A DNA stretch of 64,000 nt from Tubulanus polymorphus (Eukaryota; Animalia; Nemertea). The notes beneath the pieces were generated by a model. It was not told the origin of the DNA. It did no database searches and saw only the letters and a list, made by a program, of their open reading frames with translations. The position numbers were made by a program, and so were the translations under genes. The DNA is taken from the NCBI RefSeq assembly GCF_964204645.1, contig NW_027437446.1, positions 1 through 64,000 on the forward strand. The letters run 5' to 3'. Below, in pieces: positions 1 to 64,000 of this stretch. Numbering within the stretch: position 1 is the first letter of the stretch; every line of letters starts with the position of its first letter.

Positions 1-219
1 AAGTACTGAATAATTAACTCAAAATTTTGCCAATCCCTGGAGTATAATGCCGTGCGTTTTTTAACATATCTTATATTTATGTGTCTTTTCAAACGTTATT
101 CCCATTTTCTGTGTCGAGTAAAATTCGTACGCTATAATCCGTATTTAAAATACCGTTGTTCTATTAATTCCGAACCCATGCACCCGTTGTTTTACCCCGG
201 CTTAGGAACACATTTTTAG

Positions 220-1195
220 TGTAAAACATATAAAACTCTTGGAGCCATGAGACTTAGGTAGAAATCTGACGAATTTTAACTACAGAAAAATTTATTCTCG
301 TGTAATCCATAATAAAGACTCTCAATATGTAATCAACATTCCCAAAACTCCCACGTTTTTTTTCGCAGAAAATGATTTAAAAACAAAATTTCACAAAACA
401 AAATCACGGGTCCCTTAATTCGCTCGAAGGTCTATCATATTTTTGGTGATTTTCTTTGGTCACGCCACCGGGTTCCTTCCTTCAGCAAAACCTACATTTT
501 TTACAAAGTAGAACTTGAGAACAAATTTCTTGTGTAAAACATAAACTGTTCGTAGAACATATCTGACGATACAGAAAGATTAATCGTCGTATGAAAGATA
601 AAACATACGAGGCTTTCAATTTGTAATCAACACTCTCAAGGCACGTTGTTTTTTTTCGCAAAAATGAATTCCTTTTCTAAACATGTATTTATTTGACCAC
701 GGCAAATCTTCGCTCTGAATAGATCTTCGACATTTTGGGTGATTTTCTTTGGTCACGGACCACACCGAACACAGTTGCCCCCGCAAAACCTATGTTTTTT
801 ACAATGTAGATCTATATAAGTTTGCTGAAAGGGCACTCGCCTCTAGTATTTATTCATTAAAACTCTGGCTGTGCGCTTCACCAAGTTTCGACTTTGACAT
901 ATTAATATTATGACATTATGACGCTATCTGTGGCGATTATTTCGTGACGCTATCTATGGCGATTAAAGGAAATTGATTTTGAATTTGGCGCTCTCGGCGC
1001 AATCACAAGGGAATTTCCGCAACACTTCGATATTGTGGGTGATTTTCTTTGGCCACGGACCTCGCCGAACACAGGTGCCTCCGGCAAAACCTATGTTTTT
1101 TACAATGTAGAATTCTATACGAGTTGGGCCTCTATTTATTCATTAAAACTTAAAACTGGCTGTGCGCTTCACCAAGTTTCGACTTTGACATATAA
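220..1195. repeat. Degenerate ~300-bp direct repeats (host flank or unclassified repeat)
   Basis: GGTGATTTTCTTTGG..CAAAACCTA.RTTTTTTACAA.GTAGA recurs at ~445, ~738 and ~1038. GTGTAAAACATA and TGTAATCAACA..TTTTTTCGCA recur at 220/532 and 328/622. CTGGCTGTGCGCTTCACCAAGTTTCGACTTTGACATAT recurs at ~865 and ~1155. Confidence 0.7.
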
Positions 1196-1209
1196 GACGG
1201 ACGACGTCT

Positions 1210-1410
1210 TATTCTATTTAAGAATTCTTTAGATTTTCCACCAGCAATTAGTAACTCCAGATGGTGCTTACAATATGAAAAGTACTCGTAATCAATATTT
1301 TTATCAACTTGAGCACAATAAGTTACAACTGTATCTTTATTATCTGTTATACCTAAACCTTCAATTGTCTTTTCAATATCAATACTATTCTTATTAGATT
1401 TCTTTGACAA
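1210..1410 (-). pseudogene. 5' fragment of the Polinton conserved hypothetical gene (paralogue of 3224..3832)
   Basis: SKKSNKNSIDIEKTIEGLGI..IDYEYFSYCKHHLELLIAGGKSKEFL versus SKKSSKNSIDIEKTLDDLGI..IDYEYYLYCKHHLELLIASGKCKQFL. The start codon is TTG instead of ATG, and similarity stops near 1210. Confidence 0.8.
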
Positions 1411-1785
1411 TCATATTAGAGAAAAAAGGGAAAAAAATATTATAAAATGATACTAGTAACTCTTTAGTTACTCTAGCTTAGTTCAGTTAAAGAATTGTAG
1501 TGTTAACACAAAGAATACTAGCTATTTGAAGTTATGTAATTTTTATTTGAATCTATTCAAAATCTATTTAATGTAGTGTTAATTAGAATTGTATAAGAAA
1601 ATATTAAAAATAAAATAGAATTCAATTGTTTGTTAAAGATAAGTAATTTTTAATACTTTCTATTTAAATTAGGATTTAATATCTTACTACTTTGGTCTAT
1701 CTAAAGGAGCGGTAACTATAACTGTCCAGATAAGTCATTTCGGATTCTCGATATTAAATTCCTCAAACTGAAAATCAATTTAACA
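1210..1785 (-). mobile_element. Inverted, truncated remnant of a related Polinton copy (P3)
   Basis: The reverse complement aligns with ~2560-3420; for example 1681-1766 matches 2891-2980. It contains a truncated paralogue of the 3224 gene. The arms are clearly diverged rather than identical. Confidence 0.75.
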
Positions 1786-1918
1786 AAAACGCCGGGTGAA
1801 TTACTATTTCATAAACACATGTATTTTATTCTACAGTCAGTATCGATTTCAACATTCCAAGCCGCTCCTAAGAGGAGCGGTAAGGTATGCGCGGAATGCA
1901 CAATCGAAAACTAAGAAA

Positions 1919-2344
1919 ATGAGTGGAGAAGAGTTGAACGAGTTTTTAAAATCTAAATTAATCATTGACACAGAACATTTAAACTTTCCAGAATTACAAT
2001 GTAATGTAGAAGTTATTTCATTTGCTGAAATTACTGATATCTTTAAAAAAGGTTATAAAACCATATTAAATAGAAAAGCAAATCACCTGTGGGACCACAT
2101 CATTTTCGGGGGTTATCTAAATATAGGGTTTTCAATGTTTGATAAAGAAACTGAGGGGGTTAAAAAGAACATAGATATCAGTGCCGGTTTTGAAAGAAAA
2201 CTGAGAAGAGTAGGTAGATTAATAAAATATGAAAAATTCAAAATATTAGGATTAGCATTTAGTGAAGTAGTCAGATATTTACCAGAAATTGAAGAAATGA
2301 TTGGAAACAATCCAGTAATTAAAGAATTCTGGACAAAATTATAA
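1919..2344 (+). CDS. Hypothetical protein, probably Polinton-associated
   Basis: Open 141-aa ORF from the first ATG (the track starts it at GTG 1796). The C-terminus NIDIS.GFERKLR....KYEKFKILGLAFSE...FW resembles accessory ORFs I recall from invertebrate Polintons; not verified. Confidence 0.5.
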   Translation: MSGEELNEFLKSKLIIDTEHLNFPELQCNVEVISFAEITDIFKKGYKTILNRKANHLWDHIIFGGYLNIGFSMFDKETEGVKKNIDISAGFERKLRRVGRLIKYEKFKILGLAFSEVVRYLPEIEEMIGNNPVIKEFWTKL

Positions 2345-2706
2345 ATTATAACACTGAAGGTCTTAGATATCAAGAAATGTAATCTCGATTGTATATATCT
2401 GTTTTAATATTGTATTGATTACTGTTAACTAAGTATTGCGCAATAACCGGTCCGATTGGACCGCTTTTCTATTGTTCTCCATTGTTCTATTATCGATCGC
2501 TAAAATTTACATAATAAATATATGTGTTTATGAAATAATATTTCCACCAGTCGTTTCGGTGAATTGATTTTCAGTTGAGGATTTATTATCGAGGATCCGA
2601 AATGACTTATCAAAAGCAGCGAGGAATGAAAAAGGATGACGTTAGTCGAAGAAATGGAAGAGGATTCTAAAATGTTAATCAATTTTAATAAAAATTTGAT
2701 TTATAA

Positions 2707-2922
2707 ATGGAAAGGAATGATGAATACAATAAAAAACTTATTTGGGGTTGGAAAAATTTAAGGCCTTTAGAAAAGAAAGAAAATCAAATCAAATCTAATA
2801 AACTAGATTTACAGTTATATTTAGAACAGTTAACAAAGGCAAAGAAATTTATTGATCAATGGAACAATAATCCAAATAATGAACAATATGTTGAGGAATT
2901 TGATATCAAGGATCCGAAATGA
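2707..2922 (+). CDS. Small protein resembling the C-terminal half of an HNH/endonuclease VII-like nuclease
   Basis: WKNLRPLEKKENQIKSNK matches the NLxPLxxxxNxxKxxK tail of viral HNH nucleases. The catalytic DH half is absent. It has its own upstream motif and a TAAATG start. Confidence 0.5.
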   Translation: MERNDEYNKKLIWGWKNLRPLEKKENQIKSNKLDLQLYLEQLTKAKKFIDQWNNNPNNEQYVEEFDIKDPK

Positions 2923-3223
2923 CTTATCTGGACAGTTATAATTACTGCTCCTAATAGATAAACAAAAGTAGTGAGATATCAAATAGAATTCAAATAAAAT
3001 ATATTAAAAATTACACATCTTCAACTAACTAGTATTAGTTATTGTTTTTTTAATATTTTCTTTTCAAAAAAGAATACTTTATATCACAAATAAAAAATAC
3101 TAAAAAAAAAATAACTAATACTAAAATTCTTTACCTTTAACTAAGCTAGTATTAATCTAAAGAGATACTGGTATCATTTTATAATACTTATAATATTTTT
3201 CTTATTGAATTTCTCTAATATAA

Positions 3224-3832
3224 ATGTCAAAGAAATCGAGCAAGAATAGTATTGATATTGAAAAAACATTAGATGATTTAGGTATTAGTGATAATAAGGA
3301 TATTCCAACCAAAATTGAAAATAATATTCAAGTTAATTGTAATATAGATTATGAATACTACTTATATTGTAAACACCATCTTGAGCTACTGATTGCTAGC
3401 GGAAAGTGTAAACAATTTTTAACTAAGACTATTACTTTTCAAGAATTAGATGCTATGAAACCAGATAAAGTAATAAAATATTTTAAGATTTATGAAGAAG
3501 CTAGATTAGCTAGAATAAATGATTCTATTTCAGATGGTATTGTCAAATGTTACTCTAAGTTATGTAACCAGTTAATACCAATTGATGATGAAAATAAATT
3601 ATATAATGATTTGAAAAATGACTACTTAGTTATGACTGAATAACAAAAATGGGTTGGTTATGCTTCATTTCAATTAGGATCGGTTATGACATTAATTTCT
3701 ACTGGTGTCATAACATTTTCGAATATCAAGCCTATGGAATATAAATCGGGTAAGAACGAAACAGATGTACTACAACCAAATGGTGAAACAGAAAATGAAT
3801 CAGAACAAAAATTAACTAAAATAAATGAGTGA
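3224..3832 (+). pseudogene. Polinton conserved hypothetical protein with one internal stop (3641-3643)
   Basis: The 139-aa ORF continues in frame after TAA (QKWVGYASFQLGSVMTLISTGVITF..., hydrophobic) to TGA at 3830-3832. Confidence 0.7.
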
Positions 3833-4197
3833 TAGCGTTAAAGAAAAAGGCTAGATCCGAGAAACAAATTAAATGGGCAAAGGAATTGGGAAAAAGATCT
3901 TCAGAATTACAAAAAGCTAAGAAAAAGAAATTAACTGATATAAATGAATCACAGAAATTATCTGATATTGATTCAAATAATAATCCATCTGATTCTTCTA
4001 ATAGTGGAAGAAATAATTACTTATATAATACAATTGGATTAGTAACAGTTATTATATTATCTGGTGTAATATATAAATCAAAATTCAAATCTGATTATAA
4101 CAATAATGATTCCGATGATAATAAACCTATTATAACAGAAAATAAGTCAAATCATAAAGTCATTGAAACTAAATCAAAATTATTATTAATGGATTAA
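3825..4197 (+). pseudogene. Basic N-terminus plus single transmembrane protein, probable 5' frameshift
   Basis: The TAAATG start (ATG 3825) is out of frame with the 3829..4197 ORF. That ORF has KKKARSEKQIKWAKELG and a TM segment TIGLVTVIILSGVIY. Confidence 0.6.
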
Positions 4198-4203
4198 AAT
4201 AAG

Positions 4204-5292
4204 ATGAAAAAAGAACAATATTTAAGAGAGCTATATTATAACCCAGAAAGTGAAGTATCATATTCTAACGTTTCAGAATTATGGAATCAAATTAAATCTG
4301 ATAATGAAAATGGTAATATAAAATATAGTGAATTGAAATCATGGTTACAAAATCAACCAACATATCAAATACACAACAAAATGGATAAAACTTATTTAAC
4401 AAGAAAAGTTATGGTTTCATATATCGATCAACAATGGCAAGCAGATTTAATTGACATGAAGAACTTAGAGGAATACAACAAATGATATTTCTGGATATTG
4501 AATGTTATGGACATATTCAGTCGATACGCATGGTCAATTGCAATCAAAAATAAAACTGGAATAGAAGTTACAAATGCTTTTAAATCAATATTTAAAGAAG
4601 TTATTCCAGATAAGATACAATTTGATGAAGGTAAGGAATTTTATAACAAACATTTTAAAAAACTATTATCTGATAACGATGTAGAATATTTTTCAACACA
4701 CTCAGATAAAAAAGCATCTATTATAGAAAGGTTTAATAAAACATTGAAAACTAGAATGTGGAAATATTTTACTGCTAATGAAACATATATTTATATCGAT
4801 GTATTAGATGATTTAGTGAAAGGTTATAATAATTCTAAACATAGTTTTATAAATATGAAACCTATACAAGCTAGAAAAGAAGATAATTCGGTAATAGTTT
4901 GGAATAATTTATATGGAGCATTTGTTACACATGATTTCGGTGAACCTAGATTTAAAATTGGACAACACGTTAGAATATCTAAATATAGAAAAACCTTTTA
5001 TAAAGGTTATACCCCTAATTTTACAGAAGAAATATTTAAGATTAAAAAGATAATATTAACTAAACCATTTGTTTATAAACTAGAAGATTTAAAAGATGAA
5101 GAAATATTAGGTTATTTCTATGAACAAGAATTATCACTTGTACCAAACCCAGTTGAAATAGAATACAAAATAGAAAGAGTATTGAAAACAAAAACTCTTA
5201 AAGGAAAAAAGTATTCTTTGGTGAAATATAAAGGATATGATGTTAAATTTAATGAATGGATTTTATCTAGTAAAATTAAAAATATAAATTAA
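4204..5292 (+). pseudogene. Retroviral-like (rve/c-int) DDE integrase with C-terminal chromodomain, single nonsense codon
   Basis: ORFs 4204..4485 and 4498..5292 are in frame and separated by one TGA (4483-4485). DDE motifs: WQADLIDM, IQFDEGKEF, IIERFNKTLK. Chromodomain: YKIERVLK..YSLVKYKGYDVKFNEWI. Confidence 0.95.
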
Positions 5293-5296
5293 TAAA

Positions 5297-5704
5297 GATT
5301 TATTTATATTTGAACCGCATAATATATTAGTTACTGGTGTAACAAACTGTGGTAAAACACATTTCATATTAGATTTGTTAGAAACTATTTAAAAGAATCA
5401 TTTTGATAGTATAATATTATTCTGCCCTACTTATGAAATGAATAAAACATATAATAGAGATATAGTTAAGATAAAAAAGTTTATTATATTAAATCCTAAA
5501 ACAGTAAAAGAAAATTTAGATAATTGTATAAAAATAGCAATTGATACTTATAAAGGATCAAAGACATTATTCATTGTAGATGATTGCGCAAATTTACATG
5601 ATTCTGAATTACATGATGAATATATGAATAAATTAAAGAATAATAAAGGTTCAAAATTATTACTGAGGCTTCAATTTCCATATGAATATAAATTTGTAAA
5701 ATAA
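5297..5704 (+). pseudogene. A32/FtsK-like DNA packaging ATPase, disrupted
   Basis: Walker A NILVTGVTNCGKT is encoded at ~5321-5359, upstream of the tracked ORF. It is followed by a stop and a frameshift, then CPT and Walker B TLFIVDDCA. The arginine-finger region appears deleted. Confidence 0.88.
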
Positions 5705-5727
5705 CTATTTATATATCTATCTATCTA

Positions 5728-6045
5728 ATACGTATTAAATACGTATTAGATACGTATTAAATACATTAATACTTAAAACCCCCTTTTTAAAATAAATATT
5801 ATTTATACAATTTTCAACCAATTTATTTTTATTTTTTCAACTAATATATGAATAAGTTTGAAAATAATAAAGGTTATTTATTATTACTGAGGTTTCTAAT
5901 ATAAATTTGAAAAAAATATAATTTAAGGTATTTTCAAATAATACGTATTAAATACGTATTAGATATGTATTAGATGTGTATTAGATACCTTAATACTTAA
6001 AACCCCCTTTTTAATTTACTATTTTTTTATACAATTTTCAACCTT
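5728..6045. repeat. Duplicated ~100-bp block of AATACGTATT palindromic 11-mers between convergent gene blocks
   Basis: (A/G)ATACGTATTA x3-4, then TAATACTTAAAACCCCCTTTTT and TATACAATTTTCAACC, at ~5728-5820 and ~5940-6043. Confidence 0.85.
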
Positions 6046-6047
6046 TA

Positions 6048-6932
6048 TTACTTTTTGAGTGTTAGATAATTACTTTCTGAATCACTTTCATCATCACTCT
6101 CCAATTCATCATCATACCCCATCAATTTATTCAAATGCTCTACCGTATCTTCATAAATAATTGGTTTATTGATATACTTATTAGTCATCTCAACTATATC
6201 TTTATTTTCTGATTTAAGTTTCATAGAATCTTTATTATCAATGCGCTTTCCTGTAACTATATTTTCATTGTCATATTTCTTAGTGTTTGACCTTAATATT
6301 GTATTTACAATGCTTGATTCTAATATTTTTTTAAGAGCAGATAAATGTAATTCCTCATTACTAGGTTCCTTAGATAAAAATTCACCTAATAAATCTTTAT
6401 ATAAATCTTTACCATCTACTTTTTTATTTGAAACAAACTTTGTTACATAATTAAATGGGTGTTCTATAAATTCTCTTATACCAACACGATCTATAACATT
6501 AATAATATGTGAATTTGTATTCATATGATTATTCCAATTTGATGGAGCGTTTGAAAATTCACCTTTACAATAATCACAATAATTTCTATTTTCACTAATA
6601 TTTAATATTATTTCATTATTAGATGTAGAAGGTATTACATTATTAGATGTAGAAGGTATTACATTATTAGATGTAGTAGGTATTGCATTATTAGATGTAG
6701 AAGGTATTACATTATTAGATGTAGAAGGTATTACATTATTATCAATTACATTACTTAAATTATCAACAACTTCACTTTTATTATCATCTATTTCTATTAG
6801 TTTAGTTTTATAAATTTTGAAAATAGGATCAAATATCAAAGCTATATTACAAGGTATTTCATAATATAAACCATCATTATTTTCATGTGTATCGATGTAT
6901 GGAATATGTTTATATACTTTACATCCTTCCAT
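6048..6932 (-). CDS. Accessory protein with 8-aa tandem repeats, a C2H2 (matrin-like) zinc finger and an acidic tail
   Basis: Intact 294-aa ORF with (NNVIPSTS)x5 from a 24-bp repeat at ~6616-6740, CDYC..WNNHMNTNSH, and DDELESDDESDSES. Confidence 0.8.
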   Translation of the reverse strand: MEGCKVYKHIPYIDTHENNDGLYYEIPCNIALIFDPIFKIYKTKLIEIDDNKSEVVDNLSNVIDNNVIPSTSNNVIPSTSNNAIPTTSNNVIPSTSNNVIPSTSNNEIILNISENRNYCDYCKGEFSNAPSNWNNHMNTNSHIINVIDRVGIREFIEHPFNYVTKFVSNKKVDGKDLYKDLLGEFLSKEPSNEELHLSALKKILESSIVNTILRSNTKKYDNENIVTGKRIDNKDSMKLKSENKDIVEMTNKYINKPIIYEDTVEHLNKLMGYDDELESDDESDSESNYLTLKK

Positions 6933-6964
6933 TTATTATATAAATTTTTATTAAAGTTAAAATT

Positions 6965-8210
6965 CTAATACATAACACTATTTAATTGAGAATTTACAAT
7001 ATTTAATTGCGCGTCAGATATAATATAAATGTGCATTTTAAAATTTTTGATTCCTTTATTCTTTGACATGGATAATTGTATTCCATCTTTAGTGTTCTGT
7101 AGTTTTTTTCCAGAACCATGTAATGAATTATCCTCTGTTGTTCTAAAATCTAACCATAATGCATATTTATTACCGGTATAATAATCAATTTGATTAATAT
7201 TACAATTTTCAGATGATTTCACTTTTTCATTCATAAAATGTTTTCTAATTTCTGGCCATTGATCTATCATTCTCATTCCTTGACAAAATATTTTATTTGC
7301 TATTCCTTCGATAGTTATATCTACTTTTGTTATTTCAGGATTATAATAATTATCAACATTTATTGCACCATTAGTATATGTTGCAATGGTAAAAAATATT
7401 AATATACCTTTTATAGATCTTCTTGGGAAGTTAATATTCTCATTAATTATTTCATCATTTGCATTAATAGTTACAGTTTTAAATTTATCAATATAATCAT
7501 ATGATAATGAAAATCCTTGATTGTATTGAGTTTGAATTATACTTGAAATATTTTCATTAGTTACTGTATCATATTCTAAACATATTCGATAATTTATAAC
7601 CCATATCTTTATTAACGCTAGATATTACAATTTCATTAACAGGAGCAAATGTTATTTCGAATATAACATCTTCTTGAATTGCGTATTTATATAAAGGTGC
7701 ATTATTATTTATCAATTCAAAATCTAATGGAATTTTATATTTGCTTCCATATATACTTTTTATCAATTTATCTATAGCATTAGTTAATATTGCATTATGT
7801 GCTTCCGATCTTAATTTATTTTGGTTTTCTGATTGGATGCCTTGAAATATCATATTATTTCTATTTTCTTTAGTTAACCATAAATCTTTATAATGCATAA
7901 ATAAATTATAATCATCTAATGAGAAAACTGTTTCTGGACCAATCTTTATTGTAAATTTTTTAATCAAATATCTTCCAACATTATCAACAACATAATTATT
8001 ATTATTACCAGTTACTTTTATATCGGCTGATAAATAAATACTATTTGAAACATAAAAAGTAGTTTGTGTTAATCGAGGGATTCTAACATATAAAGTTTCA
8101 TCAGGATTAATATTAGAAGGGTTATGAGTAATTATATGATGTGATCTTTCTGCTTTAATAGCATTAGATATTCTATGATTCTTAGAAGGATTGATATAAC
8201 TCCCACTCAT
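6965..8210 (-). pseudogene. Double jelly-roll major capsid protein, single frameshift near 7583
   Basis: N-terminal ITHNPSNINPDETLYVRIPRL. After the frameshift the frame is open from LEYDTVT through NFPRRSIKGIL, YNPEITKVDITIEG and YALWLDFRT to HIYIISDAQLNI. About 415 aa, beta-rich, in a Polinton context. Confidence 0.8.
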
Positions 8211-8230
8211 TTATTTAACAAAAAAATCAA

Positions 8231-9669
8231 TTATTTATTTTTTATCATATTTACTAACCCAAAAATAATTGCACTTACAACTGTAATTAAAAATAAAATT
8301 ATATGTTCAGCAGCAAAGTTAATAATGTTTCCTGCAGATTTCAATATAAAACCAACAATTGATGCAATAATTCCTGGTAATGCTGCAGCAGATTTTTTAG
8401 ATAGTTCCCATAAATATTTTGCTAATTTTTTTAAACCATCTTTAACTTTATCTTGTATAGAATTATTATCATTCGGGGGTTTATCCGGTTTATTGGGAGT
8501 AGGAGTAGATTTCAGTGAATTTGATATAGCTAAACCTATTGTTGTAAATAACATAGTTACAGCTGTTAGAATTGAAAGAATTGTTATTCCTTCTAATTTG
8601 AATAATAATTTTATTCTATCTTTCAATGATATTTCAGAATTTTGTTTTATCATCAAATTTTTAAAAATAACTTTAAATCTATTAATATTATAATCATATG
8701 ATTTTAATAATATATCTCTTTCACCTTTTTGTACTTCTAATTTATCTTTTAAATTATCAATTTCTTTTTCTAAACGTAATTCTTTTTGCCTATATTCCAT
8801 TTCACCAATTGCTTGATGGTCTAAATCAGACTTTAGTTGTTCTATCTCTTTATTTTTATCAGTTAATTCTTTTTCTAAAGTACTAATTTTAATATCTCAT
8901 ATATTTATTATGTGCAATTTCATCAGCTTCATTTCTTATACTAATAATTTCTCTAATTGCTTCATCAGAAAATATATTTAAATCTTCTAAGTCTTGATCT
9001 GTTGCATCAAGTAACCCATTTTGTAAAAGTTTTTCAGTTTGAACTTGATTTAACGGTTGATTTAACTTTACTAGTTTTGGAATTCTCATCTTCATTAGGA
9101 ATTATTTTTAGTCTTAAATTTTAAGTCTTAAATTAATTATCTTCAAAAAATAATCATTTCTTCGAGTAAATTCTCTTCTATTTAGAATTATATCTTGTTC
9201 TGTAACATCAGTTATAACATCATTAATGATTTTCTTAATTCTAGATTGTTCTAATTTAATAAAAGTTGATTTTGTTATTATTTTATCGGGACTTTTATTA
9301 GAAGAAATCTTAAAATAATAGTCATCTTTCAATTTCCAATAATAATCACCATTTAAATATTTCAAATCTTTTACCAAATAATTCGCACCTTTATTTGTTA
9401 TATTGAAACCAGATCTTTTTAACATTGGTTTAAAATCACGAATAATTTCATCATATTCGTATTTTTTTTGCCAATTCTGGTACTTCATTTTCAATATTTA
9501 TCTTTGAATGTGTTTTATCAATATATTCAGGTGTAGTTAAATTAGAATTATATGCTGTTTTATTATCATTACTAAAACTTGTTTCATCAAAATCAGGTGG
9601 TTGTTCATCACTTATACCGGGAGCGTCACCAAAAGTATCAATTCCAATATCTTCTCCACCTTCTGCCAT
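8231..9669 (-). pseudogene. Fragmented large gene: acidic N-terminus, coiled coil, C-terminal multi-TM membrane protein
   Basis: Four consecutive same-strand fragments (9451..9669, 9114..9494, 8889..9095, 8231..8800); only the first has a TAAATG start. The C-terminal part has hydrophobic helices ITILSILTAVTMLFTTIGLAI, ALPGIIASIVGFIL and IILFLITVVSAIIFGLV. Confidence 0.65.
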
Positions 9670-9690
9670 TTACATAATAAAAAATTAAAA

Positions 9691-10957
9691 TTAAAAATTT
9701 AATATTCCACCTATAAAAATTCCTATAAAAGTTAAAGCTAATTTAGCATTTTCATGGGATTTATTATCATTATCAGTTTTAATTATATCATGTTGAATAA
9801 TATCAGTTTTTATATTTTCCGATGTATTGTAATCTTTTATTTTAGAATAATTATTTAATTTAATATTCTTAGTTTTAGTTTCTGTTGATTGAATATGTTT
9901 TTTATTTTTTCACCTTCCATTAATTTTGGAGCAGTGATAATCTTTTTATTTATATCATTTAATCCAAATGAATTATTTATTGTTGCAGTTTTAATTAGAT
10001 TATTATAACCAATTATGTTTCTCATCTTTAATACTAAATCATTAGAAATAATTAATAGATTAGGGCCTATACAATAATTTAGTCTTACATGAGATTTATC
10101 TAAATAACTTTGATATCTTACAATGTTTTCTGGAATCGATCTATTTTTATCATTATGAATGGAATCTTCAAATAATACTTTGAATTGTTTCTGCGCATCA
10201 AATGATGTGTTATCAGTTCCAATTATTGGGGATCTTGTTTCAACTTGCGCACCTAAAATACAAATTAAATAAGTTCTAATAGATTGATTTATTCTTTGTA
10301 TACCAGCTTTAGTAAAACCTTCACTATTTTCTAAAATGAAATTAACCCAACCATTATTGTTTTGTTGTTGTATATTATTATAATATTTTGGTAATTCATT
10401 CCAATTTAGTGTTCTTATATCTGAATTTGTTATTATTTTTCCAAATTCTTTAGTATATAATATTCCTAATCCACCCATTGTTCCAATTTTTGCTCTAAAA
10501 CCTTTATTTGAATTAATATCAAATTCATTACATATTTTATAAAACTTAGAAATTCTAATTCATCTAATATTAATTTTATTTGAAAATATGTATGAAATCT
10601 AAAAAGTGATAACATCAATGGTAAACTTGGTTTGTTTAAATGATCATTCCAACTAATTCCACATCCTGTTGTTGCGCAATAAACAGCAAAATTTAATTGG
10701 TTCTGCCAATACTTCATATTAGATTTTAATAACCATTGTTTTGCCTCATTTAAATTTTTAAAATTAATTGTATACACATGAAATATATTTTCCATCTTTA
10801 CATGAAAATTATTACTTTCAGTAACATAAATATATAAATCAATTAATGAATTTAAAACTTCATTTCTTTATGTAATATCTTTATTAAAATGTATTGCTGG
10901 AATATTATATTTAATTGATTTATTATATTGGAAAGCTTTTGGAAAACTATCTACCAT
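9691..10957 (-). pseudogene. Polinton conserved hypothetical protein (LNFAVYCATTGCGIS motif) with C-terminal TM, disrupted
   Basis: A TAAATG start at 10957 is in frame with 10466..10795 across one stop. It continues in 9855..10478 and ends LALTFIGIFIGGILNF* at 9691. Confidence 0.7.
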
Positions 10958-11049
10958 TTATATAATTAAAAAATTAATAATTTATTAATTCTTTTAATAA
11001 TTTATCTTGTTCTACAACTGTTTATTATTGTTCTAAACTGGCCATTTAA

Positions 11050-11430
11050 ACTTATAATATAATCTAGTGTATTTTTTAATTTCTTATTTATTATTGATTT
11101 CTTTTATATTAGTTTTAATTTTTTCTTTATTACTTTTTATATTTAATTTTGAACTTATACCAGTTAAAACACTTGAACTTAATCCTAATACACCAATTGA
11201 TATAGCTAAAGGTGTTAATGGGCTGAATATTGCTAAAAATGTTATTACAGAACTAATTGTAACCGAACCACTAATAATAAGATAATATATAATTCTAGAT
11301 TTTAAATATTTTTCTTTTTTATCCTTAAGTCACTTTCAAATTCTAATATTTGTTTTTCCAAATATATTTTTAATTTAGTTTTATTAATATCATGAGGAAT
11401 AATATCAATATTATCAACTTTATCTTCCAT
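11050..11430 (-). pseudogene. Small two-TM membrane protein, frameshifted
   Basis: TAAATG start at 11430 (MEDKVDNIDIIP...). The downstream frame gives IIYYLIISGSVTISSVITFLAI..AISIGVLGLSSSVLTGI. Confidence 0.55.
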
Positions 11431-11450
11431 TTATTTAGAAAAAAAAATTA

Positions 11451-11873
11451 CTAATTAGTAAACTTATAAGCAACAAATATAACAATAACTGTTCCACCTA
11501 AAATCCAAATTATTTCATATTTCTGTTGTTCTTTACTTGGGGTATAATAATCTGATATTGTAGGTTTATGTAGATGTAATTTTTCTTTATTGGTTACTGC
11601 GTTATATAAACTCATTGCATCATCAACTGATTGAAAATCTCTATGTGAAATCTTTTGATCATATGATTCCTTGTTAATATAATCCATATAGTTTTGTCTC
11701 TTTTCTCTGTATTCTTCTGCTGCTTTATTGTATTTTTCTAATGCTAAGTTATGTCTTTTTTGTTCTGTTAATGATCCATTTTTATCAATATGCTTAAATA
11801 AATAACCACCACCAGTAAAGGCTAAAGCGTTAACAATTGCTGATCCTATAATAGTTATAACTGCAGAAGCCAT
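11451..11873 (-). CDS. Polinton conserved protein with N- and C-terminal hydrophobic segments
   Basis: Intact 140 aa: MASAVITIIGSAIVNALAFTGGGYLF, EQKRHNLALEK coiled coil, C-terminal TM. Confidence 0.8.
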   Translation of the reverse strand: MASAVITIIGSAIVNALAFTGGGYLFKHIDKNGSLTEQKRHNLALEKYNKAAEEYREKRQNYMDYINKESYDQKISHRDFQSVDDAMSLYNAVTNKEKLHLHKPTISDYYTPSKEQQKYEIIWILGGTVIVIFVAYKFTN

Positions 11874-11897
11874 TTATTTAGCAAAATAATTATGTAT

Positions 11898-12119
11898 TTA
11901 TATGGGAGGAATATATTTTCGTTTTTCCAAATAATCAATAGTTAAATTAGATAAAGTAACTGCTAATGTTAATTTTAAAATATCATTTATATCAAATCTA
12001 TCAACATTAGCACTTCCCATTTTAAAAACTTTTTTTAATACCATTGAATAACCAACAGTTCCAACTGATAGTAATGCGCCATTATATAATCCAGTTATTA
12101 TCCACTTATTATCACTCAT
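11898..12119 (-). CDS. Small hydrophobic protein
   Basis: Intact 73 aa with two hydrophobic stretches. Its ATG directly follows the upstream gene's TAA. Confidence 0.7.
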   Translation of the reverse strand: MSDNKWIITGLYNGALLSVGTVGYSMVLKKVFKMGSANVDRFDINDILKLTLAVTLSNLTIDYLEKRKYIPPI

Positions 12120-12461
12120 TTATTTATCAAAAAAATTACTATCATCAAAATATTTAGTTATCTTATTTATGATCATTTCAACATTTATTTCATTACTACT
12201 TTTATGATTATCATATATTTTGGTTAATATGTTTTTAATATCATCAATAATTCCATCTTCATTTAATTCATAATATTCTAAAGGTGTTTTAATTAAATCA
12301 ATTACTTTTTCTATATTATGATTTTCTTTATCAATCACTGATGCATTGTTAAATGATTTACTTTTTATATCAGTAATTACATCATTTAGTTTAATTCTTA
12401 TTTCTTTACCATGTTTAAAATCAAACCCAAAACATATACTCGGTCCAACAGTTATATTCAT
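12120..12461 (-). CDS. Hypothetical protein
   Basis: Intact 113 aa in a tightly packed gene block, TAAATG start. Confidence 0.65.
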   Translation of the reverse strand: MNITVGPSICFGFDFKHGKEIRIKLNDVITDIKSKSFNNASVIDKENHNIEKVIDLIKTPLEYYELNEDGIIDDIKNILTKIYDNHKSSNEINVEMIINKITKYFDDSNFFDK

Positions 12462-12477
12462 TTATATAGTGGAAAAA

Positions 12478-13239
12478 TTACTCTCTACATCTTATAACTA
12501 ATTCATAAATTACAGGGAAATTATTTAAATCAATTAAGTATCCATTATGATTTCTAATTTCTAATCTAAAATTATTAAAACGAGGAATGCATGGTTTGAA
12601 ATCACACTCTGTTAAATTATAATTTATTTGCGTTCCAAATTCTTTAACATTCTTCAATGGTAAAATGTTAAGTAAACCAGAATTACAAGTTATATCTTTA
12701 GTTGCTTCGAATGTTTTTGTAGGATCGATTAAATTGCAATGAATATAAAAGTGTGTAAAAGGTATTAAGTTTGGTGTAGCAGCATCAATATTTGTAAAAG
12801 ATCTATCTGGAAGAATTCCTAACAGTTTAGCTATAGGTTTTTTTACCAGAAATTTATGTTTTTCACTATTAGACAACCTTATCTTTATTCTATCAGAACT
12901 ATCACTTTTTAAAAATCTAATACTAAACCCAGAACTACTACCTAATTTGTGCCAGGCTTTTCTATTAATTTCTTGTGCTAATGTATCTAAATTATATAAC
13001 CCCGGTTTTAAATATATATAGACCCATGAATCTATGTGTCTATTAAAAACTAAAAAGGCTCTATGTTCAATAGTTTTATTCGATATATTATAAAAAGAAT
13101 TACATAAACTTATATTTACTAATTTTAAATCTACACAATTCTTAAATTCTCTATCTAATTGTTCTAGTAAATTATGAGATTTATAATTTGTAAGTCTTCT
13201 AGAATCTACAAATATTCTGTATTCTTTTAATTCCACCAT
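12478..13239 (-). CDS. Minor capsid protein (penton, single jelly-roll)
   Basis: Intact 253 aa with IFVDSR, NSFYNI, LKPGLYN, FYIHCNLID and IRNHNGYLIDLNNFPVIYEL, a pattern typical of Polinton/virophage minor capsid proteins. Confidence 0.75.
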   Translation of the reverse strand: MVELKEYRIFVDSRRLTNYKSHNLLEQLDREFKNCVDLKLVNISLCNSFYNISNKTIEHRAFLVFNRHIDSWVYIYLKPGLYNLDTLAQEINRKAWHKLGSSSGFSIRFLKSDSSDRIKIRLSNSEKHKFLVKKPIAKLLGILPDRSFTNIDAATPNLIPFTHFYIHCNLIDPTKTFEATKDITCNSGLLNILPLKNVKEFGTQINYNLTECDFKPCIPRFNNFRLEIRNHNGYLIDLNNFPVIYELVIRCRE

Positions 13240-13253
13240 TTATTTTACATATT

Positions 13254-13607
13254 TTATTCGAAATCTATTTCATGATGCCCCCTTTCATTCTTACCTTTGT
13301 ATACGAAATAGAAATCACCAGAACATAATTCTTCTAGATCTTAACTTGATAATCTATGAAATCTATCCGGTAAATATGTTCTGAATTTATATGTATTTCC
13401 TTTTAATCCTTCATTTTCTAAGTGTATAACTAATTTATCTCCATATTTGTTAGTAACTCTATCAATATTTGTAAATAGATATTTCTTATGGATTATTAAT
13501 TCTCTTAACTTCTTAAATTTATAATCTACTGATTTGACATTTGAAGTATCTTTTATTCTATCTAGAAATGATTTGTTGCTCTCACTGTGTGTTTGTTTAC
13601 TCTCCAT
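13254..13607 (-). pseudogene. Small beta-rich protein (possible OB-fold ssDNA-binding), one premature stop at 13341
   Basis: Reads through TAA to DLEELCSGDFYFVYKGKNERGHHEIDFE*. The paralogue at 23222..23564 has GAA at that codon. The TNKYGDKLVIHL..TYLPDRF..FVYKG pattern is seen; the fold is inferred. Confidence 0.65.
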
Positions 13608-13637
13608 TTTAATAACATATTTTTTATTAAAATTTGA

Positions 13638-16600
13638 TTAACACGTTATAATCCTATTCATTATTTCCTTCTCTTTTGTTTCTTCTCTTTTAAATTTTAA
13701 GTATTCATCTAAATTACAACCATAAGCAACTGTACAATCATCTAAAATATATCTTTTATCATCAAATGGGTTTAGACTAATCTTTTCAATTTCTTCAATA
13801 AACATTTCATGATCTTCAGATCTTAAACATTTCATTTTATGTTTTCTAACTTCTTCATTGAATATACAATTGATGTAATCTTTGAAATGAATATTCTTTT
13901 CTACTACACTTTTGGTTATTCCTTTTAACTTTTTAGCTTCATGTTCTTTAGTTTTATATGAATACTTTTTAGATCTAATACCGATGAACTCTATCATTTC
14001 TTCACCGCCTAATTCATCTTTGAATTTACCGGAAATTTTTTTATTATCATTGCTAAACAATTCATGATCTTTAGGATGGTTACTGAAATCAAAATGATGT
14101 TTTAATGTTTTTAAATCATCAGTTATGTTATCAGTTTTTATCTTTAATATGTAACTGTCAGTATCAAAATATAGTATTTCTATATGTTTTTCTCCGAAAA
14201 GTGGTTGTAATACATTATAATAGAATTCATACATTAGTAATTTTGATAATTCTAAAACTGATGCTCCAACATAGATTGGTTTATTAAATTTCATTGATGT
14301 TCTTCTCATTTTAACTGCGGCAAAATTTTCATCAAATATTCTGTTACCAATGAACTTAGGATATGTTTGTAAATGTCTAATTCGTTTACCATTACTTACT
14401 TACTCAATATCATTTCTATTTCTAATATTTTCACAAGTCTTACCATAGAATGCATTATTCATTAACTTGAAGAAATCTTTCTCGAAATCAGTTTTAGCTT
14501 TAGTTCTCTGTTTGGTGTTAAAATCTATATATTTTTCTAACCACTTAGATTGACTGAATGAAATATATCTATGTACTTTTTTTAGAACCATTCCTTGTTT
14601 TAGATAAAACTTTAACATTCTATAATGTACTACATAATTATATTTATCTTCTTGAGTTACCATTAACTTTTCTGTATGAATATGGTTTTCGGGTTTAATT
14701 CTTTTTTGGTAATTTGATAATTCTTCATGAGTTACAGTTTTATGTTCTGGACAGTATGCTAGATTTCTAGATTTAAATTTAATATGTTCAGGATATTCTA
14801 AGTCTACAACAAAAAAGTAACCAGTCTCTGAATCATCTGCAATATCTAGGATTCTTTTCTTCCAATCAAATTTATCATTATTTTCACGTTGTAAAACTTC
14901 ACTTATTTCAAATACTCCATAAGGCTGTGGTTCCATCATTGCCCAACCATACAAATTATTTGCATCTATATATAATAACTTATATCCGGGGTTATCATTT
15001 ACATTGAAATATCTATCGCCTAATACACCTGAAACTCCTCCTCTTATAGATTTTTCAAATAATAATAATTGATCTATATTTGTTAACAAATCCATTTTTA
15101 TATCTGTAAATTTTAATCCACAATCCCATGTTAAACCTGGACTTGAATAACAATGACAAGGATCAATAGTGAAATATTTTAGGTTTACATCTCTAAACCT
15201 TTCAAATAAATCGGTTAATAATAATACATCTGATTTTGAATATGAATCTACTAATTGTCCATGATTTTCTATTTTGAAATGATTCCAAATATTCAATGTT
15301 CTATTATATACTTCATCTTTAACATATTCATTTTTTAATTCATCATAGAATTGTTCTTTCAATAATTCAGTTATGTTAAAATCATTATGATTTTTATAGA
15401 AAGAATATGGAATTGCGCCTTTATATCTCATTAATTGGAAATCATCATTATTTGGGTAGTGTTGCTTTAATATTTTTAATTCATCATCAACTAATGATTT
15501 TGATAAGTTATCTAATGAACTATTTAAAAATCTATATGAATCTATAAGTCTTAGGCCACCAAATTGGAATGATATATAATTCTCAGATGTTTTAGCTAAC
15601 ATTTTAAATTTATAAGTTGGTATTTTATCTTTTGATCTATTTGAATTTAATCTTTCTATTTCATTATTAATTTCTTCTATTTTATGACATAACTGTTTGA
15701 TGAATAAATGTGCATCATATCCTGATAGATTATGAAATATAACTGGTACAAAGTTAATTTTCTTAGCTTGTAAGTTACAATTCTCATGCGCAGCGCCTCT
15801 AAACTTTCCATTCAAATGATCATGGTCTCTTACTTTTTTATCTTTATAATTAAATATCTTTTCACAATAATAACATTTATCTGCAAACGCAAATTCTTCT
15901 TTATCTTCTTCTGTCATAATTATTTCTTTATTTGTATTCAATAATTTACTACATCTTATTTCATATTCAATTAATAAGTCACAAAAATGATTGATAACAT
16001 TTTCATTTCTATAATGATAATATTCACTTTCAATTAGTTCTGGATAATCAGATTTTATATATAACCCGAAAGCAGCAGCTGATTGATGAATCTTTTTAAT
16101 TGTATTTGTTATTGGTGGTTCATCTGAAAAATTATTTTCATTAGAATTTAATTTCTTTCTTTTATAATATATTTCTTTTCTATCTTGATCAGTTAATTCT
16201 TTATTTAATGATTCAAAATCTCCATATATAACAAATGGTACTTTATTTTTGTAATCATATTTTTTGAATTCTAATATTTTATCTTTTTCATTTGGTAAAA
16301 CTAATTTACAATAATCATGATTTTCACATAATTGTTTATGATTTAATAATGTACTTTCATTACTGAATTTATGTAAACATTTTCTACATAGATATATTTT
16401 ATTATGGTGATCACTTTCTGTTCTAAAGAATAAATCTATTTGTTTAATCCACATATAATGATTTTCATAATATAATCTATCTATAACATCATTTGAATCA
16501 TAATCTTTTGATAGGAATAAAGCTTCTAATGTATAATGTTTTATATTATTACCTTTTGTATTTGGTAATTTGATTAAATCAAATACATTTATCTTTATAT

Positions 16601-17162
16601 TATTATCTCTTTCTATTTTTGGGATGTTTTTAATTATAACAGGATACTTATCTATCTTATAATTATTTTCAAACGGTTTATAATGAGTTAATCTAAAACT
16701 ATGTGTAATATCTTCCGTTGGATGTAAGCAACTTATAATTGTCCATAGAAAACATTTATCATCTTCATTTTGTACATTTATTACAGCATTAGTTTTAAAT
16801 GGTAGTTTAATATAACTTGATGCTTCAATATCTGGTTCTTTATAATATGATACATTATTTTCATCAATTGGTTTTGATTTAGTTAACTTATTATATTTTG
16901 TGTTATAAACATGAAAAGTCATAAATATTATTTCATCGAATATTAAACCTGATCCTTCAAAATATTTCTGTTCTATTTTAGTTTTTACTTCATTATAATA
17001 TTTATCTAATTTATCATCTATATGTTGTTTATATATAATATGTTGTGAATGAGAATTTATATTATATATTGGTTTATCGTCAGATTTTATAAACTTTACT
17101 TTAACTGATATACTAATTTTAGGGTATTCAACATCTATTATTATTTTTATTATTTCTTTCAT
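13638..17162 (-). pseudogene. polB: Protein-primed family B DNA polymerase (pPolB), single nonsense codon at 14400-14402
   Basis: ExoI YGDFES, ExoII FHNLSGYDAH, ExoIII YSKSDV; polymerase motifs YIDANNLYG, KLMNNAFYGK and YFDTDS; EndoVII-like insert CYYC..RDHDHLNG..HENCN. The two tracked ORFs are in frame, and P2 has TTA at the stop codon. Confidence 0.96.
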
Positions 17163-17188
17163 ATTTTCTAAATGTTTTTTATTTTCTT

Positions 17189-17671
17189 CTAATGTTTTTC
17201 CTTTACGAAATTTAAACTCGATAGCTGCTGGACCAATATCACTTTAAATGCTTCGGTTATCTCTATATCTTTTTTATTATCCAATAAATTAATATATTTT
17301 CTTACATCTTCCATGTATGGTCTTTTATTGTTTAATTTATTTTTTATGCTTTTAATTGTCTTCTGCTTCTTATCATTATCTTTATCAAAATAATTTTCAC
17401 CTAAAATATCATTATTCATATTTCTAATATGACTTTTACATTTTAAATGTTCATTATAATATCTTTTATCACTGAATGATAGATTACATGTATCACATTT
17501 GTATGTTTCTTTTTCATTCTTTAATTCATCTAATTTAGTTTCTAATATATCATCTTTATATTCTAGTTTCAATTTATTCTCTAAATGTGTTTTAGTTTTA
17601 TTGTGTCTTGCTTTTTGGGATCTATCTATATTGATATTACATGTTGGGCAGTAGTACTTATTTGCTTCCAT
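17189..17671 (-). CDS. Double C2H2 zinc-finger region, probably the frameshifted N-terminus of pPolB
   Basis: CPTC..HNKTKTH and CDTC..HLKCKSH. Adding one A at TTTAAAG (~17245) gives an open frame FKSDIGPAAIEF...HLENM into PolB. Confidence 0.75.
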   Translation of the reverse strand: MEANKYYCPTCNINIDRSQKARHNKTKTHLENKLKLEYKDDILETKLDELKNEKETYKCDTCNLSFSDKRYYNEHLKCKSHIRNMNNDILGENYFDKDNDKKQKTIKSIKNKLNNKRPYMEDVRKYINLLDNKKDIEITEAFKVILVQQLSSLNFVKEKH

Positions 17672-17936
17672 TTTAATACTAAATTTTTTATTAAAATTGA
17701 TTTTAGAAGTTCATTGATTTAAATATGAATTATTTTTAATCACACTTTACTAACACTATTAATGTTTAAAAATCTAACTCATACAAATATAAATATTGAA
17801 ATAATGTTTAAAATATATCTATATATCGATTCTATAAGAGCTCGTACTCTCGTACTCTGATCTGAAAGCCTACTTTTCTAATTACTTATATATGTTATTC
17901 ATTCATATTTTATCCATGTAAATGAATATTTGGTTT

Positions 17937-18085
17937 AGAAATTTTCCAAATATGAAAATAACAATAATTTCTACTTGAATTAGGAGTGTACGCGACTAAT
18001 TCAAGTAGAAATTATTATTATTTCACATTTGGAAAATTTCTCGACCGTTCGACCTTTGGTATGAAAGCCTATTACCCCTATTACT
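17937..18085. repeat. P1 right terminal region: ~46-bp-stem hairpin plus terminal motif
   Basis: AGAAATTTTCCAAA..CTACTTGAATTAG (17937-17983) pairs with CTAATTCAAGTAG..TTTGGAAAATTTCT (17996-18041). It is followed by the terminal 45 nt, which resemble 23811-23855. Confidence 0.85.
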
Positions 18086-20261
18086 AATATTGATAGTTTG
18101 TGATTGTTCTGGCTCCATTTATTATACATGTTTTTTACTAAAATTTGATTAACATGTTACAATCCTATTCATAATCTCATTTTCTTTTAACTCTTCTCTT
18201 TTAAATTTTAAGTATTCATCTAAATTGCAGCCATAGACGACTGTATGAATTCCGTCATCTAATATATATCGTTTATCATCGAATGGGTTCAAACTAACCT
18301 TTTCTATTTCTTCAATTAACATTTCGTGGTACTCAGATCTTAAACATTTCATCTTATGTTTTCTAACTTCTTCATTGAATAAACAATTGATGTAATCTTT
18401 GAAATGAATATTTTTTTTTCAGCAACGCTCCTGGTTATTCCTTTTAACTTTTTAGCTTCATGAATTTTGGTTTTATAACTATACATTTTAGATCGAATTC
18501 CAATGAACTCCATCATTTCTTCGCCTCCTAATTCATCTTTGAATTTACCGGGCACCTTTTTATTATCATTGTTAAACAATTCATGACCTTTTGGATAGTT
18601 ACTAAAATCAAAATGATGTTTTAATGTTTTTAAATCATCTGTTATATTATTAGTTTTTATTTTTAATGTGTAAGAATCTGTATCAAAATATAAGATTTCT
18701 ATATGCTTTTCTCCAAAATGAGGTTGTAAAACGTTATAGTAAAATTCATACATTAATAATTTTGATATTTCTAAAACTGATGCTCCAACATAAATTGGTT
18801 TATTAACTTTCATAGAAGTTCTCCTCATTTTAACTGCAGCTAAATTTTCATCAAATATTCTGTAAACAATAAATTTAGGATATGTTTGTAAATGTCTTAT
18901 CCTTTTACCATTACTAACTAACTCAATATCATTTCTATTTCTAATATTCTCACAAGTCTTACCATAGAATGCATTATTCATTAGTCTGAAAAAAACTTTC
19001 TCAAAATCAGTTTTAGCTTTAGTTCTCTGTTTGGTGTTAAAATCTATATATTTTTCTAACCATTTAGATTGACTAAATGAAATATATCTATGTACTTTTT
19101 TAAGAATCATTCCTTGATTCAAATAGAATTTTAAAATTCTATAATGTACTACATAATTAAATTTATCTTCCTGAGTTACCATTAACTTTTCTGTATGAAT
19201 ATGATTTTCAGGTTCAATTCTTTTTTGATAATTTGATAATTCTTTATGTGTAACAGTTTTATGTTCGGGACAGTATCCTAGATTTCTAGATTTGAATTTA
19301 ATGTTTTCAGGGTATTCCAAGTCTACAACTAAAAAGTATCCAGTATCTGAATCATCTGCAATATCTAGAATTCTTTTCTTTCAATTAAATATATCGTTAT
19401 TTTCATACTGTAAAACTTCAGTTATTTCAAATACTCCATAAGGTTGTGGTTCCATCTTTGCCCAACCATATAGATTATTTGCATCTATAGATAATAACTT
19501 ATATCCAGGGTTATCATTTACATTGAAATATCTATCACCTAATATGCCTGAAACACCTCCTCTTATAGATTTTTCAAATAATAATAATTGATCTATATTT
19601 GTCAATAAATCCATTCTGTAAATTTTAAACCACAGTCCCAAGTTAAACCCGGGCTAGAATAACAATGGCAGGATCAATATTGAAATATTTTAGATTTACA
19701 TCTCTAAACCTTTCAAATATATCAGTTAATGATAATACATCTGATTTTAAATATAAATCTACTAATTGTCCATGATTTTTTATTTTGAAATGATTCAAAA
19801 TATTCAATGTTCTATTATAAACATCATCTTTAACATATTCGGATCTTAATTCATCACAAAATTGTTCTTTTGATAATTCAGTTATGTTAAAATCATTATG
19901 CGATTTATAAAATGAATATGGAATCACGCCATTATATCTCATTAATTGAAAATCATCATTATTTGGGTAATGTTGTTTTAATATTTTTAATTCATCATCA
20001 ATTTTGGTATTATCTAATGAAGTGCTTAAAAATCTATATGAATCTATAAATCTTAGACACCCGAATTGGAAAGATATATAATTTTCAGATGTTTTAGCTA
20101 AAATTTTAAATTCATAAGTTGGTATTTTATCTTTTAATCTATTTGAATTTAATCTTTCTATTTCATTATTGATTTCTTCTATTTAATGACATAGCTGTTT
20201 GATGAATAAATGAGCATCATAGCCTGATAAATTATGAAATATAACTGGAACAAAGTTAATT

Positions 20262-21528
20262 TTTAGCATTGGTTGACGTCTATGACGTCATGCCAATGCT
20301 AGTAAAATGGATCGAAAATAGTAGTACGAAAAAATAGCACCGACTCTTCTCATTTTCATAGTAACTTCAAATTGTCACTCCGTTCCCGTAAAACATTAGA
20401 AACTGCTGAAAATGACTAAAAAATGTTTCAATTATTCCCCACAACATAGCGTCGCTAGATTTCTGATTTAATGGTCCAAAAAATTATTCGATCGCATTTT
20501 TCTCGTTCATTATCTGGTAGATGAGAGCGGGTTAAACAATCGCGTAGCGATATGTCAGCATTAACATTGGCAGTAAAGAATGGGGAACAGCCTCTTCTGA
20601 ATAGAAAAAAATAAAATTATGTACCTCTTACGGTAGCACCCTCTTACGCACTCGGCAGAGATTCGCTTTGTAATGCGCGCCGGGAAAAAATACCTTTTAT
20701 TATCTTTTCCATGCGTTAAACAACAGTGATTGAATTTACGCGTTGTTTGTCGTAAATTGCAATATTGCGATGGTTATTTGCCGCTGCTGTAGTTTTTTGG
20801 AATTGAATCGAGCGGCCTCGGTAGCTCAGTGAGATAAGGCGTGATGCTGTTGAATCCACTATCAATGCTGAGTGACAAGTGGGTTCGAGTCCTGCTGGCT
20901 GATAACAGTGTGCGGGCAACACTTCAAAGGCCGTGCCGTCGTGAGGTTAAATGAACAATCCAATAGGAATAGTCTTGGGAAACCAAGATGCAAACGACGT
21001 ACGTAAAGCCAAACAAACAAAAAGACAAACAAACAATCATCAGCCGGCCTCAGTGACACCAACGCCGGCAAATTCGACGTTTTGCATGCGTACATGCATC
21101 AGAGCTTGGAGCTCTAAGATCAGAGGGTCTTGCAATTGCATTCAGAAAAATCGTTCTGTTTTTGTTTTCATTATTCAGTGGGGCCTAACAGTTCATGCGT
21201 AAAAATGGGTTTTTGTATCCAAATCTTGATTGATATAAATATCTTGGCTGGGACATGATGGAAAACATCAGAATAAACTAGTTTCGTCTTTTTAACAGAA
21301 TCGCATTAATGTGGTTTAACAGTACAAATAGCCTAGGCTAAATCGTTCGGCAGAAAATAAATTCATTTTCAGGAATAAAATCGTACTAGACAAATAGACC
21401 TTTAAGTCTGTGGTCCTCCCAATCAACATCGTCATATAGAAGATTTGCCGGCAGATGTAAAACATTATAACCACTTAATACCACAGTATAATCTACCAGT
21501 GCTTCAAAGCCCATGGGCCTCTTGTTTT
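20262..21528 (+). mobile_element. Non-autonomous Helentron-like element (HINE/DINE-1 type)
   Basis: Inserted in a T-run of PolB. It has a 5' palindrome TAGCATTGG..CCAATGCTA (20264-20301), a 3' subterminal inverted copy TCTACCAGTGCT (21492-21503), a short hairpin GCCCATGGGC (21509-21518) and terminal Ts. It is more GC-rich than the flanks and non-coding. Confidence 0.75.
20815..20900 (+). other. tRNA-derived sequence with Pol III A and B boxes (SINE head or tRNA pseudogene)
   Basis: A box TAGCTCAGTGAG at 20822 and B box GGTTCGAGTCC at 20882. The spacing is longer than in an intronless tRNA and the acceptor stem pairs poorly. An (AAAC)n-like tract lies at ~21010-21035. Confidence 0.7.
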
Positions 21529-22789
21529 AGCTTATAAGTTACAATTTTCATGTGCTGCACCTCTAAAATTTCCATTAAAATGATCACGATTATTAACTTT
21601 TTTATCTTTAAAATTGAATATCTTTTCACAATAATAACATTTATCTGGAAACCCAAATTCTTCTTTATCTTCTTCTGTAATTATGATTTCTTTATTTGTA
21701 TCCAATAGTTTACTAAACTTCATTTCATATTCAATTAATAAGTCACAAAAATGATTGATAACATTCTCATTTCTACAATCATAATATTCACTTTTAATTA
21801 GTTCTGGATAATCAGATTTAATATACAACCCGAAAGCTGCAGCTGATTGATGAATCTTTTTAATAGTATTTGTTATTAGAGGAACTGAACAATCAATTAC
21901 ATCATTAGAATTTAATTTCTTTCTTTTATAATATATTTCTTTTCTATCTTGATCAGTTAATTCCTTATTTAGTGATTCAAAATCTCCATATATTACAAAT
22001 GGCACCTTATTCTTGTAATCGTATTTTTTGAATTCTAATATTTTATCCTTTTCATTTGGTAAAACTATTTTACAATAATGATGATTATCACATAATTGTT
22101 TATGATTTAATGATGGACTCTCAGTTCTGAATTTAGTTATATATTTTCTACATAGATATATTTTATTATCAAAATCATTTTCTGATTTGAAAAATAAATC
22201 AATTCTTTTAATCCACATATAATGATTCTCATAATATAATATATCTATAACACCTTATGTATAATGTTTAATATTATTACCTTTTGTTTTTGGTAATTTG
22301 ATTAAATCAAATACATTTATCTTTAAATCATAATCTCTTTCTATTTTTGGGATATTTTTAATTCTAACAGGGTAACTGTCTATCTTATAATTACTTTCAA
22401 ATTGTTTATAATTTGGTAATCTAAAACTATGTTGTTTATAATCTTCAACTGGTTGTAAGCAACTAATTATTGACCATAGAAAACATTTATCATCTTCATT
22501 TTGTACATTTATAACAGCATTAGTTTTAAATAGTAATTTGATATAAACTTGATCCATTTATACTATCATCTTTATAATATGATAAATTATTTTCATCATT
22601 TGGTTTTGATTTAGTTATTTCATTTAATCTATCATCTATATGCTGTTTAGATATGATATGTTGTGAATGGGAATTTATATTATATATTGGTTTTTCCTCA
22701 AATTTTATAAATTTAACTGATATGCTAATTTTAGGATATTCAACATCAGTAATTATTTTTAAAATACTTTTCATATTTTCTAAATGTTT

Positions 22790-23187
22790 TTTATTTTCTT
22801 ATGTTTTACCTTTATAAAACTCGATAGCAGCTGGGCCAATGTCACTTTTAAATGCTTCAGTTATTTCTATTTCTTTTTTATTATCTTATGATTAAATATA
22901 ATTTCTAACTCCTTCCATGTATGGTCTTTTATTTTTTAATTTATCTTTTATTCTTTTAATTGTCTTCTGTTTGTTATCATTATATTTATCAAAATAATCT
23001 TCACCTAAGATATCATTATTAATATTTCTAATATGATTTTTAGATTTTAAATGTTCTTTATAATATCTTTTATCACTGAATGATTGGTTACATGTATCAC
23101 ATTTATATATTTCTTTTTCATTCTTTAATTCATCTAACTTAGTTTCTAATATATCATCTTTATATTTTAACTTTAATTTGCTTCGAT
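22790..23187 (-). pseudogene. P2 zinc-finger region (paralogue of 17189..17671), first finger deleted
   Basis: Nucleotide similarity to 17180-17580. The start is mutated to ATC, and the sequence jumps from EAN directly to KLKYKDDILE. Confidence 0.8.
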
Positions 23188-23221
23188 TTTAATATCAAAT
23201 GTTTTATTTAAATTGATTTTT

Positions 23222-23564
23222 TTATACAAAATCTATGTCTTGGTGCCCTTTTTTTCACTCTTACCTTTGTATATGAAATAGAAATCACCAGAACATAATT
23301 CTTCTAAATCTTCACTTGATAACCTATGAAATCTATCTGGTAAATATGTTCTGAATTTGTATTTATTTCCTTTTAACCCTTCATATTCTAAGTGAATAAC
23401 TAATTTATCTCCATATTTGTTAGTAACTGTGTCAATATTTGTAATTAAATATTTCTTATGAATTGTTAAGTCTGTTTACTTTTTAAAATTATAATCTACT
23501 GATTTGACATTTGTAGTATCTTTAATTCTATTTAAGAATTCACTGTGTATTGTTTACTCTCCAT
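23222..23564 (-). pseudogene. Paralogue of the 13254..13607 small gene, frameshifted
   Basis: High nucleotide similarity to 13260-13630, including the upstream motif. Confidence 0.85.
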
Positions 23565-23607
23565 TTTAATAACATATTTTTTATTAAAATTGATTTTAGA
23601 AGTTATT

Positions 23608-23855
23608 CATATATCTATGTACAAGAGGTACGAGTAAGAATCCAAGAATTCTTACTTTCTTACTCGTACCTCTCGTACTTAGATATATGTTATTCATTTA
23701 TATGTTATTCATTTATCTGAATATTATTAGAGTAATTGGGAATAAGTTGTTTCAAGTCAAAGGTTGAGGGCGAGTGAGTAGAAAAATGTATTTCCTTTTT
23801 TTATATGAGCTCGACCTCTCGACCTTTGGCTTGAAACAAATTATTCCCAATTACT
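23608..23855. repeat. P2 terminal region: two long hairpins
   Basis: 23608-23640 pairs with 23657-23689. 23731-23773 (AGTAATTGGGAATAAG..) pairs with 23811-23855 (..TTATTCCCAATTACT). Confidence 0.88.
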
Positions 23856-26800
23856 GAAAAGCACATTTCGACTCGAAAACGTCGTTCAGCGCGAGTTTTC
23901 TCATCAAATTCTCCCCGTATCGGAAAAACGAAAATGTCGATGCGCAAAAGCGCTCAAATCGAAGGAAAAAGCACAATTCGACCCGAAAACGTCGTTCAGC
24001 GCGAGAAAAGACGTTTTCTCATCAAATTCTCCCGTATCGGAAAAACGAAAATGTCAATGCGAAAAGCGCTCAAATCGACGGGAAAAGCACATTTCGACCC
24101 GAAAACGTCGTTCAGCGCGAGAAAAGAAGTTTTCTCATCAAATTCTCCCCGTATCGGAAAAACGAAAATGTCGATGCGCAAAAGCGCTCAAATCGACGGG
24201 AAAAGTACATTTCGACCCGAAAACGTCGTTCAGCGCGAGAAAATACGTTTTCTCATCAAATTCTCCCCGTATCCGAAAAACGAAAATGTCGAGGCGCAAA
24301 AGCGCTCAAATCGACGGGAAAAGCACATTTCGACCCGAAAACTTCGTTCAGCGCGAGAAAAGACGTTTTCTCATCAAATTCTCCCCTTATCAGAAAAAAT
24401 GAAATTGTCGATGCGCGAAAGCGCTCAAATCGACGGGAAAAGCACATTTCGACCCGAAAACGTCGTTCAGCGCGAGAAAAGAGTTTTCTCATCAAATTCT
24501 CCCCGTATCGGAAAAACGAAAATGTCGATGCGCAAAAGCGCTCAAATCGACGGGAAAAGCACATTTCGACCCGAAAACTTCGTTCAGCGCGAGAAAAGAA
24601 GTTTTCTCATCAAATTCTCCCCGTATCGGAAAAACGAAAATGTCGATGCGCAAAAGCGCTTTAATCGACGGGAAAAGTACATTTCGACCCGAAAACGTCG
24701 TTCAGCGCGAGAAAATACGTTTTCTCATCAAATTCTCCCCGTATCGGAAAAACGAAAATGTCGATGCGCAAAAGCGCTCAAATCGACGGGAAAAGCACAT
24801 TTCGACCCGAAAACTTCGTTCAGCGCGAGAAAAGAAGTTTTCTCATCAAATTCTCCCCGTATCGGAAAAACGAAAATGTCGATGCGCAAAAGCGCTCAAA
24901 TCGACGGGAAAAGCACATTTCGACCCGAAAACTTCGTTCAGCGCGAGAAAAGACGTTTTCTCATCAAATTCTCCCCGTATCGGAAAAACGAAAATGTCGA
25001 TGCGCAAAAGCGCTCAAATCGACGGGAAAAGTACATTTCGACCCGAAAACGTCGTTCAGCGCGAGAAAAGACGTTTTCTCATCAAATTCTCCCCGTATCG
25101 GAAAAACGAAAATGTCGATGCGCAAAAGCGCTCAAATCGACGGGAAAAGCACATTTCGACCCGAAAACTTCGTTCAGCGCGAGAAAAGAAGTTTTCTCAT
25201 CAAATTCTCCCCGTATCGGAAAAACGAAAATGTCGATGCGCAAAAGCGCTCAAATCGACGGGAAAAGCACATTTCGACCCGAAAACTTCGTTCAGCGCGA
25301 GAAAAGAAGTTTTCTCATCAAATTCTCCCCGTATCGGAAAAACGAAAATGTCGATGCGCAAAAGCGCTCAAATCGACGGGAAAAGTACATTTCGACCCGA
25401 AAACGTCGTTCAGCGCGAGAAAAGACGTTTTCTCATCAAATTCTCCCCGTATCGGAAAAACGAAAATGTCGATGCGCAAAAGCGCTCAAATCGACGGGAA
25501 AAGCACATTTCGACCCGAAAACTTCGTTCAGCGCGAGAAAAGACGTTTTCTCATCAAATTCTCCCCGTATCGGAAAAACGAAAATGTCGATGCGCAAAAG
25601 CGCTCAAATCGACGGGAAAAGTACATTTCGACCCGAAAACGTCGTTCAGCGCGAGAAAAGACGTTTTCTCATCAAATTCTCCCCGTATCGGAAAAACGAA
25701 AATGTCGATGCGCGAAAGCGCTCAAATCGACGGGAAAAGTACATTTCGACCCGAAAACGTCGTTCAGCGCGAGAAAAGACGTTTTCTCATCAAATTCTCC
25801 CCGTATCGGAAAAACGAAAATGTCGATGCGCGAAAGCGCTCAAATCGACGGGAAAAGTACATTTCGACACGAAAACGTCGTTCAGCGCGAGAAAAGACGT
25901 TTTCTCATCAAATTCTCCCCGTATCGGAAAAACGAAAATGTCGATGCGCAAAAGCGCTCAAATCGACGGGAAAAAGACCATTTCGACCCGAAAACTTCGT
26001 TCAGCGCGAGAAAAGACGTTTTCTCATCAAATTCTCCCCGTATCGGAAAAACGAAAATGTCGATGCGCAAAAGCTCTCAAATCGACGGGAAAAGCACATT
26101 TCGACCCGAAAACGTCGTTCAGCGCGAGAAAAGACGTTTTCTCATCAAATTCTCCCCGTATCGGAAAAACGAAAATGTCGATGCGCGAAAGCGCTCAAAT
26201 CGACGGGAAAAGCACATTTCGACCCGAAAACGTCGTTCAGCGCGAGAAAAGACGTTTTCTCATCAAATTCTCCCCTTATCAGAAAAAATGAAATTGTCGA
26301 TGCGCGAAAGCGCTCAAATCGACGGGAAAAGCACATTTCGACCCGAAAACGTCGTTCAGCGCGAGAAAAGACGTTTTCTCATCAAATTCTCCCCGTATCG
26401 GAAAAACGAAAATGTCGATGCGCAATAACGCTCAAATCGACGGGAAAAGTACATTTCGACCCGAAAACGTCGTTCAGCGCGAGAAAAGAAGTTTTCTCAT
26501 CAAATTCTCCCCGTATCGGAAAAACGAAAATGTCGATGCGCAAAAGCGCTCAAATCGACGGGAAAAGTACATTTCGACCCGAAAACGTCGTTCAGCGCGA
26601 GAAAATACGTTTTCTCATCAAATTCTCCCCGTATCCGAAAAACGAAAATGTCGAGGCGCAAAAGCGCTCAAATCGACGGGAAAAGCACATTTCGACCCGA
26701 AAACGTCGTTCAGCGCGAGAAAAGAAGTTTTCTCATCAAATTCTCCCCGTATCGGAAAAACGAAAATGTCGATGCGCAAAAGCGCTCAAATCGACGGGAA

Positions 26801-29444
26801 AAGTACATTTCGACCCGAAAACGTCGTTCAGCGCGAGAAAATACGTTTTCTCATCAAATTCTCCCCGTATCCGAAAAACGAAAATGTCGAGGCGCAAAAG
26901 CGCTCAAATCGACGGGAAAAGCACATTTCGACCCGAAAACTTCGTTCAGCGCGAGAAAAGACGTTTTCTCATCAAATTCTCCCCTTATCAGAAAAAATGA
27001 AATTGTCGATGCGCGAAAGCGCTCAAATCGACGGGAAAAGCACATTTCGACCCGAAAACGTCGTTCAGCGCGAGAAAAGAGTTTTCTCATCAAATTCTCC
27101 CCGTATCGGAAAAACGAAAATGTCGATGCGCAAAAGCGCTCAAATCGACGGGAAAAGCACATTTCGACCCGAAAACTTCGTTCAGCGCGAGAAAAGAAGT
27201 TTTCTCATCAAATTCTCCCCGTATCGGAAAAACGAAAATGTCGATGCGCAAAAGCGCTCAAATCGACGGGAAAAGTACATTTCGACCCGAAAACGTCGTT
27301 CAGCGCGAGAAAATACGTTTTCTCATCAAATTCTCCCCGTATCGGAAAAACGAAAATGTCGATGCGCAAAAGCGCTCAAATCGACGGGAAAAGCACATTT
27401 CGACCCGAAAACTTCGTTCAGTGCGAGAAAAGAAGTTTTCTCATCAAATTCTCCCCGTATCGGAAAAACGAAAATGTCGATGCGCAAAAGCGCTCAAATC
27501 GACGGGAAAAGCACATTTCGACCCGAAAACTTCGTTCAGCGCGAGAAAAGAAGTTTTCTCATCAAATTCTCCCCGTATCGGAAAAACGAAAATGTCGATG
27601 CGCAAAAGCGCTCAAATCGACGGGAAAAGTACATTTCGACCCGAAAACGTCGTTCAGCGCGAGAAAAGACGTTTTCTCATCAAATTCTCCCCGTATCGGA
27701 AAAACGAAAATGTCGATGCGCAAAAGCGCTCAAATCGACGGGAAAAAGACCATTTCGACCCGAAAACTTCGTTCAGCGCGAGAAAAGACGTTTTCTCATC
27801 AAATTCTCCCCGTATCGGAAAAACGAAAATGTCGATGCGCAAAAGCTCTCAAATCGACGGGAAAAGCACATTTCGACCCGAAAACGTCGTTCAGCGCGAG
27901 AAAAGACGTTTTCTCATCAAATTCTCCCCGTATCGGAAAAACGAAAATGTCGATGCGCGAAAGCGCTCAAATCGACGGGAAAAGCACATTTCCACCCGAA
28001 AACGTCGTTCAGCGCGAGAAAAGACGTTTTCTCATCAAATTCTCCCCTTATCAGAAAAAATGAAATTGTCGATGCGCGAAAGCGCTCAAATCGACGGGAA
28101 AAGCACATTTCGACCCGAAAACGTCGTTCAGCGCGAGAAAAGACGTTTTCTCATCAAATTCTCCCCGTATCGGAAAAACGAAAATGTCGATGCGCAATAG
28201 CGCTCAAATCGACGGGAAAAGTACATTTCGACCCGAAAACGTCGTTCAGCGCGAGAAAAGAAGTTTTCTCATCAAATTCTCCCCGTATCGGAAAAACGAA
28301 AATGTCGATGCGCAAAAGCGCTCAAATCGACGGGAAAAGTACATTTCGACCCGAAAACGTCGTTCAGCGCGAGAAAATACGTTTTCTCATCAAATTCTCC
28401 CCGTATCCGAAAAACGAAAATGTCGAGGCGCAAAAGCGCTCAAATCGACGGGAAAAGCACATTTCGACCCGAAAACTTCGTTCAGCGCGAGAAAATACGT
28501 TTTCTCATCAAATTCTCCCCTTATCAGAAAAAATGAAATTGTCGATGCGCGAAAGCGCTCAAATCGACGGGAAAAGCACATTTCGACCCGAAAACGTCGT
28601 TCAGCGCGAGAAAAGAGTTTTCTCATCAAATTCTCCCCGTATCGGAAAAACGAAAATGTCGATGCGCAAAAGCGCTCAAATCGACGGGAAAAGCACATTT
28701 CGACCCGAAAACTTCGTTCAGCGCGAGAAAAGAAGTTTTCTCATCAAATTCTCCCCGTATCGGAAAAACGAAAATGTCGATGCGCAAAAGCGCTCAAATC
28801 GACGGGAAAAGTACATTTCGACCCGAAAACGTCGTTCAGCGCGAGAAAATACGTTTTCTCATCAAATTCTCCCCGTATCGGAAAAACGAAAATGTCGATG
28901 CGCAAAAGCGCTCAAATCGACGGGAAAAGCACATTTCGACCCGAAAACTTCGTTCAGTGCGAGAAAAGAAGTTTTCTCATCAAATTCTCCCCGTATCGGA
29001 AAAACGAAAATGTCGATGCGCAAAAGCGCTCAAATCGACGGGAAAAGCACATTTCGACCCGAAAACTTCGTTCAGCGCGAGAAAAGAAGTTTTCTCATCA
29101 AATTCTCCCCGTATCGGAAAAACGAAAATGTCGATGCGCAAAAGCGCTCAAATCGACGGGAAAAGTACATTTCGACCCGAAAACGTCGTTCAGCGCGAGA
29201 AAAGACGTTTTCTCATCAAATTCTCCCCGTATCGGAAAAACGAAAATGTCGATGCGCAAAAGCGCTCAAATCGACGGGAAAAGCACATTTCGACCCGAAA
29301 ACTTCGTTCAGCGCGAGAAAAGACGTTTTCTCATCAAATTCTCCCCGTATCGGAAAAACGAAAATGTCGATGCGCAAAAGCTCTCAAATCGACGGGAAAA
29401 GTACATTTCGACCCGAAAACGTCGTTCAGCGCGAGAAAAGACGT

Positions 29445-32400
29445 TTTCTCATCAAATTCTCCCCGTATCGGAAAAACGAAAATGTCGATGCGCAAAAGCG
29501 CTCAAATCGACGGGAAAAGTACATTTAGACCCGAAAACGTCGTTCAGCGCGAGAAAAGACGTTTTCTCATCAAATTCTCCCCGTATCGGAAAAACGAAAA
29601 TGTCGATGCGCAAAAGCGCTCAAATCGACGGGAAAAGTACATTTCGACCCGAAAACGTCGTTCAGCGCGAGAAAATACGTTTTCTCATCAAATTCTCCCC
29701 GTATCCGAAAAACGAAAATGTCGATGCGCAAAAGCGCTCAAATCGACGGGAAAAGCACATTTCGACCCGAAAACGTCGATCAGCGCGAGAAAAGAGTTTT
29801 CTCATCAAATTCTCCCCGTATCGGAAAAACGAAAATGTCGATGCGTAAAAGCGCTCAAATCGACGGGAAAAGTACGTTTCGACCCGAAAACGTCGTTCAG
29901 CGCGAGAAAAGAAGTTTTCTCATCAAATTCTCCCCGTATCGGAAAAACGAAAATGTCGATGCGCAAAAGCGCTCAAATCGACGGGAAAAGCACATTTCGA
30001 CCCGAAAACTTCGTTCAGCGCGAGAAAAGGCGTTTTCTCATCAAATTCTCGCCGTATCGGAAAAACGAAAATGTCGATGCGCAAAAGCGCTCAAATCGAC
30101 GGGAAAAGCACATTTCGACCCGAAAACTTCGTTCAGCGCGAGAAAAGGCGTTTTCTCATCAAATTCTCCCCGTATCGGAAAAACGAAAATGTCGATGCGC
30201 AAAAGCGCTCAAATCGACGGGAAAAGCACATTTCGACCCGAAAACGTCGTTCAGCGCGAGAAAAGACGTTTTCTCATCAAATTCTCCCCGTATCGGAAAA
30301 ACGAAAATGTCGATGCGCAAAAGCGCTCAAATCGACGGGAAAAGCACATTTCGACCCGAAAACTTCGTTCAGCGCGAGAAAAGACGTTTTCTCATCAAAT
30401 TCTCCCCGTATCGGAAAAACGAAAATGTCGATGCGCAAAAGCGCTCAAATCGACGGGAAAAGCACATTTCGACCCGAAAACGTCGTTCAGTGCGAGAAAA
30501 GACGTTTTCTCATCAAATTCTCCCCTTATCGGAAAAACGAAAATGTCGATGCGCAAAAGCGCTCAAATCGACGGGAAAAGTACATTTCGACCCGAAAACG
30601 TCGTTCAGCGCGAGAAAAGACGTTTTCTCATCAAATTCTCCCCGTATCGGAAAAACGAAAATGTCGATGCGCGAAAGCGCTCAAATCGACGGGAAAAGCA
30701 CATTTCGACCCGAAAACGTCGTTCAGCGCGAGAAAAGACGTTTTCTCATCAAATTCTCCCCTTATCAGAAAAAATGAAATTGTCGATGCGCGAAAGCGCT
30801 CAAATCGACGGGAAAAGCACATTTCGACCCGAAAACGTCGTTCAGCGCGAGAAAAGACGTTTTCTCATCAAATTCTCCCCGTATCGGAAAAACGAAAATG
30901 TCGATGCGCAATAGCGCTCAAATCGACGGGAAAAGTACATTTCGACCCGAAAACGTCGTTCAGCGCGAGAAAAGAAGTTTTCTCATCAAATTCTCCCCGT
31001 ATCGGAAAAACGAAAATGTCGATGCGCAAAAGCGCTCAAATCGACGGGAAAAGTACATTTCGACCCGAAAACGTCGTTCAGCGCGAGAAAATACGTTTTC
31101 TCATCAAATTCTCCCCGTATCCGAAAAACGAAAATGTCGATGCGCAAAAGCGCTCAAATCGACGGGAAAAGCACATTTCGACCCGAAAACTTCGTTCAGC
31201 GCGAGAAAAGAAGTTTTCTCATCAAATTCTCCCCGTATCGGAAAAACGAAAATGTCGATGCGCAAAAGCGCTCAAATCGACGGGAAAAGCACATTTCGAC
31301 CCGAAAACTTCGTTCAGCGCGAGAAAAGACGTTTTCTCATCAAATTCTCCCCTTATCAGAAAAAATGAAATTGTCGATGCGCGAAAGCGCTCAAATCGAC
31401 GGGAAAAGCACATTTCGACCCGAAAACGTCGTTCAGCGCGAGAAAAGAGTTTTCTCATCAAATTCTCCCCGTATCGGAAAAACGAAAATGTCGATGCGCA
31501 AAAGCGCTCAAATCGACGGGAAAAGCACATTTCGACCCGAAAACTTCGTTCAGCGCGAGAAAAGAAGTTTTCTCATCAAATTCTCCCCGTATCGGAAAAA
31601 CGAAAATGTCGATGCGCAAAAGCGCTCAAATCGACGGGAAAAGTACATTTCGACCCGAAAACGTCGTTCAGTGCGAGAAAATACGTTTTCTCATCAAATT
31701 CTCCCCGTATCGGAAAAACGAAAATGTCGATGCGCAAAAGCGCTCAAATCGACGGGAAAAGCACATTTCGACCCGAAAACTTCGTTCAGCGCGAGAAAAG
31801 AAGTTTTCTCATCAAATTCTCCCCGTATCGGAAAAACGAAAATGTCGATGCGCAAAAGCGCTCAAATCGACGGGAAAAGCACATTTCGACCCGAAAACTT
31901 CGTTCAGCGCGAGAAAAGAAGTTTTCTCATCAAATTCTCCCCGTATCGGAAAAACGAAAATGTCGATGCGCAAAAGCGCTCAAATCGACGGGAAAAGTAC
32001 ATTTCGACCCGAAAACGTCGTTCAGCGCGAGAAAAGACGTTTTCTCATCAAATTCTCCCCGTATCGGAAAAACGAAAATGTCGATGCGCAAAAGCTCTCA
32101 AATCGACGGGAAAAGTACATTTCGACCCGAAAACGTCGTTCAGCGCGAGAAAAGACGTTTTCTCATCAAATTCTCCCCGTATCGGAAAAACGAAAATGTC
32201 GATGCGCAAAAGCGCTCAAATCGACGGGAAAAGTACATTTCGACCCGAAAACGTCGTTCAGCGCGAGAAAAGACGTTTTCTCATCAAATTCTCCCCGTAT
32301 CGGAAAAACGAAAATGTCGATGCGCAAAAGCGCTCAAATCGACGGGAAAAGTACATTTCGACCCGAAAACGTCGTTCAGCGCGAGAAAATACGTTTTCTC

Positions 32401-35400
32401 ATCAAATTCTCCCCGTATCCGAAAAACGAAAATGTCGATGCGCAAAAGCGCTCAAATCGACGGGAAAAGCACATTTCGACCCGAAAACGTCGTTCAGCGC
32501 GAGAAAAGAGTTTTCTCATCAAATTCTCCCCGTATCGGAAAAACGAAAATGTCGATGCGCAAAAGCGCTCAAATCGACGGGAAAAGTACGTTTCGACCCG
32601 AAAACGTCGTTCAGCGCGAGAAAAGACGTTTTCTCATCAAATTCTCCCCGTATCGGAAAAACGAAAATGTCGATGCGCAAAAGCGCTCAAATCGACGGGA
32701 AAAGCACATTTCGACCCGAAAACTTCGTTCAGCGCGAGAAAAGGCGTTTTCTCATCAAATTCTCGCCGTTTCGGAAAAACGAAAATGTCGATGCGCAAAA
32801 GCGCTCAAATCGACGGGAAAAGCACATTTCGACCCGAAAACTTCGTTCAGCGCGAGAAAAGGCGTTTTCTCATCAAATTCTCCCCGTATCGGAAAAACGA
32901 AAATGTCGATGCGCGAAAGCGCTCAAATCGACGGGAAAAGCACATTTCGACCCGAAAACGTCGTTCAGCGCGAGAAAAGACGTTTTCTCATCAAATTCTC
33001 CCCTTATCAGAAAAAAATGAAATTGTCGATGCGCGAAAGCGCTCAAATCGACGGGAAAAGCACATTTCGACCCGAAAACGTCGTTCAGCGCGAGAAAAGA
33101 CGTTTTCTCATCAAATTCTCCCCGTATCGGAAAAACGAAAATGTCGATGCGCAATAGCGCTCAAATCGACGGGAAAAGTACATTTCGACCCGAAAACGTC
33201 GTTCAGCGCGAGAAAAGAAGTTTTCTCATCAAATTCTCCCCGTATCGGAAAAACGAAAATGTCGATGCGCAAAAGCGCTCAAATCGACGGGAAAAGCACA
33301 TTTCGACCCGAAAACGTCGTTCAGCGCGAGAAAATACGTTTTCTCATCAAATTCTCCCCGTATCGGAAAAACGAAAATGTCGATGCGCAAAAGCGCTCAA
33401 ATCGACGGGAAAAGTACATTTAGACCCGAAAACGTCGTTCAGCGCGAGAAAAGACGTTTTCTCATCAAATTCTCCCCGTATCGGAAAAACGAAAATGTCG
33501 ATGCGCAAAAGCGCTCAAATCGACGGGAAAAGTACATTTCGACCCGAAAACGTCGTTCAGCGCGAGAAAATACGTTTTCTCATCAAATTCTCCCCGTATC
33601 CGAAAAACGAAAATGTCGATGCGCAAAAGCGCTCAAATCGACGGGAAAAGCACATTTCGACCCGAAAACGTCGATCAGCGCGAGAAAAGAGTTTTCTCAT
33701 CAAATTCTCCCCGTATCGGAAAAACGAAAATGTCGATGCGTAAAAGCGCTCAAATCGACGGGAAAAGTACGTTTCGACCCGAAAACGTCGTTCAGCGCGA
33801 GAAAAGAAGTTTTCTCATCAAATTCTCCCCGTATCGGAAAAACGAAAATGTCGATGCGCAAAAGCGCTCAAATCGACGGGAAAAGCACATTTCGACCCGA
33901 AAACTTCGTTCAGCGCGAGAAAAGGCGTTTTCTCATCAAATTCTCGCCGTATCGGAAAAACGAAAATGTCGATGCGCAAAAGCGCTCAAATCGACGGGAA
34001 AAGCACATTTCGACCCGAAAACTTCGTTCAGCGCGAGAAAAGGCGTTTTCTCATCAAATTCTCCCCGTATCGGAAAAACGAAAATGTCGATGCGCAAAAG
34101 CGCTCAAATCGACGGGAAAAGCACATTTCGACCCGAAAACGTCGTTCAGCGCGAGAAAAGACGTTTTCTCATCAAATTCTCCCCGTATCGGAAAAACGAA
34201 AATGTCGATGCGCAAAAGCGCTCAAATCGACGGGAAAAGCACATTTCGACCCGAAAACTTCGTTCAGCGCGAGAAAAGACGTTTTCTCATCAAATTCTCC
34301 CCGTATCGGAAAAACGAAAATGTCGATGCGCAAAAGCGCTCAAATCGACGGGAAAAGCACATTTCGACCCGAAAACGTCGTTCAGTGCGAGAAAAGACGT
34401 TTTCTCATCAAATTCTCCCCTTATCGGAAAAACGAAAATGTCGATGCGCAAAAGCGCTCAAATCGACGGGAAAAGTACATTTCGACCCGAAAACGTCGTT
34501 CAGCGCGAGAAAAGACGTTTTCTCATCAAATTCTCCCCGTATCGGAAAAACGAAAATGTCGATGCGCGAAAGCGCTCAAATCGACGGGAAAAGCACATTT
34601 CGACCCGAAAACGTCGTTCAGCGCGAGAAAAGACGTTTTCTCATCAAATTCTCCCCTTATCAGAAAAAATGAAATTGTCGATGCGCGAAAGCGCTCAAAT
34701 CGACGGGAAAAGCACATTTCGACCCGAAAACGTCGTTCAGCGCGAGAAAAGACGTTTTCTCATCAAATTCTCCCCGTATCGGAAAAACGAAAATGTCGAT
34801 GCGCAATAGCGCTCAAATCGACGGGAAAAGTACATTTCGACCCGAAAACGTCGTTCAGCGCGAGAAAAGAAGTTTTCTCATCAAATTCTCCCCGTATCGG
34901 AAAAACGAAAATGTCGATGCGCAAAAGCGCTCAAATCGACGGGAAAAGTACATTTCGACCCGAAAACGTCGTTCAGCGCGAGAAAATACGTTTTCTCATC
35001 AAATTCTCCCCGTATCCGAAAAACGAAAATGTCGATGCGCAAAAGCGCTCAAATCGACGGGAAAAGCACATTTCGACCCGAAAACTTCGTTCAGCGCGAG
35101 AAAAGAAGTTTTCTCATCAAATTCTCCCCGTATCGGAAAAACGAAAATGTCGATGCGCAAAAGCGCTCAAATCGACGGGAAAAGCACATTTCGACCCGAA
35201 AACTTCGTTCAGCGCGAGAAAAGACGTTTTCTCATCAAATTCTCCCCTTATCAGAAAAAATGAAATTGTCGATGCGCGAAAGCGCTCAAATCGACGGGAA
35301 AAGCACATTTCGACCCGAAAACGTCGTTCAGCGCGAGAAAAGAGTTTTCTCATCAAATTCTCCCCGTATCGGAAAAACGAAAATGTCGATGCGCAAAAGC

Positions 35401-37250
35401 GCTCAAATCGACGGGAAAAGCACATTTCGACCCGAAAACTTCGTTCAGCGCGAGAAAAGAAGTTTTCTCATCAAATTCTCCCCGTATCGGAAAAACGAAA
35501 ATGTCGATGCGCAAAAGCGCTCAAATCGACGGGAAAAGTACATTTCGACCCGAAAACGTCGTTCAGTGCGAGAAAATACGTTTTCTCATCAAATTCTCCC
35601 CGTATCGGAAAAACGAAAATGTCGATGCGCAAAAGCGCTCAAATCGACGGGAAAAGCACATTTCGACCCGAAAACTTCGTTCAGCGCGAGAAAAGAAGTT
35701 TTCTCATCAAATTCTCCCCGTATCGGAAAAACGAAAATGTCGATGCGCAAAAGCGCTCAAATCGACGGGAAAAGCACATTTCGACCCGAAAACTTCGTTC
35801 AGCGCGAGAAAAGAAGTTTTCTCATCAAATTCTCCCCGTATCGGAAAAACGAAAATGTCGATGCGCAAAAGCGCTCAAATCGACGGGAAAAGTACATTTC
35901 GACCCGAAAACGTCGTTCAGCGCGAGAAAAGACGTTTTCTCATCAAATTCTCCCCGTATCGGAAAAACGAAAATGTCGATGCGCAAAAGCTCTCAAATCG
36001 ACGGGAAAAGTACATTTCGACCCGAAAACGTCGTTCAGCGCGAGAAAAGACGTTTTCTCATCAAATTCTCCCCGTATCGGAAAAACGAAAATGTCGATGC
36101 GCAAAAGCGCTCAAATCGACGGGAAAAGTACATTTCGACCCGAAAACGTCGTTCAGCGCGAGAAAAGACGTTTTCTCATCAAATTCTCCCCGTATCGGAA
36201 AAACGAAAATGTCGATGCGCAAAAGCGCTCAAATCGACGGGAAAAGTACATTTCGACCCGAAAACGTCGTTCAGCGCGAGAAAATACGTTTTCTCATCAA
36301 ATTCTCCCCGTATCCGAAAAACGAAAATGTCGATGCGCAAAAGCGCTCAAATCGACGGGAAAAGCACATTTCGACCCGAAAACGTCGTTCAGCGCGAGAA
36401 AAGAGTTTTCTCATCAAATTCTCCCCGTATCGGAAAAACGAAAATGTCGATGCGCAAAAGCGCTCAAATCGACGGGAAAAGTACGTTTCGACCCGAAAAC
36501 GTCGTTCAGCGCGAGAAAAGACGTTTTCTCATCAAATTCTCCCCGTATCGGAAAAACGAAAATGTCGATGCGCAAAAGCGCTCAAATCGACGGGAAAAGC
36601 ACATTTCGACCCGAAAACTTCGTTCAGCGCGAGAAAAGGCGTTTTCTCATCAAATTCTCGCCGTTTCGGAAAAACGAAAATGTCGATGCGCAAAAGCGCT
36701 CAAATCGACGGGAAAAGCACATTTCGACCCGAAAACTTCGTTCAGCGCGAGAAAAGGCGTTTTCTCATCAAATTCTCCCCGTATCGGAAAAACGAAAATG
36801 TCGATGCGCGAAAGCGCTCAAATCGACGGGAAAAGCACATTTCGACCCGAAAACGTCGTTCAGCGCGAGAAAAGACGTTTTCTCATCAAATTCTCCCCTT
36901 ATCAGAAAAAAATGAAATTGTCGATGCGCGAAAGCGCTCAAATCGACGGGAAAAGCACATTTCGACCCGAAAACGTCGTTCAGCGCGAGAAAAGACGTTT
37001 TCTCATCAAATTCTCCCCGTATCGGAAAAACGAAAATGTCGATGCGCAATAGCGCTCAAATCGACGGGAAAAGTACATTTCGACCCGAAAACGTCGTTCA
37101 GCGCGAGAAAAGAAGTTTTCTCATCAAATTCTCCCCGTATCGGAAAAACGAAAATGTCGATGCGCAAAAGCGCTCAAATCGACGGGAAAAGCACATTTCG
37201 ACCCGAAAACGTCGTTCAGCGCGAGAAAATACGTTTTCTCATCAAATTCT
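29445..37250. repeat. Higher-order tandem duplication, period 3895 bp (33 monomers)
   Basis: Identical ORFs are offset by 3895 (29718/33613, 30071/33966, 31134/35029). The rare variant ACATTTAGAC occurs at ~29521 and ~33416. Confidence 0.92.
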
Positions 37251-40200
37251 CCCCGTATCCGAAAAACGAAAATGTCGAGGCGCAAAAGCGCTCAAATCGA
37301 CGGGAAAAGCACATTTCGACCCGAAAACTTCGTTCAGCGCGAGAAAAGACGTTTTCTCATCAAATTCTCCCCTTATCAGAAAAAATGAAATTGTCGATGC
37401 GTGAAAGCGCTCAAATCGACGGGAAAAGCACATTTCGACCCGAAAACGTCGTTCAGCGCGAGAAAAGAGTTTTCTCATCAAATTCTCCCCGTATCGGAAA
37501 AACGAAAATGTCGATGCGCAAAAGCGCTCAAATCGACGGGAAAAGCACATTTCGACCCGAAAACTTCGTTCAGCGCGAGAAAAGAAGTTTTCTCATCAAA
37601 TTCTCCCCGTATCGGAAAAACGAAAATGTCGATGCGCAAAAGCGCTCAAATCGACGGGAAAAGTACATTTCGACCCGAAAACGTCGTTCAGCGCGAGAAA
37701 ATACGTTTTCTCATCAAATTCTCCCCGTATCGGAAAAACGAAAATGTCGATGCGCAAAAGCGCTCAAATCGACGGGAAAAGCACATTTCGACCCGAAAAC
37801 TTCGTTCAGCGCGAGAAAAGAAGTTTTCTCATCAAATTCTCCCCGTATCGGAAAAACGAAAATGTCGATGCGCAAAAGCGCTCAAATCGACGGGAAAAGC
37901 ACATTTCGACCCGAAAACTTCGTTCAGCGCGAGAAAATACGTTTTCTCATCAAATTCTCCCCGTATCGGAAAAACGAAAATGTCGATGCGCAAAAGCGCT
38001 CAAATCGACGGGAAAAGCACATTTCGACCCGAAAACTTCGTTCAGCGCGAGAAAAGAAGTTTTCTCATCAAATTCTCCCCGTATCGGAGAAACGAAAATG
38101 TCGATGCGCAAAAGCGCTCAAATCGACGGGAAAAGCACATTTCGACCCGAAAACTTCGTTCAGCGCGAGAAAAGACGTTTTCTCATCAAATTCTCCCCTT
38201 ATCGGAAAAAAAGAAATTGTCGATGCGCGAAAGCGCTCAAATCGACGGGAAAAGCAACTTTCGACCCGAAAACGTCGTTCAGCGCGAGAAAATACGTTTT
38301 CTCATCAAATTCTCCCCGTATCGGAAAAACGAAAATGTCGATGCGCAAAAGCGCTCAAATCGACGGGAAAAGTACATTTCGACCCGAAAACGTCGTTCAG
38401 CGCGAGAAAAGAGTTTTCTCATCAAATTCTCCCCGTATCGGAAAAACGAAAATGTCGATGCGCAAAAGCGCTCAAATCGACGGGAAAAGTACGTTTCGAC
38501 CCGAAAACGTCGTTCAGCGCGAGAAAAGACGTTTTCTCATCAAATTCTCCCCGTATCGGAAAAACGAAAATGTCGATGCGCAAAAGCGCTCAAATCGACG
38601 GGAAAAGCACATTTCGACCCGAAAACTTCGTTCAGCGCGAGAAAAGGCGTTTTCTCATCAAATTCTCGCCGTATCGGAAAAACGAAAATGTCGATGCGCA
38701 AAAGCGCTCAAATCGACGGGAAAAGCACATTTCGACCCGAAAACTTCGTTCAGCGCGAGAAAAGGCGTTTTCTCATCAAATTCTCCCCGTATCGGAAAAA
38801 CGAAAATGTCGATGCGCAAAAGCGCTCAAATCGACGGGAAAAGCACATTTCGACCCGAAAACGTCGTTCAGCGCGAGAAAAGACGTTTTCTCATCAAATT
38901 CTCCCCGTATCGGAAAAACGAAAATGTCGATGCGCAAAAGCGCTCAAATCGACGGGAAAAGCACATTTCAACCCGAAAACTTCGTTCAGCGCGAGAAAAG
39001 ACGTTTTCTCATCAAATTCTCCCCGTATCGGAAAAACGAAAATGTCGATGCGCAAAAGCTCTCAAATCGACGGGAAAAGCACATTTCGACCCGAAAACGT
39101 CGTTCAGCGCGAGAAAAGACGTTTTCTCATCAAATTCTCCCCTTATAGGAAAAACGAAAATGTCGATGCGCAAAAGCGCTCAAATCGACGGGAAAAGTAC
39201 ATTTCGACCCGAAAACGTCGTTCAGCGCGAGAAAAGACGTTTTCTCATCAAATTCTCCCCGTATCGGAAAAACGAAAATGTCGATGCGCGAAAGCGCTCA
39301 AATCGACGGGAAAAGCACATTTCGACCCGAAAACGTCGTTCAGCGCGAGAAAAGACGTTTTCTAATCAAATTCTCCCCTTATCAGAAAAAATGAAATTGT
39401 CGATGCGCGAAAGCGCTCAAATCGACGGGAAAAGCACATTTCGACCCGAAAACGTCGTTCAGCGCGAGAAAAGAAGTTTTCTTATCAAATTCTCCCCGTA
39501 TCGGAAAAACGAAAATGTCGATGCGAAAAGCGCTCAAATCGACGGGAAAAGTACATTTCGACCCGAAAACATCGTTCAGCGCGAGAAAAGACGTTTTCTC
39601 ATCAAATTCTCCCCTTATCAGAAAAAATGAAATTGTCGATGCGCGGAAGCGCTCAAATCGACGGGAAAAGCACATTTCGACCCGAAAACGTCGTTCAGCG
39701 CGAGAAAAGAAGTTTTCTTATCAAATTCTCCCCGTATCGGAAAAACGAAAATGTCGATGCGCGAAAGCGCTCAAATCGACGGGAAAAGTACATTTCGAAC
39801 CGAAAACGTCGTTCAGCGCGAGAAAAGACGTTTTCTCATCAAATTCTCCCCTTATCAGAAAAAATGAAATTGTCGATGCGCGAAAGCGCTCAAATCGACG
39901 GGAAAAGCAGATTTCGACCCAAAAACGTCGTTCAGCGCGAGAAAAGACGTTTTCTCATCAAATTCTCCCCTTATCAGAAAAAATGAAATTGTCGATGCGC
40001 GAAAGCGCTCAAATCGACGGGAAAAGCACATTTCGACCCGAAAACGTCGTTCAGCGCGAGAAAAGAAGTTTTCTTATCAAATTCTCCCCGTATCGGAAAA
40101 AATGAAATTGTCGATGCGCGAAAGCGCTCAAATCGACGGGAAAAGCAGATTTCGACCCGAAAACGTCGTTCAGCGCGAGAAAAGACGTTTTCTCATCAAA

Positions 40201-41399
40201 TTCTCCCCTTATCAGAAAAAATGAAATTGTCGATGCGCGAAAGCGCTCAAATCGACGGGAAAAGCACATTTCGACCCGAAAACGTCGTTCAGCGCGAGAA
40301 AAGAAGTTTTCTTATCAAATTTTCCCCGTATCGGAAAAACGAAAATGTCGATGCGAAAAGCGCTCAAATCGACGGGAAAAGTACATTTCGACCCGAAAAC
40401 GTCGTTCAGCGCGAGAAAAGACGTTTTCTCATCAAATTCTCCCCTTATCAGAAAAAATGAAATTGTCGATGCGCGGAAGCGCTCAAATCGACGGGAAAAG
40501 CACATTTCGACCCGAAAACGTCGTTCAGCGCGAGAAAAGAAGTTTTCTTATCAAATTCTCCCCGTATCGGAAAAACGAAAATGTCGATGCGCAAAAGCGC
40601 TCAAATCGACGGGAAAAGCACATTTCGACCCGAAAACTTCGTTCAGCGCGAGAAAAGACGTTTTCTCATCAAATTCTCCCCGTATCGGAAAAACGAAAAT
40701 GTCGATGCGCAAAAGCGCTCAAATCGACGGGAAAAGCACATTTCGACCCGAAAACGTCGTTCAGCGCGAGAAAAGACGTTTTCTCATCAAATTCTCCCCG
40801 TATCGGAAAAACGAAAATGTCGATGCGCAAAAGCGCTCAAATCGACGGGAAAAGCACATTTCGACCCGAAAACTTCGTTCAGCGCGAGAAAAGACGTTTT
40901 CTCATCAAATTCTCCCCGTATCGGAAAAACGAAAATGTCGATGCGCAAAAGCGCTCAAATCGACGGGAAAAGCACATTTCGACCCGAAAACTTCGTTCAG
41001 CGCGAGAAAAGACGTTTTCTCATCAAATTCTCCCCGTATCGGAAAAAACGAAATTGTCGATGCTCGAAAGCGCTCAAATCGACGGGAAAAGCACATTTCG
41101 ACCCGAAAACGTCGTTCAGCGCGAGAAAAGAAGTTTTCTCATCAAATTCTCCCCGTATCGGAAAAACGAAAATGTCGATTGCGCGAAAGCGCTCAAATCG
41201 ACGGGAAAAGTACATTTCGACCCGAAAACGTCGTTCAGCGCGAGAAAAGATGTTTTCTCATCAAATTCTCCCCGTATCGGAAAAACGAAAATGTCGATGC
41301 GCAAAAGCGCTCAAATCGACGGGAAAAGTACATTTCGACCCGAAAACGTCGTTCAGCGCGAGAAAAGACGTTTTCTCATCAAATTCTCCCCGTATCGGA

Positions 41400-44300
41400 A
41401 AAACGAAAATGTCGATGCGCGATAGCGCTCAAATCGACGGGAAAAGTACATTTCGACCCGAAAACGTCGTTCAGCGCGAGAAAAGACGTTTTCTCATCAA
41501 ATTCTCCCCGTATCGGAAAAACGAAAATGTCGATGCGCTAAAGCGCTCAAATCGACGGGAAAAGCACAATTCGTCCCGAAAACGTCGTTCAGCGCGAGAA
41601 AAGACGTTTTCTCATCAAATTCTCCCCGTATCGGAAAAACGAAAATGTCGATGCGCAAAAGCGCTCAAATCGACGGGAAAAGCACATTTCGACCCGAAAA
41701 CGTCGTTCAGCGCGAGAAAAGACGATTTCTCATCAAATTCTCCCCTTATCAGAAAAAATGAAATTGTCGATGCGCGAAAGCGCTCAAATCGACGGGAAAA
41801 GCACATTTCGACCCGAAAACGTCGTTCAGCGCGAGAAAAGACGTTTTCTCATCAAATTCTCCCCTTATCAGAAAAAATGAAATTGTCGATGCGCGAAAGC
41901 GCTCAAATCGACGGGAAAAGCACATTTCGACCCGAAAACGTGGTTCAGCGCGAGAAAAGAAGTTTTCTTATCAAATTTTCCCCGTATCGGAAAAACGAAA
42001 ATGTCGATGCGAAAAGCGCTCAAATCGACGGGAAAAGTACATTTCGACCCGAAAACGTCGTTCAGCGCGAGAAAAGACGTTTTCTCATCAAATTCTCCCC
42101 TTATCAGAAAAAATGAAATTGTCGATGCGCGGAAGCGCTCAAATCGACGGGAAAAGCACATTTCGACCCGAAAACGTCGTTCAGCGCGAGAAAAGAAGTT
42201 TTCTTATCAAATTCTCCCCGTATCGGAAAAACGAAAATGTCGATGCGCGAAAGCGCTCAAATCGACGGGAAAAGTACATTTCGAACCGAAAACGTCGTTC
42301 AGCGCGAGAAAATACGTTTTCTCATCAAATTCTCCCTGTATCCGAAAAACGAAAATGTCGATGAGCAAAAGCGCTCAAATCGACAGGAAAAGCACATTTC
42401 GACCCGAAAACGTCGTTCAGCGCGAGAAAAGACGTTTTCTCATCAAATTCTCCCCGTATCGGAAAAACGAAAATGTCGATGCGCAAAAACGCTCAAATCG
42501 ACGGGAAAAGCATATTTCGACCCGGAAACTTCGTTCAGCGCGAGAAAAGACGTTTTCTCATCAAATTCTCCCCGTATCGGAAAAACGAAAATGTCGATGC
42601 GCAAAAGCGCTCAAATCGACGGGAAAAGCACATTTCGACCCGAAAACTTCGTTCAGCGCGAGAAAAGACGTTTTCTCATCAAATTCTCCCCGTATCGGAA
42701 AAACGAAAATGTCGATGCGCAAAAGCGCTCAAATCGACGGGAAAAGCACATTTCGACCCGAAAACTTCGTTCAGCGCGAGAAAAGACGTTTTCTCATCAA
42801 ATTCTCCCCGTATCGGAAAAAATGAAATTGTCGATGCTCGAAAGCGCTCAAATCGACGGGAAAAGCACATTTCGACCCGAAAACGTCGTTCAGCGCGAGA
42901 AAAGAAGTTTTCTCATCAAACTCTCCCAGTGTCGGAAAAACGAAAAAGTCGATGCGCAAAAGCGCTCAAATCGACGGGAAAAGTACATTTCGACCCGAAA
43001 ACGTCGTTCAGCGCGAGAAAAGACGTTTTCTCATCAAATTCTCCCCGTATCGGAAAAACGAAAATGTCGATGCGCAAAAGCGCTCAAATCGACGGGAAAA
43101 GCACATTTCGACCCGAAAACTTCGTTCATCGCGAGAAAAGGCGTTTTCTCATCAAATTCTCGCCGTATCGGAAAAACGAAAATGTCGATGCGCAAAAGCG
43201 CTCAAATCGACGGGAAAAGCACATTTCGACTCGAAAACGTCGTTCAGCGCGAGAAAAGACGTTTTCTCATCAAATTCTCCCCGTATCGGAAAAACGAAAA
43301 TGTCGATGCGCAAAAGCGCTCAAATCGACGGGAAAAGCACATTTCGACCCGAAAACGTCGTTCAGCGCGAGAAAAGACGTTTTCTCATCAAATTCTCCCC
43401 GTATCCGAAAAACGAAAATGTCGATGAGCAAAAGCGCTCAAATCGACGGGAAAAGCACATTTCGACCCGAAAACGTCGTTCAGCGCGAGAAAAGAGTTTT
43501 CTCATCAAATTCTCCCCGTATGGGAAAAACGAAAATGTCGATGCGCAAAAGCGCTCAAATCGACGGGAAAAGCACATTTCGACCCGAAAACGTCGTTCAG
43601 CGCGAGAAAAGACGTTTTCTCATCAAATTCTCCCCGTATCGGAAAAACGAAAATGTCGATGCGCGAAAGCGCTCAAATCGACGGGAAAAGCACATTTCGA
43701 CCCGAAAACTTCGTTCAGCGCGAGAAAAGACGTTTTCTCATCAAATTCTCCCCGTATCGGAAAAACGAAAATGTCGATGCGCGAAAGCGCTCAAATCGAC
43801 GGGAAAAGTACATTTCGACCCGAAAACGTCGTTCAGCGCGAGAAAATACGTTTTCTCATCAAATTCTCCCCGTATCGAAAAACGAAAATGTCGATGCGCG
43901 AAAGCGCTCAAATCGACGGGAAAAGTACATTTCGACCCGAAAACGTCGTTCAGCGCGAGAAAAGACGTTTTCTCATCAAATTCTCCCCGTATCGGAAAAA
44001 CGAAAATGTCGAGGCGCAAAAGCGCTCAAATCGACGGGAAAAGCACATTTCGACCCGAAAACGTCGTTCAGCGCGAGAAAAGACGTTTTCTCATCAAATT
44101 CTCCCCGTATCGGAAAAACGAAAATGTCGATGCTCGAAAGCGCTCAAATCGACGGGAAAAGCACATTTCGACCCGAAAACTTCGTTCAGCGCGAGAAAAG
44201 AAGTTTTCTCATCAAATTCTCCCCGTATCGGAAAAACGAAAATGTCGATGCGCGAAAGCGCTCAAATCGACGGGAAAAGTACATTTCGACCCGAAAACGT

Positions 44301-46550
44301 CGTTCAGCGCGAGAAAAGACGTTTTCTCATCAAATTCTCCCCGTATCGGAAAAACGAAAATGTCGATGCGCGAAAGCGCTCAAATCGACGGGAAAAGTAC
44401 ATTTCGACCCGAAAACGTCGTTCAGCGCGAGAAAAGACGTTTTCTCATCAAATTCTCCCCGTATCGGAAAAACGAAAATGTCGATGCGCGATAGCGCTCA
44501 AATCGACGGGAAAAGTACATTTCGACCCGAAAACGTCGTTCAGCGCGAGAAAAGACGTTTTCTCATCAAATTCTCCCCGTATCGGAAAAACGAAAATGTC
44601 GATGCGCTAAAGCGCTCAAATCGACGGGAAAAGCACAATTCGTCCCGAAAACGTCGTTCAGTGCGAGAAAAGACGTTTTCTCATCAAATTCTCCCCGTAT
44701 CGGAAAAACGAAAATGTCGATACGCAAAAGCGCTCAAATCGACGGGAAAAGCACATTTCGACCCGAAAACGTCGTTCAGCGCGAGAAAAGACGTTTTCTC
44801 ATCAAATTCTCCCCTTATCAGAAAAAATGAAATTGTCGATGCGCGAAAGCGCTCAAATCGACGGGAAAAGCACATTTCGACCCGAAAACGTCGTTCAGCG
44901 CGAGAAAAGACGTTTTCTCATCAAATTCTCCCCTTATCAGAAAAAATGAAATTGTCGATGCGCGAAAGCGCTCAAATCGACGGGAAAAGCACATTTCGAC
45001 CCGAAAACGTGGTTCAGCGCGAGAAAAGAAGTTTTCTTATCAAATTTTCCCCGTATCGGAAAAACGAAAATGTCGATGCGAAAAGCGCTCAAATCGACGG
45101 GAAAAGTACATTTCGACCCGAAAACGTCGTTCAGCGCGAGAAAAGACGTTTTCTCGTCAAATTCTCCCCTTATCAGAAAAAATGAAATTGTCGATGCGCG
45201 GAAGCGCTCAAATCGACGGGAAAAGCACATTTCGACCCGAAAACGTCGTTCAGCGCGAGAAAAGAAGTTTTCTTATCAAATTCTCCCCGTATCGGAAAAA
45301 CGAAAATGTCGATGCGCGAAAGCGCTCAAATCGACGGGAAAAGTACATTTCGAACCGAACACGTCGTTCAGCGCGAGAAAATACGTTTTCTCATCAAATT
45401 CTCCCTGTATCCGAAAAACGAAAATGTCGATGAGCAAAAGCGCTCAAATCGACAGGAAAAGCACATTTCGACCCGAAAACGTCGTTCAGCGCGAGAAAAG
45501 ACGTTTTCTCATCAAATTCTCCCCGTATCGGAAAAACGAAAATGTCGATGCGCAAAAACGCTCAAATCGACGGGAAAAGCATATTTCGACCCGGAAACTT
45601 CGTTCAGCGCGAGAAAAGACGTTTTCTCATCAAATTCTCCCCGTATCGGAAAAACGAAAATGTCGATGCGCAAAAGCGCTCAAATCGACGGGAAAAGCAC
45701 ATTTCGACCCGAAAACTTCGTTCAGCGCGAGAAAAGACGTTTTCTCATCAAATTCTCCCCGTATCGGAAAAACGAAAATGTCGATGCGCAAAAGCGCTCA
45801 AATCGACGGGAAAAGCACATTTCGACCCGAAAACTTCGTTCAGCGCGAGAAAAGACGTTTTCTCATCAAATTCTCCCCGTATCGGAAAAAATGAAATTGT
45901 CGATGCTCGAAAGCGCTCAAATCGACGGGAAAAGCACATTTCGACCCGAAAACGTCGTTCAGCGCGAGAAAAGAAGTTTTCTCATCAAACTCTCCCAGTG
46001 TCGGAAAAACGAAAAAGTCGATGCGCAAAAGCGCTCAAATCGACGGGAAAAGTACATTTCGACCCGAAAACGTCGTTCAGCGCGAGAAAAGACGTTTTCT
46101 CATCAAATTCTCCCCGTATCGGAAAAACGAAAATGTCGATGCGCAAAAGCGCTCAAATCGACGGGAAAAGCACATTTCGACCCGAAAACTTCGTTCATCG
46201 CGAGAAAAGGCGTTTTCTCATCAAATTCTCGCCGTATCGGAAAAACGAAAATGTCGATGCGCAAAAGCGCTCAAATCGACGGGAAAAGCACATTTCGACT
46301 CGAAAACGTCGTTCAGCGCGAGAAAAGACGTTTTCTCATCAAATTCTCCCCGTATCGGAAAAACGAAAATGTCGATGCGCAAAAGCGCTCAAATCGACGG
46401 GAAAAGCACATTTCGACCCGAAAACGTCGTTCAGCGCGAGAAAAGACGTTTTCTCATCAAATTCTCCCCGTATCCGAAAAACGAAAATGTCGATGAGCAA
46501 AAGCGCTCAAATCGACGGGAAAAGCACATTTCGACCCGAAAACGTCGTTC
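41400..46550. repeat. Higher-order duplication, offset 3069 bp (26 monomers)
   Basis: ORFs are offset by 3069 (42001/45070, 42237/45306, 42473/45542). Shared rare variants include GCGCTAAAG, AACGTGGTT and CTCTCCCAGTGT. Confidence 0.88.
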
Positions 46551-49500
46551 AGCGCGAGAAAAGACGTTTTCTCATCAAATTCTCCCCGTATCGGAAAAAC
46601 GAAAATGTCGATGCGCAAAAGCGCTCAAATCGACGGGATAAGCACATTTCGACCCGAAAACTTCGTTCAGCGCGAGAAAAGAAGTTTTCTCATCAAATTC
46701 TCCCCGTATCGGAAAAACGAAAATGTCGATGCGCAAAAGCGCTCAAATCGACGGGAAAAGTACATTTCGACCCGAAAACGTCGTTCAGCGCGAGAAAAGA
46801 CGTTTTCTCATCAAATTCTCCCCGTATCGGAAAAACGAAAATGTCGATGCGCAAAAGCGCTCAAATCGACGGGAAAAGCACATTTCGACCCGAAAACGTC
46901 GTTCAGCGCGAGAAAAGACGTTTTCTCATCAAATTCTCCCCTTATCAGAAAAAATGAAATTGTCGATGCGCGAAAGCGCTCAAATCGACGGGAAAAGCAC
47001 ATTTCGACCCGAAAACGTCGTTCAGCGCGAGAAAAGACGTTTTCTCATCAAATTCTCCCCTTATCAGAAAAAATGAAATTGTCGATGCGCGAAAGCGCTC
47101 AAATCGACGGGAAAAGCACATTTCGACCCGAAAACGTCGTTCAGCGCGAGAAAAGAAGTTTTCTTATCAAATTTTCCCCGTATCGGAAAAACGAAAATGT
47201 CGATGCGAAAAGCGTTCAAATCGACGGGAAAAGTACATTTCGACCCGAAAACGTCGTTCAGCGCGAGAAAAGACGTTTTCTCATCAAATTCTCCCCTTAT
47301 CAGAAAAAATGAAATTGTCGATGCGCGGACGCGCTCAAATCGACGGGAAAAGCACATTTCGACCCGAAAACGTCGTTCAGCGCGAGAAAAGACGTTTTCT
47401 CATCAAATTCTCCCCGTATCCGAAAAACGAAAATGTCGATGAGCAAAAGCGCTCAAATCGACGGGAAAAGCACATTTCGACCCGAAAACGTCGTTCAGCG
47501 CGAGAAAAGACGTTTTCTCATCAAATTCTCCCCGTATCGGAAAAACGAAAATGTCGATGCGCAAAAGCGCTCAAATCGACGGGATAAGCAACATTTCGAC
47601 CCGAAAACTTCGTTCAGCGCGAGAAAAGAAGTTTTCTCATCAAATTCTCCCCGTATCGGAAAAACGAAAATGTCGATGCGCAAAAGCGCTCAAATCGACG
47701 GGAAAAGTACATTTCGACCCGAAAACGTCGTTCAGCCGCGAGAAAAGACGTTTTCTCATCAAATTCTCCCCGTATCGGAAAAACGAAAATGTCGATGCGC
47801 AAAAGCGCTCAAATCGACGGGAAAAGCACATTTCGACCCGAAAACGTCGTTCAGCGCGAGAAAAGACGTTTTCTCATCAAATTCTCCCCTTATCAGAAAA
47901 AATGAAATTGTCGATGCGCGAAAGCGCTCAAATCGACGGGAAAAGCACATTTCGACCCGAAAACGTCGTTCAGCGCGAGAAAAGACGTTTTCTCATCAAA
48001 TTCTCCCCTTATCAGAAAAAATGAAATTGTCGATGCGCGAAAGCGCTCAAATCGACGGGAAAAGCACATTTCGACCCGAAAACGTCGTTCAGCGCGAGAA
48101 AAGAAGTTTTCTTATCAAATTTTCCCCGTATCGGAAAAACGAAAATGTCGATGCGAAAAGCGTTTAAATCGACGGGAAAAGTACATTTCGACCCGAAAAC
48201 GTCGTTCAGCGCGAGAAAAGACGTTTTCTCATCAAATTCTCCCCTTATGAGAAAAAATGAAATTGTCGATGCGCGGACGCGCTCAAATCGACGGGAAAAG
48301 CACATTTCGACCCGAAAACGTCGTTCAGCGCGAGAAAAGAAGTTTTCTTATCAAATTCTCCCCGTATCGGAAAAACGAAAATGTCGATGCGCGAAAGCGC
48401 TCAAATCGACGGGAAAAGTACATTTCGAACCGAAAACGTCGTTCAGCGCGAGAAAATACGTTTTCTCATCAAATTCTCCCTGTATCCGAAAAACGAAAAT
48501 GTCGATGAGCAAAAGCGCTCAAATCGACAGGAAAAGCACATTTCGACCCGAAAACGTCGTTCAGCGCGAGAAAAGACGTTTTCTCATCAAATTCTCCCCG
48601 TATCGGAAAAACGAAAATGTCGATGCGCGAAAGCGCTCAAATCGACGGGAAAAGCACATTTCCACCCGAAAACTTCGTTCAGCGCGAGAAAAGAAGTTTT
48701 CTCATCAAATTCTCCCCGTATCGGAAAAACGAAAATGTCAATGCGCGAAAGCGCTCAAATCGACGGGAAAAGTACATTTCGACCCGAAAACGTCGTTCAG
48801 CGCGAGAAAATACGTTTTCTCATCAAATTCTCCCCGTATCGGAAAAACGAAAATGTCGATGCGCGAAAGCGCTCAAATCGACGGGAAAAGTACATTTCGA
48901 CCCGAAAACGTCGTTCAGCGCGAGAAAAGACGTTTTCTCATCAAATTCTCCCCGTATCGGAAAAACGAAAATGTCGATGCGCGAAAGCGCTCAAATCGAC
49001 GGGAAAAGCACATTTCGACCCGAAAACTTCGTTCAGCGCGAGAAAAGAAGTTTTCTCATCAAATTCTCCCCGTATCGGAAAAACGAAAATGTCGATGCGC
49101 GAAAGCGCTCAAATCGACGGGAAAAGTACATTTCGACCCGAAAACGTCGTTCAGCGCGAGAAAATACGTTTTCTCATCAAATTCTCCCCGTATCCGAAAA
49201 ACGAAAATGTCGATGCGCAAAAGCGCTCAAATCGACGGGAAAAGCACATTTCGACCCGAAAACGTCGTTCAGCGCGAGAAAAGAGTTTTCTCATCAAATT
49301 CTCCCCGTATCGGAAAAACGAAAATGTCGATGCGCAAAAGCGCTCAAATCGACGGGAAAAGCACATTTCGACCCGAAAACGTCGTTCAGCGCGAGAAAAG
49401 ACGTTTTCTCATCAAATTCTCCCCGTATCGGAAAAACGAAAATGTCGATGCGCGAAAGCGTTCAAATCGACGGGAAAAGCACATTTCGACCCGAAAACTT

Positions 49501-52500
49501 CGTTCAGCGCGAGAAAAGAAGTTTTCTCATCAAATTCTCCCCGTATCGGAAAAACGAAAATGTCGATGCGCAAAAGCGCTCAAATCGACGGGAAAAGTAC
49601 ATTTCGACCCGAAAACGTCGTTCAGCGCGAGAAAAGACGTTTTCTCATCAAATTCTCCCCGTATCGGAAAAACGAAAATGTCGATGCGCAAAAGCGCTCA
49701 AATCGACGGGAAAAGCACATTTCGACCCGAAAACGTCGTTCAGCGCGAGAAAAGACGTTTTCTCATCAAATTCTCCCCTTATCAGAAAAAATGAAATTGT
49801 CGATGCGCGAAAGCGCTCAAATCGACGGGAAAAGCACATTTCGACCCGAAAACGTCGTTCAGCGCGAGAAAAGAAGTTTTCTTATCAAATTTTCCCCGTA
49901 TCGGAAAAACGAAAATGTCGATGCGAAAAGCGCTCAAATCGACGGGAAAAGTACATTTCGACCCGAAAACGTCGTTCAGCGCGAGAAAAGAAGTTTTCTT
50001 ATCAAATTCTCCCCGTATCGGAAAAACGAAAATGTCGATGCGCGAAAGCGCTCAAATCGACGGGAAAAGTACATTTCGAACCGAAAACGTCGTTCAGCGC
50101 GAGAAAAGACGTTTTCTCATCAATTCTCCCCGTATCGGAAAAACGAAAATGTCGATGAGCAAAAGCGCTCAAATCGACGGGAAAAGCACATTTCGACCCG
50201 AAAACGTCGTTCAGCGCGAGAAAAGACGTTTTCTCATCAAATTCTCCCCGTATCGGAAAAACGAAAATGTCGATGCGCGAAAGCGCTCAAATCGACGGGA
50301 AAAGCACATTTCGACCCGGAAACTTCGTTCAGCGCGAGAAAAGACGTTTTCTCATCAAATTCTCCCCGTATCGGAAAAACGAAAATGTCGATGCGCGAAA
50401 GCGCTCAAATCGACGGGAAAAGCACATTTCGACCCGGAAACTTCGTTCAGCGCGAGAAAAGACGTTTTCTCATCAAATTCTCCCCGTATCGGAAAAACGA
50501 AAATGTCGATGCGCGAAAGCGCTCAAATCGACGGGAAAAGCACATTTCGACCCGAAAACTTCGTTCAGCGCGAGAAAAGACGTTTTCTCATCAAATTCTC
50601 CCCGTATCGGAAAAACGAAAATGTCGATGCGCAAAAGCGCTCAAATCGACAGGAAAAGCACATTTCGACCCGAAAACGTCGTTCAGCGCGAGAAAAGACG
50701 TTTTCTCATCAAATTCTCCCCGTATCGGAAAAACGAAAATGTCGATGCGCAAAAGCGCTCAAATCGACGGGAAAAGCACATTTCGACCCGAAAACTTCGT
50801 TCAGCGCGAGAAAAGACGTTTTCTCATCAAATTCTCCCGTATCGGAAAAACGAAAATGTCGATGCGCAAAAGCGCTCAAATCGACGGGAAAAGCACATTT
50901 CGACCCGAAAACTTCGTTCAGCGCGAGAAAAGACGTTTTCTCATCAAATTCTCCCCGTATCGGAAAAAATGAAATTGTCGATGCTCGAAAGCGCTCAAAT
51001 CGACGGGAAAAGCACATTTCGACCCGAAAACGTCGTTCAGCGCGAGAAAAGAAGTTTTCTCATCAAACTCTCCCAGTATCGGAAAAACGAAAAAGTCGAT
51101 GCGCAAAAGCGCTCAAATCGACGGGAAAAGTACATTTCGACCCGAAAACGTCGTTCAGCGCGAGAAAAGACGTTTTCTCATCAAATTCTCCCCGTATCGG
51201 AAAAACGAAAATGTCGATGCGCAAAAGCGCTCAAATCGACGGGAAAAGCACATTTCGACCCGAAAACTTCGTTCAGCGCGAGAAAAGGCGTTTTCTCATC
51301 AAATTCTCGCCGTATCGGAAAAAACGAAAATGTCGATGCGCAAAAGCGCTCAAATCGACGGGAAAAGCACATTTCGACACGAAAACGTCGTTCAGCGCGA
51401 GAAAAGACGTTTTCTCATCAAATTCTCCCCGTATCGGAAAAACGAAAATGTCGATGCGCAAAAGCGCTCAAATCGACGGGAAAAGCACATTTCGACCCGA
51501 AAACGTCGTTCAGCGCGAGAAAAGACGTTTTCTCATCAAATTCTCCCCGTATCCGAAAAAACGAAAATGTCGATGAGCAAAAGCGCTCAAATCGACGAAA
51601 AGCACATTTGGACCCCGAAAACGTCGTTCAGCGCGAGAAAAGACGTTTTCTCATCAAATTCTCCCCGTATCGGAAAAAACGAAAATGTCGATGCGCAAAA
51701 GCGCTCAAATCGACGGGATAAGCACATTTCGACCCGAAAACTTCGTTCAGCGCGAGAAAAGACGTTTTCTCATCAAATTCTCCCCTTATCAGAAAAAATG
51801 AAATTGTCGATGCGCGAAAGCGCTCAAATCGACGGGAAAAGCACACTTCGACTCGAAAACGTCGTTCAGCGCGAGAAAAGACGTTTTCTCATCAAATTCT
51901 CCCCGTATCGGAAAAACGAAAATGTCGATGCGCAAAAGTGCTCAAATCGACGGGAAAAGCACATTTCGACCCGAAAACGTCGTTCAGCGCGAAAAAGACG
52001 TTTTCTCATCAAATTCTCCCCGTATCCGAAAAACGAAAATGTCGATGAGCAAAAGCGCTCAAATCGACGGGAAAAGCACATTTCGACCCGAAAACGTCGT
52101 TCAGCGCGAGAAAAGACGTTTTCTCATCAAATTCTCCCCGTATCGGAAAAACGAAAATGTCGATGCGCAAAAGCGCTCAAATCGACGGGAAAAGCACATT
52201 TCGACCCGAAAACTTCGTTCAGCCCGAGAAAAGACGTTTTCTCATCAAATTCTCCCCGTATCGGAAAAACGAAAATGTCGATGCGCAAAAGCGCTCAAAT
52301 CGACGGGAAAAGCACATTTCGACCCGAAAACGTCGTTCAGCGCGAGAAAAGACGTTTTCTCATCAAATTCTCCCCGTATCGGAAAAACGAAAATGTCGAT
52401 GCGCAAAAGCGCTCAAATCGACGGGAAAAGCACATTTCGACCCGAAAACGTCGTTCAGCGCGAGAAAAGACGTTTTCTCATCAAATTCTCCCCGTATCGG

Positions 52501-55500
52501 AAAAACGAAAATGTCGATGCGCAAAAGCGCTCAAATCGACGGGAAAAGCACATTTCCACCCGAAAACGTCGTTCAGCGCGAGAAAAGACGTTTTCTCATC
52601 AAATTCTCCCCTTATCGAAAAAACGAAAATGTCGATGCGCAAAAGCGCTCAAATCGACGGGAAAAGTACAATTCGTCCCGAATACGTCGTTCAGCGCGAG
52701 AAAAGACGTTTTCTCATCAAATTCTCCCCGTATCGGAAAAACGAAAATGTCGATGCGCAAATGCGCTCAAATCGACCGGAAAAGCACATTTCGACCCGAA
52801 AACGTCGTTCAGCGCGAGAAAAGACGTTTTCTCATCAAATTCTCCCCTTATCGGAAAAACGAAAATGTCGATGCGCAAAAGCGCTCAAATCGACGGGAAA
52901 AGCACATTTCGACCCGAAAACGTCGTTCAGCGCGAGAAAAGACGTTTTCTCATCAAATTCTCCCCGTATCGGAAAAAACGAAAATGTCGATGCGCAAAAG
53001 CGCTCAAATCGACGGGAAAAGCACATTTCGACCCGAAAACGTCGTTCAGCGCGAGAAAAGACGTTTTCTCATCAAATTCTCCCCGTATCGGAAAAACGAA
53101 AATGTCGATGCGCAAAAGCGCTCAAATCGACGGGAAAAGCACATTTCCACCCGAAAACGTCGTTCAGCGCGAGAAAAGACGTTTTCTCATCAAATTCTCC
53201 CCTTATCGAAAAAACGAAAATGTCGATGCGCAAAAGCGCTCAAATCGACGGGAAAAGCACAATTCGTCCCGAAAACGTCGTTCAGCGCGAGAAAAGACGT
53301 TTTCTCATCAAATTCTCCCCGTATGGGAAAAACGAAAATGTCGATGCGCAAAAGCGCTCAAATCGACGGGAAAAGCACATTTCCACCCGAAAACGTCGTT
53401 CAGCGCGAGAAAAGACGTTTTCTCATCAAATTCTCCCCTTATCGAAAAAACGAAAATGTCGATGCGCAAAAGCGCTCAAATCGACAGGAAAAGCACATTT
53501 CGACCCGAAAACTTCGTTCAGCGCGAGAAAAGAAGTTTTCTCATCAAATTCTCCCCGTATCGGAAAACGAAAATGTCGATGCGCGAAAGCGCTCAAATCG
53601 ACGGGAAAAGTACATTTCGACCCGAAAACGTCGTTCAGCGCGAGAAAAGACGTTTTCTCATCAAATTCTCCCCGTATCGGAAAAACGAAAATGTCGATGC
53701 GCAAAAGCGCTCAAATCGACGGGAAAAGCACATTTCGACCCGAAAACGTCGTTCAGCGCGAGAAAAGACGTTTTCTCATCAAATTCTCCCCTTATCAGAA
53801 AAAATGAAATTGTCGATGCGCGAAAGCGCTCAAATCGACGGGAAAAGCACATTTCGACCCGGAAAACGTCGTTCAGCGCGAGAAAAGACGTTTTCTCATC
53901 AAATTCTCCCCTTATCAGAAAAAATGAAATTGTCGATGCGCGAAAGCGCTCAAATCGACGGGAAAGCACATTTCGACCCGAAAACGTCGTTCAGCGCGAG
54001 AAAAGAAGTTTTCTTATCAAATTTTCCCCGTATCGGAAAAACGAAAATGTCGATGCGAAAAGCGCTCAAATCGACGGGAAAAGTACATTTCGACCCGAAA
54101 ACGTCGTTCAGCGCGAGAAAAGACGTTTTCTCATCAAATTCTCCCCTTATCAGAAAAAATGAAATTGTCGATGCGCGGAAGCGCTCAAATCGACGGGAAA
54201 AGCACATTTCGACCCGAAAACGTCGTTCAGCGCGAGAAAAGAAGTTTTCTTATCAAATTCTCCCCGTATCGGAAAAACGAAAATGTCGATGCGCGAAAGC
54301 GCTCAAATCGACGGAAAAGTACATTTCGAACCGAAAACGTCGTTCAGCGCGAGAAAAGACGTTTTCTCATCAAATTCTCCCCGTATCGGAAAAACGAAAA
54401 TGTCGATGAGCAAAAGCGCTCAAATCGACGGGAAAAGCACATTTCGACCCGAAAACGTCGTTCAGCGCGAGAAAAGACGTTTTCTCATCAAATTCTCCCC
54501 GTATCGGAAAAACGAAAATGTCGATGCGCGAAAGCGCTCAAATCGACGGGAAAAGCACATTTCGACCCGGAAACTTCGTTCAGCGCGAGAAAAGACGTTT
54601 TCTCATCAAATTCTCCCCGTATCGGAAAAACGAAAATGTCGATGCGCGAAAGCGCTCAAATCGACGGGAAAAGCACATTTCGACCCGAAAACTTCGTTCA
54701 GCGCGAGAAAAGACGTTTTCTCATCAAATTCTCCCCGTATCGGAAAAACGAAAATGTCGATGCGCGAAAGCGCTCAAATCGACGGGAAAAGCACATTTCG
54801 ACCCGAAAACGTCGTTCAGCGCGAGAAAAGACGTTTTCTCATCAAATTCTCCCCCGTATCGGAAAAACGAAAATGTCGATGCGCAAAAGCGCTCAAATGG
54901 ACGGGAAAAGCACATTTCGACCCGAAAACTTCGTTCAGCGCGAGAAAAGACGTTTTCTCATCAAATTCTCCCCGTATCGGAAAAACGAAAATGTCGATGC
55001 GCAAAAGCGCTCAAATCGACGGGAAAAGCACATTTCGACCCGAAAACTTCGTTCAGCGCGAGAAAAGACGTTTTCTCATCAAATTCTCCCCGTATCGGAA
55101 AAAATGAAATTGTCGATGCTCGAAAGCGCTCAAATCGACGGGAAAAGCACATTTCGACCCGAAAACGTCGTTCAGCGCGAGAAAAGAAGTTTTCTCATCA
55201 AACTCTCCCAGTATCGGAAAAACGAAAAAGTCGATGCGCAAAAGCGCTCAAATCGACGGGAAAAGTACATTTCGACCCGGAAAACGTCGTTCAGCGCGAG
55301 AAAAGACGTTTTCTCATCAAATTCTCCCCGTATCGGAAAAACGAAAATGTCGATGCGCAAAAGCGCTCAAATCGACGGGAAAAGCACATTTCGACCCGAA
55401 AACTTCGTTCAGCGCGAGAAAAGGCGTTTTCTCATCAAATTCTCCCCGTATCGGAAAAACGAAAATGTCGATGCGCAAAAGCGCTCAAATCGACGGGATA

Positions 55501-58500
55501 AGCACATTTCGACCCGAAAACTTCGTTCAGCGCGAGAAAAGACGTTTTCTCATCAAATTCTCCCCGTATCAGAAAAACGAAAATGTCGATACGCAAAAGC
55601 GCTCAAATCGACGGGAAAAGTACATTTCGACCCGAAAACGTCGTTCAGCGCGAGAAAAGACGTTTTCTCATCAAATTCTCCGCGTATCGGAAAAACGAAA
55701 ATGTCGATGCGCAAAAGCGCTCAAATCGACGGGGAAAGTACATTTCGACCCGAAAACGTCGTTCAGCGCGAGAAAATACGTTTTCTCATCAAATTCTCCC
55801 CGTATCCGAAAAACGAAAATGTCGATGCGCAAAAGCGCTCAAATCGACGTGAAAAGCACATTTCGACCCGAAAACTTCGTTCAGCGCGAGAAAAGACGTT
55901 TTCTCATCAAATTCTCCCCTTATCAGAAAAAATGAAATTGTCGATGCGCGAAAGCGCTCAAATCGACGGGAAAAGCACACTTCGACTCGAAAACGTCGTT
56001 CAGCGCGAGAAAAGACGTTTTCTCATCAAATTCTCCCCGTATCGGAAAAACGAAAATGTCGATGCGCAAAAGTGCTCAAATCGACGGGAAAAGCACATTT
56101 CGACCCGAAAACGTCGTTCAGCGCGAAAAAAGACGTTTTCTCATCAAATTCTCCCCGTATCCGAAAAACGAAAATGTCGATGAGCAAAAGCGCTCAAATC
56201 GACGGAAAAGCACATTTCGACCCGAAAACGTCGTTCAGCGCGAGAAAAGACGTTTTCTCATCAAATTCTCCCGTATCGGAAAAACGAAAATGTCGATGCG
56301 CAAAAGCGCTCAAATCGACGGGAAAAGCACATTTCGACCCGAAAACTTCGTTCAGCCCGAGAAAAGACGTTTTCTCATCAAATTCTCCCCGTATCGGAAA
56401 AACGAAAATGTCGATGCGCAAAAGCGCTCAAATCGACGGGAAAAGCACATTTCGACCCGAAAACGTCGTTCAGCGCGAGAAAAGACGTTTTCTCATCAAA
56501 TTCTCCCCGTATCGGAAAAACGAAAATGTCGATGCGCAAAAGCGCTCAAATCGACGGGAAAAGCACATTTCGACCCGAAAACGTCGTTCAGCGCGAGAAA
56601 AGACGTTTTCTCATCAAATTCTCCCCGTATCGGAAAAACGAAAATGTCGATGCGCAAAAGCGCTCAAATCGACGGGAAAAGCACATTTCGACCCGAAAAC
56701 GTCGTTCAGCGCGAGAAAAGACGTTTTCTCATCAAATTCTCCCCTTATCGGAAAAAACGAAAATGTCGATGCGCAAAAGCGCTCAAATCGACGGGAAAAG
56801 CACATTTCGACCCGAAAACGTCGTTCAGCGCGAGAAAAGACGTTTTCTCATCAAATTCTCCCCGTATCGGAAAAACGAAAATGTCGATGCGCAAAAGCGC
56901 TCAAATCGACGGGAAAAGCACATTTCGACCCGAAAACGTCGTTCAGCGCGAGAAAAGACGTTTTCTCATCAAATTCTCCCCTTATCGGAAAAACGAAAAT
57001 TTCGATGCGCAAAAGCGCTCAAATCGACGGGAAAAGCACAATTCGTCCCGAAAACGTCGTTCAGCGCGAGAAAAGACGTTTTCTCATCAAATTCTCCCCG
57101 TATCGGAAAAACGAAAATGTCGATGCGCAAAAGCGCTCAAATCGACGGGAAAAGCACATTTCGACCCGAAAACGTCGTTCAACGCGAGAAAAGACGTTTT
57201 CTCATCAAATTCTCCCCTTATCGGAAAAACGAAAATGTCGATGCGCAAAAGCGCTCAAATCGACGGGAAAAGCACAATTCGTCCCGAAAACGTCGTTCAG
57301 CGCGAGAAAAAACGTTTTCTCATCAAATTCTCCCCGTATCGGAAAAACGAAAATGTCGATACGCAAAAGCGCTCAAATCGACGGGAAAAGCACATTTCGA
57401 CCCGAAAACGTCGTTCAGCCCGAGAAAAGACGTTTTCTCATCAAATTCTCCCCTTATCGGAAAAACGAAAATGTCGATGCGTAAAAGCGCTCAAATCGAC
57501 GGGAAAAGCACATTTCGACCCGAAAACGTCGTTCAGCGCGAGAAAAGACGTTTTCTCATCAAATTCTCCCCGTATCGGAAAAACGAAAATGTCGATGCGC
57601 AAAAGTACTCAAATCGACCGGAAAAGCACATTTCGACCCGAAAACGTCGTTCAGCCCGAGAAAAGACGTTTTCTCATCAAATTCTCCCCTTATCGGAAAA
57701 CGAAAATGTCGATGCGCAAAAGTGCTCAAATCGACGGGAAAAGCACATTTCTACCCGAAAACGTCGTTCAGCGCGAGAAAAGACGTTTTCGCATCAAATT
57801 CTCCCCGTATCGGAAAACGAAAATGTCGATGCGCAAAAGTGCTCAAATCGACGGGAAAAGCACATTTCTACCCGAAAACGTCGTTCAGCGCGAGAAAAGG
57901 CGTTTTCTCATCAAATTCTCCCCGTATCCGAAAAACGAAAATGTCGATGCGCAAAAGCGCTCAAATCGACGGGAAAAGCACATTTCGACCCGAAAACGTC
58001 GTTCAGCCCGAGAAAAGACGTTTTCTCATCAAATTCTCCCCTTATCGGAAAACGAAAATGTCGATGCGCAAAAGCGCTCGAATCGACGGGAAAAGCACAT
58101 TTCGACCCGAAAACGTCGTTCAGCGCGAGAAAAGACGTTTTCTCATCAAATTCTCCCCGTATCCGAAAAACGAATATGTCGATGCGCAAAAGCGCTCGAA
58201 TCGACGGGAAAAGCACATTTCGACCCGAAAACGTCGTTCAGCGCGAGAAAAGACGTTTTCTCATCAAATTCTCCCCGTATCCGAAAAACGAAAATGTCGA
58301 TGCGCAAAAGTACTCAAATCGACGGGAAAAGCACATTTCTACCCGAAAACGTCGTTCAGCGCGAGAAAAGACCTTTTCTCATCAAATTCTCCCCGTATCG
58401 GAAAAACGAAAATGTCGATACGCAAAAGCGCTCAAATCGACGGGAAAAGCACATTTCGACCCGAAAACGTCGTTCAGCCCGAGAAAAGACGTTTTCTCAT

Positions 58501-61500
58501 CAAATTCTCCCCTTATCGGAAAACGAAAATGTCGATGCGCAAAAGCGCTCGAATCGACGGGAAAAGCACATTTCGACCCGAAAACGTCGTTCAGCGCGAG
58601 AAAAGACGTTTTCTCATCAAATTCTCCCCGTATCGGAAAAACGAAAATGTCGATGCGCAAAAGCGCTCGAATCGACGGGAAAAGCACATTTCGACCCGAA
58701 AACGTCGTTCAGCGCGAGAAAAGACGTTTTCTTATCAAATTCTCCCCGTATCGGAAAAACGAAAATGTCGATGCGCGAAAGCGCTCAAATCGACGGGAAA
58801 AGCACATTCCGACCCGAAAACGTCGTTCAGCCCGAGAAAAGACGTTTTCTCATCAAATTCTCCCCTTATCGGAAAACGAAAATGTCGATGCGCAAAAGCG
58901 CTCGAATCGACGGGAAAAGCACATTTCGACCCGAAAACGTCGTTCAGCGCGAGAAAAGACGTTTTCTCATGAAATTCTCCCCGTATCCGAAAAACGAATA
59001 TGTCGATGCGCAAAAGCGCTCGAATCGACGGGAAAAGCACATTTCGACCCGAAAACGTCGTTCAGCGCGAGAAAAGACGTTTTCTCATCAAATTCTCCCC
59101 GTATCCGAAAAACGAAAATGTCGATGCGCAAAAGTACTCAAATCGACGGGAAAAGCACATTTCTACCCGAAAACGTCGTTCAGCGCGAGAAAAGACGTTT
59201 TCTCATCAAATTCTCCCCTTATCGGAAAACGAAAATGTCGATGCGCAAAAGCGCTCGAATCGACGGGAAAAGCACATTTCGACCCGAAAACGTCGTTTAG
59301 CCCGAGAAAAGACGTTTTCTCATCAAATTCTTCCCGTATCGGAAAAACGAAAATGTCGATGCGCGAAAGCGCTCAAATCGACGGGAAAAGCACATTCCGA
59401 CCCGAAAACGTCGTTCAGCCCGAGAAAAGACGTTTTCTCATCAAATTCTCCCCGTATCCGAAAAACGAATATGTCGATGCGCAAAAGCGCTCGAATCGAC
59501 GGGAAAAGCACATTTCGACCCGAAAACGTCGTTCAGCGCGAGAAAAGACGTTTTCTCATCAAATTCTCCCCGTATCCGAAAAACGAAAATGTCGATGCGC
59601 AAAAGTACTCAAATCGACGGGAAAAGCACATTTCTACCCGAAAACGTCGTTCAGCGCGAGAAAAGACGTTTTCTCATCAAATTCTCCCCTTATCGGAAAA
59701 CGAAAATGTCGATGCGCAAAAGCGCTCGAATCGACGGGAAAAGCACATTTCGACCCGAAAACGTCGTTCAGCCCGAGAAAAGACGTTTTCTCATCAAATT
59801 CTCCCCTTATCGGAAAACGAAAATGTCGATGCGCAAAAGCGCTCGAATCGACGGGAAAAGCACATTTCGACCCGAAAACGTCGTTCAGCGCGAGAAAAGA
59901 CGTTTTCTCATCAAATTCTCCCCGTATCCGAAAAACGAAAATGCGCTCAAATCGACGGGAAAAGCACATTTCGACCCGAAAACGTCGTTCAGCGCGAGAA
60001 AAGACGTTTTCTCATCAAAATCTCCCCGTATCCGAAAAACGAAAATGTCGATGCGCAAAAGTACTCAAATCGACCGGAAAAGCACATTTCGACACGAAAA
60101 CGTCGTTCAGCGCGAGAAAAGACGTTTTCTCATCAAATTCTCCCCTTATCGGAAAACGAAAATGTCGATGCGCAAAAGTGCTCAAATCGACGGGAAAAGC
60201 ACATTTCTACCCGAAAACGTCGTTCAGCGCGAGAAAAGACGTTTTCTCATCAAATTCTCCCCGTATCGGAAAACGAAAATGTCGATGCGCAAAAGCGCTC
60301 GAATCGACGGGAAAAGTACATTTCGACCTAAAAACGTCGTTCAGCGCGAGAAAAGACGTTTTCTCATCAAATTCTCCCCGTATCCGAAAAACGAAAATGT
60401 CGATGCGTAAAGGCGCTCAAATCGACGGGAAAAGCACATTTCGACCCGAAAACGTCGTTCAGCGCGAGAAAAGACGTTTTCTCATCAAATTCTCCCCGTA
60501 TCGGAAAAACTAAAATGTCGATGCGCAAAAGTACTCAAATCGACGGGAAAAGCACATTTCTACCCGAAAACTTCGTTCAGCGCGAGAAAAGACGTTTTCT
60601 CATCAAATTCTCCCCGTATCGGAAAAACGAAAATGTCGATGCGCAAAAGAGCTCAAATCGAAGGGAAAAGCACATTTCGACCCGAAAACGTCGTTCAGCG
60701 CGAGAAAAGAAGTTTTCTCATCAAATTCTCCCCGTATCGGAAAAACGAAAATGTCGATACGCAAAAGCGCTCAAATCGACGGGAAAAGCACATTTCGACC
60801 CGAAAACGTCGTACAGCCCGAGAAAAGACGTTTTCTCATCAAATTCTCCCCTTATCGGAAAACGAAAATGTCGATGCGCAAAAGCGCTCGAATCGACGGG
60901 AAAAGCACATTTCGACCCGAAAACGTCGTTCAGCGCGAGAAAAGACGTTTTCTCATCAAATTCTCCCCGTATCCGAAAAACGAATATGTCGATGCGCAAA
61001 AGCGCTCGAATCGACGGGAAAAGCACATTTCGACCCGAAAACGTCGTTCAGCGCGAGAAAAGACGTTTTCTCATCAAATTCTCCCCGTATCCGAAAAACG
61101 AATATGTCGATGCGCAAAAGCGCTCGAATCGACGGGAAAAGCACATTTCGACCCGAAAACGTCGTTCAGCGCGAGAAAAGACGTTTTCTCATCAAATTCT
61201 CCCCGTATCCGAAAAACTAAAATGTCGATGCGCAAAAGTACTCAAATCGACGGGAAAAGCACATTTCTACCCGAAAACGTCGTTCAGCGCGAGAAAAGAC
61301 CTTTTCTCATCAAATTCTCCCCGTATCGGAAAAACGAAAATGTCGATACGCAAAAGCGCTCAAATCGACGGGAAAAGCACATTTCGACCCGAAAACGTCG
61401 TTCAGCCCGAGAAAAGACGTTTTCTCATCAAATTCTCCCCTTATCGGAAAACGAAAATGTCGATGCGCAAAAGCGCTCGAATCGACGGGAAAAGCACATT

Positions 61501-64000
61501 TCGACCCGAAAACGTCGTTCAGCCCGAGAAAAGACGTTTTCTCATCAAATTCTCCCCTTATCGGAAAACGAAAATGTCGATGCGCAAAAGCGCTCGAATC
61601 GACGGGAAAAGCACATTTCGACCCGAAAACGTCGTTCAGCGCGAGAAAAGACGTTTTCTCATCAAATTCTCCCCGTATCGGAAAAACGAAAATGTCGATG
61701 CGCAAAAGTACTCAAATCGACGGGAAAAGCACATTTCTACCCGAAAACTTCGTTCAGCGCGAGAAAAGACGTTTTCTCATCAAATTCTCCCCGTATCGGA
61801 AAAACGAAAATGTCGATGCGCAAAAGAGCTCAAATCGAAGGGAAAAGCACATTTCGACCCGAAAACGTCGTTCAGCGCGAGAAAAGAAGTTTTCTCATCA
61901 AATTCTCCCCGTATCGGAAAAACGAAAATATCGATACGCAAAAGCGCTCAAATCGACGGGAAAAGCACATTCCGACCCGAAAACGTCGTACAGCCCGAGA
62001 AAAGACGTTTTCTCATCAAATTCTCCCCTTATCGGAAAACGAAAATGTCGATGCGCCAAAAGCGCTCGAATCGACGGGAAAAGCACATTTCGACCCGAAA
62101 ACGTCGTTCAGCGCGAGAAAAGACGTTTTCTCATCAAATTCTCCCCGTATCCGAAAAACGAATATGTCGATGCGCAAAAGCGCTCGAATCGACGGGAAAA
62201 GCACATTTCGACCCGAAAACGTCGTTCAGCGCGAGAAAAGACGTTTTCTCATCAAATTCTCCCCGTATCCGAAAAACGAAAATGTCGATGCGCAAAAGTA
62301 CTCAAATCGACGGGAAAAGCACATTTCTACCCGAAAACGTTCAGCGCGAGAAAAGACGTTTTCTCATCAAATTCTCCCCGTATCGGAAAAACGAAAATGT
62401 CGATGCGCAAAAGTACTCAAATCGACGGGAAAAGTACATTTCTACCCGAAAACTTCGTTCAGCGCGAGAAAAGACGTTTTCTCATCAAATTCCCCCCGTA
62501 TCGGAAGAACGAAAATGTCGATGCGCAAAAGCGCTCAAATCGAAGGGAAAAGCACATTTCGACCCGAAAACGTCGTTCAGCGCGAGAAAAGAAGTTTTCT
62601 CATCAAATTCACCCCGTATCGGAAAAACGAAAATGTCGATACGCAAAAGCGCTCAAATCGACGGGAAAAGCACATTTCGACCCGAAAACGTCGTTCAGCC
62701 CGAGAAAAGACGTTTTCTCATCAAATTCTCCCCTTATCGGAAAACGAAAATGTCGATGCGCAAAAGCGCTCAAATCGACGGGAAAAGCACAATTCGTCCC
62801 GAATACGTCGTTCAGCGCGAGAAAAGACGTTTTCTCATCAAATTCTCCCCGTATCGGAAAAACGAAAATGTCGATGCGCAAATGCGCTCAAATCGACCGG
62901 AAAAGCACATTTCGACCCGAAAACGTCGTTCAGCGCGAGAAAAGACGTTTTCTCATCAAATTCTCCCCTTATCGGAAAAACGAAAATGTCGATGCGCAAA
63001 AGCGCTCAAATCGACGGGAAAAGCACATTTCGACCCGAAAACGTCGTTCAGCGCGAGAAAAGACGTTTTCTCATCAAATTCTCCCCGTATCGGAAAAACG
63101 AAAATGTCGATGCGCAAAAGCGCTCAAATCGACGGGAAAAGCACATTTCGACCCGAAAACGTCGTTCAGCGCGAGAAAAGACGTTTTCTCATCAAATTCT
63201 CCCCGTATCGGAAAAACGAAAATGTCGATGCGCAAAAGCGCTCAAATCGACGGGAAAAGCACATTTCGACCCGAAAACGTCGTTCAGCCCGAGAAAAGAC
63301 GTTTTCTCATCAAATTCTCCCCTTATCGGAAAACGAAAATGTCGATGCGCAAAAGCGCTCGAATCGACGGGAAAAGCACATTTCGACCCGAAAACGTCGT
63401 TCAGCGCGAGAAAAGACGTTTTCTCATCAAATTCTCCCCGTATCCGAAAAACGAATATGTCGATGCGCAAAAGCGCTCGAATCGACGGGAAAAGCACATT
63501 TCGACCCGAAAACGTCGTTCAGCGCGAGAAAAGACGTTTTCTCATCAAATTCTCCCCGTATCCGAAAAACGAAAATGTCGATGCGCAAAAGTACTCAAAT
63601 CGACGGGAAAAGCACATTTCTACCCGAAAACGTCGTTCAGCGCGAGAAAAGACCTTTTCTCATCAAATTCTCCCCGTATCGGAAAAACGAAAATGTCGAT
63701 ACGCAAAAGCGCTCAAATCGACGGGAAAAGCACATTTCGACCCGAAAACGTCGTTCAGCGCGAGAAAAGACGTTTTCTCATCAAATTCTCCCCGTATCGG
63801 AAAAACGAAAATGTCGATGCGCAAAAGCGCTCGAATCGACGGGAAAAGCACATTTCGACCCGAAAACGTCGTTCAGCGCGAGAAAAGACGTTTTCTCATC
63901 AAATTCTCCCCGTATCGGAAAAACGAAAATGTCGATGCGCGAAAGCGCTCAAATCGACGGGAAAAGCACATTCCGACCCGAAAACGTCGTTCAGCCCGAG

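Follow-up and report, generated by a model that had tools for sequence, protein, structure and literature searches.

A decayed Polinton-like provirus in Tubulanus polymorphus with poxvirus-like TAAATG motifs at most of its gene starts

The window, i.e., the whole stretch of 64,000 nucleotides analyzed here, contains at 2400..17950 (ends approximate) the main copy of a decayed Polinton-like provirus of about 24% GC, shown by an independent DNA run to be multi-copy in the host. Its gene set comprises pPolB, an rve integrase, an A32 ATPase and a double-jelly-roll capsid. There is also a second, incomplete copy with 85-89% identity to the main one, split near 20260-21530 by host-like DNA of about 1.3 kb. 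Short inverted matches (2677-2717 versus 17662-17702) and opposite-strand joints in reads suggest TIRs; neither an intact TIR pair nor a target-site duplication was defined for the window element from the inverted-match comparison and the reads. No tRNA gene was found in 1-24500, and no host gene was identified within the window. In the list of features below, A-core denotes TTTAATAA or a similar sequence separated by 11-13 nt from TAAA(A)TG, an upstream class absent from the original prediction and present at 2707, 6932, 13239, 13607 and 17671.

2680..2922, plus strand: 71-aa ORF behind an A-core promoter (core, 12 nt, TAAATG at 2704-2709), with no aligned N-terminus confirming the start
3197..3643, plus strand: conserved gene, TAAATG start at 3224, shortened by a stop (alignment to relatives)
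3798..4194, plus strand: conserved gene, TAAATG start at 3825, broken frame (alignment to relatives)
4204..5292, plus strand: rve integrase with chromodomain, stop-interrupted; start without TAAATG in the window copy
5288..5704, plus strand: A32-type packaging ATPase, damaged by an internal deletion and the loss of its start codon; relatives align from 5288
6048..6959, minus strand: 294-aa zinc-finger-like ORF; A-core, 12 nt, TAAATG, ATG at 6932
6965..8237, minus strand: major capsid protein gene (double jelly roll), in pieces; T-run and TAAATG at 8210
8231..9696, minus strand: broken conserved gene, its C-terminal part with hydrophobic segments; T-run and TAAATG at 9669
9700..10984, minus strand: conserved 442-aa-type gene, broken; T-run and TAAATG at 10957
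10977..11457, minus strand: small two-helix membrane-type gene, broken, weak SLATT-like match on a relative; T-run and TAAATG at 11430
11451..11900, minus strand: 140-aa conserved gene, open; T-run and TAAATG at 11873
11898..12146, minus strand: 73-aa hydrophobic conserved gene, open; T-run and TAAATG at 12119
12120..12488, minus strand: 113-aa ORF; TAAATG at 12461, 5/7 T
12478..13266, minus strand: open 253-aa gene, probably for the minor capsid protein; A-core-like (11-nt spacer) and TAAATG at 13239
13260..13634, minus strand: small OB-fold-like gene, broken; A-core, 12 nt, TAAAATG at 13607
13638..17698, minus strand: protein-primed family B DNA polymerase in three pieces, zinc fingers at its N-terminus; A-core, 12 nt, TAAAATG at 17671
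18050..23730, minus strand: second partial copy, with OB-fold-like gene start at 23564, pPolB pieces and a truncated start at 18118

Most genes of the window copy are broken, and as it stands it cannot work as an active provirophage. The rve match (E 6e-5 in the window) is stronger in relatives (2e-9 to 2e-10), and the polymerase matches DNA_pol_B_2 at E 1e-13. The ATPase gene, missed in the original prediction, keeps TAAAT at its start position though the start codon is gone; the ATPase of a relative, L004, matches Pox_A32 at E 5e-11. The minor capsid assignment is weak (hhalign 57%, E 1e-4). The 13607-type gene gave OB-fold comparisons of Z 5-6.5, under the trusted Z, and its product is a possible single-strand DNA-binding protein.

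The capsid of a relative, P0005, is 73% identical to the N-terminal half of the window capsid, and its model (pLDDT 93) finds capsids of NCLDV and of virophages at E 1e-16 to 1e-12; as judged from this predicted structure, a double-jelly-roll capsid is present in the element. The Maverick-type capsid profile PF21738, matched by the Maverick-type elements L030/L031 at E 1e-41 or better, found no match in P0005, P0036, P0047 and P0064 at E 0.1, and a profile alignment of the clade capsid with the L030/L031 capsids gave only 15% identity. An adenovirus-type cysteine protease was matched neither in 25 window ORFs nor in the scanned ORFs of the relatives, which are all incomplete. A 2026 preprint (10.64898/2026.06.19.733378, section 7) describes elements of animals that fall outside the main groups of Mavericks, and the lineage may be among them. 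Searches of IMG/VR with the capsid and the ATPase found no relatives, nor did any come from GTDB or a phage collection; the broad capsid alignment is too diverse for use as a search query.

The 14 TAAATG and three TAAAATG sites named in the original prediction are all present where it had placed them, as is TAAGATG at the integrase start. Not every one marks an independent gene start. The ATG at 11045 opens a 6-codon ORF only and is internal to the 144-aa gene starting at 11430, with which the ORF of a relative aligns over 11430-10977; at 18118 and 23564 the motifs exist, but they come from the second partial copy. The claim that the motif is commoner at starts than elsewhere holds: TAAATG occurs at 12 of 16 starts versus 17 of the 372 other sense-strand ATGs in 2400-18200, and TAAA(A)TG at 14/16 versus 24/372 (p 4e-12). 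By hand count, TAAATG remains at 11 of 14 starts when 2707 and 17671, which are first ATGs with an unaligned N-terminus, are left out. The upstream T-runs were likewise borne out, with six or seven T in the seven bases from -16 to -10 relative to the ATG at 8210, 9669, 10957, 11430, 11873 and 12119; T at -12 from the ATG is found at 15/16 window starts versus 108/372 other ATGs. The A-core class accounts for five of the 16 starts, partly duplicated: several of these promoters are 79-85% alike over 37-70 nt and therefore not independent.

In the relatives, whose starts were called blind to the motif, TAAATG is present at 50 of 57 starts from 12 non-redundant loci, whereas internal ATGs carry it in 34 of 1111 cases (15 loci). 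The 57 starts exclude the near-duplicates L003 and L013 (3/3 each), L014 with a broken frame (0/2), and L018-L022, distant decayed fragments without intact genes (0/21). Three loci of 36-44% GC (about 41%) have the motif at 9/11 starts. In a quick tree of the capsids, the TAAATG loci group in a single supported clade (SH-aLRT 98, L015 outside), within which the motif persists at protein identities as low as about 52% and GC contents as high as 44%. It is absent from the AT-matched sister lineage L015/L016 (30% GC, 0/8) and from L030/L031 (0/29), and rare in the control L033 (25% GC, 1/11) and in large viruses of 17-30% GC (3/23). L024, of a different lineage, has it at 7/7 starts, yet with T at -12 in only 4/7. 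If TAAA is only required to lie no more than 12 nt from the ATG, other small DNA viruses often have it as well (L030/L031 23/29, L033 8/11, L034/L035 11/19), so that strict fusion to the start codon alone is distinctive.

The surroundings of the motif are conserved as well. Of the 50 TAAATG starts of the relatives, 47 have T at -9 relative to the initiator T, 80% have A at -15 and 49 have a purine at +4. Five or more T in -13..-7 occur at 28/50 of these starts versus 9/75 other TAAATG, and a strict A-core at 4/50 versus 1/75; the A-core class stands on the same genes in L002, L004 and L005 as in the window, the 294-aa zinc-finger-like ORF having it in both L002 and L005. A purine at -3 is found at 7/57 clade starts versus 27/29 in L030/L031. 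Divergent ATGs 19-34 nt apart have TAAATG on both strands in 7/9 pairs (clade and L024; two near-duplicates), and T-runs also occur in such pairs, which makes them more than terminators. Among host copies, the initiators at 11873 and 12119 (12 bases together) have no base that varies at a level of at least 8%, compared with 30 variable places in 311, too few for significance.

Vaccinia late promoters are described as TAAAT(G) preceded at about 10 nt by a conserved T, and intermediate promoters as an AT-rich core, a 12-bp spacer and TAAA (PMC11980589, PMC12917281). The window promoters match the published late class and resemble the intermediate one, as compared with descriptions rather than with a poxvirus genome: TAAAT(G) lies over the start codon with T about 9-10 nt upstream (-9 by the count used here versus the "10th" of the review, a one-base offset), and the A/T core is followed by 11-13 nt and TAAA. 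The original prediction stands in part: its poxvirus-type promoter reading is further supported by the clade-wide motif, its absence from the AT-matched sister lineage, the positional T, the two vaccinia-like classes and the broken -3 purine rule. The classes do not map cleanly to function, since the minor capsid gene has an A-core in the window and L004 but a T-run in L009/L017, and the OB-fold gene an A-core in the window but a T-run in L004; the integrase and ATPase starts fit both classes poorly. Unlike poxvirus promoters, the predicted promoters belong to an integrating element of small size with no polymerase detected. Pfam and PDB sequence searches revealed neither an RNA polymerase nor a pox transcription gene in the element or in the scanned ORFs of relatives, several ORFs having no assignment, and the same type of searches found no poxvirus-derived gene; the deoxynucleoside kinase of L004 has no poxvirus among the PDB matches listed. 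A scan of IMG/VR with the long A-core motif gave four matches, apparently due to chance, none of them pox-like and none with TAAATG at most starts. One possible RNA run yielded four short pieces and is evidence neither way; no helper sequence, transcript, transcription start or 5' poly(A) leader came to light. Depletion of the pox early terminator TTTTTNT on clade coding strands (15 versus 42) was rejected as evidence, A-runs and plain T-runs being equally depleted, also in L030/L031, as was T5NT as a terminator, which follows the stop in only 2/20 convergent or terminal clade genes.

Several other explanations of the motif can be considered. With 24% GC in the element and 65 TAAATG across the window, AT richness and an A-rich start-codon context might produce it by chance, which is hardly credible in view of the internal ATGs, the loci of about 41% GC and the AT-matched controls; for these comparisons the chance reading was rejected. 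TAA-ATG could also act in translation, as an in-frame stop blocking upstream read-in or in stop/restart coupling on read-through transcripts. The tight packing of the genes and the TAA at 12119, which doubles as the stop of the upstream ORF, would suit this very improbable role, but TAA is the upstream stop in only one of the 50 relatives' starts, all 50 have TAA (no TAG- or TGA-ATG) versus 39 of 52 gene ends (binomial p 6e-7), the motif also occurs in divergent pairs with no upstream gene, and T at -9 is left unexplained.

Host RNA polymerase II might, perhaps with an element-encoded factor, use TAAATG, fixed in this clade, as the initiator of leaderless or nearly leaderless mRNAs, the element being autonomous in the nucleus. 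An mRNA whose 5' end lies one to three bases ahead of the AUG would translate poorly, and T at -3 is disfavoured. Both features burden this unlikely alternative. Control elements keep the -3 purine, and the spacing agrees with the vaccinia classes; the coding strands contain 3.4-4.4 AATAAA per kb without depletion (144 versus 152 expected), though L030/L031 show none either and AATAAA depletion, failing to separate the groups, was rejected as evidence. In its favour, the element is integrated in the host in many copies, it has zinc-finger ORFs, compact AT-rich starts are common in related elements, and host RNA data from coral show expression of polintovirus genes (PMC11131425). Quite unlikely, too, is a cytoplasmic polymerase acting in trans from a non-pox source, either a giant virus, asfarvirus-like or not, or a linear plasmid that brings its own polymerase. 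Yeast virus-like elements do use a TAAAN initiator with 5' poly(A) leaders (PMC6211774), basal egovirus sequences are known from marine sediments, with no description of promoters in the source consulted, and no poxvirus was found together with these elements. However, none of three published motifs of other viruses is clearly enriched at the window starts (asfarvirus late TATATA 3/16 versus 19/372; CroV late TCTA 4/16 versus 71/372; mimivirus early octamer 0/16 versus 1/372), and TAAATG over the start codon is what has been described for chordo- and entomopoxviruses.

Judging from the sequences, the Polinton-like lineage is probably a satellite, transcribed in trans by the pox-type polymerase of a co-infecting virus not yet found, pox-type meaning Poxviridae or an unsampled close relative. 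In the cytoplasm, the RNA polymerase of that virus would transcribe the genes of the element; it would start on the AAA of TAAATG, slip and add a short 5' poly(A) leader providing the A at -3 that is missing from the DNA. The A-core promoters (polymerase, OB-fold gene) would be active at the intermediate stage of the helper and the T-run promoters (capsid, membrane-type genes) at its late stage; the element would copy itself by pPolB, use a capsid and an ATPase of its own for packaging, and reach the germ line by means of the rve integrase. The satellite reading leaves the access of a cytoplasmic polymerase to a nuclear provirus unexplained.

Among known systems, mavirus and Sputnik (Virophaviricetes) are small double-jelly-roll-capsid viruses with the late promoter of the helper upstream of their genes, and mavirus shares pPolB, the rve integrase and integration (PMC6723459). 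They differ in that the motif here is the poxvirus TAAATG and not CroV TCTA, the host is apparently multicellular (inferred), and the capsid is not virophage-type by sequence. Groups 1 and 2 of Maverick/Polinton elements (adintoviruses, Polintoviricetes) have in common with the window lineage pPolB, an rve-chromo integrase, A32 ATPase, double-jelly-roll capsid and multi-copy integration, but not the lack of a PF21738 match, the lack of a detected protease or the TAAATG starts. AHEV_PLV1/2, CBEV_PLV1 and Ca_PLV1, Polinton-like viruses proposed as poxvirus hyperparasites (Barth et al. 2024, PMC11296320), come from occlusion bodies, have an adenovirus-type protease, and carry a tyrosine recombinase or no integrase, three of the four lacking the rve integrase-pPolB pair; promoter analysis is absent from the main text. 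No link was found to these entomopoxvirus-associated viruses, which the original prediction had mentioned; the window element has rve integrase, pPolB, no protease found, and promoter evidence without a co-isolated helper. In the yeast linear plasmids, transcription of pGKL1 depends on pGKL2. These plasmids resemble the element in AT-richness, pPolB, a TAAAN initiator and 5' poly(A) leaders, and differ in having their own polymerase system, neither capsid nor integrase, and a need for an upstream UCS (PMC6211774).

Polintons in the genomes of animals could be viruses living autonomously, transposons, or satellites that depend on a helper. To our knowledge, poxvirus hyperparasites are known from co-sequencing only, and a literature search found no pox-type promoter signature of Polinton-like elements. 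The six-base signature can be scored in any genome, divides Polinton-like elements into pox-wired and other lineages, and names the type of helper to seek. Tentatively, and with some doubt, the clade may be a widespread group of integrating virophages of poxvirus-type viruses, with a two-stage programme tied to the intermediate and late transcription of the helper; this would predict undiscovered pox-like viruses in hosts with no known ones, and the endogenous copies would perhaps serve as a heritable defence, like mavirus in Cafeteria.

The window contains two copies of the Polinton-like element and a long satellite array:

2400-17950, Polinton-like element, main copy, 24% GC, with pPolB, an rve-chromo integrase, an A32 ATPase, a capsid gene and about 10 further genes
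18050-23730, second, partial copy, 85-89% identical to the main copy over the polymerase
23894-64000 (to the window end), array of about 336 copies of a 118-bp satellite with 45% GC and a strong A skew

Most genes of the main copy are broken, pPolB lying in three pieces, and the long ORFs in the satellite array are repeat artefacts. In an independent DNA run from the same organism, 88,687 of 12.9 million reads fell on 1000-20900, giving a several-hundred-fold depth; as these reads are mostly 90-99% alike, the element can be considered a dispersed multi-copy family. The capsid of a relative, 73% identical to that of the window, is confidently modelled as a double jelly roll, and the capsid has no match to the Maverick capsid family PF21738. 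An inverted duplicate of the element's left part (1215-1830 and 2516-3425, 72-86% identical) flanks a 141-aa ORF (1919-2344) that matches nothing in Pfam or the PDB. Between the convergent ATPase gene and the gene starting at 6932, a stretch of about 210 bp is duplicated in direct orientation (5619-6049, 77%), with 11-bp tandem, self-complementary repeats; palindrome-like sequence is likewise present at this junction in two metagenomic relatives, L002 and L005. Long near-perfect hairpins (17937-18041, 23608-23689 and 3030-3123) coincide with, or lie close to, what look like the ends of the element. The second copy carries a host-like insertion (20260-21530, 31-36% GC), which the deep reads at 20256-20900 show to be a repeat; a tRNA/SINE-like stretch was noticed by eye near 20810-20900, and ARAGORN found no tRNA.

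All the TAAATG and TAAAATG motifs on which the original prediction of a helper-virus-dependent element was built are present in the window. Gene starts were fixed independently of the motif by aligning intact relatives onto the window, which revealed the overlooked ATPase gene and placed the ATG at 11045, formerly taken as a start, inside a gene; the motifs at 18118 and 23564 exist, but both belong to the second copy and not to the main one. The proposed enrichment at true starts was borne out: TAAATG occurs at 12/16 starts versus 17/372 other sense ATGs, or at 11/14 starts once two without an aligned N-terminus are set aside. A further 2/16 starts have TAAAATG, with TAAA(A)TG at 24/372 other sense ATGs, and T at -12 from the ATG is found at 15/16 starts versus 108/372 other ATGs.

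The observation is real and reaches well beyond the window. Twenty-two metagenome loci were retrieved with a capsid alignment, and starts were defined blind to the motif as the first ATG of non-overlapping ORFs of at least 70 aa. In the 15 closest loci TAAATG stands at 56/65 starts versus 34/1111 internal ATGs, a distribution for which chance is a scarcely credible explanation. With L003, L013 and L014 left out the count is 50/57; of the seven misses only one is genuine, as four have TAAAT at most 2 bases from its normal position and the other two are internal ATGs that follow a break. Three loci of 36-44% GC have the motif at 9/11 starts. It is also worth mentioning that a close relative encodes a deoxynucleoside kinase (L004:10340-10981, dNK, E 2e-31) whose promoter is of the T-run TAAATG type; the window copy lacks this gene.

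Among the control loci, the sister lineage L015/L016 (30% GC, six gene families in common), placed outside the TAAATG clade in a quick tree (SH-aLRT 98), has the motif at 0/8 starts. The counts are 0/29 in the Maverick-type L030/L031, 0/14 in L032, 0/13 in the virophage-like L023, 1/11 in L033 (25% GC), 1/19 in L034/L035 and 3/23 in three AT-rich large-virus loci. A host Pol II initiator, the foremost of the alternatives, is improbable, although coral polintovirus genes are expressed (PMC11131425). L024 (L024:1-9034, 38% GC), from another Polinton-like lineage with pPolB, an A32 ATPase and a 503-aa ORF containing an rve and a chromo domain (and, by eye, a protease-like N-terminus), has TAAATG at 7/7 starts versus 0/140 internal ATGs. 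Since it is unrelated, the wiring is not restricted to one clade, and L024 possibly represents its second origin. Most control loci, too, are enriched in a looser signal, TAAA no more than 12 nt from the ATG, which cautions against over-reading; in L030/L031 it stands at 23/29 starts versus 43/451 internal ATGs, in many cases preceded at some distance by an AAAAAT-like block, and these loci may also use a compact viral-type promoter. The coding strands of L015/L016 hold, in small numbers, fewer AATAAA (5 vs 10.5) and TAAAT (8 vs 16) than shuffles, and their starts retain the -3 purine; this lineage may be nucleus-adapted. On the coding strands of the window, the L001-L017 clade and L030/L031, homopolymer runs of A and of T are rarer than in synonymous shuffles (z -3 to -7), which is not so in L015/L016 or the large-virus loci.

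The 50 TAAATG starts of the relatives share T at -9 from the initiator T (47/50), A at -15 (80%) and a purine directly after the ATG (49/50). At least five T within -13..-7, defining a T-run class, occur at 28/50 versus 9/75 other TAAATG. A second, A-core class, TTTAATAA-N11-13-TAAA(A)TG, precedes four genes of the window (those of the polymerase, the OB-fold-like protein and the probable minor capsid protein, and the one starting at 6932) and their counterparts in L002, L004 and L005. The window examples are partly duplicates of one another, and promoter class and gene function correspond only loosely. For vaccinia, late promoters are described as TAAAT(G) preceded, about 10 bases upstream, by a conserved T, and intermediate promoters as TAAA separated by a 12-bp spacer from an AT-rich core (PMC11980589, PMC12917281); TAAATG is used by entomopoxviruses as well (PMC3061580). 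That a cytoplasmic polymerase of another, non-pox type reads these starts is unlikely. A pox early-type motif is found at 0/16 window starts, as would be expected if the DNA arrives without packaged early machinery. A translation signal is very doubtful: divergent genes with ATGs 19-34 nt apart have the motif on both strands (7/9 pairs, clade and L024), and the TAA is the upstream gene's stop in 1/50, with TAG or TGA never in that place. A purine at -3 is present at 7/57 starts versus 27/29 in L030/L031.

No report of TAAATG promoters in Polintons was found among the open-access papers and preprint main texts searched. In the text open to term searches, PMC11296320 gave no match for promoter, TAAAT or motif, and 'promoter' had 0 matches in PMC8502044, PMC11131425 and the preprints 10.1101/2024.03.23.586382, 10.64898/2026.10.13.758929 and 10.64898/2026.06.19.733378.

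Helper-dependence is the best-fitting reading of the TAAATG starts as far as sequence can tell. Searches of Pfam and PDB sequences found no RNA polymerase gene in the element or its relatives, and no helper virus was found, including by a motif scan of IMG/VR; the single candidate RNA run contained 4 short pieces. The replication genes would be transcribed at the helper's intermediate stage and the virion genes late in its cycle, from putative start sites at which a slipped 5' poly(A) leader may supply the purine missing at -3 (suggested by the available part of PMC6211774). The element would copy itself by pPolB, be packaged with its own capsid and ATPase, and enter the germ line through its integrase. 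A pox-type polymerase acting in trans thus probably transcribes the lineage, whose genes would be stage-timed and which would see to its own replication, packaging and integration; helper-type promoter wiring is of a kind known from virophages, and here it would take a poxvirus-type version.
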